The notes under the pieces were generated by a model. It did not search any database and was not told the origin of the DNA. It worked only from the letters and a program-made list of their open reading frames with translations. The translations under genes were made by a program, and so were the position numbers. Below, piece after piece: positions 1 through 64,000 of a stretch of 64,000 nt of DNA. Numbering within the stretch: position 1 is the first letter of the stretch; each line of letters begins with the position of its first letter. The DNA is from Sphyrna mokarran (taxonomy: Eukaryota), in the NCBI GenBank assembly GCA_024679065.1, contig JAGIQG010000006.1, positions 130,014,001 to 130,078,000 on the forward strand, written 5' to 3'.

Positions 1-84
1 ATACTTTTCATCTTAGTTTATTCCCCTAAAACATTGAGTTCAAAAACAACCAGTTCAAGTTTTAAAGCTTGTTTCTATCATGTG

Positions 85-192
85 ATTTTTAAAAATTCAT
101 TCATAGGACTTGGGTATCACTGGCTAGCTCAGCATTTATTGCCCATCCCTAGTTGTCCTTGAGAAGGTGGTGGTGAACTGCCTCCTTGAATT
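85..192 (-). mobile_element. 3' end of an abundant retroposon (LINE/SINE tail family)
   Basis: AGCATTTATTGCCCATCCCTAGTTGTCCTTGAGAAGGTGGTGGTGAACTGCC; similar sequence recurs near 12530-12620 and 30750-30810, and on the opposite strand near 39960-40070 and 57300-57400. Confidence 0.6.
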
Positions 193-627
193 TCCAGTAA
201 ATCTTTCCCTTTTTCCAGTTTTCTTCCCATCGACATGATTGCAATGCATAAATCTTTTTTTCCCCATCAAGTACCATGCTGGTCAGGTGACTTCTTGGAA
301 AATGCATGTTTCTCCCAGTCCAAAAGTAAATTTATGACCTTTGTTTAAAAATGTCTTGGAAGTGTCCAAATATTGCAATGCCTTCCAAATTTAAAAAAAA
401 AAATTCCAGTTTGTGAAGAAATAGTAAAAGAGACAATGGATGAATCCTTAAAAGTCAACGCAGTTGCTACTTTTCGTAGCAGATTGTTATGTAACTCGGC
501 AAAAAAAAATGTGATTGCACACCACTGCACAGGCATCAATGATTTTCAATGTCTAGTCCCATCTTTTGAGGAGGAAACAGTGAAATCCAGAGGCAACTAA
601 TGCCTTGCTTTCAAGAAAGCAGGCAGT

Positions 628-790
628 TACATTACATAGAACATAGAACATTACAGTGCAGAACAGGCCCTTCTGCCCTCGATGTTGCGCCGACCAATTA
701 AGAAAAAGCAATGACCCTCTAACCTAAACCATTCCCTTTTCATCCATATTTATCCATATTTATCCATATTTATCCATATTTATATTTATC
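628..790 (-). mobile_element. CR1 LINE 3' end with local tandem expansion
   Basis: Reverse complement of the CR1 3' end at 51290-51388, with (ATAGAAC)n tail; ends in about 4 copies of ATCCATATTT. Confidence 0.8.
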
Positions 791-1010
791 ACAACATTGG
801 ATAGTTGTGATAAATATAGCTAGTATATTATACAAAATTGACCCTGTTGGAGAACACTTGCAGCAGACTGAGTTAATAAATTTCAAATCAAATGAAGACT
901 TTTCTGTAACTCAACCAAGTTTTTCACCCTGGAGTATAGGGTTTATACGAGCTTTGAGATACTTAGCCCACAGCATATGTTGCGGTTACTGTTAGAAGAG
1001 GAAACTAAGA

Positions 1011-1020
1011 ATATATATAT

Positions 1021-1064
<44 letters not shown>

Positions 1065-1065
1065 C
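1011..1065. repeat. Compound (TA)n-(TG)n-(CG)n microsatellite
   Basis: Directly visible alternating purine-pyrimidine tract. Confidence 0.95.
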
Positions 1066-1995
1066 CGTTATTCCTGGATTTTATGAACACGTTGAATCTT
1101 GAATCACAAGGACTTCCATATCAGTTGGAGCTTTGAAGGCTGCCTCGGTGTTAACTTGTTATATAGAAGTCTGTTTCATCAGAAGGTGGGTCCCTTGGTA
1201 CACACTTCTACAAAACCTGGTGGTCTACTGTTGGTGGAACTGCAAACTTTGCAAAATATAACTGGGAAGAAAATTAAAAACAAATTAGGATGAGAATCTT
1301 CAATCTGAAACCCAAGTCTTACAGATTGAAAGATCAGTTCCTGTTGGTTGCATGAATTAAGTCTCTGGTACTAGAGATCCGACCTAATCTTGTTTGTTCT
1401 TTCTGAACAAGTTTTCACTAGCCAGTCAAGCAGTGAGTTGAGTATTACCTTGCAGTTCAATCATTCCTGCTGTTTCAGCTTCACAAACTGTGGTGGCTAA
1501 TAGTTTCCGTGGTGATAATGGGAGAAAATTAAAAATCAAATAAATAACAAACAACTTTCAGAAACCTTTCAATAGCAGCTGAAACTTCATTTGGTTGTGA
1601 ATGATTTGCACAATTAGTTTGAGCCTGAAAGATTAATGGTGAAAATAGAAGAATGGAATAGTTTCAGTGAGTCCTGATAAGCAAAGTTTTTAGAAAAGTA
1701 AACAAGTCCCTGCTTAAGGAAGCCTTTGTTATTTGTTTCACTTTTCTTGAGGACCCACAGTTTTATTCTGTGCACTTATCAAGCAGCAGTAGTGTTGATC
1801 AGCATGTGAACCTGAATGTTGTTCCATGTTGCTTATGCCAAGAAAATTCAGTGACTCCCAATAAATATTGCATTCTTCATCAAGCTCTGTATTGGTTAGA
1901 CATGCTGATAGTTGCTCAGACCTCTGTTAATTTTACCTTCAATTATTTAATCCAGTGTGCACGTCACTATTGTTTCTTATCTGTGTCGTGCTTTT

Positions 1996-2208
1996 TCAAT
2001 AAGAGGTCTGACAACACCAATTTTAAATCCAACCGATTGATAGTAAACTTGCTAGCTTTCGGCCTTTGTGCCTTGTGATTTGCCTGACGAAGGCACAAAG
2101 GCCGAAAGCTAGCAAGTTTACTATCAATCGGTTGGATTTAAAATTGGTGTTGTCAGACCTCTTACTGAGTTTACCCCAGTCCAACACCGGCATCTCTACG
2201 TCATGACT
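1996..2208 (+). mobile_element. Fold-back element derived from a Penelope-like terminal repeat (family A, copy 1)
   Basis: Perfect 75-bp inverted arms 2000-2074 and 2090-2164 around a 15-nt spacer, plus a one-sided tail CCCCAGTCCAACACCGGCATCTC. Homologous to 10293-10497, 22606-22746 and 41441-41645. Confidence 0.8.
2075..2121 (+). ncRNA. Minimal type I hammerhead ribozyme motif
   Basis: Stem I GUGAUUUGC / GCAAGUUUAC; core CUGACGA (2084-2090) plus extra A; stem II GGC-ACAAAG-GCC; GAA; self-complementary AGCU in place of helix III; predicted cleavage after A2111. Confidence 0.7.
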
Positions 2209-3358
2209 ACTATCAGTGCTGTCTGCATTAAACTTCATCTTGTATTGTCTATTCATCTGCAGTTCTTACCAACCGTTTTGTAATTTCTGAGCTGCCTCTT
2301 CCAAGTCAACTTTCCTTGCTTGCCTGGTACCATTTACAATTCTGACCACCTTGCTTTGAGCTTTTGTACCATGACTATTGATTTTTAACTTGAAATTGTA
2401 GTGATCCAAGTGCTAAACCCTGAGGCATCCCAACCTTTCTGACATAATTCCTTTAGGAACATATGCTGTTTCTTATTTATTCCTAGATTTTATTCTGAAT
2501 CCTCAATTTTGAATTTAATTAATAGTCTTTTTGTAAAGTTTTGTCAAAAGTCTTTTAGAAGGCATTGTTTTTTGGACACCCAGTTCAGTTTCAGCAGAGT
2601 ATTTAATTTGCAAATAATCACCCAGGTCAATTGAAAGTGATCTTTCATTGACGTACAACAGAATTCTTTAATAATCAGATCAGGGAAGATAATAACTTTT
2701 ATATAACAATACTTGTGTGTAGCAGGAATTATTTCATTGATATTGAGTAAACAATTTTAATATTGTATCTGCAGCCAATAGATAGTGAAGAAATAGAGAG
2801 CATAAAGTGATAACTTTGAGGTGTGACAGTAATGTGTGGATGACTGATATTTTTCTGCACGCCTCCTCTGTGTCTCATCTCTGCTCAACACCTTCTCGTA
2901 AAGGACAATTGGGACTGGAAGATTGAACTCATGTTTCACACTGTGGCAGTCTTGCAGGTTGAGGCTGCAATATGTTACAACACATTTGATTAGATGTAAC
3001 TTGTATATAATGTGGAGTAAAGGAGCTTGTTTAAAAGTTTGCATTAATTATGCTTATCACATAAATTGTGTAGCCTGTAAAGCCAAAACAAATGTCATTT
3101 GCGGAAATAATCCAGCCAAATAAACTGTTGTTACTCCATTCATGTGTAGAACAGCAAGCCTTGTATTCAAAACTAGTTTGTCACCTGCTATGGAGAGGCA
3201 TTTTACTAACAAGCAACACATTAACCTCTGCTTGCTTCATTTATGTTTTTATTTAAGTTGTATTTCTCTAACAAGCTGACTCTAACTCTGTGCTCTGCCA
3301 TAAGTTATGAAATTCTTGTGTCTATTGATTGTTTTTGTCCTGGTTATGACAATAACAG

Positions 3359-3492
3359 ATATTGGAGGATGAGCTGAAAGAAACCAGGAATCAGGTGGAA
3401 GGCATGCACAACAAATGTAATGAATTGTCATCCCACCTTGTACATCAGCAGGCAGATCTGACACGAAAGGATGTTGAAGTGACTAAATTCAG
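3359..3492 (+). CDS. CNTLN: Centlein internal coding exon (first in window)
   Basis: Acceptor AATAACAG ends at 3358. Translates ILEDELKETRNQVEGMHNKCNELSSHLVHQQADLTRKDVEVTKF(R), resembling recalled human centlein TFEDNLIEARKEVEVSQSKYNALSLQLSNKQTELIQKDMDITLVR. 134 nt, ends in phase 2 at CAG|GCAAGT, matching the start phase of the next exon. Confidence 0.85.
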
Positions 3493-3544
3493 GCAAGTAC
3501 TTCATACAGAACCCAGAATCGAGTTTGTTCATTGTTGAAAAACA

Positions 3545-3722
3545 GAATACTATGATATCTGAAATACAATGGAAAGTGCTGAAAATACACAACTAGTCTG
3601 ACAACATTTGGAGAGTGAAAGAGTTAACATTTCAGGTTGTTGCACTGTTTTGATGAAAGATATTGACCAATATTGTTAACCTTATTTATCTCCCCATGGA
3701 TGTTAAAATGTTTTCTGATTTG
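3545..3722. mobile_element. Degraded Penelope terminal-repeat fold-back (family B)
   Basis: AGTGCTGAAAATACACAAC...GAGTTAACATTTCAGGT...TGATGAAAG...GTTAACC resembles 11405-11582. Confidence 0.45.
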
Positions 3723-4734
3723 TTCAGTGTTGACTTGGTAACTTCTGCATGCCTGTTAAGATTTTAGTTTATTCAGATAGATTTATGCTGAGTTTAACAT
3801 CTCTTCACAATAATGAAAAAACATAACATAATATGTTTTCATTGTATGTTGTAAATAATTGCTTTGACAATAGAAGGCATTGGTAACTGTTCAGAAATTT
3901 TAGTTGCTGAGTGTTCAGGACCTATACAATTTTCAGATTGACTTAACATTTTAATCACTGTTGAGTTTCACAGAGCAATGGGAACACACAAAGACCTAGG
4001 TTAAAGGTTCAACATGTTCAGATTTGAGCTTTATGTGACAGCATGTAAATCTTCCCTGCGTTAAAGCCATAGGATTAATGCTGCATATTTGAAAAGCTGC
4101 TGAGAAATGGGAAACACGAAAGGGAAAGCTGTAATAACTTGGCTATTTCATTCATTACAGTATGGTCAGATCAGGGGCATTAATTTGTATACAAAAAAGC
4201 TAGCACTTCCTGAGCAGTAGCATTATGTAAATGAATTAAACCTGCAGTCAGATGTGATGAAACTGTCTTGAATAAAATCTATCTATAGACCTTTATCACA
4301 AACATTTTATCCTCCAAATATGACAACCAAAACATTTTTATTGCGTACCTTCTTTTTAAGAAGGTAATAACTGAATATTGCAAAATGCAATGAGAATGAT
4401 GCAGAGATAAATGAGAACATGTATCCATTTGCAGCCGAAGCATATGGGTAATTAAAATTCTCCTTAGAAATGGTGCAGAGCATCACTCCACTCATTGAAG
4501 CTTGATATGGAAATTACTATTGCCATCCTTTTAATGGGGGAGCCATTCCAGGCATTGAAATGCACATGAAACTCACTGGTTGATATTGAAAGCCCTTAAA
4601 ACTCTCTTCCCAGCACTTCACCCCCCCACAAAATTGCGAGTAATGCTAACTTTGGTTAGGGGGTGCGCTCATAGCTTGCTGTAGTGATCTGTGTTAAATC
4701 ATTGAGACATGTTCATAATTTCATTTTAATGATG

Positions 4735-5510
4735 CCTCCAAAGTCAGCATGGTTTTATGAAAGGAAAATCAAATTTGGCAGGTTTATTAGTCTTTTGAGG
4801 ATATAAGTAATCGGGTTGATAAAAAGAAACCTGTAAATGTAGTATATTTGGATTTCCAAAGGCACTCAGTAAGGTGCTACAAAAAAGGTAACATAAAGGC
4901 TCATGGAGTCAGGGATAACTTATTGATGGATATAGGATTGGCTAATAGGCAGGAAATAGAGAGCAGGGTTAAACAGGGCAGTTTCAAGTTGGCACTGTGT
5001 GGCTAGTGAAGTGCTCCTAGTTCCAGGAGCCTCAGCTGTTTATGACTTAGATGAAGAGGTGTGATCTAAGTTTGCTGACGATACAAAATTATGTGGGAAT
5101 GCAAGCTGTGAGGGGGACAGAGACTGCAAAGAAATCTAGACAGGTTAAGTGAATGAGCAACAGCGTGGCAGATTGAATATCATATAGGGAAGTGTGAAAT
5201 TTATTCCATTTGGCAATAAGATTAGAAAAGCAGAATAGTTTTTAAAATGCTAATGTCCACAAATATTTAGTGCCCTTCTACCAAATTAGGAAGACAAATG
5301 GCATGTTGGCCTGTATTGAAAGGGACTGAAATGAAAGAATGAGAAACGCTTGTACATTTGTTGTAGGGTTTTGGTGAGACCACATCTGGAATACAGTTTT
5401 GGCCTTCATATCTAAAGAAGGATCCAGAGGCAGTACAGCAAAGATTCAATAGATTGGCTGTGGGGTGAGAGGATTGTCCTATGGACAAGAGGTTGTGTAA
5501 ATTACCTTAT
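4735..5510 (+). mobile_element. Degraded CR1 LINE RT fragment
   Basis: TATTTGGATTTCCAAAGGCA (YLDFQKA) and AAGTTTGCTGACGATACAAAA (KFADDTK), with many stops and frameshifts. Confidence 0.85.
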
Positions 5511-5675
5511 AGAACATAGAACAATACAGCACAGAACAGGCCCTTCAGCCTTCGATGTTGTGCCGACCAAAATAAAAAGCAATGCCCCTCCAAACTAAAC
5601 CATTCCCTTCTCTTCCATATACTTATCAATTAACCTCTTAAACGCCACCAAACTTGGCGCATCTACAACAGATAC
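5511..5675 (-). mobile_element. CR1 3' end inserted antisense into the older CR1
   Basis: AGAACATAGAACAATACAGCACAGAACAGGCCCTTC tail; the host CR1 resumes near 5680 (TACTCTCTTGAATTTGG). Confidence 0.75.
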
Positions 5676-5969
5676 TTTGATACTCTCTTGAATTTGGATG
5701 AATGTGATGTTATCGCATTAAAACATATGGATGTCTTTTTGCTTAATTGCTGATGCCCCTGCCTCTGAAGCAGAAGTTTGGGGTTCCAGTCCATGGAAAG
5801 TTCATGATGTTCAACAGTTGATAATCAGCCTAATAGTCCTTCCCAATATGCCCCACTCTTCCCCAAAGGGAGAAAAAAGTGTTTGAAGATATGAAACAAA
5901 TGGTTAAAATATACAAGATTCTGAAGGGGCTTAATAGAGTAGGCACAAAAATTTTTTCTCTGGTTGGAA

Positions 5970-7385
5970 AATCATAGAATTGTTACAGCACAGAGGAAGG
6001 CCATTCAACCCATATGTTAATGCTAGCTTATCTAAGGAGCAATTCACATGTGGCCACTACTCTGTTCTTTCTCTTTTTACAGGTGTTTAGAAAATATAAA
6101 AATGTTTATGGCACAGAAGGAGGCTATTCTGTCCAGCCAAAAAAAAAAACAGCCTCCTATTCTAATCCCATTTTCCATCAATTGTTCCATAGCCCTGGAG
6201 GTTATAGGACTTCAAGAACATCTCCAGACATCTTTTAAATGAGTTGAGTTTCTCTTTCTCCTGTTCTTTTACACAGTGAGTTCCAGTCCATTATGAAGAA
6301 CTGGGTGAAAACAATTTTCCTCCTTTCCTCTCTAATTCTAATACCAATGACTTGAAATTGATTCCCCCCCCTGTCACTGACCACTCTGCCAAGGTCTATA
6401 GGCCCTTTCTGGCCCCTATATCCAGATCCCACTCACAACCTTATATATGTCAATAAATCCCCCTGTAATCTCTTCTGTTCCAAGGAAAACAACCCCAGCC
6501 TATTCTGTCTTATATCTGCATTTTTATAGTCTTGGTAACAGCCTCATAAATATCTTCTGCCATCCACTCTTGCACAATTACACCTTTTCTGTAATGAGTG
6601 ACCAGAACTGCACAGAGTACACAAGTTGCAGCCTAACTAGTGTTTTGACTAATTCGAGCTCTTAAATTCTATGCCTTAGCTAATAAATGAAATAATTCAT
6701 ATGCGTTCCTGGTTGCTTCAATGGCCTGACCAACTACATTCAGAGATCTGTGGACATACACCCTATTGCTCCTCACATCCTCTGCACCGGAACCCCACTG
6801 AAAATAGCCTTCCAGTCATAAAAACACCCATCAGCTATTACCCTTTGTTTCCTGCCATTGAGTCAATTTTACACCTGGCTTGCTATATTCTTCTGGATCC
6901 CCATAGATTTTTTTTTAATCAGTCTGCATGTGGGAACTTGTCAATAGTCTTGCTAAATGACCATATAGACTGCACTAGCTTCATCAATCCATCTTGTTAC
7001 CTCCTCAAAAAAATTCAATCAAACTGGCCTGACACAGGTTCCCTATAACAAATCTGTGCTGACTGTCCTTGGTTAATCCATGCCTTTCTAAGTGACAGTT
7101 TATCCTTTACCTCAGAATTGATTCCAGTAATTTGCCATGTACTGAGGTTAGGCTGGCCTGTAATTATTTGGTCTATTCTCTGCTCTGTTTTTAAACAAAG
7201 GTGTAACATTAGTAGTCCTTTCAGTATTCTGGCACCGCACCTTCATCCAATGAGCATTGGGAAGTGATGGTCAGAGCATCTGCTATTTCCTCCCTAGCTT
7301 CTTTGAACAGCTGAGATACATTTCATTTCATCCAGGTCTGGTGATTTATCCCTTTTTAAGGATGTTAATCCCCTTAATATTTCTG
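5970..7385 (-). mobile_element. Old CR1 fragments (minus strand)
   Basis: GACCAGAACTGCACAGAGTACAC (reverse of YCVQFW) and TAGGCTGGCCTGTAATT (reverse of NYRPVSL-like). Confidence 0.7.
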
Positions 7386-7414
7386 TTGACTTGATGTTTG
7401 TTGCATTCAGTATT

Positions 7415-7722
7415 TCACAGTCCAGTCTGGAACATGGGCACAGTCTTCAGGATTAAGGGTCGATTGTTTAAAACTGAAATGAGGCAAAATTACATTATTT
7501 TGACGGTTATGAATAACTGGGATTCGTTACCGCAGAGGGAGGTGGATGCTACATTGTTGAACGTACTTAAGGCTGGCAGACAGATTTTCGATCTCTCCAG
7601 AAACCGAGGCATATTGGAGCAGGCAGGAAAGTGGAGTTTGAGTCAAACATAATCGTCTTAACTGGTAGGGCAGGCTTGGTGCGACATGTGTTCTGCTCCT
7701 CCTTTTTCTTAAATTTCTATGT
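7415..7722 (+). mobile_element. CR1 3' end
   Basis: GGGCACAGTCTTCAGGATTAAGGGTCGATTGTTTAAAACTGAAATGAGG, followed by a CR1-type 3' UTR ending TTTCTATGTTTC. Confidence 0.7.
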
Positions 7723-8794
7723 TTCAAAGTTCATCATTTTTCTAATTGTGTGTTGAAATTGGGCAAACAGATTTCAAACTTCTTAGCACAGTATAGGATA
7801 ATATATTTACTTCTCTGTCACTGAGCTTCCGTTTTATAGTTTATTGAATCTGTTCATGCCAACAAATAAGCCATTTGCATTGAATCACTTCTTGCAAGTC
7901 TAAACGACCAAGGCTGCCTTTTAATACAGAGGAAGTTGTGAGTTAGTCAGTGGGATGTAAGAGGACTACAGCTTTTCTTTGGTCATCTGGCTGGTATTTA
8001 CTTGGGACAGGCAAAAATGCTGAAACTGATTTATTCTCTCGTCATGGGAGAAGTGTATTGGCTGTTCATTGTTTCTCAAAACTGAAGTGAATTTAAGTAG
8101 AGCAATTGTGCTGGAAATCAGTGCCATAGTGATGAGAAATTTCAGTCTCTTTCAAAACTGTCTGTATGTTTCTGTATCTTAATGTGCTTGAGACAGATGG
8201 AATAAATTGGACCAAGTGAACGTTTTCCTGTTCCAGGAACGTGTTGCATTTCCAAATTATTTTCAATATTAAAGATCAGACTTCAGAAATAATTTCCAGT
8301 ATATATTGCTTGGTAAGAAATGTGATGTTATGCCATAAGCTTTTACAACACTGTAAGCATACAAATAATAAGCTTTTTGTAGAAAGATAGTGATCCAGCT
8401 AGTTGGCAGTTTACCTATTCAACATCTGTTTTCACTTGACCATGACAATGTTTTACTGGACCTGATCCAGGGAATCCTGTGTAAGTGGGATAAGAATTCT
8501 GGAAGTATGTTTCCTTCAAATAAAAACTGTGTCATAGTTGAAGACTGTTAATTTTGATGGTCTGGTTGAAATGCAGTTGTCTCATTTATCATATTGTTCC
8601 ATATAAACAAGAAGAGTATACAGGGACTTAATTGATACATTTCCCGCAAAAAGAAAATGTTCTTATTAACCATATCTTCACTAACTGTCATTTACTGTCA
8701 ATCCTAAGAAAATTGGGCACTGGTTGCTTTACATAAAGCGCATGAACATACTTATTTCCTGGTATCTAAGCCAGATTATTTGCCTCAACCAAAA

Positions 8795-8976
8795 TTGCTA
8801 AAAGCAGATTGTCTGGTCGTTATTTTAATTGCTGTTTGTGGGATCTTACTGTGCACAACTGGGCTGCCAAGTCTCTACATTACAGCAGTGACTACACTTT
8901 AATAACTACTTAATTGGCTGTTGGACACCTTTAAACATCACACGGTTGTGAAAGATACTATACAAATGCACAGTCC
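8795..8976 (+). mobile_element. DeuSINE-like (SacSINE1/AmnSINE-related) 3' part
   Basis: ATTGCTGTTTGTGGGATCTTACTGTGCAC...ATTACAGCAGTGACTACACTT...GTGAAAGATACTATACAAATGCA; reverse-complement homolog at 33045-33450. Confidence 0.65.
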
Positions 8977-10292
8977 TCCCCTCCTCTAAAGAGAATGATG
9001 ATTTATCTGGTAAGGACCCATCAGCGCAAATAAAGGATGTTTTTCTAATATATAAATTTACAACATATACACACTGAGGAATATTTGAGAAAATCTATAC
9101 ATGTGTGTATAAAAATATGGAGATCACTGAGGGTTTGAATGTGGAATGTGAAAAAGATACATATGGTTGCAACAGAATGTAAAACTTTAATTATGCTGCC
9201 ATCTACAGAAACCATATACTGTAATCTCCAAGCTTATGAATGATGTACGTTTAGTCACCTGTAAGTGGGAGAATTTTACATGGTTCATGCACCATGTAGA
9301 ATATGACAGAGGCTGTGAAATCTTGCAGATGATGAGGCAATTTTTTAATTGGACTTTGTTTAAAAACGCCAGTATTTTGTATTCCTGCTTTATTTCAGCA
9401 AGAATATGGTATTTACAAAAGCAGAAAAAATTGATGGATTTTTGATAGTCAATTATAAAATCATCTTTGCATTAAATAGTAGTTTTCTTTTTCTCCACGT
9501 GGAGCAAGGATGCTGATGTTTAAATGCAAATACTTGAATGTTTATTTATTTGACTCTGCTGTTGTATTTGTCTGGGGGTGGTGGAGAAAATTCTGTTTCC
9601 ATTTAGGAGCTTGCAAAGAAAAGGATGCATATGTTTTACTGCAAATTGCAATTGATTTTGTGATGTGTTGCATTATGCAAGCAGTAATAATATTTATCAA
9701 ATGAACAATCTTAACTCATCCCTTTATTCTGCTAAAACATGTACTCATAGTTTATCATATCCATGTTTTTTGAGCACAAGATGAAAATCAAAGAAAATAA
9801 AAATTGGAAATTGTATTTTTTAGAATAGAGTGTTTTTTCCAATGACATTTCTTTTCGTTTGAGGCATGTATTGTTTTTGATGGTTACTGAAGTGATCTTG
9901 TAGTCTGGAGGTACAAATGGTTTGCATTTTGTTGAAATGTGTCAAATTCAACAAAGCAATAGGATTCATGTGACACATTTGTTACATAAGTTAATGAAAG
10001 TTACAAATATATTTTAAAATAAACACATCTTCCACAACATTGCTGCAAGTCAGCAATCAGGGAATTCCTTGTTCTGCAATAAAATTATTTGTAAAGGCAT
10101 TTGAAAAATAATGACGACCTTCTGGTCTACACAGCCCATCCCATACAATTGAGATACCTTGTGAGTCACAGCATGAATGCTTTAACCCACCCAGAACCCT
10201 CCACTTCAGGCAGGGAAAATCCCAAGGCAAAGCCAGGAAAGAAATCTGCAAAATTTCCTTCTGAGCTTCTGGCAGTCGGAGATAGACATAAT

Positions 10293-10497
10293 ATAGAGAT
10301 GCCGGTGTTGGACTGGGGTAAACTCAGTAAGAGGTCTGACAACACCAATTTTAAATCAAACCGATTTATTTGATAGTAAACTTGCTAGCTTTCGGCCTTT
10401 GTAGCCTTCGAAGGCTACAAAGGCCGAAAGCTAGCAAGTTTACTATCAAATAAATCAATTGGATTTAAAATTGGTGTTGTCAGACCTCTTACTGAGT
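10293..10497 (-). mobile_element. Fold-back Penelope terminal-repeat element (family A, copy 2; spacerless palindrome)
   Basis: 176-bp palindrome 10322-10497 centred on CCTTC|GAAGG with 3 mismatched pairs; tail AGAGATGCCGGTGTTGGACTGGGG on the left; near-identical to copy 1. Confidence 0.8.
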
Positions 10498-11041
10498 CGA
10501 CGATAGTCCAGGTGACCACTTTTGCCCTGAATTCTTCAAGTGTCCACCTTTTCGTTGGAAGGATTACCAGCCAATCCAGAACCAGGTCCAGTTCCAATTT
10601 GAAAGAATTCAAAAAAATCTATATCAATTGGCAGCCTGTTCCACTGACCCCACTGTTTTCTAGACAAGGAGGAACTATCCAATATCCAACCTAGTCCTCT
10701 CCCTATTTAATGCATAAATTTAACCCCTGGTCTTCACAATCTGTTCAAATGGAACAAGTTGTCAACTTGGGATTTATTCCCATCACTTTATATACCTCAA
10801 TTAGTTTATTCTCAAGTGTAAGCCTCCCTAAAATGTAGAGTCCCAATTCTTTGAGCCTGTCTTAATAATTACGATGCTTTATTGGAATTGGACCAGTGGT
10901 TCATCTTTTCTAAAGTCTCATTGTCATCCAGTTTTTGATGAGACAAGAACTGACCACACTGGCCTTTAATTTTATATTTATTTGATTCATTTGGCTTGAG
11001 ATTTTGTGTACTATTATTAAAGCCAACAATGCAAAACATTG

Positions 11042-11385
11042 AGGCAGTGGCTTTGTGGTAATGTCACTGGACTTGTAATCCAGAAGCCCAGATAAATGTT
11101 CTGAGGATATGGATCCAAATCCTTCCACAGCAACTGGTGGAATTTAAATTCAGCTAACAAAATGTAGAATTAAAAGCTAGTCTCTCTAATAATGACCATG
11201 AAATTATTGTTGATTGTCATAAAAACACACCTGTTCACTAAGATTCTTTAGAAAAGGAAATCTGCCATCCTTACCAGGTCTGGTCTATATGTGACTCCAG
11301 ACTCTCAATAATGTGGTGAACTGTTAACTGCTACTCAGTCCATAGGCAATTAGGGATAGCCAATTTGCCTTGCCATCCCATGCAA
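11042..11385 (+). mobile_element. tRNA-headed SINE
   Basis: GGCAGTGGCTTTGTGGTAATGTCACTGGACTTGTAATCCAGA head; related copies near 44975-45240 (+), 30900-31120 (-) and 12700-12890 (-). Confidence 0.6.
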
Positions 11386-11404
11386 GAGGCCACAACAATA
11401 GCAG

Positions 11405-11582
11405 CAGCAAAACAAGATGCTGGAAAGTCTCAGTGGATCTGACTGCATCTGTAGAGAGAGAACAGAGCCAACATTTCAGGTCTGGATGACCCTTCATCAG
11501 AGCCAACATCAAACCTGCTGAGATTTTCCAGCATTTTGTGTTTTTGTTTCAGATTCTAGTATCTGCAGCATTTTACTTTTAT
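11405..11582. mobile_element. Penelope terminal-repeat fold-back (family B) with decayed hammerhead core on the minus strand
   Basis: Inverted arms ATGCTGGAAAGTCTCAG / CTGAGATTTTCCAGCAT; the minus strand reads CUGAUGA-A-GGGUC-AUCCA-GACCU-GAAAUGUU (11500 to 11470). Confidence 0.7.
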
Positions 11583-13792
11583 CATAGTAGGGAATCATTT
11601 GGCTAATCAGGTCTGTACTGTCTCTTTGAAAAAGCTATCCAATTAGTTTCACTTCCCTGCTGTTTCCCCATTCCCTGCATTTTTTTTCAAGTAATTTGTT
11701 AGTTCATCATGATCTGTTGACTGGTGGAGCCAGTTGGATGGGCTGAATGGCCCACTATTGTTACTATTTCTTGTGATCCTATGTATTACAGTTAAAAATA
11801 TCAGCATGCTGCTAGCAGATGTCTTTGATTTTACCAATCAGCCCCAGCTTGAGAATGAGGTGTAAATACTCATAAAATTTGATTTGGTGGTTTCAAAAAC
11901 GTAATGATTACCAGAAGAAAGCTATATAAAACGGAAGTGTGCTAGTTGCTATCTTGGACTCTGTCCCATCATTTCCAGTTTTGAAAAGATGTGAGATTGA
12001 GATGAAAGGATGCCTGAATGAGATTTGGGTGGTTGACTAAAATATTTTCAAAGTTACTGAGAACATGACAAGCAAGGCCAACAACCATGTTGGACTTTAT
12101 CCAGTTGAGGTCAATGTGGTGATTAAACGTCCATGTAGTCACAAGAAAAGGATGTTACAACAGCTTAAAATGCTTTTATCCGTGGCTCATTAAATGTTCC
12201 CAGCAGCAATGCGATTACATTCTGTATTACAGAGTTGTATTTTAAGTATCCTGGTCAGTTTTTAAAACTTTCATTTATTTTCTAGAATGCATTCTAGTTA
12301 CAAGCACTTGTTGCTTCTTGTGTATTATTTTCAAAGCTTTTATGACCTTCTTGCTTCTTTACGCTTAATGGCACAGTGAAGAATTATATAGAATTTTTAA
12401 CAATGCCTCTAGTAACACCTTTCCCTAAATTCAGATTTATTGGTGAATGAGGAAAATAACATAACATGTTGTGGAAGAACTTATCCTTATAGGATAAATG
12501 GTTTGAACCCATTTATTAATATTTTACATTCACGGGTAGTTGGCAAGGCCATCATTTATTGCCCATTGCCAACTACCCTTGAGAAGGTGGAGGTGAGCTG
12601 TCACCTTCAATTCAACTGAGTGTCTTAGGCCATTTCAGAGAGCAATTGAGTCACCCATTGCCGTGGAGTCTGGAGTCATGTATAGTTTAGGCCACCAAAT
12701 TTACTTTGCAAATAACATTAGTGAATTTGATGTGTTTTTACAACAATCCAGTCATTTCATGATCACTTTACTAATACTTGGTTTTATTTCTAGATTTATT
12801 TAATTAATTATTTTGAAATTCCCCAGGAGTCACATCTCTGGGCTATTTTTCTGATGTATGGATTACTCATCCAGTAATATAGCTGCCATACTCCATGCTT
12901 CACCTGTGTTATTTCCCAAAGTAAAAAAATATTTTAAAGAATTTTTAAAGTAATATTTCTCTTTATGTATTTATAGGCTTTGTTTTATATGAAGGAAGTT
13001 CATTTTTTTCTGTTCTTGTGAGATTATGTTCTCATTGTTGAGTATATTAACCACGAGTTTATACTGTTCTCATGAAGTGAAAACATATTTGGAAACACCG
13101 TAGAAAACATAAAGAAGAGAAGAATCCAAAGTTTAGAAGTGCAGTCATCATACATTAAGATAAACTGTCAGGATATTATAGGGGATTCGAACCAATCCAA
13201 AGCATATACATTCTTGGATCTTAGAAGTAACATGGTTGTTCAAAAAAGATTTTCAAGAATATATTATTGATTCCTTCCTTTGGAGAAGCTTTTGAGAGGT
13301 GAAATAGAATTACGAGCAATTAAAAAAAGTTGCTTTTTAGGGACTGCGATTTTATTTTGCAACAGTGGCTGCTTATTGATATTTGAAGTGATTATGACAT
13401 TGGAATCGGAAAGGCTGATTCGTACTTTATTGAAACATCAGAAGTTTTCACATCTCCCAATGAGCTACAAAATGTACCTTGCTAAATAGAAATCATAGCT
13501 TTCCACAATTTTATTTACTTACAGGAGCAATCTCAATGGCTATCTAAAATTCTACCCGTGTAAGGATAATTTTCAAAGATTCAAATAATAATATCAATGT
13601 TTTTGAGATTTATGAAAGAAAATTATTTGAAGTGGTAACAGAAAATGGTTTGATATGGATTGTTATCCAATCTGAATTACCATGCTGATGCAAGGACATT
13701 CTGAATTTCGAATTGGCATCACCAGACTTCACAGTTCCATGTCTTCTGCAATTGCCAATAGTCTCATTTATATTTTCTTTACAAATGCACAG

Positions 13793-13955
13793 GAAGGAGT
13801 TCCAAGACCTACAGTGTCTGTACAAAGAAAGCATTGAACATGCAGCCCAGCAAGCTGATGTCATCCAGCAGCTACAGGCCCTCAACCTTGATACACAGAA
13901 GGTGCTGAGGAATCAGGAGGATGCCCATGCTTTGGAGACCAAGTCCTTTCAAAAG
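13793..13955 (+). CDS. CNTLN: Centlein internal coding exon
   Basis: Pyrimidine-rich tract plus CAG acceptor, AAG|GTAAGT donor. (R)KEFQDLQCLYKESIEHAAQQADVIQQLQALNLDTQKVLRNQEDAHALETKSFQK closely matches recalled human KELQELQNLYKQNSTHTAQQAELIQQLQVLNMDTQKVLRNQEDVHTAESISYQK. Confidence 0.92.
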
Positions 13956-14142
13956 GTAAGTGGGGCAATTCTTTTAAGTGAAACAAATTTTAAAAGGTTT
14001 AAAATTACAAGTTACTTTGACAAACCATGTGGTAGTTTTTTTTATTTTCTGGCAATGGGGTTAATCAGGTGGACTGGGTCACCTGGCTTGTTATAAGACC
14101 TATGTCTGGCTTCCGTTCTCCTAATGACCTGCATGGTGTAGT

Positions 14143-14416
14143 GGGGTGGCATGGTGGCACAGTGGTTAGCACTGCTGCCTCTCAACACGAGGGATCATTC
14201 CTGGCTTGGGTCATTGTCTATGTAAAGTTTGCATGCTCTGTTCTCCCCGTGTCTGTGTGGGTTTCCTCCAGATGCTCGGGTTTCCTCCCACAGTCTGAAA
14301 TACGTGCTGTTTAGGTACATTGACCTGAACTGGCACTGGACTGTGGCGACAAGGAGAATTTCACAGTAACTTCATTGCAGTATTAATGTAAGCCTTATGT
14401 GTAACGAATAAACTTT
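14143..14416 (+). mobile_element. HE1/V-SINE-like tRNA-derived SINE
   Basis: GGTGGCATGGTGGCACAGTGGTTAGCACTGCTGCCTC head, central TTCTCCCCGTGTCTGTGTGGGTTTCCTCC, tail TTTCACAGTAACTTCATTGCAG. Confidence 0.85.
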
Positions 14417-15666
14417 CAACCTTTCCATTCACTTTGTAGTAAATTTACTCTAATCTGTTTGCAAAATCAAGCAATTAAACTTCCAAATTGATAATTTTGT
14501 AAAAATACAATTTATCTATTAAACAGCTGACTTAAATGCTTATTTATTGATGCTAAATTAAATCATCATTTATTTGAGATCAGTCTGAGGAGTCGAACTT
14601 TAGTATGTTTTTTAAGAGGCAAAGTAACATTGTTTGTATCCCTTTAAGAAGAAAAGGTGAATGGTTTTATTCAGCCGTGTAGTGGTTTTACTAGAAAGGG
14701 AATGAGTGATGTAGAGAGTATGTAAAAGTCTTCTCTCCAACTTCTCTAAAAGTTTCCAAAATTGCCTGAAGCAAAATCTTGAATCATCCAGACATTGGCA
14801 GGTTTATATTTATGGGATTGTCCATGCACCATGGGCCAGGCTAACCTGGGGCAATGTTTCTAGGGAAACCTGTGGAAAGAATTCTACCTAAAATTTTCTG
14901 ATATTGTACAGCCATTGTATAAAATATAGGCTCCAAGAGCAAAAACCTCATTCTTCTTCTCCAAATATCGTAAAAAGTTGTTGCAGGTTATATATTCTGT
15001 TATATGTTATAGATATATTATATATATGATATAGTCTGTATATACATATTATTGTTTTGCCTTTATTGAACTTTATTGTTGTGGTGACTTTAATAGCGAT
15101 TAAAATTAAGCTGGGTATATAATTGGTGTTGCATCTGATCTTGCTAGTTTCTTTTAGGTGGGATAGGACTAGATGTCTGATGATCATGAAAGATGCTATA
15201 TAAATGCAAATTAATTTTTCTTTGACCTCCCATCTGTTACTTATTTAAAATAGAGTTGTGCCTGGGCTCTGGGCGCTGTGTTTGTGCCCCCAGCAGTGTG
15301 TCTGTCCCTTTATTTTAGTATTTAACCCACTGGCAGACTCTGAAGAAATACTGTTCTTCTCTCCAACAGAATTTCTGTCTGTCTCTTTTATCCTGTCACC
15401 TTTTGTTGCTTTCTATTTCTCACCTGCTGTTTGAAATTTAGTCTGATTTTCCTTCTCTTCAGAGTCATTCATTTTTGGAATATTGGCTCTATTCTCCCTC
15501 CACAGATGCTTTCAGACCTGTTGCGATTTTCCAGCATTTACTGTTTTTCTGTTGGGTGTTGATCATTTCTCCCAATACTGAATTATTTCAGGTTATATTC
15601 CGCTATGTCAATGTAAATATTCTTTTTGACTCTATTCTATGCTGATAATATGTATTTTTATGTCAG

Positions 15667-15861
15667 CACTACAACGAGCTGAACATGCGTTATGATGCAT
15701 TAAAATCCAGTGAGGTACAGCACCAGCAAAGATACCTTTCTCTGACTGCCCAACTATATGAAAAGGAGCAACAGATAAACCAGCTTCTTGAAAAGCTACA
15801 ACAGGCCCTCGATTCTAAACAAACTGCAACTTACAAGACTACTGCTAATTGTTTGGAACAG
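15667..15861 (+). CDS. CNTLN: Centlein internal coding exon
   Basis: TTTTTATGTCAG acceptor, CAG|GTAAGA donor, 195 nt, phase 0-0. HYNELNMRYDALKSSEVQHQQRYLSLTAQLYEKEQQINQLLEKLQQALDSKQTATYKTTANCLEQ resembles recalled LYNELHICFETTKSNEAMLRQSVTNLQDQLLQKEQENAKLKEKLQESQ. Confidence 0.9.
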
Positions 15862-16011
15862 GTAAGATACTGAATAATAACAGTTGTTTGTTCTATTGCA
15901 GCAAACTAAAATGTTGACGGTGTAAAAGATTTATTCCTGAAATTATGGGGGTGAATGATGAGCTGGAGATAGAAAATCAAGACCTTCTGTCTTAGCTTCT
16001 GCAGTTAGACC

Positions 16012-16300
16012 ATGAGAACTAGGAGCAGGAGTAGGCTATTTGATCCCTTGAGCCTGCTCCACCATTCAGTAACATCATGGTTGCTCTTTTCATGGACCCA
16101 CCTCCACTTACCTGCCTGCTCACCATAACCCTTAATTCCTTTACTGTTGAAATATCTATCTTTGCTTTAAAAACATTCAATGAGGTCACCTCAACTGTTT
16201 CACTGGCAAGGAATTCCACAGGTTTGCAATCCTTGGGTGAAGAAGTTCCTCCTCAACTCAGTCCTAAATCTGCTGCCCCTTATTTTGAGGCTGTGCCGTA
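16012..16300 (-). mobile_element. CR1 3' end (host element, continues at 17821-18235)
   Basis: GAGAACTAGGAGCAGGAGTAGGC tail; interrupted at GAGGCTGTGCC and resumed at AGTTCTAGTTTCACCCGCC. Confidence 0.8.
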
Positions 16301-17820
16301 GGATGCCTTAATAATTATTCATCAAAATTTGCTGGATTCTGGGGAAGTGCTGGAAGATTGGAAAACAGTTAATGTTGCACCGCTGTTTAAAAAAAGCTAG
16401 TAGACAAAAGGCAGGGAATTATAGGCTGGTTAGTTTAATGTCCGTAGTTGGAAAAATGCTAGAATCTGTCTCAAAGAAGAAATAATGAGGCACCTACAAA
16501 AGAACGGTTTAATTAAGCAGACACAGCACGGATTCGCTAAGGGGAAGTCGTGTTTAATGAATTTATTGGATTTCTATAAGGATGTGACTAGTGTGGAAGA
16601 CAGGGGAACCAGTGGATATGGTGTGTTTTTGGATTTCCAAAAGGCGTTTGATAAGGCACCTCACAAAAGGTTGCTGCAAAAGATTAGGATGCAGGGAGTT
16701 GGGAGTAAGGTGTTAACATGGATAGATTGGTTGTCTAACAGAAAGCAGAGAGTTGGAATCAATGGGTACTATTCTGGTTGGCAGCTGGTGACTAGCGGAG
16801 TGCCCTAGGGATTGATGCTGGGGCCTCAACTGTTTACCATTTACATAGATGATCTAGAGGAGGGGACTGAGTGTAGGGTGACAAAATTTGCTGATGACAT
16901 AAAGATGAGTGGAAAAGCAAATTATGTGGAAGGCGCGGAAAATCTGCAGAGAGATCTGGATAGGTTGAATGAGTGGGCGAGGACCTGGCAGATGGAGGAT
17001 AATGTTAGCAAATGTGAGGTTATCCACTTTGATAGAAATAATAGTAGAAGGGATTATTATTTAAAAGGTGAAAAGCTGCAGCATGCTATGGTGCAGAGGG
17101 ATCTGGGGGTCCTTGTGCACGAATCGCAAAAACCCAGTTGGCAGGTGCAGCAAGTGATCAAGAAGGCGAATGGAATGATGGCCTTTATAGCGAAGGGGAT
17201 AGAATGTAAAAGCAGGGAGGTCTTGCTGCAATTGTACACAGTACTGGTGAGGCAGCAACTTCACTGTGTGAAGTTTTGGTTGCCGCATTTGCAGAAGGAT
17301 ATATTGGCCTGGGAGGGAGTACAGAGAAGATTCACTAGGTTGATACTGGAGATGAGGGGGTTAGCCTATGAAGAGAGATTGAATAGATTGGATCTGTACT
17401 CATTGGAGTTTAGAAGGCTGAGGGGGGATCTTATAGAGGCATATAAGATAATGAAGGGGATATATAGGGTAAAGGTAGAGAGATTCTTCCTGCTTAGAAA
17501 GGATAACAGGACTAGAGGGCACAGCCTCAAAATAAGAGAGTGGGGGGGGGGAGTTTAGATCAGAGTTGAGGAATTTCTTCACTGAAAGGGTAGTGAGTCT
17601 CTGGAATTCTCTGTCCATTGAAGTGGTGGAGGCTACCTCATTGAATATACTTTAGTCACAGGTAGATAGGTTTCTGATAGACAAGGGAATTAAGGGTTAT
17701 GGGGAGAAAGCGGGAAAGTGATTCTGAACCACTGCAGATCAGCCATGATCTTATTGAATGGCGGGGCAGGCTCGAAGGGCTAGATGGTGTACTCCTGCTC
17801 CTATTTCTTATGTTCTTATC
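16301..17820 (+). mobile_element. 5'-truncated CR1 LINE, RT domain with stops and frameshifts
   Basis: ORFs 16485-16808 and 16812-17558: QHGFAKGKSC, FLDFQKAFDK, SGVP*G, KFADDIK, WEGVQRRFTRLI, RRLRGDLIE; tail TTCTTATGTTCTTAT. Confidence 0.95.
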
Positions 17821-18235
17821 AGTTCTAGTTTCACCCGCCAGTGAAAACAACCTCCCTGCTTCAATCTTATCTATTTTCTTCATAATTTTATATATTTCTG
17901 TAAGATTCCCCTCCAATTCTTCTAAACTATAATGAATATTGTCCCACTCTACTCAGTCTCTCTGTACCCTCTCTATATATTCTTTCTCAAGAATATATAT
18001 TCTTGAGAATATTCAAGAATATATATTCTTGAATATATTCTTTCTCAAATAAGAAGACTAAAACTGTATACAGTACTCCAAGTGTGGTCTCACCACCTTA
18101 TACAGCTGCAACATAACCTCGTTTTTAAGCTCCATCCCTCTAGCAATGAAGGACAAAATTCCATTTGCCTTCTTAATTATCCACTGAAGTTTTTTGTGAT
18201 TCATGCACAAGGACACCCAGGTCCTTCTGTACTTG
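17821..18235 (-). mobile_element. Continuation of the minus-strand CR1 host
   Basis: ORF 17656-17916 (-) begins with GNLTEIYKIMKKIDKIEAGRLF; AAACTGTATACAGTACTCCAAGTGTGG is the reverse of PHLEYCIQF. Confidence 0.8.
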
Positions 18236-18799
18236 CTGTTACTGAGGACCTCACATCAGGAGCTGTTTAACAAAATTCTGCCATATATGTCTAGGACTAC
18301 TTATTTGCCACCAACCTAATATTGAAAAGATCCATAATTGTGACTTGTTTTAAATGTACATGTTTAGGTTATTTTATGAATTACTTCCAGGCAGGCAGAG
18401 ATTTTCCAACTTGTTCATAAACTGTGACTCCAGATCCATAATAATGTGGTTGGCTCTAAATTACCCTCTGAAATTATTTAGTAAGCCGTCAATTCAAGGA
18501 CAATTAGGGATTGGCAACCATTTCTGGCCTTGACGGTGATGGTAATATCTCATCCATGAAAGAATAAAAAAAAAATCCAAGGTGCCATCCTTTTTCGGTA
18601 TATCTGATGTATCTTTATGTATTTCGACAGCTCCACATTCCAGTGCACATATAGATTAGTTATCCCTGCAGCTGAAATTTCAAAGTTGGCAGTGCAATGG
18701 TGCCATCAGAATCTCAGGGAAAATATGTAAACTTACTATTTAAAAATGCAAGCTTTCTGATTTGGTTGTTGGATTTGTGCTCATGACTAAACCAAAGAG

Positions 18800-19700
18800 T
18801 AAAGTGGAAAAGCAAATTGCGTAGAGGGTGTGGAGAACCTGCAGAAGGATCTGGATAGGTTGAGTGAGTGGGTGAGGACCTGGCAGATGGAATATAATGT
18901 TAGCAAATGTGAGGTTATCCACTTTGATAGGAATAATGGGAGGAAGAATTACTATTTAAATGGTGAAAAGCTGCAACATGCGATGGTGCAGAGAGATCTG
19001 GGGGTCCTTGTGCACGAATCGCAAAAACACAGTTTGTAGGTGCAGCAGGTGATCAAGAAGGCGAATTCTAGGGGGATAGAATATAAAAGTAGGGAGGTAT
19101 TTTTGCAGCTGTATAGGGTACTGGTGAGGCTACAGTTGGAGTACTGTGTGCAGTTTTGGTCACTGCATTCGAGGAAGGATATATTAGCCTTGGAGGGAGT
19201 GCAGATAAGGTTCACTAGGCTGATACTAGAGATGAGGCGTTGGATTATGAGGAGAGACTAAGTAGGCTAGGTTTGTACTCATTGGAGTTTAGAAGACTGA
19301 GAGGGGATCTTATTATAGAGACATATAAGATAATGAAGGGGATGGATAGAGTACAGGTTGTGAGACTTTTCCCACTTAACAAAGATAGCAGGACTAGAGG
19401 TCATAGCCTCAAGATTGGGGGGAGGGCGGTTCAGATCAGAGTTGAGGAGGAATTTCTTCACATAAAGAGTGGTGAATCTTTGGAATTCTCTGCTGAAGTG
19501 GTGGAGGCTTCCTCGCTGAATATATTTAAGTCGAGTGGATAGGTTTTTGATTGACAAGAGAATTAAGGGTTTTGGGGAGAAAGCGGGAAAGTGATACTGA
19601 ACCACTGCAGATCAGCCATGATCTTATTGAATGGCGGGGCAGGCTCGAGGGGCTGGATGGCCGACTCCTGCTCCGATTTCTTATGTTCTTATATTCTTAT
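18800..19700 (+). mobile_element. 5'-truncated CR1 LINE
   Basis: ENLQKDLDRLSEWVRTWQMEYNVSKCEVIHF, LEYCVQFWS, RRLRGDL; tail (TTCTTATG)n. Confidence 0.95.
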
Positions 19701-20102
19701 GAACCTTGCCAGTACTGTTGAAATAGCCTTGTTGTGAGACAGCTGGACGCTTGGTGGCCATTTTTACAACAAGGATCTATAAGCAGCAAGCAAATGAATG
19801 ATTGAGAGGAAATGTTGGGACACCAAGGGAACTTGCTGCTGTTTCCTAGGTGAGGCTATGGATCATTAACATCACCTGAGGCATCAAAGCAATCCAATGG
19901 GACTTCAGTTTAACATTTTAGCCAGAAGGCTGTATCTCCCTCCATGCCAAACAACGTTAGACTATCTGCTTGAATTTGTTTAAAATTTGACTTACCTATT
20001 GTCAAGTGAGGGGAGCTAGGAATGCCAAGTCCTGTTCGGCCTCAAGTGTTTGCATGCATGTAAGCATGTGAGGCATAACATTTGGATTACTCAATATGCT
20101 TG

Positions 20103-20970
20103 TGTGACAAGAGGAATAAAAAACAGCATGAAAATTCTGTTCATGTGACACAGGAGAAAGTCCTAGAGGAATAAAGAGAGGTCCCAATGGGAGTCTTAGA
20201 GAGGGAGGGGGAATAGGGAGAGATCCCAGTTAAGAAGAAACAGAGGTGCAGAGAGAAGTTCCAATCAGAAAAACAGCTGCAGTCAGCAAACTCTTAAGTA
20301 GTGAGGGTTCAGGTGAAGAAGGTCAGAGCAGGTTGGATTCTGTCTTGCAGGCCAATGGGGTACTTTGGAGCAGTAGTGCTGTGCTTGACATGGCCGAAGA
20401 TCTGAAGTTGTGCTTGTGAGTTGATGCTGGAGTGCATGCTCAGTAATCCAGGGAACAGAGTGTCAGAGATGAGATTGAAATAATCTGAGGTGTTCTGTCC
20501 CTGGGTCAGTCTGAATTGGGGCAATGTTGAAAAGAATTCTAACACTAGATCTTTGAAGGTGAAGACTGTAGTCCTTCGTGAAAGAGTGTTTAATGATTGG
20601 TTGACTCAATGCTCACTGATATCTGGATGGGTTACTGAGAAATCCATGGGATCTGTCTTGGTTGCATTTGCTATTTATTGTGCAGTTTAGTATATTCAAC
20701 CACAGTTTGCCTGTTACCCTGATGCTAACCCTGAACATTCAAGAGTATGTGATATTGTGAATTGTTTAACATTCTGATCTAATGAAATATAATAATGAAG
20801 TTTATTTTGTTTTTTCAAAAGATATGGAACCTTGTGCCTCTATTCTCTCAGGAAGTGTCTTAGATCTCAAATTTTGTTTACTTTAAACGGAAAGTTACTG
20901 GTCTTTAACTGGATCATAACCAAAACCTTGAGGGGGCGGGGGGGGAGGTTCTGATTCAAGATCAGAACAA
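20103..20970 (+). mobile_element. Possible solo LTR (Gypsy-like), uncertain
   Basis: Begins TGTGAC; purine-rich first half, T-rich second half; ends near GGATCATAAC / GATCAGAACA. No TSD found; pattern impression only. Confidence 0.3.
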
Positions 20971-21901
20971 TATTGTGGATTGTACATACATCCATTTCAT
21001 TCCAAGATGAGAGGACTCCTAATGAGTCAAACTGACTTATTGACCAGACCCCCTTTTTGAATGGAGAGCAGAAATATTATGTTTTCAATGTTTGAACCAT
21101 TCAATTATCTTGTGAACACGTTTAAAGGGTTGCTGCAAGATCACTGTGAAAAAAGACAAACAAAAAGCAGGTCTTCTGTGATAACGCAAACCTCTTGAGA
21201 GTCTCAGTAATTGCCATGTAGATTTAATGAATACATGTCTTAATGAAACAGTTAGAATTTCCATACCTGTACTCATGCATGATTCCTATTGAAAATCCTT
21301 TAAGTTTTTATGGGTGGATAAAGGGCACCAATAGGGCATCATGCTTGATAAATATTTCATGCTGTTTACAGAAGAAGGTGTTTGAATGGCTGGTTATACT
21401 TGCTTTTTTGTTTTTCTTTAACCTGCCCACATCAAAGGTGATATCAATATGTAGCTATACCATTGTACAATGCACTTCCAATTACTAATTCATAGCATCT
21501 GACAGGATGAATGTATTTTGATCTAATTTAAAATTCTATTTCAACTTGACGGAACACTAATAATTTTAAATAGTTTTGGTTGTTAGAATTGTTTTTTTTG
21601 TGCTTAAGTGTCAGTAGAGGTCGACATTCTCACCTGCCATCTATTCATGTGAGAGATATCGTCAGTCTTCAAACGGGCAGTGAGGTTGCTTGGGAAGTGA
21701 TATGGATGGGGTGTACAGTTCCTACCAGCTGACCTCTAGAGTCACTCGGCACTAAGCCTCCAGCCTGTTATTCATTCTGCTAGCTAAAAGGACACATTTA
21801 AAGTGCATTGGGTTAAAGTGGATGAATAAAAGACGAAACTGGAGAAAAGAATTGTTACAAATGGAAGCAAAATATGTACTGTATTGATGTAGACCAGTGC
21901 A

Positions 21902-22201
21902 ATCATAGAATCCTACAATGCAGAAAAGGAGTATTCAGTCCATTGAGTCTGCGCCAACTACAATCCCATCCAACCCTTATTTCCATAACTCCAATAGCTA
22001 TCTTGCTAATCCCTTGACAGTATTTAGCATGGTCAGTCAACCTAACCCATACATCTTTGGTCTGTGGAAGGAAAGAGGAGCACGTGGAGGAAACCCATGC
22101 AGACACAGGGAAAACGTGCAAACTGCAGACAGTCACCCGAGGCTGGAATCGAAGCCAAGTCTCTGGCACTGTGAGACAGCAGTGCTGACCATTGTGCCAC
22201 C
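21902..22201 (-). mobile_element. HE1/V-SINE-like SINE
   Basis: GGAGGAAACCCATGCAGACACAGGGAAAACGTGCAAACT...CAGCAGTGCTGACCATTGTGCCACC; tail AATCATAGAATCC. Confidence 0.85.
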
Positions 22202-22605
22202 AATATTAACATTAGTTCTCCAGAGTAAATTTGATCATTCACTACCATATAGTGCGATTGACACTGCATTGAGGAGCATTTTTTTGTTAAATTTGCCTGA
22301 ACAAATTTGATTCTCATGCTTATTTTCTTTCGCCTAATTGAGAACGTATGCACCATATAGACGTACCAACAATTGGTTGGATCATTTTTCATGTGTTTGG
22401 GAGAGCTGCCGAAACCAGGTGTGAGGGTGTTCATGAGCAGATACAGAAGGTGTGGTGCCTGCTTTATGACACTGCTTTGAGATTCGCCTGTCCGGTGGTG
22501 CAAACAGTGTATCTGCTCCCTTCAGGAACTGCTGCAGTCTAGCAAGTAGTTGTCATCAGAAAGATAGGTAAGTGGAGCTGGGGGGCAGGACTATGTCCCC
22601 TCCTC

Positions 22606-22746
22606 CTTTGGAGCGCTGTTGCTTTATCAGGACTCACCTGATGAAGGAGCAGTGCTCCGAAAGCTTATGCTACCAAATAAACCTGTTGGACTTTAAACTG
22701 GTATTACTGTGCCCACCCCAGTCCAACACTGGCATCTCCATATCAT
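22606..22746 (+). mobile_element. Penelope terminal-repeat element (family A variant) with hammerhead core
   Basis: CTGATGA (22638-22644), A, GGAGC-AGT-GCTCC, GAAAGCTT; preceded by a short imperfect antisense arm (CTTTGGAGCGCTG...ATCAGG); same CCCCAGTCCAACAC tail; flanked by TCCCCTCCT direct repeats at 22596 and 22746. Confidence 0.75.
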
Positions 22747-35944: not shown

Positions 35945-36600
35945 AAGAACATAAGAAATAAGTGCAGGGGTAGGCCATTTAGCGCCTCGAGCCTGCCCCA
36001 CTATTCAATAACATCTTGGCTGATCTGAAATGGATCAGTTCCACTTTCCCGCTTTCTCCCCATAAGCCTTAATTTCCTTTTCTATCAGAAATCTATCTAC
36101 CTGACTTAAATATATTCAGCAAGGTAGCCTCCACCACTTCAACAGGCAGAGAATTCCAAAGATTCACCACCCTTTGAGTGAAGAAAGTCCTCCTGAACTC
36201 TGATCTAAACCTCCACCCTTTATTTTGAGGCTGTGCCCTCTAGACCTGCTATCCTTTCTAAGCAGGAAGAATCTCTCCTCTTCCCTATCCATTCTGTTCA
36301 TTATCTTATATGTCTCAATAAGATCCCCCCTCAGCCTTCTAAACTCCAACGAGTACAAACCTAGTCTATTCAATCCCCTCACAGGCTAACCACCTCATCT
36401 TCGGTCTCAGCCTAGTAAACCTTCTCTGCACCCCCTCCAAGGCCAATATATCCTTCCTAGAATGTGGTGACCAAAACTGCACACAGTACTCCAGCTGCAG
36501 CCTCAGCAGTGTCCTATACAGCCGCAAAAGTATCTCCCTACTTTTATATTCTGTCCCCCTAGCTATAAAGGCCAACATTGCATTAGCCTTCTTGATCACC
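35945..36600 (-). mobile_element. 5'-truncated CR1 inserted in the ERV
   Basis: VIKKANAMLAFIARG...LEYCVQFWSPH...RRLRGDLIETYK; tail AAGAACATAAGAAATA. Confidence 0.92.
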
Positions 36601-37215
36601 ATAATTATGACCTTATATGACCCATTCCATTTTGGTGCAAACCCTGGTTTTTCAGGTAATATTTTTATCAAGATGTGACTTCCCGCTATTGGGATGTCAG
36701 GGAGCATTTCAAGCACTCACTGTGCATCTCTTTCCTCCTGATTATCCTTTACTAATTTAAGCATCACTTTTAGTTGGGCGCTTAGTTGCAAAACGTATCA
36801 TTTAATTTTGTCTTTTAGTGTACCTACATTGGTCCCACCTGTTATGATACTTTCTGTAATTGCATTGCCTTTCCTGTCATTAGTTCATAAGGGGTTAATC
36901 CAGTTGTCCAGTTTGTGGTGGCATTAACCTCATTAATATAGTAGGTAATACTTCTGTCCATGTTTTTCCTGAAATCTGCATGGCCTTGGCCGGGGCATTT
37001 TTAAGGGTTCTGTTCATGCACTCCATCATTCCAGAACTCTGCAGGTGGTAAGGGGTGGATTTTTTTTTATTCTCATCAGTTGGCACTATTTTTACTACCT
37101 TCCTGGTGAAGTGCCTCCCTTGATCCTAATCAATCTGTATGGCTGTTCCCCATCAAAGGATTACCACCTCCACCAATATTCTAGCCACTGAGGTAGCAGT
37201 ACAATTTCTGATTCA
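36601..37215 (-). mobile_element. Decayed retroviral integrase (pol 3' end)
   Basis: RNCTATSVARILVEVVIL*WGTAIQID*DQGRHFTRKVV; YHLQSSGMMECMNRTLK (compare YHPQSSG.VERMNRTLK); WTEVLPTILMRL; PKWNGSYKVII (GPY/F-like). Confidence 0.85.
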
Positions 37216-37364
37216 ATTTCTACTCACCAGGTGACTGTCTTAGTATTTCCCGCATTTTTTATTTTGATTTCTTTCTCACATTTCCTTGCAGTTGGTTATA
37301 CAGTAGCAGTGCTAAAGTCTGGGGAGGTGGTGGGATAGTGATATTGACACTGGACTTACTCAGG

Positions 37365-37628
37365 CCTTATCCCCACAACTCCATGCATTTATCATGGCCT
37401 AATCCACCTAACTGACACATCTTTGGCTACTAAGGGGCAACTTATCATGGCCAATCTGGCTAACCTGCACATCTTCGAACTGTGGGGAAACTGGAACACT
37501 TGAAGGAAACCCACGCAGACATCGGGAGAATATGCAAACTCTGCACAGATGATCACTCCAGTCTGGAATTGAACCTGAATCCCTGGCACTGTGAAGCAGC
37601 AGTGCTAATCACTGTGCCACCATGCCGC
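37365..37628 (-). mobile_element. HE1/V-SINE-like SINE
   Basis: GGAAACCCACGCAGACATCGGGAGAATATGCAAACTC...CAGCAGTGCTAATCACTGTGCCACCATGCCGC. Confidence 0.85.
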
Positions 37629-38165
37629 ACCCTCTTCACCAAGAGGGTGGGGGTGTCGAGTTTAGTGGTGGAGGCAGAAACCCTCAACAACTAATGGAAA
37701 AGGAATCTGGATCTATATCTAAAGTGCTTAACCTACAAGAATGCACATTGGCTGCTGGAAGGTGGGAGACTAGTATTTTATCTTTGACTGGCGCAGGCAC
37801 GACCCAGCCTTTTTCTACATCGTATATTTTCTACTGTTCGAATTGTTTCCCACTGCACTTGAGTTTTCATTCTTCCTTCTTCATACAGATTTAGTTCCTT
37901 GTCACAGGAATCCTGATTGGACTGAATAGGTAGACCTCATGTGAGCCATAGAATATACTTGTCTTAGAAGTATTGTGTTGTGCATATCTTTGGGGCCAGT
38001 TTTGTTCTGGTGTGATGATGATGAGGCTAAAATTGAAAGACTAATGCTCGATATTGAATATTGGTTGGTAAACTGACCATGGAGCAACAGAATCCAGCTT
38101 GATTCTGCCCTTGTCCAATGCCCACACTGTTCCTTCACTGTCGCTGGACCAAAATCCTGGAACAC

Positions 38166-39929
38166 GAGGTGGCATGGTGGCAGAGCAGTTAGCACTGCTG
38201 CCTCATAGCGCCAGGGTTCAATTCCTGGCTTGGGTCATTCTCTTTACAAAGTTTGTATATTCTCCCTGTGTCTGCGTTGGCTTCTGCAGGGTGTTCCGGC
38301 TTCTTCCCACAGTCTGAAAGATGTGCTGGTTAGGTGCGTTGGCTATATTAAATTCTCCCTCAGTGTACCCAAACAAAGAAAATTACAGCACAGGAACAGG
38401 TCCTTCGGCCACCCAAGCCTACACCGACCACGCTGCTTGACTTAACTAAAACCCCCCCACACTTCAGGGACCATATCCCTCTATTCCCATCCTATTCATG
38501 TATTTGTCAACATGCCCCTTAAAACTCTCTATTGTATCCATTTCCACGACTTCCTCCGGCAACGAGTTCCAGGCACCCACTGCTCTCCGTGTAAGAAAAA
38601 AAAATCTGCCTCATACATCTCCGTTAAACCTTGCTCTCGCACCTTAAACCTATGCCCCCTGGTAATTGACTTCCACCCTGGGAAAAAGCTTCTGACTATC
38701 CTCTCTGTCCATGCCTTTCATAATCTTGTAGACTTCTATCAGGCCTCTCCTCAACTCCCCCATCATTCCAGTGAGAACAGAGCAAGTTTTTCCAATCTCT
38801 CCTTGTAGCCAATGCCTTCAACACCAGGCAACAAGCTGGTAAATCTTTTCTGCATCCTCTCCAAAGTTTCCACATCCTTCTGGTAGTGCAGCGAACCAAA
38901 ATTGAACACTATATTCCTTCCAAGTGTGGCCTGACTAAAGTTCTGTGAAGCTGCAACATGACTTGCCAATTTTTAAACTTCAAACTTTAGCCGGTAAAGG
39001 CAAGCATGCCATGTGCCTTCTTGACTGTCTTCTCTACCTGCATTGCCACTTTCAATGACCTGTGTATCTGTACAACCAGATCCCTTTGCCTATCAATACT
39101 CTTAAGGGTTCTGCCATTTACTGCATATTTCCTATCAGACCTTCCAAAATGCATTACTTCACATTTGTTCGGATTAAACTCCATCTGCCATCTCTCCGCC
39201 CAAGTCTCCAACCGATCTGTATCCTGCTGTATCCTCTAAGTGTGTGCTGGCATTTGAGGAATTATGGCATTGCCCATCCTTACAACAGCATGTCCCCTTC
39301 ATCAGTAACCTTGTGACTGTGAGGGCAGGCAGTGGGGAGGGGGAGTACCTCTTGAGGACATGATTCCGGAGTTGAAAGGGTTGGCTTGTGAGGAGAGACT
39401 GAGTAGACTGGAGCTATACTCATATCAGGATTTGGGCTGGTATCTGTGGGAGTTTGCGCATTTGCCCCGTGCTTGCATGGGTTTTCTCCAGGTGCTCCGG
39501 TTTTCTCCCACACCCCAAAGATGTGCTGTCAGGCTGATTGGCAAAACAAATTGACCCTAAATTGTCTCCCCAATTTGGTTCCAATGCAGATTTCCATAAA
39601 CATAGACAAGAGTCATAGGTGGAAGTGGGAATGTTAAAATGGTGGTGCGGGCTCGTTGGGCTGAAGAGCTTGTTTCCCGTGCTGTGTTGTTCTTTGTTCT
39701 TTGATGGGCCTCATCGTATCTGCAAATCCACCAACCTTTGTATCATCTGCAAATTTACTAACCAATCCAGTTACATTTTCCTCCAAATATTTATATGTAT
39801 TACAAACAGCAAAGGTTCCAACACTGACCCCTGATCAGGCACTGGAATGTGGTGACTAGGGGAATTTCGTAGTAATTTCATTGCAGTGTTAATGTAAGCC
39901 TACTTGTGACATTAATGAATAAATAAACT
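38166..39929. mobile_element. Nested cluster: SINE (+) split by CR1 (-), itself interrupted by CR1/SINE pieces
   Basis: SINE head 38166-38372 ends AGTGTACCCAAACA; CR1 (-) spans 38373-39237 and 39720-39834; the SINE tail resumes at 39835 (CAGGCACTGGAATGTGGTGACTAGGGG...AATAAATAAACT). Confidence 0.8.
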
Positions 39930-41440
39930 AAGCACATTGGGTGTAGCTACCCCATAAGCGCTATTGCATTTCAAGAAAGCAGTTCACCATCATCTTCTCA
40001 AGGGAGTTGGGGTTGGACAATAAATTCTGGTCTTGCCAGTGATGTCCACATTCCACGAATGAATAAAAATATATACATTTCAGATTCAAAGCTGATCTGA
40101 AATACAGGAATGTTTTTATTTAAACGATGATGGCAATGTGTTCTAAATGTCCACATTCTTCATGTGAATCTTGTAAAAAGATCCAAATGCTTGAAGAGTA
40201 ATTGAAGCTATGATGACTAAAGTGTTGTCAAATCTGTGAACTACCTCTTTTCACATATACTCCCATGAAAGAAACTGCTCATTAATTTTGGGTGAGAGAT
40301 TTATTGGGTGGGATTTTTCAGCCGCTCATGCTGGAAGGATCTATTGGTCCTGCTGACGATGACCTCACCATCCCCCCCTTCCCCCGGCCGCAGGTTCCCT
40401 GGCAGTGGAGGTATCAACAATGGGAAACCCCGTTGACAGTGGCAGGACTGGAAGAACCCACTGGGGGCCAATGGAGGTCACCTCTGCTGCCACAAAAATG
40501 ACATGAGAAATTGAAAATCATTGACTTCAGAATTGGGAAAATGAAAAGAAATACCAAACTTGTGTGGAAGCTTTGTTAGAGTTGGGGATTTTAACCTTTT
40601 TGCTTTTGAATCTCTGGTGTTGTAGAAATTTTATAGGCTCTCTGAAACACAGCACAGGTATTTTTGCTGTGTACTGTTAATTGCACAATTAAGCAAACAT
40701 ATATTTATTACATAATTTGAAACTTGTCTTTACTGAATAAGATTTTTGTCAAGAAATCAAGATATCTTCAACATGTGCATAGAAATGACATGTTCAATTT
40801 TCATTCAAGCTTGGTTATGCTTGAGCTTGGAGACTGTTGCTGAGATTGGTCGATTACCACTTAAACTGATAGAGTGCTGAGGAGGCTGTTGGAATCGACA
40901 GATGATCCTGCTCTTGGTTCTGCATTTGTTTGTTATTAATGATCTGAGTGAATATGTCTCCTGAAGCTCGATGCCATCTCCTAACAACATGATGTTAGAC
41001 CGATGGCCACAAGGCTCTTGGACAATGTGGTAGTTTCTGGTTCCTCTAGTCTGGGGCCAGGAAGTTGAGGTCTGGAATGCACTGCCCTGAGAGTGTGGTG
41101 GAGGCAAGTTCAATCAAAGAATTCAAAAAGAAACTGGAATTATCTGAAAAGCAATACCTTGGAAGGTTACAGAGGGAACATGCAGAAATGGCACTAAAGT
41201 AAATTGCTCATTGGGAGAGCCAGTGCAGACATAATGGGCTGAATGGCCTCCTTCTTTGCAATAAAAATTGTGTGATTCTGATATCACTTGGTGATTAGGG
41301 GCAGAAGTGTGCCTGAAGAGTGAAATCTTTGGCAATTAGCTTAATTTAAATGGCATAGACAGGGAGTGACAAGAAAATTTTGAAATCTGCATGTAGATCC
41401 ATGTGGGGTTCAGATCCCTGGTTAAGAATTCCTATGTAGC

Positions 41441-41645
41441 CTAACAACACCAGGTTAAAGTCCAACCAGTTTATTTGATAGTAATCCACAAGCTTTCAGA
41501 AATGCTGTTCCTTCGTCAGGTGTGTGGAAGGAACAATGTTTCTGAAAGCTTATAGGATTACTATCAAGTAAACCTGTTGGATTTTAACCTGGTGTTGTGA
41601 GACTTCTTACTGTGTTTACTCCAGTCCAATGCCAGAATCTCTACA
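41441..41645. mobile_element. Fold-back Penelope terminal-repeat element (family A variant) with 14-bp TSD
   Basis: Imperfect inverted arms ACAACACCAGGTTAAAGTCCAAC... / ...GTTGGATTTTAACCTGGTGTTGT; minus-strand CCTGACGAAGGAACAGCATTTCTGAAAGCTTG; TTAAGAATTCCTAT repeated at 41422-41435 and 41646-41659. Confidence 0.8.
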
Positions 41646-42429
41646 TTAAGAATTCCTATATCAGGCCAAACATAGATTATTGTGCACAATTCTGGTGGTC
41701 TTGCTACAAAAAGAATGTGAAGGTGTTGAAAATGCACTAAAGGATTTAAGAAGATGGGAGGGGAGCAAGCAGTCAAAAACAAGGACTATTTGTTAAAGAT
41801 AGTCACAGATAAACTCAACATGAAATTCAGGAGTAATTTCTTCACTCGAGAGAGGTGAAAATGTGGAATACTCTACCACTTGGTGTGGCACAGATGCATT
41901 GGATGGGAAGTTAGACAAGTGTATGAGGGGAAAAAGGAATAGAAGGACATGCTGATGGTGTGAGATGATATATGATGGGAGGAATCTCATGTTGAGCATA
42001 TACAGCAGCATTGATAAATGGGCTTAATGGCCTATTTCGGTGCTGTAACTTTTATGCAATCATCACAAAAAGTCTTGCATTTACATTACACAACACCTTA
42101 AATGTCACAAAACTTTCCATAATGCTTGAGGTGGTGGTGGTGGAGTGATATTGTCATTGGACAATTAATCCACGTTTTATCACAAGTAACTCTTCAATTG
42201 CAGATAATAAAAATAGAACAAAACTTACTCCAACTTCTAAATCAAAGAAACATCATTACTTGAGGCCATGCCCAGGGCCACTCCAAACTCCCCACAATTG
42301 CAAACAAGTTCTTATTCATAGTGAGTAAGCTGGTCAGTTGACTATTATATCCTTTTATACTGTCTATGCCATTTAAATTAAGCCAATTTAATGCTAATTG
42401 CCAAAGATTTCACTATTCAGGATTATATC

Positions 42430-44840
42430 TAATTTCTAATATCAATTGGAAAAGCTATAGTTCAAGTATGTTAGAGGGGTCAGTTTTTGTTCAATGTGTG
42501 CAGGGAGGTTTCATGACTCAGTATGTAGATAGGCCAACAAGAGGTGAGGCTTTATTGGATTTGGTACTGGGTAATGAACCAGACCAGGTGTTAGACTTGG
42601 AGGTGGGTGAGCACTTTGGTGATAGTGACCACAATTCGGTTACGTTTACCTTAGTGATGGAAAGGGATGGGCACATACCAAATAACAGTAGTTATAGCTG
42701 GGGGAAAGGTAATTATGAGGCTATTAGGAGAGATTTAGGATGCATAGGGTGGAGCAGGATATTGCAGGGGCTGGGGACATCTGAAATGTGGAGCACATTT
42801 AAGGAACAGCTTCTGCATGTCCGTAATAAATATGTACCTGCCAGGCAGGGAGGAAGTGGTCGAGTGAGGGAACCACGGTGTACTAGGGAAGTTGAATCTC
42901 TGGTGAAGAGGAAGAAGGAGGCTTATATAATGATGAGACGTGAAGGCTCAGTTAGGCCACTGGAGAGCTATAAATTAGCCAGGAAGGAGCTAAAGAGGGA
43001 GTTGAGAAGAGCTAGAAGAGGACACGAGAAGACTTTGGCGGATAGGATTAAGGAGAATCCTAAAGCTTTTTACAGGTATATAAATAATAAAAGATTGGTT
43101 AGGGCAAGATTAGGGCCAGTCAGAGATAGCAGTGAGAAGTTGTGCATGGAGCCTGAGGAGATAGGAGAGACACTGAGTATTTTTCGTCAGTATTCACGCA
43201 GGAGAAAGACAATGTTGTCGGGGAGAATGCTGTGATACCAGGTTGTAGACTGGGCAGGATTGAGGTTCATAAGGAGGAGGTGTTAGCGAATCTTGAGGGT
43301 ATGAAAATTGATAAGTCCCCTGGGCCAGATGAGATTTACCCTAGGATTCTCTGGGAGGCTAGAGAGGAGATTGCAGAGCCTTTGGCTTTGATCTTCATGT
43401 TGTTGGCTACAGGTATAGTGCCGGAAGACTGGAGGATGGCAAATGTTGTCCCTTTGTTCAAAAAGGGGAGTAGGGACCATCCTGGAAATTATAGACCGGT
43501 GAGCCTGACTTCTGTTGTGGGCAAAGTCTTGGAAAGAATTATAAAGGATAGGATTTATAAGCATCTAGAGAGAAATAAATTGATTAGGGATAGTCAGCAC
43601 GGTTTTGTGAAGGGTAGGTCGTGCCTCACAAACCTTATTGAGTTTTTTGAGGAGGTGACCAAAGAGGTAGATAAGGGTAAGGCAGTTGATGTAGTGTATA
43701 TGGATTTTAGCAAAGCGTTTGATAAGGTTCCCCATGGTAGGCTACTGCAGAAAGTGCAGATGCATGGGATTGAAGGTGAGTTAGCAGTTTGGATTAGGAA
43801 TTGGCTAGCTGATAGAAGACAGAGGGTGGTGGTTGATGGGAAATATTCAACCTGGAGTGCAGTTACAAGTGGTGTACCTCAAGGATCTGTTTTGGGGCCA
43901 CTGCTGTTTGTCATTTTTATAAATGACCTAGATGAGGGTGTAGAGGGTTGGATTAGTAAATTTGCTGACGATAACAAAGTGGGGGGAGTTGTAGACAGCG
44001 AGGATGGATGTTACAGTTTGCAGAGGGACGTAGGTTGCAGAGCTGGGCCTTGAGGTGGCAAATGGAATTCAATACGGATAAGTGTGAGATGATTCACTTT
44101 GGTAGGAATAACAGGCATATGAAATATAGGGCTAATGGAAGGACCCTTAATAGTGTTGTCGAGCAGAGGGATCTTGGGGTACAAGTACATAGCTCTTTGA
44201 AAGTTGGCACCCAGGTTGATAAAGTTGTTAAGAAGGCGTACGGTGTGTTAGCTTTTATTGGTAGAGGGATTGAATTTAGGAGCCGTGAGGTTATGTTACA
44301 ACTGTACAAAACTCTGGTGCGGCCGCACTTGGAGTATTGCGTACAGTTCTGGTCGCCGCATTATAAGAAAGATGTGGAAGCATTGGAAAGGGTGCAGAGG
44401 AGGTTTACCAGGATGTTGCCTGGTATGGTGGGAAGGCCTTATGAGGAAAGGCTGAGGGACCTAAGGTTATTTTCATTAGAGAGAAGAAGGTTACGCGGTG
44501 ACCTAATTGAGGCGTATAAGATGATCAAGGGACTGGATAGGGTGGATAGTGAGAGCCTTTTTCCTCGGATGGTGATGACCAACACGAGGGGACATAACTT
44601 TAAATTAAGAGGTGGTAGTTATAGGACGGATGTCAGAGGCAGGTTCTTTACACAGAGGGTGGTGAGGGCGTGGAATGCCCTGCCTGCAGCAGTTGTGGAC
44701 TCGCCTACTTTGGGGGCATTCAAATGTTCGGTGGATAGGCATATGGATGATATTGGAATAGTTTAGGTTAGAGGGTTCACTGGCCGGCGCAACATCGAGG
44801 GCCGAAGGGCCTGTACTACGCTGTAATGTTCTATGTTCTT
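42430..44840 (+). mobile_element. Long 5'-truncated CR1 LINE (EN C-terminus plus RT, two frameshifts)
   Basis: ORFs 42366-43235, 43232-44053 and 44008-44766: [85 protein letters not shown]; tail TGTTCTATGTTCT. Confidence 0.97.
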
Positions 44841-45711
44841 CTATTTTGTAATTGGTTCCATGGTTTACTAGGTCAGCTGATCCTTACAGCTTTTTACCAT
44901 TGGTCACATTACAACCAATACGAAGTCACCACTTGGGGGCTCTAACAATCCCAGAGGACCACAGTAATGCTGTAGTGACCCAGATTTGAATCCCACCATG
45001 GCAGATGGTAAATTTTGAATTCAATAAAAATGTGGAATTAAAAGTCTAATGATGACTGTGACCACAATTGTTGTAAAATCCCATTTGGTTCATTAGTGTC
45101 CTTTAGGGTAGGAAATCTGTCAGACTTGCCTGGTATGGCCAACAGCATTGTGGCTGACTCTCAAATGCCCTCCAAAATGGACAAAAGGTGCTGGCCTAGC
45201 CAGAGATGCTCACTTCCCATGCACATACATGAGAAGAAGAGTATTTTGAAACAAAAGATTCTACTGAATCACAGAGGATATTGGACCAGACAGTTGATAG
45301 TTGGCTCAGAAAGACAGGTTTTACAGAGTGCTTTAAAGAGGACGTGTCAGAGAGCTTTCAATAGGACATTCCACTGCCATTAGCAGTTGTCTTCCATTGC
45401 TTAGGAGCCACACCTAAGCAGACTGTAAAGCTGTTTTTTTTTTTTATTTTTTTGATCTGATTTATTTTTGCCACATGTATTAGTATACAGTGAAAAGTAT
45501 TGTTTTTTGCATGCTATACAAATAGTTGAAATTGTTGAAGTTTCCTCAATATGATGAACAGCTGATTTGTTAAGAACAATCACATTTGACCATCGTCATA
45601 TCAGTCACATTTAGAAAAGTTTCCTTCAAGCAAATTAGATTCCCATTATTTTACTGGATTTGAAGTAATGCATTTGGTTGAGGACAAAGGAAAGAGAATA
45701 GTTAAGATGCA

Positions 45712-47040
45712 AGATTCTGATTTGATTTGATTGTCACATGTATTAGTATACAATGAAAAGTATTACTTCTTGTGCAAAGCATACAGTTCATAGACAAGGT
45801 AAGAACATAAACAGTAGGAGTAGGCAGCCTAGCTTTTCTGCCCTGCCATTCAATAAGACCGTGGCTGATCTGAAATGGATCAGTTCCGCTCTCCCGCTTT
45901 CTTCCCATAACCCTTAATTCCCTTGTCTATCAGAAACCTATCTACCTGTGACTTAAATATATTCAGTGAGGTAGCCTCCACCACTTCAATGGGCAGAGAA
46001 TTCCACAGATTCGTCATCCTTTGAGCGAAGAAGTTCCTCCTCAACTCTGATCTGAACTGCTCCGCCCCCCTTTATTTTGAGGCTGTGCCCTCTCGTCCTG
46101 CTATCCTTTCTAAGCGGGAAGAATCTCTCTACCTCTATCCTATCTATCCCCTTCGTTATCTTATATGCCTCTATAAGATCCCCCCTCAGCCTTCTAAACT
46201 CCAACGAGTACAGATCCAATCTATTCAATCTCTCTTCATAGGCTAACCCCCTCATCTCCAGTATCAACCTCATGAACCTTCTCTGCACTCCCTCCAGGGC
46301 CAATATATCCTTCCGCAAATGAGGCAACCAAAACTGCACACAGTACTACAGCTGTGGCCTCACCAGTACTCTGTACAGTTGCAGCAAGATCTCCCTGCTT
46401 TTACATTCTATCCCCTTCGCTATAAAGGCCATCATTCCTTTCGCCTTCTTGATCACTTGCTGCACCTGCAGACTGGGTTTTTGCTATTCGTGCACAAGGA
46501 CTCACAGGTCCCTCTGAACCATAGCATGCTGCAGCTTTTCACCTTTTAAATAATAATCTGTCCTACTATTATTTCTACTAAAGTGGATAACCTCACATTT
46601 GCTAACATTATACTTCATCTGCCAGGTCCCCGACAAATCTAGGAGAGAGTGCAGAATGTAGTGTTGCAGTCATAGTTAGGGTGTAGAGAAAGATCAAATT
46701 AATGCAAGGTAAGTTCATTCGAAAGTCTGACAGCAGCAGGGAAGAAGCTGTTGTTGAGTTGGTTGGTACGTGACCTCAGACTTTTATATCTGTTTCCCAA
46801 CAGAAGAAGGTGGAAGAGAAAATGTCCGAGGTATATGGGATCCTTAATTACGCTAGCTGCTTTGTCGAGGCAGCAGCAAGAGTAGATAGAGCCAATGGAT
46901 GGGAGGCTGGTTTGAATGATGGACTGGGCGTCATTTACTACCTTTTGTCGTTCTTAGCATCTTGGCAGAGTAGGAGCCATACCAAGCTGTGATACAACCA
47001 GAAAGAATACTTTCTTGGGTGCATCTGTAAAAGTTGGTTG
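45712..47040 (-). mobile_element. Rex1/Babar-type LINE 3' part interrupted by CR1
   Basis: (GATTT)n tail and TGTCACATGTATTAGTATACA at 45715-45800; resumes at 46636 with sequence near-identical to 51880-52270. Confidence 0.75.
45800..46635 (-). mobile_element. 5'-truncated CR1
   Basis: ORF 45986-46339 (-) QFWLPHLRKDILALEGVQRRFMRLILEMRGLAYEERL; very similar to the reverse complement of about 16980-17820. Confidence 0.95.
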
Positions 47041-47778
47041 TGGAGCTATTGAAGATTACAGAGAAAAGAAGGGGTCAGACCAAAACAATGGGAATTTTGA
47101 AATAGGGATATTAATTGTCTGGGAGCCAATATAGCTCAGCAATTACAGGGGCCCTTTTATTTGGTGGTTTTAAAATTTCCCAAGCCATGCCTCTTTATCA
47201 CCTCTTAGTCATGTCTCCTTACATTCATTACCATTCTCAATTTAACAGGAAAACAACTTTCTCTCAGACCTCTAAGTGATTCTGCAGAATTGGTCATCAG
47301 GAGGATGATATCTTCTGTCCCTTCTGCAAGAAATACAAAGAATCTTTAACGTGAAAAAATTTGATTAAAAAGAAGCCATTATGAGATGTTTTATTGCAAG
47401 TAAAAAAATAATTATTAGCAGTGGAACTAAGCATGGTGAAATACTGAAAATTAATAGGAATGGTTAGGAAACAGAAATATAATCATGCATCAGATCTGTA
47501 ATGGCAAGATCTCATTATATTTGATCCTTTAATGTGAGGCTGACCTTTAATGGTTTAGTGACACCTCTTGTCAACTGCTCCTGCATTTGTTTATTGCAGC
47601 TTTGAATCATGTTCTATCAGACACTTGGGATGTAATGCAGATATGGCAAAGGACAGCTGACTCAAGATTGAGATTGGGATCAAACTGCTTGTCTCAAACA
47701 TGTTCAACTTGTTTAATTCGTTGTTCTGATCATTCAAACCTAGCTGTTTATCACCAGTTATTTTGGTTTACGATTAAT

Positions 47779-47913
47779 AGCCGGAATTCTCTGGCCATTC
47801 AAGTTCTACCGCTGCTGCCAGCAGGAATGAGAATCCGTGGATTCGGCCAAAACTCCATTCACAGCAGCAAAACTGGAGAATCCCAACTGTGGGTGGAGCT
47901 GGAGAATCCGGCT
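47779..47913. mobile_element. Short MITE-like element with terminal inverted repeats
   Basis: AGCCGGAATTCTCTGG ... CTGGAGAATCCGGCT termini; related GGGATTTT/AAAATCC-bounded GC-rich pieces near 24615-24860, 40305-40520 and 61257-61308. Confidence 0.5.
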
Positions 47914-48789
47914 CAAGTTTCGGTGTGAAAGTGCAAACAGTTCTGTGGGTATCCTTAATGCTGGGGTAATGCTGCAGTCAAATGTAACCTTGAAAATTTT
48001 TTAACACACATCACTATGGTAGGTAAAAAAAAAACTTTGCTTACTTCATATCTCTAAAGCATTGGGGAAATTCGATTATGTTAAAGAAGCTTTTTAAATA
48101 CAAGTTGGACAAGAGGCTGTGTCTTGCTGTTTGATGCTGTATCATATTGAAGCACTACACCAATTATTAATTGAGACCATTATTTTGGCAGGCTCACTGT
48201 GAGCATGATCCAGTTATTTGCGATCATAAAAATACTGGAAGCAATAAATGGAAATTAGCTCCCGTACAATAGAATCACAAGACTTCATTAGCCACCTTAA
48301 GTGTTTTCCTCAAGATGTATGCTTTATTGTTGATGGTGATTGGTTCCTCCTCCACTCCTCATTGCACCACAACTCTAAAAACTCTTGCATTTTATTAATT
48401 GCTATTATTTTGCTGACTTTTTTTTTGCAGTCATCACGCTTTCTGTCAGTTTCTGCTTGCGTTGCAGTCTATGCACTTCCTGTTTTTGCGTTGGGGTTGC
48501 ATCTTGAGTGGGTCAGGTGGAACAATAAATTCAACTGAGAGGAAATTAATCATGGAAATTGTCGAATTAAATTATCATGGATATCAGGATATAGATTGAC
48601 CTTTGAATTCTGTTCAGAAATGGGGGTAGAATTATAGGTAAAGTCCCCATTGTCCTAGAAAACCATAGGCTGCTCTCCCTTTAGATACAGCTGATTGGTG
48701 GTGATTGAGGGGAGGGGCAAGGCTGAGAAGGCAGATCCTTCATCAATAACCTCAGCCAGTAGGGGAATTTAACCCATGTTGGCATGGGT

Positions 48790-49718
48790 GATATGTTAAA
48801 GTGGCAAGCCATAGGAAGGTCTGCGTCCTGCTTGTAGACAATTTGAAGGTGTTCAGCAAAGCAGTCATTCAGTCTGTGTTTGGTCTCTCCAATGTAGAGT
48901 AGATTGCATTGGGAGCAGCGAATGCAATAGATCAGATTGAAGAAGGTGCAAGTGAACGACGTGTTTATGACGTGGAATGGTGAACAGGGAGGAGATAAAG
49001 TGCAGGTGTTGCACCTTCTACAGTTTCATGGGAAGGTGCCATGGGCAGGTGATAAGATATTAGCTGTGATGGAGGAATGGACCAGGGTGACCCAGAGAGA
49101 GTGGCCCCTCTGAAATGCTGATAGAGGGAGTGAGGAGAGGAGTTGTTGAGTGGTGGCATCATGCTGGAATAGGAGGAAATGGCGGAATATGATCCTTTGA
49201 ATGCAGAGACTGGTGGGGTGAGAAGTGAGGGCAAAGGGGACTCCATTCTGGTTCTGGGAGGGAGGGGAGGGACACAGTTAAGAGCTCTGTCAACCACAGT
49301 GGGTGAAAGACCACGATTGAGGAAGAAGGAAGACATGTAGGTAGCACCATTGTAGAAAGTGGCATCATCAGAACAAATGCAGTGGAAGCAAAGGAACTGA
49401 GAGAATGGAATGAAATCTGTACAGGATGGGGGTGTGAAGAGTTATAGTCAAGGTAGTTGTGGGAGTTAGTGGACTTTTAATAGGTACTACTGGACAGTTT
49501 ATCACTACAAATGGAGACAGAGAGGTCAAGGAAAGGAAGTGTCGGAGATGGATCATGTGAAGTTGATAGAGGGGTGTAAATTAGAAGCAAAACTGATTAA
49601 ATTTTTCCAGGTCCTGATGAGAGCACGAAGTGGCACTGAAATAGTTGTTGATGTTCTGGTAATGGAGTTGTGCTGTCAGACTTGCTGAGATTTTCCAGCA
49701 TTTTCTGTTTTTGTTTCA
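48790..49718 (-). mobile_element. Penelope-like element fragment: RT thumb, Cys linker, GIY-YIG endonuclease, inverted terminal-repeat piece
   Basis: Minus strand: IPFSQFLCFHCICSDDATF; NCRRCNTC; FTCTFFNLIYCIRCSQCNLLYIGETKHRLNDCFAEHL...LPMACHFN. 49671-49718 (+) CTGAGATTTTCCAGCATTTTCTGTTTTTGTTTCA matches family B at 11518-11551. Confidence 0.88.
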
Positions 49719-50074
49719 CAACATCTGTGTTCCTCTAATAAAGTGGTTCTGAAACTCTTTAGAACAACTCTTTTGCAATCCATAATATAAACTACACAGG
49801 ATTTCAAGGAAATTAGTTTTCTTATTTCTCCAAATCCCTATTGTCTTCCTAATTTATCAAAATTTTGTTGTGTATGGAATTTAGATTCATCCTTATCTGC
49901 AACCTTATGCTTCCAGTTGCAAAATTGCGGGAAGAGTGTTTTGGTGCTGGACAAGATGTGACAATATTCCATTTATCTTAGTCTGGGCATTGGACATCTG
50001 AATAACGTGTAAAATGTGATGATGTTTGCACTGAAGACTGAGCGAAGATATTATTAAATATCTTGATCTGATTT

Positions 50075-51790
50075 AAGAACATAAGAACATAAGAAATAGG
50101 AGCAGGAGTAGGCCATCCAGCCCTCGAGCCTGCCCCGCCATTCAATAAGATCATGGCTGATCTGTAGTGGTTCAGTACCACTTTCCCAGTTTCTCCCCAT
50201 AATCCTTAATTCCCTTGTCAATTAAAAACCTATCCACTCTTGACTTGAACATATTCAGCGAGGAAGCCTCCACCACCTCATCAGGCAGACAATTCTAAAG
50301 ATTCACCACCCTTTGTGTGAAGAAACTCCTCCGCAACTCTGATCTGAACTGCCCCCCACCCCACCCAATCTTGAGGCTGTGTCCTCTAGTCCCGCTATCT
50401 TTACTAAGCGAGAAGAGTCTCTCAACCTCTACCCTATCCATCCCCTTCATTATCTTATACGTCTCTATAAGATCCCTTCTCAACCTTCTAAACTCCAAAG
50501 AGTACAAACCTAGCCTATTCAGTCTCTCCTCATAATCCAACGCCTTCATCTCCGGTATCAGCCTAGTAAACCTTCTCTGCACCCCCTCCAAGGCCAATAT
50601 ATCCTTCCTCGAATGCAGCGACCAAAACTGCACACAGCACTCCAGCTGCGGCCTCCCCAGCACCCTATACCCGATAGGACTCTTAATAGTGTTGATGAAC
50701 AGAGGGATCTTGGTGTATATGTGCATAGATCCCTGAAAGTTGGCAATCAAGTTCTTAAGGTTGTTAAGAAGGCATATGGAGTCTTAGCTTTCATTGGTAG
50801 GGGGATTGAATTTCGGAGCCGCAACGTTATGTTGCAACTGTACAAAACTCTAGTGCGGCTGCACTTGGAGTATTGTGTGCAGTTCTGGTCACCGCATTAT
50901 AAGAAAGATGTGGAGGCACTGGAGAGGGTACAGAGGAGGTTTACCAGGATGTTGCCTGGTATGGAAGGCAGGTCTTATGAAGAGAGGCTGAGGGATTTGA
51001 GGTTGTTTTCTTTAGAAAGAAGGTGGCTAAGAGGAGACCTTATTGAAACATATAAGATGATTAGAGATTTAGATAGGGTGGACAGTGATAGCCTTTTTCC
51101 TAGGATGGAGAAAGCTAGCATGAGGGGACATAGCTTTAAATTAAGGGGTGTTGGTTATAGGACGGATGTCAGAGGTAGGCTCTTTACCCAGAGGGTGGTA
51201 AGGGTATGGAATGCCCTGCCTGTGTCAGTTGTAGATGCCCCAAGTTTGGTAGCGTTTAAGAGGTTAGTAGATAAGTTTATGGACGAAAAGGGAATGGTTT
51301 AGGTTAAAAGGTCATTGCTTTTTTCCTAATTGGTTGGCGCAACATCGAAGGCCGAAGGGCCTGTTCTGCGCTGTAATGTTCTATGTTCAATGTTCTATAC
51401 AGCTGCAACAGAACCTCCCTACTTTTATATTCTATCCCCCTCGCTATAAAGGCCAACATTCGCCTTCTTGATCACCTGCTGCACCTGCAGACTGTGTTTT
51501 TGCAATTCGTGCACAAGGACCCCCAGGTCCCTCTGCACCATCGCATGCTGCAGCTTTTCACCATTTAAATAGTAATCCTTCCTACCATTATTCCTACCAA
51601 AGTGGATAACCTCACACTTGCTAACATTATACTCCCTCTGCCAGGTCCTCGCCCACTCACTCAACCTATTCAGATCCCTCTGCAGGCTTTCCACACCCTC
51701 CACGCAATTTGCTTTTCCACTCATCTTCGTGTCATCAACAAATTTCATCACCCTGCACTCAGGCTCTTCCTCCAGATTGTCTATGTAAAT
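50075..51790 (-). mobile_element. CR1 (minus) split by an antisense CR1 of another subfamily
   Basis: Tail (AAGAACAT)n at 50075; host pieces 50075-50670 and 51389-51790 (KFVDDTKMSGKANCVEG...). Confidence 0.92.
50671..51394 (+). mobile_element. CR1 3' fragment inserted in CR1
   Basis: ORF 50613-51302 RTLNSVDEQRDLGV...LEYCVQFWSPHYKKD; tail TGTTCTATGTTC; CTATAC occurs at both junctions. Confidence 0.92.
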
Positions 51791-53160
51791 TCATTTATTA
51801 TTGTCATTTATTAACATACAGTGAAAAGTATTGTTTCTTGCGCGGTATACATACAAAACATATTGTTTGTAGAGAAGGAAAGGAGAGTGTGCAGAATGTA
51901 GTATTACAATCATAATTAGGGTGTAGAAAAAGATCAACTTAGTGCAAGGTAGGCTCATTCAAAAGTCTGACAGCAACAGGGAAGAAGCTGTTCTTGAGTT
52001 AGTTGGTACGTGACCTCAGACTTTTGTGTCCTTTCTTCAAAGGAGGAAGGTGGAAAAAAGAATGCCTGGGATGCGTGGAGTCCTTAATTATGTTGACTGC
52101 TTTGTCGAGGCAGCAGGGAGTGTAGATAGACAGAGTTAATGAATGAGAGGCTGGTTAGTGTGATGTATTGGGCTACATTCATGACTTTTTGTAGTTCCTT
52201 GTGGTCTTGGGCAGAGCAGAAGCTGTGATACAACCAAAAAGAGTGCTTTCCATGATGCATCTGTAAACATTGGGGAGAGTCACAGCTGACATGCCAAATT
52301 TCCTTAGTCTTCTGAGAAAGTAGTGGCATTGGTGGGCTTTGTTAACTATAATGTCGGCGTGGGGGGACCAGAACAGGTTGTTGGTGATCTGGACACCTAA
52401 AAATTTAAGCTCTTGACCCTTTCTACTTCATATTCATTGATGTAGACACGTTCTCCTTTATGCTTCCTGAAGTCAATGAAATCTTCATTTTGTTGACATT
52501 GAGAGAGATATTATTGTTGCTGCACCAGTTCTCCAGATTCTCTATCTCATTCTTGTGCTCTGTCTCGTCACTATTTGAGATCTGACCCACTACAGTGGTG
52601 TTGTCAGCAAACTCGAAAATTGTATTGGAGAGAAATTTGGCCATAAATCATGTGAATAAGAAGCATAGTAGAGGCCTGAGAACACAACCTTGTAGGATAG
52701 CAGTATTGAGGATGATCATGGAGGAAATGTTGTTGCCTGTCCTTATTGATTGTGGTTTGTGGATTAGGAAGTTCAGGGTCCAGTCACAGAGAGAGGTGCC
52801 AAAGCCCAAGTCACCCGATTTGGAGCTGAGTTTCGTAGGAATAATGGTGTAGAAAGCCGAGCTGTAGTCAATAAATAGGAGACTAACACAGGTCTCCTTG
52901 TTATCTAGGTGTTCCAGGGTTGATGCAGGGCCAGGGAAATGGTGTCTGTTGTGGACTTGTTGCAGTTGTAGGCAAACTGTAGTGGATCCAGGTAGTCCGG
53001 GAGGCTGGAATTGATTCGTGCCATGACTAACTTTTCGAAGCACTTCATAATGATGGATGTCAAAGCCACCGGCTAATAGTGATTGAGGCACACTGCTTAG
53101 TTTTTCTTAGGTACCGGGATGATGGTCATCTTCTTAAAGCAGATAGGGACCTCAGATTGT
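51791..53160 (-). mobile_element. Rex1/Babar-type LINE RT fragment
   Basis: [76 protein letters not shown]. Confidence 0.9.
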
Positions 53161-53960
53161 TGTCCAGGATTTTAAAGAAAATAGGCCAGCTTAACTTTAT
53201 GTTCCAGTCTTGATTTTTTACTACAGCCTTAAGAAGCGGGCATGGGATTACGGTCTGAAAAGGTAAATTGAATGGATACTTTGAAGTTAGTTATTTTACA
53301 CAGCGCTGATGAGAATTTGGATGGGCTACCCGAAGAGACATTGGTGGTAAAACTAAGCTCAGATTCTTCAGATCTTCCAGAATCAAATCAGAGCTTTATC
53401 TTTCGGGAAGAAAACTTTTGGTGGGGTAAAGTGAAAGGAGCTAGTGAGCTCAAGCAGAACCTCATCTCTGATAGAGGATAGTTTCTAGTCAACTTGGAGA
53501 AGTGCCATTTGGATTTTTTCCAGGACCTTGCCTTTACAGGATTCACACTGCAGATCGTGCTGGTGTGAATACTTTTGCCAAAAGGACAGAATTATGAAAT
53601 CCAGAAACAGCTGGTGATATTCTGACTGAACAACAATGTTACAGCAAAAGTTCTGGACCATTGGGGTTTTGAAATTAACTCGCTGCCTACTGGGACCCCT
53701 TGGGAGCTCATTTAAATTTTGCATTTCACAATCCAGTAACCAAGAGGAACTCTTTCTAAAATGTTTGAATTTTGTGTCCAGTGTGTGGGATGCCCATGTG
53801 GAAGAATGAACGTTTTCCTGTCAGGTCTCCAGTGTTGGTGGTAAACACTTCGGTTTGAGATATAGCTTAGTGAGATACATTCTTATTCTGTTCCAGCAAT
53901 GTAAGTCTGACATCGACTCGGAGAGAACTTCCATCTGCACCACTGTTACTTTGATGAATG

Positions 53961-54235
53961 AGGGTAGCACAGTGGTTAACATCGACCCTGGTTCGATTCC
54001 TGGCTTGGATTACTGTCTGTGTGGAGTTTGTACGTTCTCCCTGTGTCTGTATGAGTTTCCTACGGGTGCTCTGGTTTCCCCCCTCAGTCCAAAGATGTGT
54101 TGATTAGGTCCATGGGCCATACTAAATTCTCCCGTAGTGTACCCGAACTGGTACTGGAATGTGGTGACTGGGGGATTTTCAGAGTAACTTCACTGCAGTC
54201 TTAATGTAAGCCTCCTTGTGACTAATTAATTAATT
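53961..54235 (+). mobile_element. HE1/V-SINE-like SINE
   Basis: GGTAGCACAGTGGTTAAC...GGTTCGATTCCTGG (B box)...TGTGGAGTTTGTACGTTCTCCCTGTGTCTG. Confidence 0.85.
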
Positions 54236-55034
54236 AATACATAAAACTGAGGAGATATCATATTTCAAATGATTAAAAAAGGTCTGGCAGTGCTTTTCCA
54301 GAAATTGGCAAATGGCAATGATAGGTGGGAAAAGTGTCGTTGAAATCGCCTTTCCCTGCTTTATAGTGCTGTATGTGAAGAAAGCTCCAAGTGGCACATC
54401 CCACAACATAACACTGGACGGATGGCCTCTGATTTGCCCATTCTGCCAGCAACCTAATTGCCTGAAGATTGAGGCTCCGTTTGTGAAGGTTGCTGCAGCA
54501 CAAAGAAGGCCCCAGCATGAAGAAGACCCCATCTCCAGCACAACAACCCCTGGCACTGTAGTGCCTAGGCATGACTTCCTTCTCATCTGACCAATGCATT
54601 TACCTGAGGTCTGCTCGCCAGCTGTACACCTTGGGAGACCAAGTCATTCACTCCATTCTGCCCTTGAGTCGATGTGAATGGATTTTCTGATGCTGCGGGG
54701 TCGGGGGGAGGTTAATTTAGGTGTAAGGGCCTGATAATTAGATGTTAATGTATTCAAATGATAAATGTCAGAAATAAACCTATGTCATTGTGAGAGAGGA
54801 CAACATTGTCACGCTTTCGCATCAGAGAGAAGTTTGATTTCAGAGCTCTCCAGAGATGCTTCCATCCAATGCTGAATCTGCCTGACAGAAACAGAAATGG
54901 AAAATCCCAGTCCCAATGTCAATATCCATGGATTTTAACAGTCACTTGAATTATTGCTGACTGTGCATAACCCAACTGATCAGATGAATGGACTGATTGC
55001 ACAGTCCAACCATCCTTGATTATTGTTCAAATTT

Positions 55035-55340
55035 TTAAAAGTTTATTTATTAATATCATAAGTAGACTTACATTAACATTGCAATGAAGTTGCTGAGAAA
55101 ATTCCCTACTTGCCACATTCTGGCACCTGTTCGGTACACTGAGGGAAAATTTAGCATAGCCAATCCATCTAACCAGCACGTCTTTCGGATTCTGGGAAGA
55201 AACCAGAGCACCCAGAGGAAACCCACGCAGACATGGGGAGACTGTGCAAACTCCACACAGACAATGACCCAAGCCAGGAATTGAACCTGGGCCCCTGGCG
55301 CTATGAGGCAGCAATGCTAACCACTGTGCCACTGTGCTGC
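55035..55340 (-). mobile_element. HE1/V-SINE-like SINE, near full length
   Basis: Reverse complement of the element type at 14143, including head and AATAAAC tail. Confidence 0.88.
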
Positions 55341-58300
55341 TTTATGAAAAGGTCATTGTGAATTTCTTTTCGTCTTTGGTAATTTTATTTCAGAGGGTAT
55401 GTAAAATTCAGGCCATGTCTGTATTATTCAGCTAGTGAGGAATGACTGACAATACATTCAGATCTTCGAAGAAGTAAACTTGTTGCTGGGATGAGGACAA
55501 AATGAATGGTTAGTGGGCCTGCTGATGCCTCAGGAGATGAGGGTCTATGGTCACAGGCAATTTGTGTTTCATATCCTTTAGATGAATGACATTGTTCTTT
55601 AATTGTAAAAGGTTTTGATTTCCTTTGACTCAGTTTTATGTGGAAAGTGATTCACCACTGATCTGGAGCAGTTTTTAGTTATTCTTTACTTGCCAACAAT
55701 TAGTTGATTTGGGCTGGTGCAGAATGCTCCAGGAGCACTCTGCATTATTGAGCCTTGGAATAACCATGTTTTTGCCACAATCTGTTGAGGTTTTGAATTT
55801 ATTATTTCCAAAAGATCTGATGAATCTACACATGTTCTGTAATCTGATAAAGTCTTTTGATACTGTGCAATTTTTATTTTTGAAGGACCGAGTCATAGAT
55901 TGTAGCTGACGGAGTATTTACCCTTCCTGTGAGGTGGGGAAGTATAACAAAACTGGATTTGTGACATTTCGAGTGAGGTAATTACGTCAAAAAGTTGGTC
56001 TGTTACACCCTGGGGCATTTCCAGATATTGTGCATATAAGGTCAGATTTTGGTTTGTCGGGAATGAGAGCTGTACTCGTGCAGTGTTGCTTGGCACTCAA
56101 CACAGAAGTGATGTCTGGCGTAGTCTGAAAAGTTTACACTTCTCACATTATCATTCTGTGGCCCTGAGTTGGAGTGCTCATTTAATGTGCTCAGTGATGA
56201 ATTTGAGGCAGTTTTGTAATCATTGGTCCCATTGGCTGTAGAGACTGAAGCCAGTCAGAGTTATTTCATACGGAGCCTGGATGGCTGGCAAATTTGCATC
56301 TTATAAAACCAAACTGGATTTCTGCACAGATCCGAGAGGCCAGAATGTAAACTGGTAATGATTAAAAGCTAACACCAAAACGAGTGTGTTTGCTAGTCAT
56401 TTTGGACACATTTACCTGGTTTTTGTTCAGTGGTTCAAGTGGTTAAAATGTGGGGCTAATTCTGTTAGAATGTTAAATTATTAATAATATTAGGGATTTC
56501 TGGCACAGAATTCTGGCATAATAATTCAGAGCCAGGTGCAGAGTTTGACAGGTGTAGGGAGTACACTAGTACAGGGAGGATACAACTGCATGTGGGGAAT
56601 TTCGAAGGAAGGATACAATTAAAGGGAAGTGGCATCACAAAAGCGTGACAAAAAATTCTGGAAGCATTTTGAAAGACTCAAAAGAAAGCACAATCTCTTG
56701 GTAACCTTTGCCAAGGTTAAAGGGATGGGGAATTGAGAATTGAAGGGAAAGGACACTCCTATAGTAAATAACAGAATAACACAATCCCTGATGCGTTATT
56801 TGACATATACTGAAATTCCACGTGAACTGTTCAAATGAACATCAGTCTTTGTACTACTCTGTCCTCATAAATTTGTATTGTGCTGGCCCTGAAACAATGC
56901 AGACATAAGTTTGAATGTACAACCACCCTCTCTGTCTGTGTCAATCCTATAGTGCACATGCTCAGTGTGTTTCCTTGTCTGAGATGGCATAACCAAGCAT
57001 CCACTCTCAACTGATGCACAGCCTGTGAGGACAGTTAGCCAAGTCCATTGCAGGTAGATGCAGTTAATCAGCCTTTTAATTGTGATTACTCTTGCATGCC
57101 GTCTCCCTTGTCACAAAAAGAGTGACAAGTCTCAACTGAGTAGTTCCTGAAGAGCCCATAGTCAGGGAACACCATCACCTGCAAGTTCCCCTTCAAGACA
57201 CTCTCAGTCCTGACTTGGAAGTCTATCGCTGTTCCTTTGCAGTTGCTGGGTCACAATCCTCCTTAATGGTGTTGTGAATTAACCCACAGCATGCAAAATG
57301 CAGCAATTGAAGAAGACAGCTCACCACCATCTTCTCATAGGCAACACGGGATGGGCAATAAATGCTAGCCAGCCAGCAATGCCCATATTTCATGAAGTAA
57401 TTGAAAAAGCTTCATATGACCTGTCCCATTGGACCTACTATCACCAGCTGTTTTCAGCTGCTGTGCATACTAGTCAACAAGTTGTTATTTTCACTTCTGT
57501 CTGTATGCACAAGAATATGGGCACACACACACAGGCACAGAATGTCCCTTATTCAGTCGACCTCGCTGACATCCCCTTTGGTGGGGTTCTCTTGTTCTTC
57601 TAAACCTTTTCTTTGGAAAACTCACAGATGCCAGTGGTACCGGTGCAAACAGTTCAAAGCAGTTGGCACAAAGAGAAATGATAACCTGCAAGTGTTTAGT
57701 AGATTTACACAGAGCAGCACACAATTGAGGATAGCCTATTTATGAGAGTGTTTTGGAAATGTCAAAATTGGCATGGACACATGGACAAGACAATAGAGGC
57801 ATTATTCATTCACTTTCATCCTCTGCTGGCAAAGATTCAGCTAAGGTGAAAGGAAGATGGAGAGAGTGTGAAGAGAGAAGGTGGGGAGGATCAAGAGGTG
57901 GAAAAATATCGTTAGAAAAAGGTAGCTGATCTGATAACATTGATTTCACTGCCTCTAAACCTGTTAACTTGATTGAGTGAACAGAGTGCGCACAGATTCA
58001 TAAATAGCATTTTTATTTTCTCACTTTAGCAGCACGGCTGCTTTCTCTCTCCTCCAGCCCGCCACTTTCTTTTCGGTCCAAAAAAGGTTTTGCAATATGG
58101 AATTTATTCCAGTTAGCAGTATACTGCTTTGAAAAGTTTATGTAGCAGCCGGGAACAATCAGTTGCAGCACTCTGATGGTTCAGTGTTGTGCCACCATGA
58201 TTGGCCAGTGGACAAAAAATAAATAAAAAGAATTTGATTTTCTGATATGCACTGATATAGATCACGATTTCCAGTACATTACATGAATACAGCTGAAAGT

Positions 58301-59289
58301 TATTTGAAGCCTCTTTTTCACAAAAGTACCAAATACCTTGTAGAAAAGTAGGGCACTCAGAATTAGAGTGGAATGACTGAATATGTCTCATACTCTTAAA
58401 ATGGTTGGATTCCGATTTGTACCTGGTCCTAGCCAACCTTAAAACATTTCACTGTTAATGTGCCATGCTAGATTTCAATAAAGGTTGTGTTAAATATCTA
58501 TTTTTCCTAGTTTTTGAAATAAGCATAAAATTAAGATTTTAAATTAGTTGGTAGAATAACTGGCTTATTTTGCTACATGCAAGTTTCTGACATTCATCAA
58601 AAGTTTTTGAGGTTAATCCCAAATTGCAAATGGCTATTTGTTGAAGCACCGAAGGACAGAGTGTGCACAGGGTGACGAGCAGCAGAACTGGCAGCATTCC
58701 AAGTGCTAACAGGCTCACTTTTCTTCTAAGAAGAGTTCTGTGGGGCTGGAAGGAGCTTGAATGGCCTTAAAGCTCCATAATTTTCTTCTGGTGGCTGTTG
58801 GTCCATCAACATAGACCCTGAAGTCTGCTCTGAACCTGCAAGCTGGGCTATGCTGTGAGTTGCGAACAGGAAAGTTCAAAGGTGTGGTGATCGAACTGTC
58901 ACTGGCTGTTGCAGTTTGATTTTTGGTGTAAAGGTTCTGTTGATTGAGGCCTTAGGGGCCTCGGCGTTGATGTCAATGTGCTGAGATTTGGAGATACAAT
59001 CAGCAATTGCCAATTAGGCTCCAGTAAATGATAGAAAGAAATTTAAACAATTGTTTAAAAGAATCTAAACAACACAGCACTAAAAAATGAGAAGCGGAAA
59101 TAACTTAAAAAAAACCTTGTGCACCCTTAAGAGAATCACTGCCCAAGGAGTTCAGCATAAACTGACTCAAAACAGACAAATAGCACCGTCCTCTTGAAAT
59201 TGAGCTCACTGATTTTAAATATTTAAAAATAAATCCTCTGCTCTTCCTGAAGCAGAAATTTGTAAGAGTCAGCTGGAAAATTGTAAAGT

Positions 59290-59480
59290 AAAAGAATCGG
59301 CTGCCATTGGTGGTGGTCGAGGCGAACTCGCTGGGGTCTTTTAAAAGACTTCTGGATGAGTATATGGGATCCATTGGGATTGGGGGTTATAGATAGGTCT
59401 ACGGCTGGGTAGGTTTTTGATGTGTTCGGCATAACTTGTGGGCTGAAGGGCCTGTTTGTGCTGTAGTGTTCTATGTTCTA
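59290..59480 (+). mobile_element. CR1 3' end
   Basis: GGCTGCCATTGGTGGTGGTCGAGGCG...GGGCTGAAGGGCCTGTTTGTGCTGTAGTGTTCTATGTTCTA. Confidence 0.75.
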
Positions 59481-61394
59481 ATCAAACTAGAAATGGGCCC
59501 CAAAACTGAGACTTACCAATGTCTCCATGATGGCCATTAATGTGAGGCACATCCGTCAATGTACCAAATGGTACATAGTTCCAAAGGCTGAGCTATGCTA
59601 TATGGGATTGTTGTAATATTCATGCCATGTTTACTCATGGAAAACAACCCTGACTTCATATGAAAATGAAAGTTGAATTATAATGTCTGGCTTGTCTGAT
59701 TTTTTTTCAGCCTCCCCATCACATTTTTTCACCCAGATCTTCCTAGTTGTTGCTCACTTTTGAGATTTAGTACAGGAAATGTTGCTGCAGTCCTCACCAA
59801 GCAAAAAAAAATTTTGCTTGGTGTCTTGTACTTTTGTTATATTGCTAGAATTGCTATTCGCTGTATCTGCGTTGACTTATAAAAGGTCTTGCTAGAATAA
59901 TATAATATTTGGCAGTAATCTTGTTTAGGTTCTTGAGCTGTGTCATGACAGTATACTTGATGAGAATAATATATAACAGACCACACTTGAATTGCTAGAT
60001 AATGAACATCACTTCTGTAAGGGACAAGTGAGGACATTTTTCTTCAATGCGGAGGAGGGACATGGAGGTATTAAGACTAAAATTCTGAAATAAAGTTGCG
60101 CTGTGCAATATGTGACCCACTCGTAGCTAATTGGGAAGCCAGATGTGATTAATTGCATTTTTGATTAAATAAACAGCAAGTAGTAGAATCTCTTATTGGT
60201 CATAGGGTCTCAATACTCATATTTCTATGGATTAATTGTATCTGTAAAATGGTAAGCTGAAAAGCAACATGTACAGGTTTATTTATCATTTTGAGTGCTT
60301 TACCTCTTTGGTTACTATGATTTAATAAAAGAAAAGGTGTATGATATTACTTTTAATATCACAAAAACCCAAATAGTGACCCAAATGGACAAGGGGAAGT
60401 ATGGTTGTGCTGAAGTTAACCACTTGGAATAGTTGCCGCAGTCCAGCAAAAGCCCACCCAATAATGAAAAGTTCCAAAAGTGTCACTATGGCAATGAATA
60501 ATCAGCACCCAATCACATTCTGGAGGACCTGGACTCTGGGATGAGGAGAGAGAGTAGGATTTAGGAGTGTAAAGAGAAGATCTGGAGAGTAAGAGGGAAT
60601 AGAGGAAGTGCAAAGAGATGTCAGAAGGGTGAATGGGATTGGTCTGGAAGGAGTACGTAGGGAGGTCAGGCAAATGAGTAGGTGGAAAGGGTTTCGAGGA
60701 AAAGTCATGGGGAGTGTCTTGAGAGAGACACTGTCTGAAAGGTCTGAAGAGAGAGCATGTGGTCTGAAGGCAAAGCAGAAAAAGGGTCTGGAGGAAACAA
60801 GCAGAATGTGTGAAGGGAGAGCAGGCAGGCAGATTGCGGAAGGAGAGTGGTTCAGGAGGGGCTTGGAGAGAAAATGCGGAAGTGTCCCAAGGGAACTGAT
60901 GGTGAAGGTCTAGAGGGGGAGTGGGGTATTTGTATGTTGCCTCATTGTGAGTTAATACTTCCGACAGCCAGTTTGATGAAATGAAAATCCCAACTGCAGC
61001 CACTAGACACCGGAAGTAAACTGCACAAAATCACTGAAAAACAAAGATTTATTGGGACAAATATGTTGGGGCTTTTTTCTCTAGAAAAGAGAAGATTAAG
61101 AAATGACTTGGTGAAGGTTTTTAAATTATGAAATATTTTGATGGTGTAAGAAGTATTTTTGACTTGGGAAGAGCAGAATTAGAGGGCAGCAATACAAGAT
61201 AGTCGCCATGAAGTCAGATATGTGTGTGTGTGCATGCGCAATGGTTTGTTGATCTCAGGTGGGATTTTCCAGCTTTGGGGCGAGTATGGCTGCAAAATCT
61301 CATCCTGTGATGCAATGACTTGCTTTTCCTGTCACCCGACTGTGGCACTTGCTCTGCTCTGGATCTGAATTTTGTGCTGATTCCAGCTCATCCA

Positions 61395-62900
61395 ATCAAG
61401 GAACAAAGAACTGTACAGCACAGGAACAGGCTCTTTGGCCCATCAAGTCTGTGCTAATACAGTTATCTCTCTCATCTAATATTTTCTCACCACATTCCTC
61501 TATTCCCTGCCTATTCATGTATCTATCCAGATGCCCATTGAACGTTGTCATAGAATCTGCTTCTACCACTACCTCCAACAGCACATTTGTCAGTTCTGTG
61601 TGAAAATCTTGCCCCTTACATCTCTTTTAAACTTTTCCATCTCACCTTCAACCTTTGCCTGCAAGTAATTCTTCCAGATGATTTTTCCAGATGTGAGTAC
61701 ATCCTGTCCCTAAGAATCTTCCCTAATAATTTTCCCCATCATTGATGTAAGGCTCACAGGCCTGTAATTTCCCAGACTGTCTCTTCTGCCCTTCTTAAAC
61801 AGAGGAACAATGTTTGCTACTCTCCAGTCTCTGGTATCTTACCGTGACTAAATGGGATACAAAGATTTTGGCAATTTCTCCCCTCACTTCTCTCAGTATT
61901 CTGGAATAGACCCTATGTGGCCCTGGAGACTTGTCCACTTTACTGTTTTTCAAAATCTCCAGTATCTCCTCCCTTTTTATCTGAACATGTCCTAAAATAT
62001 CAACATCCTTTTCCTTTGTGAATACTGATGCAAAGTACTCATCAAGGACCTCACACACCTCACCTGGCTCCACACACACATTCCCTCCATATCCTTGAAT
62101 GCACCCACCCTTTCCTTAGCTACCCTCATCCTCCTTATATACATGTAAAAAGCCTTGGGATTCTACTTACTGCTGCCTGCCAAGGACATTTTATGCTCCT
62201 TTTAGCCCTCCTAAGTCTCTGTTTAGGCTTTTTCCTGCTCTCTTTGTATTCCTCAAGAGTTTTATCCATTTTCAATTTTCTGAAATTTATGTATGCCTGC
62301 TTTTTCATTAAGCTCACAATCTGTCATCATCCAGGGTTCCCGAATCTTGCCATCTTTACAGGGACATACTTATCCTGAATTATTAACAACTGACTGTTAA
62401 AAGATTCCCACATATCGGATGTGATTTGCCCTCAAACAACTGACCTTGTCTACATTCCATAGTTCTTGCCTAATATTGTCATAGCCTTCCGCTAGTTTAG
62501 CACTTTCACTCTGGGACTACTTCTATCCTTTTCTACAATTACCTTGAAACTTACAGAATTGTGGTCACTGTTCCCAATACGTTCCCCACAGAGACATCAA
62601 TCACCTGTCTGGGCTCATTCCCCAGATAGCCCCTTCCCAAGTTGGACTATCTACATATTGTCTCAAAAAAAGCACTCTTGGACATACTGAACAAACTCTG
62701 TCTAGTCCAAGACCCTGACACTAAAAGAATTCCAGTCTACGTTGGGGAAGTTCAAATCACCCATCACAACAACCCCATAGTCTTGACATATTCCCATAAT
62801 TTGCTGATGTATCAGTCCCTTCACACTGGAAGATTTGTGGTATGCCCAACAATGTGATTGCACTGTTCTTGTTCCTGAGTTCTACCCATATACATGGATT
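61395..62900 (-). mobile_element. Degraded, internally deleted CR1 (EN, RT, 3' end)
   Basis: ORF 61795-62079 (-) EVLDEYFASVFTKE...VDKSPGP; TCTACGTTGGGGAAGTTCAAATCACCCAT is the reverse of MGDLNFPNVDW; tail AAGGAACAAAGAACTGTACAGCAC. Confidence 0.85.
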
Positions 62901-64000
62901 CTGGAGAAGCCAGCCTCTGAGTATTTTCAGATTTTCTTGATCAGGTTGGCTTATTGTGGAAATGCAGTTTTGGAAATCCTGAAATAGGGAATTCAAAAAA
63001 AAAGTCGGCTTTACCCTGAGACTGTTGAGAATGTGGAACTCACTGCGGTTGAGGTGAATGCTATTTAGAGATATTTGAATAAGCACCTGTGGAAGAAGGG
63101 AATAGAAGGTTATACTGACAAATGGAAAGAATGGAGGAAACTAAATTAGAGTATAAAGTACTCATGGACTGTTTGCGTCAAATGGCCTATATCTATGCTG
63201 TATACTGTAGTATTTGATAAATACTTTGGCAGAATTTGAAACTTTGGTGAAATAGACAGCCATGTTTCATAGTGAATGGGAGGTGATTGTTCAATCAATG
63301 CATTCACGTGAAGTACATTTATATGTATGTAGAAGATATTTAATGAAATTGATATGTGCGGCTAAAACAATTAGTGCAGACACACGTAGCTAATTGGCCA
63401 TTGCTGTCGGAAATGACTGAACCAAAGTATTTAGCTGCTTATTTATATACAGATTAGTCACACAGTATCTTTATTAACTGAAGTTTCTGGATTACTAGTC
63501 CTGCCAGGAGGACAAAGTTTTTAAATACAACATTGATGTGAGATTTCTGATACTCTGCTGCAATGGTAGGATATAGACAGGTCTGTGTTTATGTGGACAT
63601 CGTAGTTTCTGTTCTGCTGTATTTCTTTTATTCATGTTTATTTAGTCCTGGCCTTAAGGCCCCTCAGCCTCCCCCCTTCAGGTGAATTATTTCAAAGGGC
63701 GGGAGGGAGTCCTGTTTCCCACTTGTTTGCTATAATCCTATCATATCCAAATTTGGACCCTCATAGAGCAATTAGACCAGCCTGTATCTCCTATTTGTAA
63801 TGAGGCTTTCTGCATTTCTGTGTCTATAACCCACGAGCCTTCCCTGATGGGAGATCATTATTCTGGAAGAAACAATGTAAATGTAAATGAATATACTCAT
63901 TAGTGAGTTGCAGAGAAGTCTTTAGTGGTAACATTGTTATAATTCAGTTTGTTATTCCTTTGGTATTCTATGTAGAATTTTTGATAATTCATTATTAGTA

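Follow-up and report, generated by a model that had tools for sequence, protein, structure and literature searches.

Does the hammerhead ribozyme motif on the transcribed strand of a CNTLN intron in Sphyrna mokarran, which directly follows its own antisense copy, carry a built-in lock that lets it persist there, or is the antisense arm a by-product of how the sequence was inserted? An earlier note on this DNA, the 64,000-nucleotide stretch to which all positions below refer unless a locus is named (the window), had put forward the lock.

Host Gene and Genomic Context

The motif lies on the + strand of the CNTLN intron that is bounded by the exons encoding aa 130-193 and aa 186-234, and its proposed placement in the pre-mRNA sense is borne out by the + strand exon matches that flank it. 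The 26 exon matches to CNTLN, all on the + strand, span C1215:129,956,595-130,286,939 (~330 kb), and the window exon at 13785-13955 shares 98% identity with a shark centlein. The exon that closes the host intron (3356-3496, +; about aa 187-233) was placed by exon matches and also found within a spliced contig. Three window exons are joined without differing letters in one contig of run X1 (contigs only; presumed RNA), the first 54 letters of which fall outside the compared stretch, and the host-intron splice is not among the joins seen. LINE reverse-transcriptase fragments, which we take to be CR1-like, occur in CNTLN introns at 16434-17558, 42342-44766, and 50295-51790, the one at 42.3-44.8 kb having three long open frames. 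Another interspersed repeat is present as two copies, at 636-749 and 5509-5620, that are 88-90% alike and 4.87 kb apart.

A Minimal Type I Hammerhead Motif within an Inverted Repeat

The inverted repeat has arms at 1996-2074 and 2090-2168, each 79 nt long with one mismatch (at 1999), around a 15-nt loop. Direct sequence comparison upheld the first reading of 2000-2074 as the exact reverse complement of 2090-2164. The unit as a whole had been placed at 2000-2164 and, while the arms are indeed there, it is larger, the + strand copy continuing through a tail to about 2210-2214. The predicted fold of 1990-2210 reached -144.1 kcal/mol (z -23.1), with 0 of 200 shuffles equally good. Folded alone, 2075-2121 formed stems I and II, though not beyond shuffles (z -1.28; 18 of 200 equally good).

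The hairpin also matched Rfam mir-955 and mir-737 (E 6e-07 and 4e-04), as a host microRNA or siRNA precursor might. However, both scores were below gathering (41.5 of 50 and 40.7 of 60, respectively), the matches are by pairing, and the sequence is a high-copy repeat. Both identities were rejected as subthreshold hairpin matches, and we regard a precursor role for the hairpin as extremely improbable.

From the motif and fold prediction, a minimal type I hammerhead with putative activity was delineated at 2078-2118 (+). The 5' strand of stem I (2078-2083) leads into the core CUGACGA (2084-2090) and an extra A (2091), followed by stem II (GGC/GCC; 2092-2094 and 2101-2103), GAAA (2104-2107), the palindromic AGCU (2107-2110), and the triplet CUA (2109-2111), all on the + strand, with the cut predicted after A2111 and the 3' strand of stem I running from 2112. 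Sequence features of the class were present, namely the core CUGANGA, GAAA, UH, and stems I and II, as well as the extra nucleotide after A9 (A2091), the G10.1-C11.1 pair (G2092-C2103), and the palindromic 15.2-16.2. Two copies could form four standard pairs through the AGCU palindrome. Core columns were retained in 27 to 30 of the 30 best-hit family copies, with the exception of G12 (25/30). Motif layout and family membership thus agree with the proposed Penelope-like element (PLE)-type minimal type I hammerhead with a palindromic helix III. Stem I held up only in part: the stem is present, but the outer letters assigned to it, 2075-2077, are junction sequence and not element, and the native stem I is therefore shorter than proposed. 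At these three columns, the 23 family copies that reach them carry C, T, and C in 23, 23, and 22 cases, respectively.

The search of Rfam hammerhead families that the earlier note had proposed returned no match up to E 10 in window positions 1-10000, hence none at the family threshold. Nor was the layout of a non-LTR retrozyme seen, in which head-to-tail tandem units each carry a hammerhead, as the unit is not directly repeated within 1-6000. The next + strand core, and the only other one in the window, is at 22638-22666, 20.5 kb downstream; it belongs to another family. The surrounding stretch (22638-22746) is an unpaired tailed PLE end in sense orientation; its core boxes are intact and it has AATAAA, whereas stem I is missing.

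The Repeat Family and Its Parent Element

When 2075-2210 was searched against the 2.77-Gb genome, 2003 first-look candidates were obtained, of which 40 were scored; 39 other places, the best of the 2003 candidates, were 91-95% identical to it. A 30-nt core pattern had 284 exact genome copies and its reversed control 0. Other copies of the family reach further upstream, by up to hundreds of bases, and one locus (L062) encodes a 300-aa frame with a match to Pfam RVT_1 (E 3.7e-10) at L062:3749-4648(-), followed on that strand by the same hammerhead and tail. Its motifs LYTNI, GTAMG, and RYIDD are presumably those of a PLE-type reverse transcriptase (RT), judging from the motifs themselves and the accompanying features of the element. 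A linker of the form C-x4-C-x2-C fits the CX2-5CxxC form that Neptune/Nematis have between RT and EN. EN+ PLEs have a C-terminal GIY-YIG endonuclease whose motifs enclose two cysteines (CCHH), and GIY-YIG-like motifs (VVYL..C...C...YIGET, with later R and H motifs) were recognizable by eye in broken frames; two broken nuclease pieces from this locus had 0 matches to Pfam GIY-YIG. The CX2-5CxxC linker is part of the published definition of the Neptune/Nematis clade (PMC8557442). By its sequence motifs, the family fits an EN+ PLE of the Neptune/Nematis type, the clade being placed by motif only. In its full extent, L062:2698-5449 is a near-complete, broken PLE, with RT, linker, nuclease motifs, an 800-bp inverted arm, and a 13-nt word shared by its flanks.

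Anatomy of the Window Insertion

Comparison with the family divided the window copy into two pieces. The main copy (2078-2214, +) comprises the last ~135 nt of a PLE pseudo-LTR, 5'-truncated and tailed; it is cut off 5-6 nt before the core and carries about 1.7% substitutions relative to the commonest letters of the family. The arm (1996-2074, -) is an inverted, 5'-truncated copy of the PLE 3' end with its tail-less end at 1996. Spanning +6 to +89 from the core start, it has stem II, GAAA, AGCU, and the cleavage triplet and lacks the CUGACG core. The inversion junction falls at 2075-2078, where the family match begins at 2078-2079 and 2075-2077 are unlike the native upstream letters of the family. 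An unpaired tail of about 40 nt (2169-2214, +), delimited by family ends to within a few bases at its 3' boundary, is present at one end only. Both arms bear a 5-nt deletion that removes AATAAA and was seen in only 2 of 60 focal copies; because the arms share so rare a deletion, a single template fits. A possible decayed target-site duplication (TSD) has its left copy at 1978-1989 and its right copy at 2211-2222 (both +), matching at 9 of 12 positions and leaving six unexplained bases before the arm, and the longest exact word shared by the outer flanks is only 5 nt. The window copy is a young, truncated fold-back PLE insertion with a well-formed hammerhead motif, an ordinary member of hundreds of near-identical insertions.

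Head-to-Head Pairs across the Family

Inverted partners were located upstream at 18 of the 30 loci with the best hits and at 14 of the 30 chosen by genome position (32 of 60 rows, among which L006/L052 and L050/L051 are the same places). Every one of the 32 pairs combined a tailed end with a tail-less end that stopped about 35-40 nt short, and all 32 displayed the 5' truncation, inverted 5' copy, and one-sided tail of EN+ PLEs. The tail-less end was fixed at +86 to +97 from the core start, a class to which the window arm also belongs. Partners covered the cleavage site in 27 of 32 pairs and themselves held the whole core in 24. An inverted 5'-truncated copy with a one-sided tail of 30-40 bp is described as typical of PLEs (PMC8557442), as are inverted pLTR units, mostly head to head, flanked by 8-10 bp TSDs (PMC3846280), and pairs of minimal hammerheads on opposite strands, separated by 100-700 bp, have also been described (PMC4209133).

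Could the arm have arisen after the insertion, either through a local fold-back duplication or through a second, independent insertion alongside the first? The unclear TSD of the window copy is consistent with such an origin, and the 78 of 79 matching positions between the arms, together with their common rare deletion, would be expected from later copying too. Against this, the arm stops at the same fixed short end as in all 32 pairs, and whole pairs are flanked by shared words. Among 34 paired events (repeats removed, L061 and L062 added), 26 shared an outer-flank word of at least 8 nt compared with 18 of 1122 mismatched flank pairs, the flank windows taking in 6-7 nt of the element ends. 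Since 26 of the 34 whole pairs are flanked by a TSD, arm and main copy were as a rule inserted together. Moreover, differences private to one arm were similar in 16 tight pairs and 18 long pairs (0.023 vs. 0.029 per site), and a later acquisition of the arm appears highly improbable. Variants shared by both arms were also alike, at 0.008 (tight) and 0.007 (long) per site. Gene conversion between tight arms was rejected on these rates, which point to no general homogenization.

Related arrangements were observed elsewhere. A further fold-back of this family occupies 10283-10510 in the next CNTLN intron (tailed copy -, tail-less arm +); it is an almost loop-less palindrome centered at 10409-10410, and the CUGA core has been lost from both copies. 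At 41441-41644 is a fold-back of a related PLE family with an intact core on the - strand (41519-41490) and a repeated word of ~14 nt at both flanks. A complex insertion at L031:1496-1873 contains two hammerhead-bearing ends on the same strand, ~290 nt apart, and is a candidate for a natural dimeric hammerhead.

Proposed Origin of the Unit

On this evidence, we consider it very likely that 1996-2214 is one truncated PLE insertion in which a sense copy with a tail lies head to head with an inverted copy without one, that it stems from a single transposition event, and that its hammerhead is a silent passenger. In the mechanism we propose, the GIY-YIG nuclease of the element would make a staggered cut of about 10-14 bp, and its reverse transcriptase would prime on both cut strands (twin priming). 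One cDNA would begin at the outer start site and yield the tailed end, the other ~35-40 nt further in and yield the tail-less end; both would stop prematurely (at about 135 and 79 nt in this copy) before being joined head to head by repair. With both cDNAs beginning immediately 3' of the hammerhead, the cleavage site would be covered, without selection, by every arm exceeding ~60 nt.

In vitro assays of one PLE protein showed cleavage and extension of both strands of the target, with reverse transcription initiated at two adjacent sites whose spacing equals the tail (PMC11167929). Self-priming on an antisense template has been published as an alternative to twin priming (PMC3846280); under both routes the two copies would begin close to the 3' side of the hammerhead. 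The PLE literature cited here treats the origin of head-to-head insertions as unsettled.

Relation to Described Elements and Ribozymes

The EN+ PLEs Neptune and Nematis (Craig et al. 2021, PMC8557442; Arkhipova et al. 2013, PMC3846280) resemble the shark family in their 5' truncation, inverted 5' copy, one-sided 30-40 bp tail, and TSD around the unit, and in a long copy with RT, a CX2-5CxxC linker, and GIY-YIG-like motifs. They differ from the window copy in that the latter has been reduced to ~135 nt and contains no coding sequence. In the Poseidon element PAc of Anolis carolinensis (Frangieh et al. 2024, PMC11167929), two adjacent classes of 3' end likewise lie approximately one tail length apart with a hammerhead nearby; PAc has two start sites and cutting of both strands in vitro, as described there, without the head-to-head joining we propose for the shark family. 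The hammerhead also sits downstream of the ORF in the shark family, whereas it overlaps the ORF start in Poseidon of Anolis. Minimal type I hammerheads from metazoan PLEs have been described (Cervera and de la Pena 2014, PMC4209133), and the Schistosoma motifs among them have a stem II of 7-8 bp, whereas that of the shark copy measures 3 bp. No shark is mentioned in the portion of that study considered here, and its supplements list more species. Amniote intronic hammerheads, such as that of RECK (PMC6155905), are also type I motifs in an intron; RECK-type motifs are conserved at single loci, whereas the shark copy is a young dispersed repeat (about 2% from the commonest letters).

A literature search, with most subscription journals outside its coverage, found no account of shark PLE hammerheads or of an antisense lock. 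The window locus alone matters little, as its architecture is published. The family, being young and abundant with clear TSDs and two sharp classes of 3' end, offers material for testing PLE head-to-head insertion.

Does the Arm Block a Working Ribozyme?

The antisense lock supposes that the hammerhead would cut CNTLN pre-mRNA and that armed insertions persist in the sense strand of introns since the arm blocks cutting. The block itself is consistent with fold prediction: the arm is transcribed first, and the predicted probability that stems I and II form together was 0.92 for 2075-2121, dropping to 0.34 once the downstream tail was included and to about 1e-32 once the arm was added. At the level of prediction, the earlier claim that the arm would trap the ribozyme therefore agrees with the fold: once transcribed into pre-mRNA, the two copies should pair over 79 bp, a hairpin incompatible with folding of the ribozyme and, in our reading, a side effect. 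However, whichever strand is read, copies placed head to head present the antisense copy first, and hence the geometry of a lock follows from structure alone. Indeed, the same geometry occurs on both strands, and an arm is present where no core survives (10283-10510).

Whether there is anything to lock is also doubtful. Stem I of the window copy was predicted better than those of three of four native unarmed copies tested in the same register, but single minimal hammerheads failed to cleave in the in vitro assays reported in PMC11167929 and PMC4209133; in the latter, a single motif gave no detectable cleavage and dimers little, and in the former, the Anolis PLE hammerhead did not cleave in the absence of protein and its cut site yielded no reads. 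Because single minimal hammerheads showed no cleavage in these published tests, there is perhaps little to lock. In free cofolding of two copies of 2075-2121, the active dimer was not the best structure, helix III having only 4 bp. A lone minimal hammerhead without helix III would need a second copy, and probably the protein of the element as well, to cut. By analogy with the published elements, the hammerhead motif in the window is likely a silent passenger. As for the other strand-matched core in the window, the sole one 20.5 kb downstream is without stem I, which again does not favor a lock.

As reported second-hand in PMC2995048, introns cut by a slower hammerhead are still spliced, whereas those cut by the fast HDV ribozyme are not; the abortion of splicing by fast intronic ribozymes would favor a lock, as would the depletion of tandem retrozymes from Xenopus introns reported in a preprint (10.64898/2026.07.22.740005).

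Orientation of Copies in Introns

We scrutinized 1.84 Mb of introns of known direction, comprising all those of CNTLN and parts of four CUB-domain genes, in which nested genes on the opposite strand are possible. We take the four, from their exon layout, to be CSMD and cubilin genes. Seven natural copies served as queries, and the matches pool several related pseudo-LTR families. Copies were classed as armed when an opposite-strand piece lay within 3 kb upstream, whether or not it overlapped the core.

Of 203 pseudo-LTR end pieces overall, 93 had the sense orientation (p=0.26). The first 1.64 Mb contained 67 pairs, with the tailed copy sense in 25, antisense in 25, and unclassable in 17. Intact cores were fewer on the transcribed strand (9 sense vs. 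16 antisense; p=0.23), in the direction that the antisense lock predicts. The arm itself followed the opposite trend, with 5 sense and 12 antisense armed intact cores compared with 4 and 4 unarmed ones (Fisher p=0.39; 25 cores, low power), such that 5 of 9 sense cores were armed vs. 12 of 16 antisense cores. The comparison of arm and orientation that the earlier note had proposed, run here on 1.84 Mb of introns, thus gave no bias of the proposed kind (p=0.39, low power). Contrary to the claim that the arm is a built-in lock letting sense intronic insertions persist, there is no excess of arms among sense cores, and four unarmed sense cores persist, albeit in a low-powered set of 25. Together with the folding and cleavage evidence above, these counts make the antisense lock very unlikely.

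A different pattern was apparent in unpaired pieces. In the first 1.64 Mb, 15 were sense and 31 antisense (p about 0.03; one of several comparisons), with a rerun giving 15 vs. 30 (p=0.036); 200 kb of fresh sequence added 2 sense and 0 antisense, and the pooled counts were 17 vs. 30 (p=0.079; 0.07-0.12 over three distance cut-offs). This antisense lean leaves room for selection against unpaired sense copies. Most unpaired pieces carry AATAAA (12 of the 15 sense and 23 of the 31 antisense ones), and a real lean could therefore be put down to a poly(A) signal just as well as to the ribozyme. If the lean held genome-wide, a by-product of transposition would shape which genic insertions survive.

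Could the arm, though arising from transposition, act as a passive shield? A hairpin that buries AATAAA, a possible poly(A) signal, might make sense pairs tolerated while unpaired sense copies are selected against, as the frequency of the hexamer and the lean of 15:31 (pooled 17:30) would suggest. However, this reading was formed post hoc from counts in introns only, the fresh 200 kb failed to replicate the lean (2:0, very low power), and the pooled p is 0.079. The window copy itself has AATAAA on neither arm and, having lost the hexamer, needs no such shield. We therefore regard this protective effect as rather improbable. A broader version, in which the PLE fold-back is a self-silencer that buries both AATAAA and hammerhead on whichever strand is read, with paired insertions tolerated and unpaired sense copies purged, is also unlikely. 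The reading that we prefer remains a single head-to-head insertion with a silent hammerhead.

PLE ends are dense in these introns, at ~1 per 9 kb (203 in 1.84 Mb), about three quarters of them in head-to-head pairs. Self-silencing, if true, would help explain this density. Loops are shorter than 30 nt in many of the pairs, which makes PLE ends an abundant source of long hairpins of perfect dsRNA in shark pre-mRNA.

Follow-up and report, generated by a model that had tools for sequence, protein, structure and literature searches.

The 64-kb window analysed here (the whole stretch of DNA, with positions counted from its first letter) contains four short fold-back units which are very probably extremely 5'-truncated insertions of an endonuclease-positive (EN+) Penelope-like element (PLE), each hairpin having formed anew at insertion. 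The explanation that we favour overall, namely, PLE relics generated by a mechanism involving two cDNAs, has in our estimation a probability of about 0.75. The elements are mostly ordinary fossils of a described PLE class; the one modestly new point is that they stop just before the hammerhead core and not at the cut site of the ribozyme.

Four fold-back units and their flanks

A blastn search of the window recovered four copies of the family, at the positions listed in the first-pass annotation, and a profile built from these copies retrieved seven pieces, all belonging to them, plus one weak match (E 0.32). The units measure 141–210 nt overall, with arms of 27–91 nt, and in all four an inverted, 5'-truncated arm stands head to head with a tail-bearing copy, copy 3 being the weakest case (Table 1). 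The tail is one-sided, 37–39 nt long, in three of the four copies, the arm of copy 3 being far shorter. The fold-back spans 79 nt at 99% identity in copy 1, 101 nt at 92% in copy 2 according to the repeat finder, and 55 + 25 nt at 85–88% in copy 4. The shared fold-back architecture that had been annotated is clear in copies 1, 2 and 4, with two corrections: the arm of copy 3 covers only 27 nt, and copy 2 is reversed, with its tail on the minus strand. The short arm of copy 3 matches at 21 of 27 positions, and 24 of 12,740 window positions, some of them fold-backs themselves, reach at least 21. The two arms of copy 2 form a palindrome without any spacer, a CG common to both lying at its centre, and the tail-bearing part of copy 1 may extend a few bases further, to about 2214.

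The tail copies of units 1 and 2 are 96.5% alike and the remaining pairs 74–80%, with copy 3 representing a divergent subfamily. Arms carry the variants of their own tail copy, including a 5-nt gap in both arms of copy 1 and an extra base in both arms of copy 2. Arm divergence amounts to 1%, 4%, 14% and 22%, which points to separate events over a long time.

The open reading frame (ORF) for a reverse transcriptase (RT) with a C-terminal GIY-YIG domain is absent from all four copies, as expected for truncated ends, and the only ORF of at least 120 aa inside them is a 135-aa stop-to-stop frame which runs into the copy 1 arm and matches no Pfam family; the annotated lack of coding sequence thus holds. 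So does the report of flanking direct repeats in two copies, which are clear in copies 3 and 4: among 400 random pairs, a score of at least 9 was reached in 2 and of at least 6 in 100. A candidate 12-nt repeat at copy 2 (10274–10285/10495–10506; 10/12, score 6) is not beyond chance, and copy 1, the youngest, has no flanking duplication.

Table 1. Features of the fold-back units and of a second PLE relic in the window
Feature	Position	Strand	Remarks
Copy 1, inverted tail-less arm	1996..2074	-	5' end +6 from C3; 3' end 37 nt short of tail end; 78/79 identical to own tail copy
Copy 1, tail-bearing copy	2075..2205	+	5' end -9 at most, first bases possibly filler
Copy 1, minimal type I hammerhead	2077..2118	+	predicted, by PMC4209133 description
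Copy 1, tail	2169..2205	+	37 nt; absent from arm
Copy 2, tail-bearing copy	10286..10409	-	start +4/+5; lacks catalytic core
Copy 2, tail-less arm	10410..10494	+	80/83 identical to own tail copy
Copy 3, duplication	22596-22604 / 22746-22754		9 nt; 9/9, score 9
Copy 3, inverted arm	22605..22631	-	short, decayed; -1 to about +25
Copy 3, tail-bearing copy	22632..22745	+	minimal hammerhead, divergent subfamily
Copy 4, target-site duplication	41422..41435 (left), 41646-41659 (right)		14 nt; 14/14, score 14
Copy 4, inverted tail-less arm	41436..41526	-	core 41519-41513; 5' end -7; helix II decayed; 67/78 identical to own tail copy
Copy 4, tail-bearing copy	41527..41645	+	start +5, lacks core; tail about 39 nt
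Second PLE family relic	48798..49722	- and +	RT-thumb/GIY-YIG (minus, about 49600-48798) and short end (plus, 49608-49722)

The hammerhead motif and the position of the turns

Hammerheads were called on the description of minimal hammerheads in PMC4209133; Rfam gave no hammerhead match, with 0 matches at the gathering score across the 64 kb; when E values up to 10 were allowed, copies 1 and 3 gave only chance hairpin matches. In copy 1, helix I pairs 2077–2083 with 2112–2118 (seven pairs, including two G-U), the core occupies 2084–2090 and is followed by a 3-bp helix II (2092–2103) and GAAA (2104–2107), a palindromic AGCU replaces helix III, and cleavage is predicted after 2111. The motif of copy 3 is near-intact, with its core at 22638–22644, a 5-bp helix II and one helix I mismatch beside the cut. 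In copy 4, the core is found on the inverted arm instead of the tail-bearing copy, and helix II has lost the ability to fold, whereas copy 2 has CUGANGA on neither arm. The label 'hammerhead-bearing' given to the family consequently fits three of the four copies, and a fully intact motif only one. Helix I differs between copies 1 and 4 by compensatory changes. Judged by their sequences, copies 2 and 4 appear to be catalytically broken, and copy 1 alone retains the complete motif. The duplex predicted for copy 1 (-143 kcal/mol) occludes helix II and GAAA as well as the cut site. The copies can be considered dead, as they lack an ORF and a hairpin transcript would be predicted to bury the ribozyme.

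All eight 5' ends of the four copies lie between -9 and +6 relative to C3 of the CUGANGA core, that is, 22–37 nt upstream of the predicted cut site, which falls 28–30 nt after C3 and is spanned on both sides by every tail copy. The near-constant turn point at the ribozyme, noted in the first-pass annotation, is thereby confirmed. The four tail-copy 5' ends fall within 14 nt, for which the chance is 0.011, 0.0014 or 0.0001 if even truncation is assumed over 100, 200 or 400 nt, respectively, and this clustering at the ribozyme is real. The junctions themselves differ in all four copies, even between copies 1 and 2, which are 96.5% alike.

Link to Penelope-like elements and occurrence beyond the window

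The Penelope origin that had been suggested is supported by the one-sided tail, the inverted arm, the duplications and the hammerhead and, indirectly, by a GIY-YIG piece at a homologous locus, L032. This locus is a single contig of low coverage and apparently chimeric; its similarity to the family lies downstream of the searched motif (z 9.1, 0/500 shuffles, best of 34 loci), and its GIY-YIG C-terminal piece ends about 210 nt upstream of its own core (tblastn E 9e-5); a profile of the downstream part across 96 loci yielded nothing below E 2 and did not detect L032. The linked RT/GIY-YIG master postulated earlier, which would be the parent element of the family, was not found. Among 13 long window ORFs scanned, three match RVT_1 and none GIY-YIG.

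The window also holds relics of a second PLE family. In one, at 48798–49722, a decayed ORF part lies head to head with a short end beginning at a degenerate hammerhead core (tblastn E 7e-8; GIY-YIG E 0.007, below the curated cut-off). The starts of second-family ends in the window spread over about 60 nt, and in one hairpin, at 11405–11575, it is the tail-less arm that carries additional 5' sequence. An unrelated assembly yielded a PLE-linked family in which similarity breaks off no more than about 14 nt from the core in 7 of 12 copies (P 0.007 under a constant rate of stopping, with the cut-off chosen after seeing the data) and 4 of 12 continue for 73–99 nt or more; arms in this family start at -5, -4, +74 and +112. 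All six loci of another hammerhead family share at least 104 nt upstream, without an inverted piece. The stop at the core is, accordingly, not universal among hammerhead families.

The 19 sequencing runs listed for the family included no RNA run, which has no bearing on expression. Contigs of four of these runs, one from the organism itself (X1, which may be the source of the window) and three from other organisms, were aligned to 2061–2240. Family 3' ends cluster at 2203–2206 across all four runs; in X1, 648 contigs exit the element at 2203–2205 into unrelated flanks (agreement 0.33–0.34). The family contigs in this run number 18,433, summed contig depths not being taken as copy numbers. Because contigs break inside repeats, these alignments gave no turn-point distribution; they contain a single opposite-strand joint (+11 versus +79). 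In one contig, two pieces are joined over a short stretch in direct tandem orientation. Extrapolation of the X1 depth ramp gives an edge near 2077; a common stop there and filler bases in copy 1 would explain it equally, and it is therefore not counted as evidence. Neither viral nor metagenome contigs matched the tail pattern (0 in each set).

Origin of the hairpins

In the mechanism that we propose, which as a whole has roughly an even chance of being correct, the GIY-YIG/RT protein would nick both target strands 9–14 nt apart, and each nick would prime a cDNA on uncleaved element RNA. An outer start site would yield the tail and an inner one, 37–39 nt upstream, the tail-less arm; both cDNAs would traverse the hammerhead, which stays silent, and stop either on a preferred 5' limit at the helix I edge or a few bases before it, after which the two ends would be joined head to head and repair would leave the duplication. 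Several components of this scheme have precedents: inverted, 5'-truncated pLTRs with a one-sided tail of 30–40 nt have been published (PMC3846280; bioRxiv 2021.04.23.441226), and in the system of PMC11167929 the tail is delimited by two internal RT start sites, cutting and extension take place on both strands, the protein is predicted to dimerize, and the RNA used as substrate is mainly uncleaved. Two independent cDNAs would account for copy 2, which has no loop and in which the overlap is the self-complementary CG, and for copy 4, in which each side has sequence that the other lacks, 5' on the tail-less arm and 3' on the tail copy, such that neither was copied from the other. The 5' limit would most simply correspond to the RNA 5' end, set by a start site or by an exonuclease stopping at the folded, protein-bound ribozyme, with the RT initiating in the start region only about 120 nt away; we give this slightly less than even odds. 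Against it, in D. virilis the start site lies upstream of an intron, not at the hammerhead (PMC2377424; PMC4209133). Several observations weigh against the favoured explanation: only four insertions were measured; no parent was found that would show how far the element extends upstream of the core in this genome; copy 1 has no duplication and that of copy 2 is not beyond chance; the arm of copy 3 stops well before reaching the inner start site; the layout of copy 4 could also result if recombination between its arms flipped the spacer at a later time; and the stop at the core is not universal.

The same PLE relics could also have arisen from a single cDNA which stopped near the hammerhead, folded back and primed the arm on itself, a route proposed from palindromic junctions in rotifer PLEs (PMC3846280) that we consider rather unlikely here. 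A fold-back predicts a spacer that belongs to the tail copy, which is what copies 1 and 3 show, and each arm has variants in common with the tail copy of its own unit; however, copy 2 has no loop, extra 5' sequence is found on the tail-less arm both in copy 4 and in the second-family hairpin, and self-priming on helix I or helix II would put the arm start near +35 or +20, respectively, not between -7 and +6, by which coordinates priming on either helix was rejected. It is distinctly unlikely that the template was a dedicated short non-coding RNA of about 125 nt (hammerhead plus tail), produced from solo pLTR loci and mobilized as a SINE-like PLE passenger, with hairpins again forming anew. The near-constant unit length in all four copies, the abundance of family contigs in the organism's own run and the description of non-autonomous PLE derivatives (bioRxiv 2021.04.23.441226; bioRxiv 10.64898/2026.07.22.740005) fit such an RNA, but neither an internal promoter nor the head of an RNA gene is present in the units (nothing matched in Rfam), three diverged subfamilies with a wide age range behave alike, which would be expected if the behaviour were that of the autonomous element, and the relic at 48798–49722 joins a core-starting arm to ORF sequence. 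Ordinary random 5' truncation with inversion, in which clustering at the core would reflect small-sample chance or selection by the reader, draws on the number of insertions (four), on the 60-nt spread of second-family ends and on the scattered arm starts of the outside family. It is nonetheless improbable, since the profile search, down to the weak match at E 0.32, brought up no family member of any other length in the window, the clustering has a chance of 0.011 or less, and 7 of 12 copies of the outside family also stop near the core, albeit with a post hoc cut-off.

Both mechanistic suggestions of the first-pass annotation fared poorly. That the hairpin itself is a MITE-like or retrozyme-like mobile unit copied from a master is very improbable: the similar overall size and the duplications flanking whole units in two of four would be in keeping with it, but the junction is different in every copy, the core sits on different arms, the ends are unequal, copy 2 has no core, tandem arrays and canonical hammerheads are absent, and the predicted copy 1 duplex would bury the catalytic elements. 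That self-cleavage defines the template end is barely credible, because tail copies run through the predicted cut and a cleaved RNA cannot have been their template; moreover, inactive ribozyme mutants leave in vitro insertion unchanged and no RNA reads start or stop at the cut (PMC11167929). The proximity of the turns to the ribozyme, and the short arm of copy 3, which ends 3–4 nt before the predicted cut, are the points in its favour.

Read more broadly, the hairpins could be footprints of an undescribed PLE step involving a dimer, two start sites and uncleaved RNA with its 5' end at the helix I edge, whereby the ribozyme fold would mark or protect the template 5' end without cutting it, across distant animals, and a hammerhead-plus-tail RNA of ~125 nt may by itself be a minimal template; this broader proposition is a genuine possibility, if on balance doubtful. 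The possible importance of the units lies in the consistency with which they stop at the hammerhead's 5' edge, as the origin of the inverted repeats and the role of weakly active ribozymes are stated open questions in the PLE field. In a genome with many such hairpins, a simple count could separate joining of two cDNAs from fold-back and locate the template 5' end. Such hairpins are also easily misannotated as MITEs or miRNA precursors.

Comparison with known systems

In L1 twin priming, two cDNAs primed off both nicked strands produce an inverted 5' part. The units described here differ in that both cDNAs would start at fixed internal sites near the same end, and in being near-symmetric hairpins as opposed to the inversion-deletions of L1. 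Three other element classes were rejected: MITEs, which are homogeneous units with fixed terminal inverted repeats, on account of the unequal ends, the arms of 27–91 nt and the four junctions; LTR retrozymes, with type III hammerheads, direct LTRs and a 4-bp duplication, on account of the type I motif, inverted arms and 9–14-nt duplications; and non-LTR retrozymes, built of head-to-tail tandem units of 150–450 bp with a type I hammerhead each, because the four units are solitary and head to head. With the non-LTR (animal) retrozymes they share the non-coding nature, the type I hammerhead and the relationship to PLE pLTRs (PMC7229834; bioRxiv 10.64898/2026.07.22.740005), but those elements have canonical hammerheads and circular RNA, whereas the motifs here are minimal or broken.

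As in the minimal type I hammerheads of metazoan PLEs (PMC4209133), the motif comprises CUGANGA, an extra base before helix II, G10.1-C11.1 and palindromic positions 15.2–16.2 without helix III; helix II of copy 1 is shorter (3 bp) and helix I longer (7 bp) than is typical there, and pairs of opposite-strand motifs were noted in that study. The Anolis Poseidon element PAc (PMC11167929), for which inverted insertions are not discussed, likewise has its tail between two sites roughly 80–120 nt past the core and an uncleaved template; its ORF starts inside the hammerhead, whereas the first ATG to be conserved in the present family lies where the tail ends, as it does in L032 (+121). Compared with the complex insertions of EN+ PLEs (Penelope/Poseidon and Neptune; PMC3846280; bioRxiv 2021.04.23.441226), each arm contains only the last about 120 nt, and the junction lies at the hammerhead core in 4/4 units, a placement unreported in those two studies; the head-to-head arm, the one-sided tail, the 9–14-nt duplications and the hammerhead in the terminal region are common to both.

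Four related hairpins and their ends

A blastn search of the window with the copies as queries recovered four loci alone, and a profile built from these copies returned the same seven pieces plus one weak match (E 0.32), confirming the four homologous copies recognised in the first-pass annotation. In each, a tail copy, that is, a tail-bearing element end (with a tail of 37–39 nt in three of the four), is joined head to head to a tail-less inverted arm, identical to its own tail copy at 78/79, 80/83, 21/27 and 67/78 positions in copies 1–4, respectively. The tail copies of copies 1 and 2 are alike at 110 of 114 positions, and the remaining five pairs at 74%–80%. The arm ends 37 nt short of the tail end in copy 1, about 39 nt short in copies 2 and 4 (a count made by eye on the alignment) and near +25 in copy 3, relative to C3, the first base of the CUGANGA hammerhead core, taken as 0. 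Flanking direct repeats, previously noted for two copies, are perfect in copies 4 (14/14) and 3 (9/9, a score reached by 2 of 400 random pairs); that of copy 2 (10/12) is equalled by 100 of 400 random pairs, and none was found flanking copy 1.

Contigs from four of 19 sequencing runs were placed on 2061–2240 (18,433, 7,575, 5,736 and 2,555). In all four, the best-supported loose ends among those listed lie at 2203–2206 and lead into unrelated flanks, which indicates that the 3′ end of the family is fixed; in run X1, at least 648 contigs leave at 2203–2205, with an agreement of 0.33–0.34. The joints listed include one between opposite strands, linking 2095 with 2163 (+11 and +79). One contig of run X1 contains a direct joint, 2169 to 2095, from the tail-less end into the core via a common CTGA; partial tandems might arise in this way.

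Hairpins, Penelope-like element (PLE) relics and other repeats in the window. 5′ ends are relative to C3; negative values are outer limits, because the spacer bases may include filler.
Feature	Position	Strand	Tail copy 5′ end	Arm 5′ end	Remarks
Copy 1	~1996–2205		−9	+6	
Copy 2	~10286–10494		+4	+4	CG common to both arms, no loop
Copy 3	~22605–22745		−6	−1	
Copy 4	~41436–41645		+5	−7	
Fifth hairpin, second family	11405–11575	arm −, tail copy +	~50 nt past core		Tail-less arm with decayed core
Decayed solo end, second family	15445–15575	+			Starts past core
Decayed solo end, second family	3540–3669	−			Starts past core
Decayed RT-thumb/GIY-YIG relic	49548–48798	−			Metagenome PLE proteins, E 7e-8; Pfam GIY-YIG, E 0.007
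LINE relics	16809–19700, 35940–36600, 42342–46890, 50121–52130				RVT_1 matches and common 3′ ends; some as inverted pairs
Dispersed SINE-like families D15, D19, D20	14241–14404, 38210–39910, 53986–55340				

Ribozyme and cleavage site

Copy 1 carries a complete minimal type I hammerhead (7-pair helix I, core, one extra base, 3-bp helix II and GAAA), with a palindromic AGCU where helix III would be. The description of the hairpins as hammerhead-bearing holds for three of the four: copy 1, copy 3, with a single helix I mismatch adjoining the predicted cut, and copy 4, in which the helix II fold is lost; copy 2 is without the core. The motif, unrecognised by Rfam, fits the hammerhead described for PLE terminal repeats in PMC4209133. 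Folding of the whole of copy 1 predicts a −143 kcal/mol duplex in which the arm pairs with helix II, GAAA and the cut site.

The predicted cut lies 28–30 nt past C3, and cleavage there would cost the RNA either core or tail. Since all eight 5′ ends lie 22–37 nt upstream of the cut and all four tail copies cross it, self-cleavage, contrary to the earlier proposal, does not set the template end. Each hairpin stems from an insertion event of its own that bears the PLE signature; the four junctions all differ, and the template was uncleaved. The arm of copy 3 (22605–22631) ends 3–4 nt short of the predicted cut; this single decayed case, possibly due to chance, is the sole hint of a cleaved template.

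The stop at the hammerhead core

The four tail-copy ends fall within 14 nt; if truncation were even over 100, 200 or 400 nt, the chance of this would be 0.011, 0.0014 or 0.0001, respectively. As an outside check, 12 loci of one assembly with a common helix II sequence were chosen by eye. The common sequence is lost within ~14 nt of the core in seven, continues upstream for 73–99 nt or more in four and is ambiguous at ~29 nt in one; against a constant stop rate, 7/12 gives P 0.007, with a cut-off picked after the data were seen and core-intact copies only. In four of the seven, an inverted piece adjoins at −4 to −18, scoring far above 100 shuffles, and the inverted arms start at −5, −4, +74 and +112. 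The recurring pattern is that one of the two arms frequently extends as far as the 5′ edge of the hammerhead and ends there, its partner being freer. The variation among other families counts against a general stop at the core: in one hammerhead family all six loci share at least 104 nt upstream, with no inverted piece found in them, a 7-locus family gave a mixed outcome, and the starts of second-family ends in the window are spread over ~60 nt.

One of the 12 outside loci, L079, carries upstream sequence resembling GIY-YIG (E 2e-5). In L079, L086 and L096 the common upstream sequence is T-rich, with AG two bases before the core, resembling a splice acceptor; if it is one, the hairpin copies, which retain the AG, would derive from unspliced RNA.

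An indirect link to a PLE protein

A search with a hammerhead pattern yielded 96 metagenome loci, 37 of them with helices I and II of at least three pairs. GIY-YIG was matched in three of the 13 frames scanned from those loci (L007 and L070 above the Pfam cut-off, L014 below), always upstream of the hammerhead motif. Thirty-four loci were tested on the part downstream of the motif alone, and the one match to the window family was L032 (z 9.1, 0/500 shuffles; runner-up z 2.3); the profile search of the 96 loci did not detect it. L032 encodes a GIY-YIG C-terminal piece (E 9e-5) ending ~210 nt upstream of the core. Being one low-coverage contig, chimeric in appearance, it provides an indirect link to a PLE protein. 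L070 (2–2824) and L049 show a tandem PLE junction: GIY-YIG end, ~730 nt, hammerhead and a long open frame, without Pfam match, starting 97 nt past the core.

The window holds a second PLE-type family. The RT-thumb/GIY-YIG relic, missing its own 3′ end, is joined head to head to a short end of this family, and that end begins at a degenerate core (48798–49722 together). No flanking repeat was found at the fifth hairpin. The window as a whole is animal DNA rich in repeats, taken to be that of a cartilaginous fish, with a GC content of 0.34–0.46; three of 13 long frames scanned match Pfam RVT_1, revealing several LINE relics, which we take to be CR1.

How the hairpins may form

We favour the joining of two cDNAs. 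According to PMC11167929, which does not discuss inverted insertions, purified Anolis PLE protein both cuts the two strands and extends them, using an uncleaved RNA in which two internal start sites bound the tail; the protein is predicted to be dimeric. One cDNA per nick and start site, followed by head-to-head joining, could produce the observed layout. Alternatively, the arm could arise by self-priming, as proposed in PMC3846280; this appears less probable, because copy 2 has a CG overlap and no loop and in copy 4 the extra 5′ sequence belongs to the arm without a tail, although spacer flipping could mimic the latter layout. More tentatively, the 5′ limit may be the RNA's own 5′ end; a reverse transcriptase stalling on structure would be expected to stop near +35, at the entry to helix I. 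The start mapped in D. virilis lies upstream of an intron that has its end at helix I (PMC2377424; PMC4209133), which lends this step no direct support.

Comparison with known elements

In the literature searched, which covered few subscription papers, we found no report of PLE junctions at the hammerhead or of twin priming invoked for PLEs. The available part of PMC5753468 lists an ancient Penelope-derived repeat in humans and contains nothing on hairpins. At L028 (1501–1582), two intact minimal hammerheads stand head to head, separated by a short stretch of duplicated core.

The hairpins had been suggested to be retrozyme-like units, but retrozymes, as described in PMC7229834 and bioRxiv 10.64898/2026.07.22.740005, are tandem and yield circles, and the window hairpins do not show the tandem layout. 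An inverted truncated copy with a one-sided tail is standard for PLEs (PMC3846280, bioRxiv 2021.04.23.441226 and PMC8969392). The four hairpins are real; they add a new local example to a kind of element already known and do not form a new non-autonomous class. Their interest lies in a regularity at the hammerhead's 5′ edge that can be tested.
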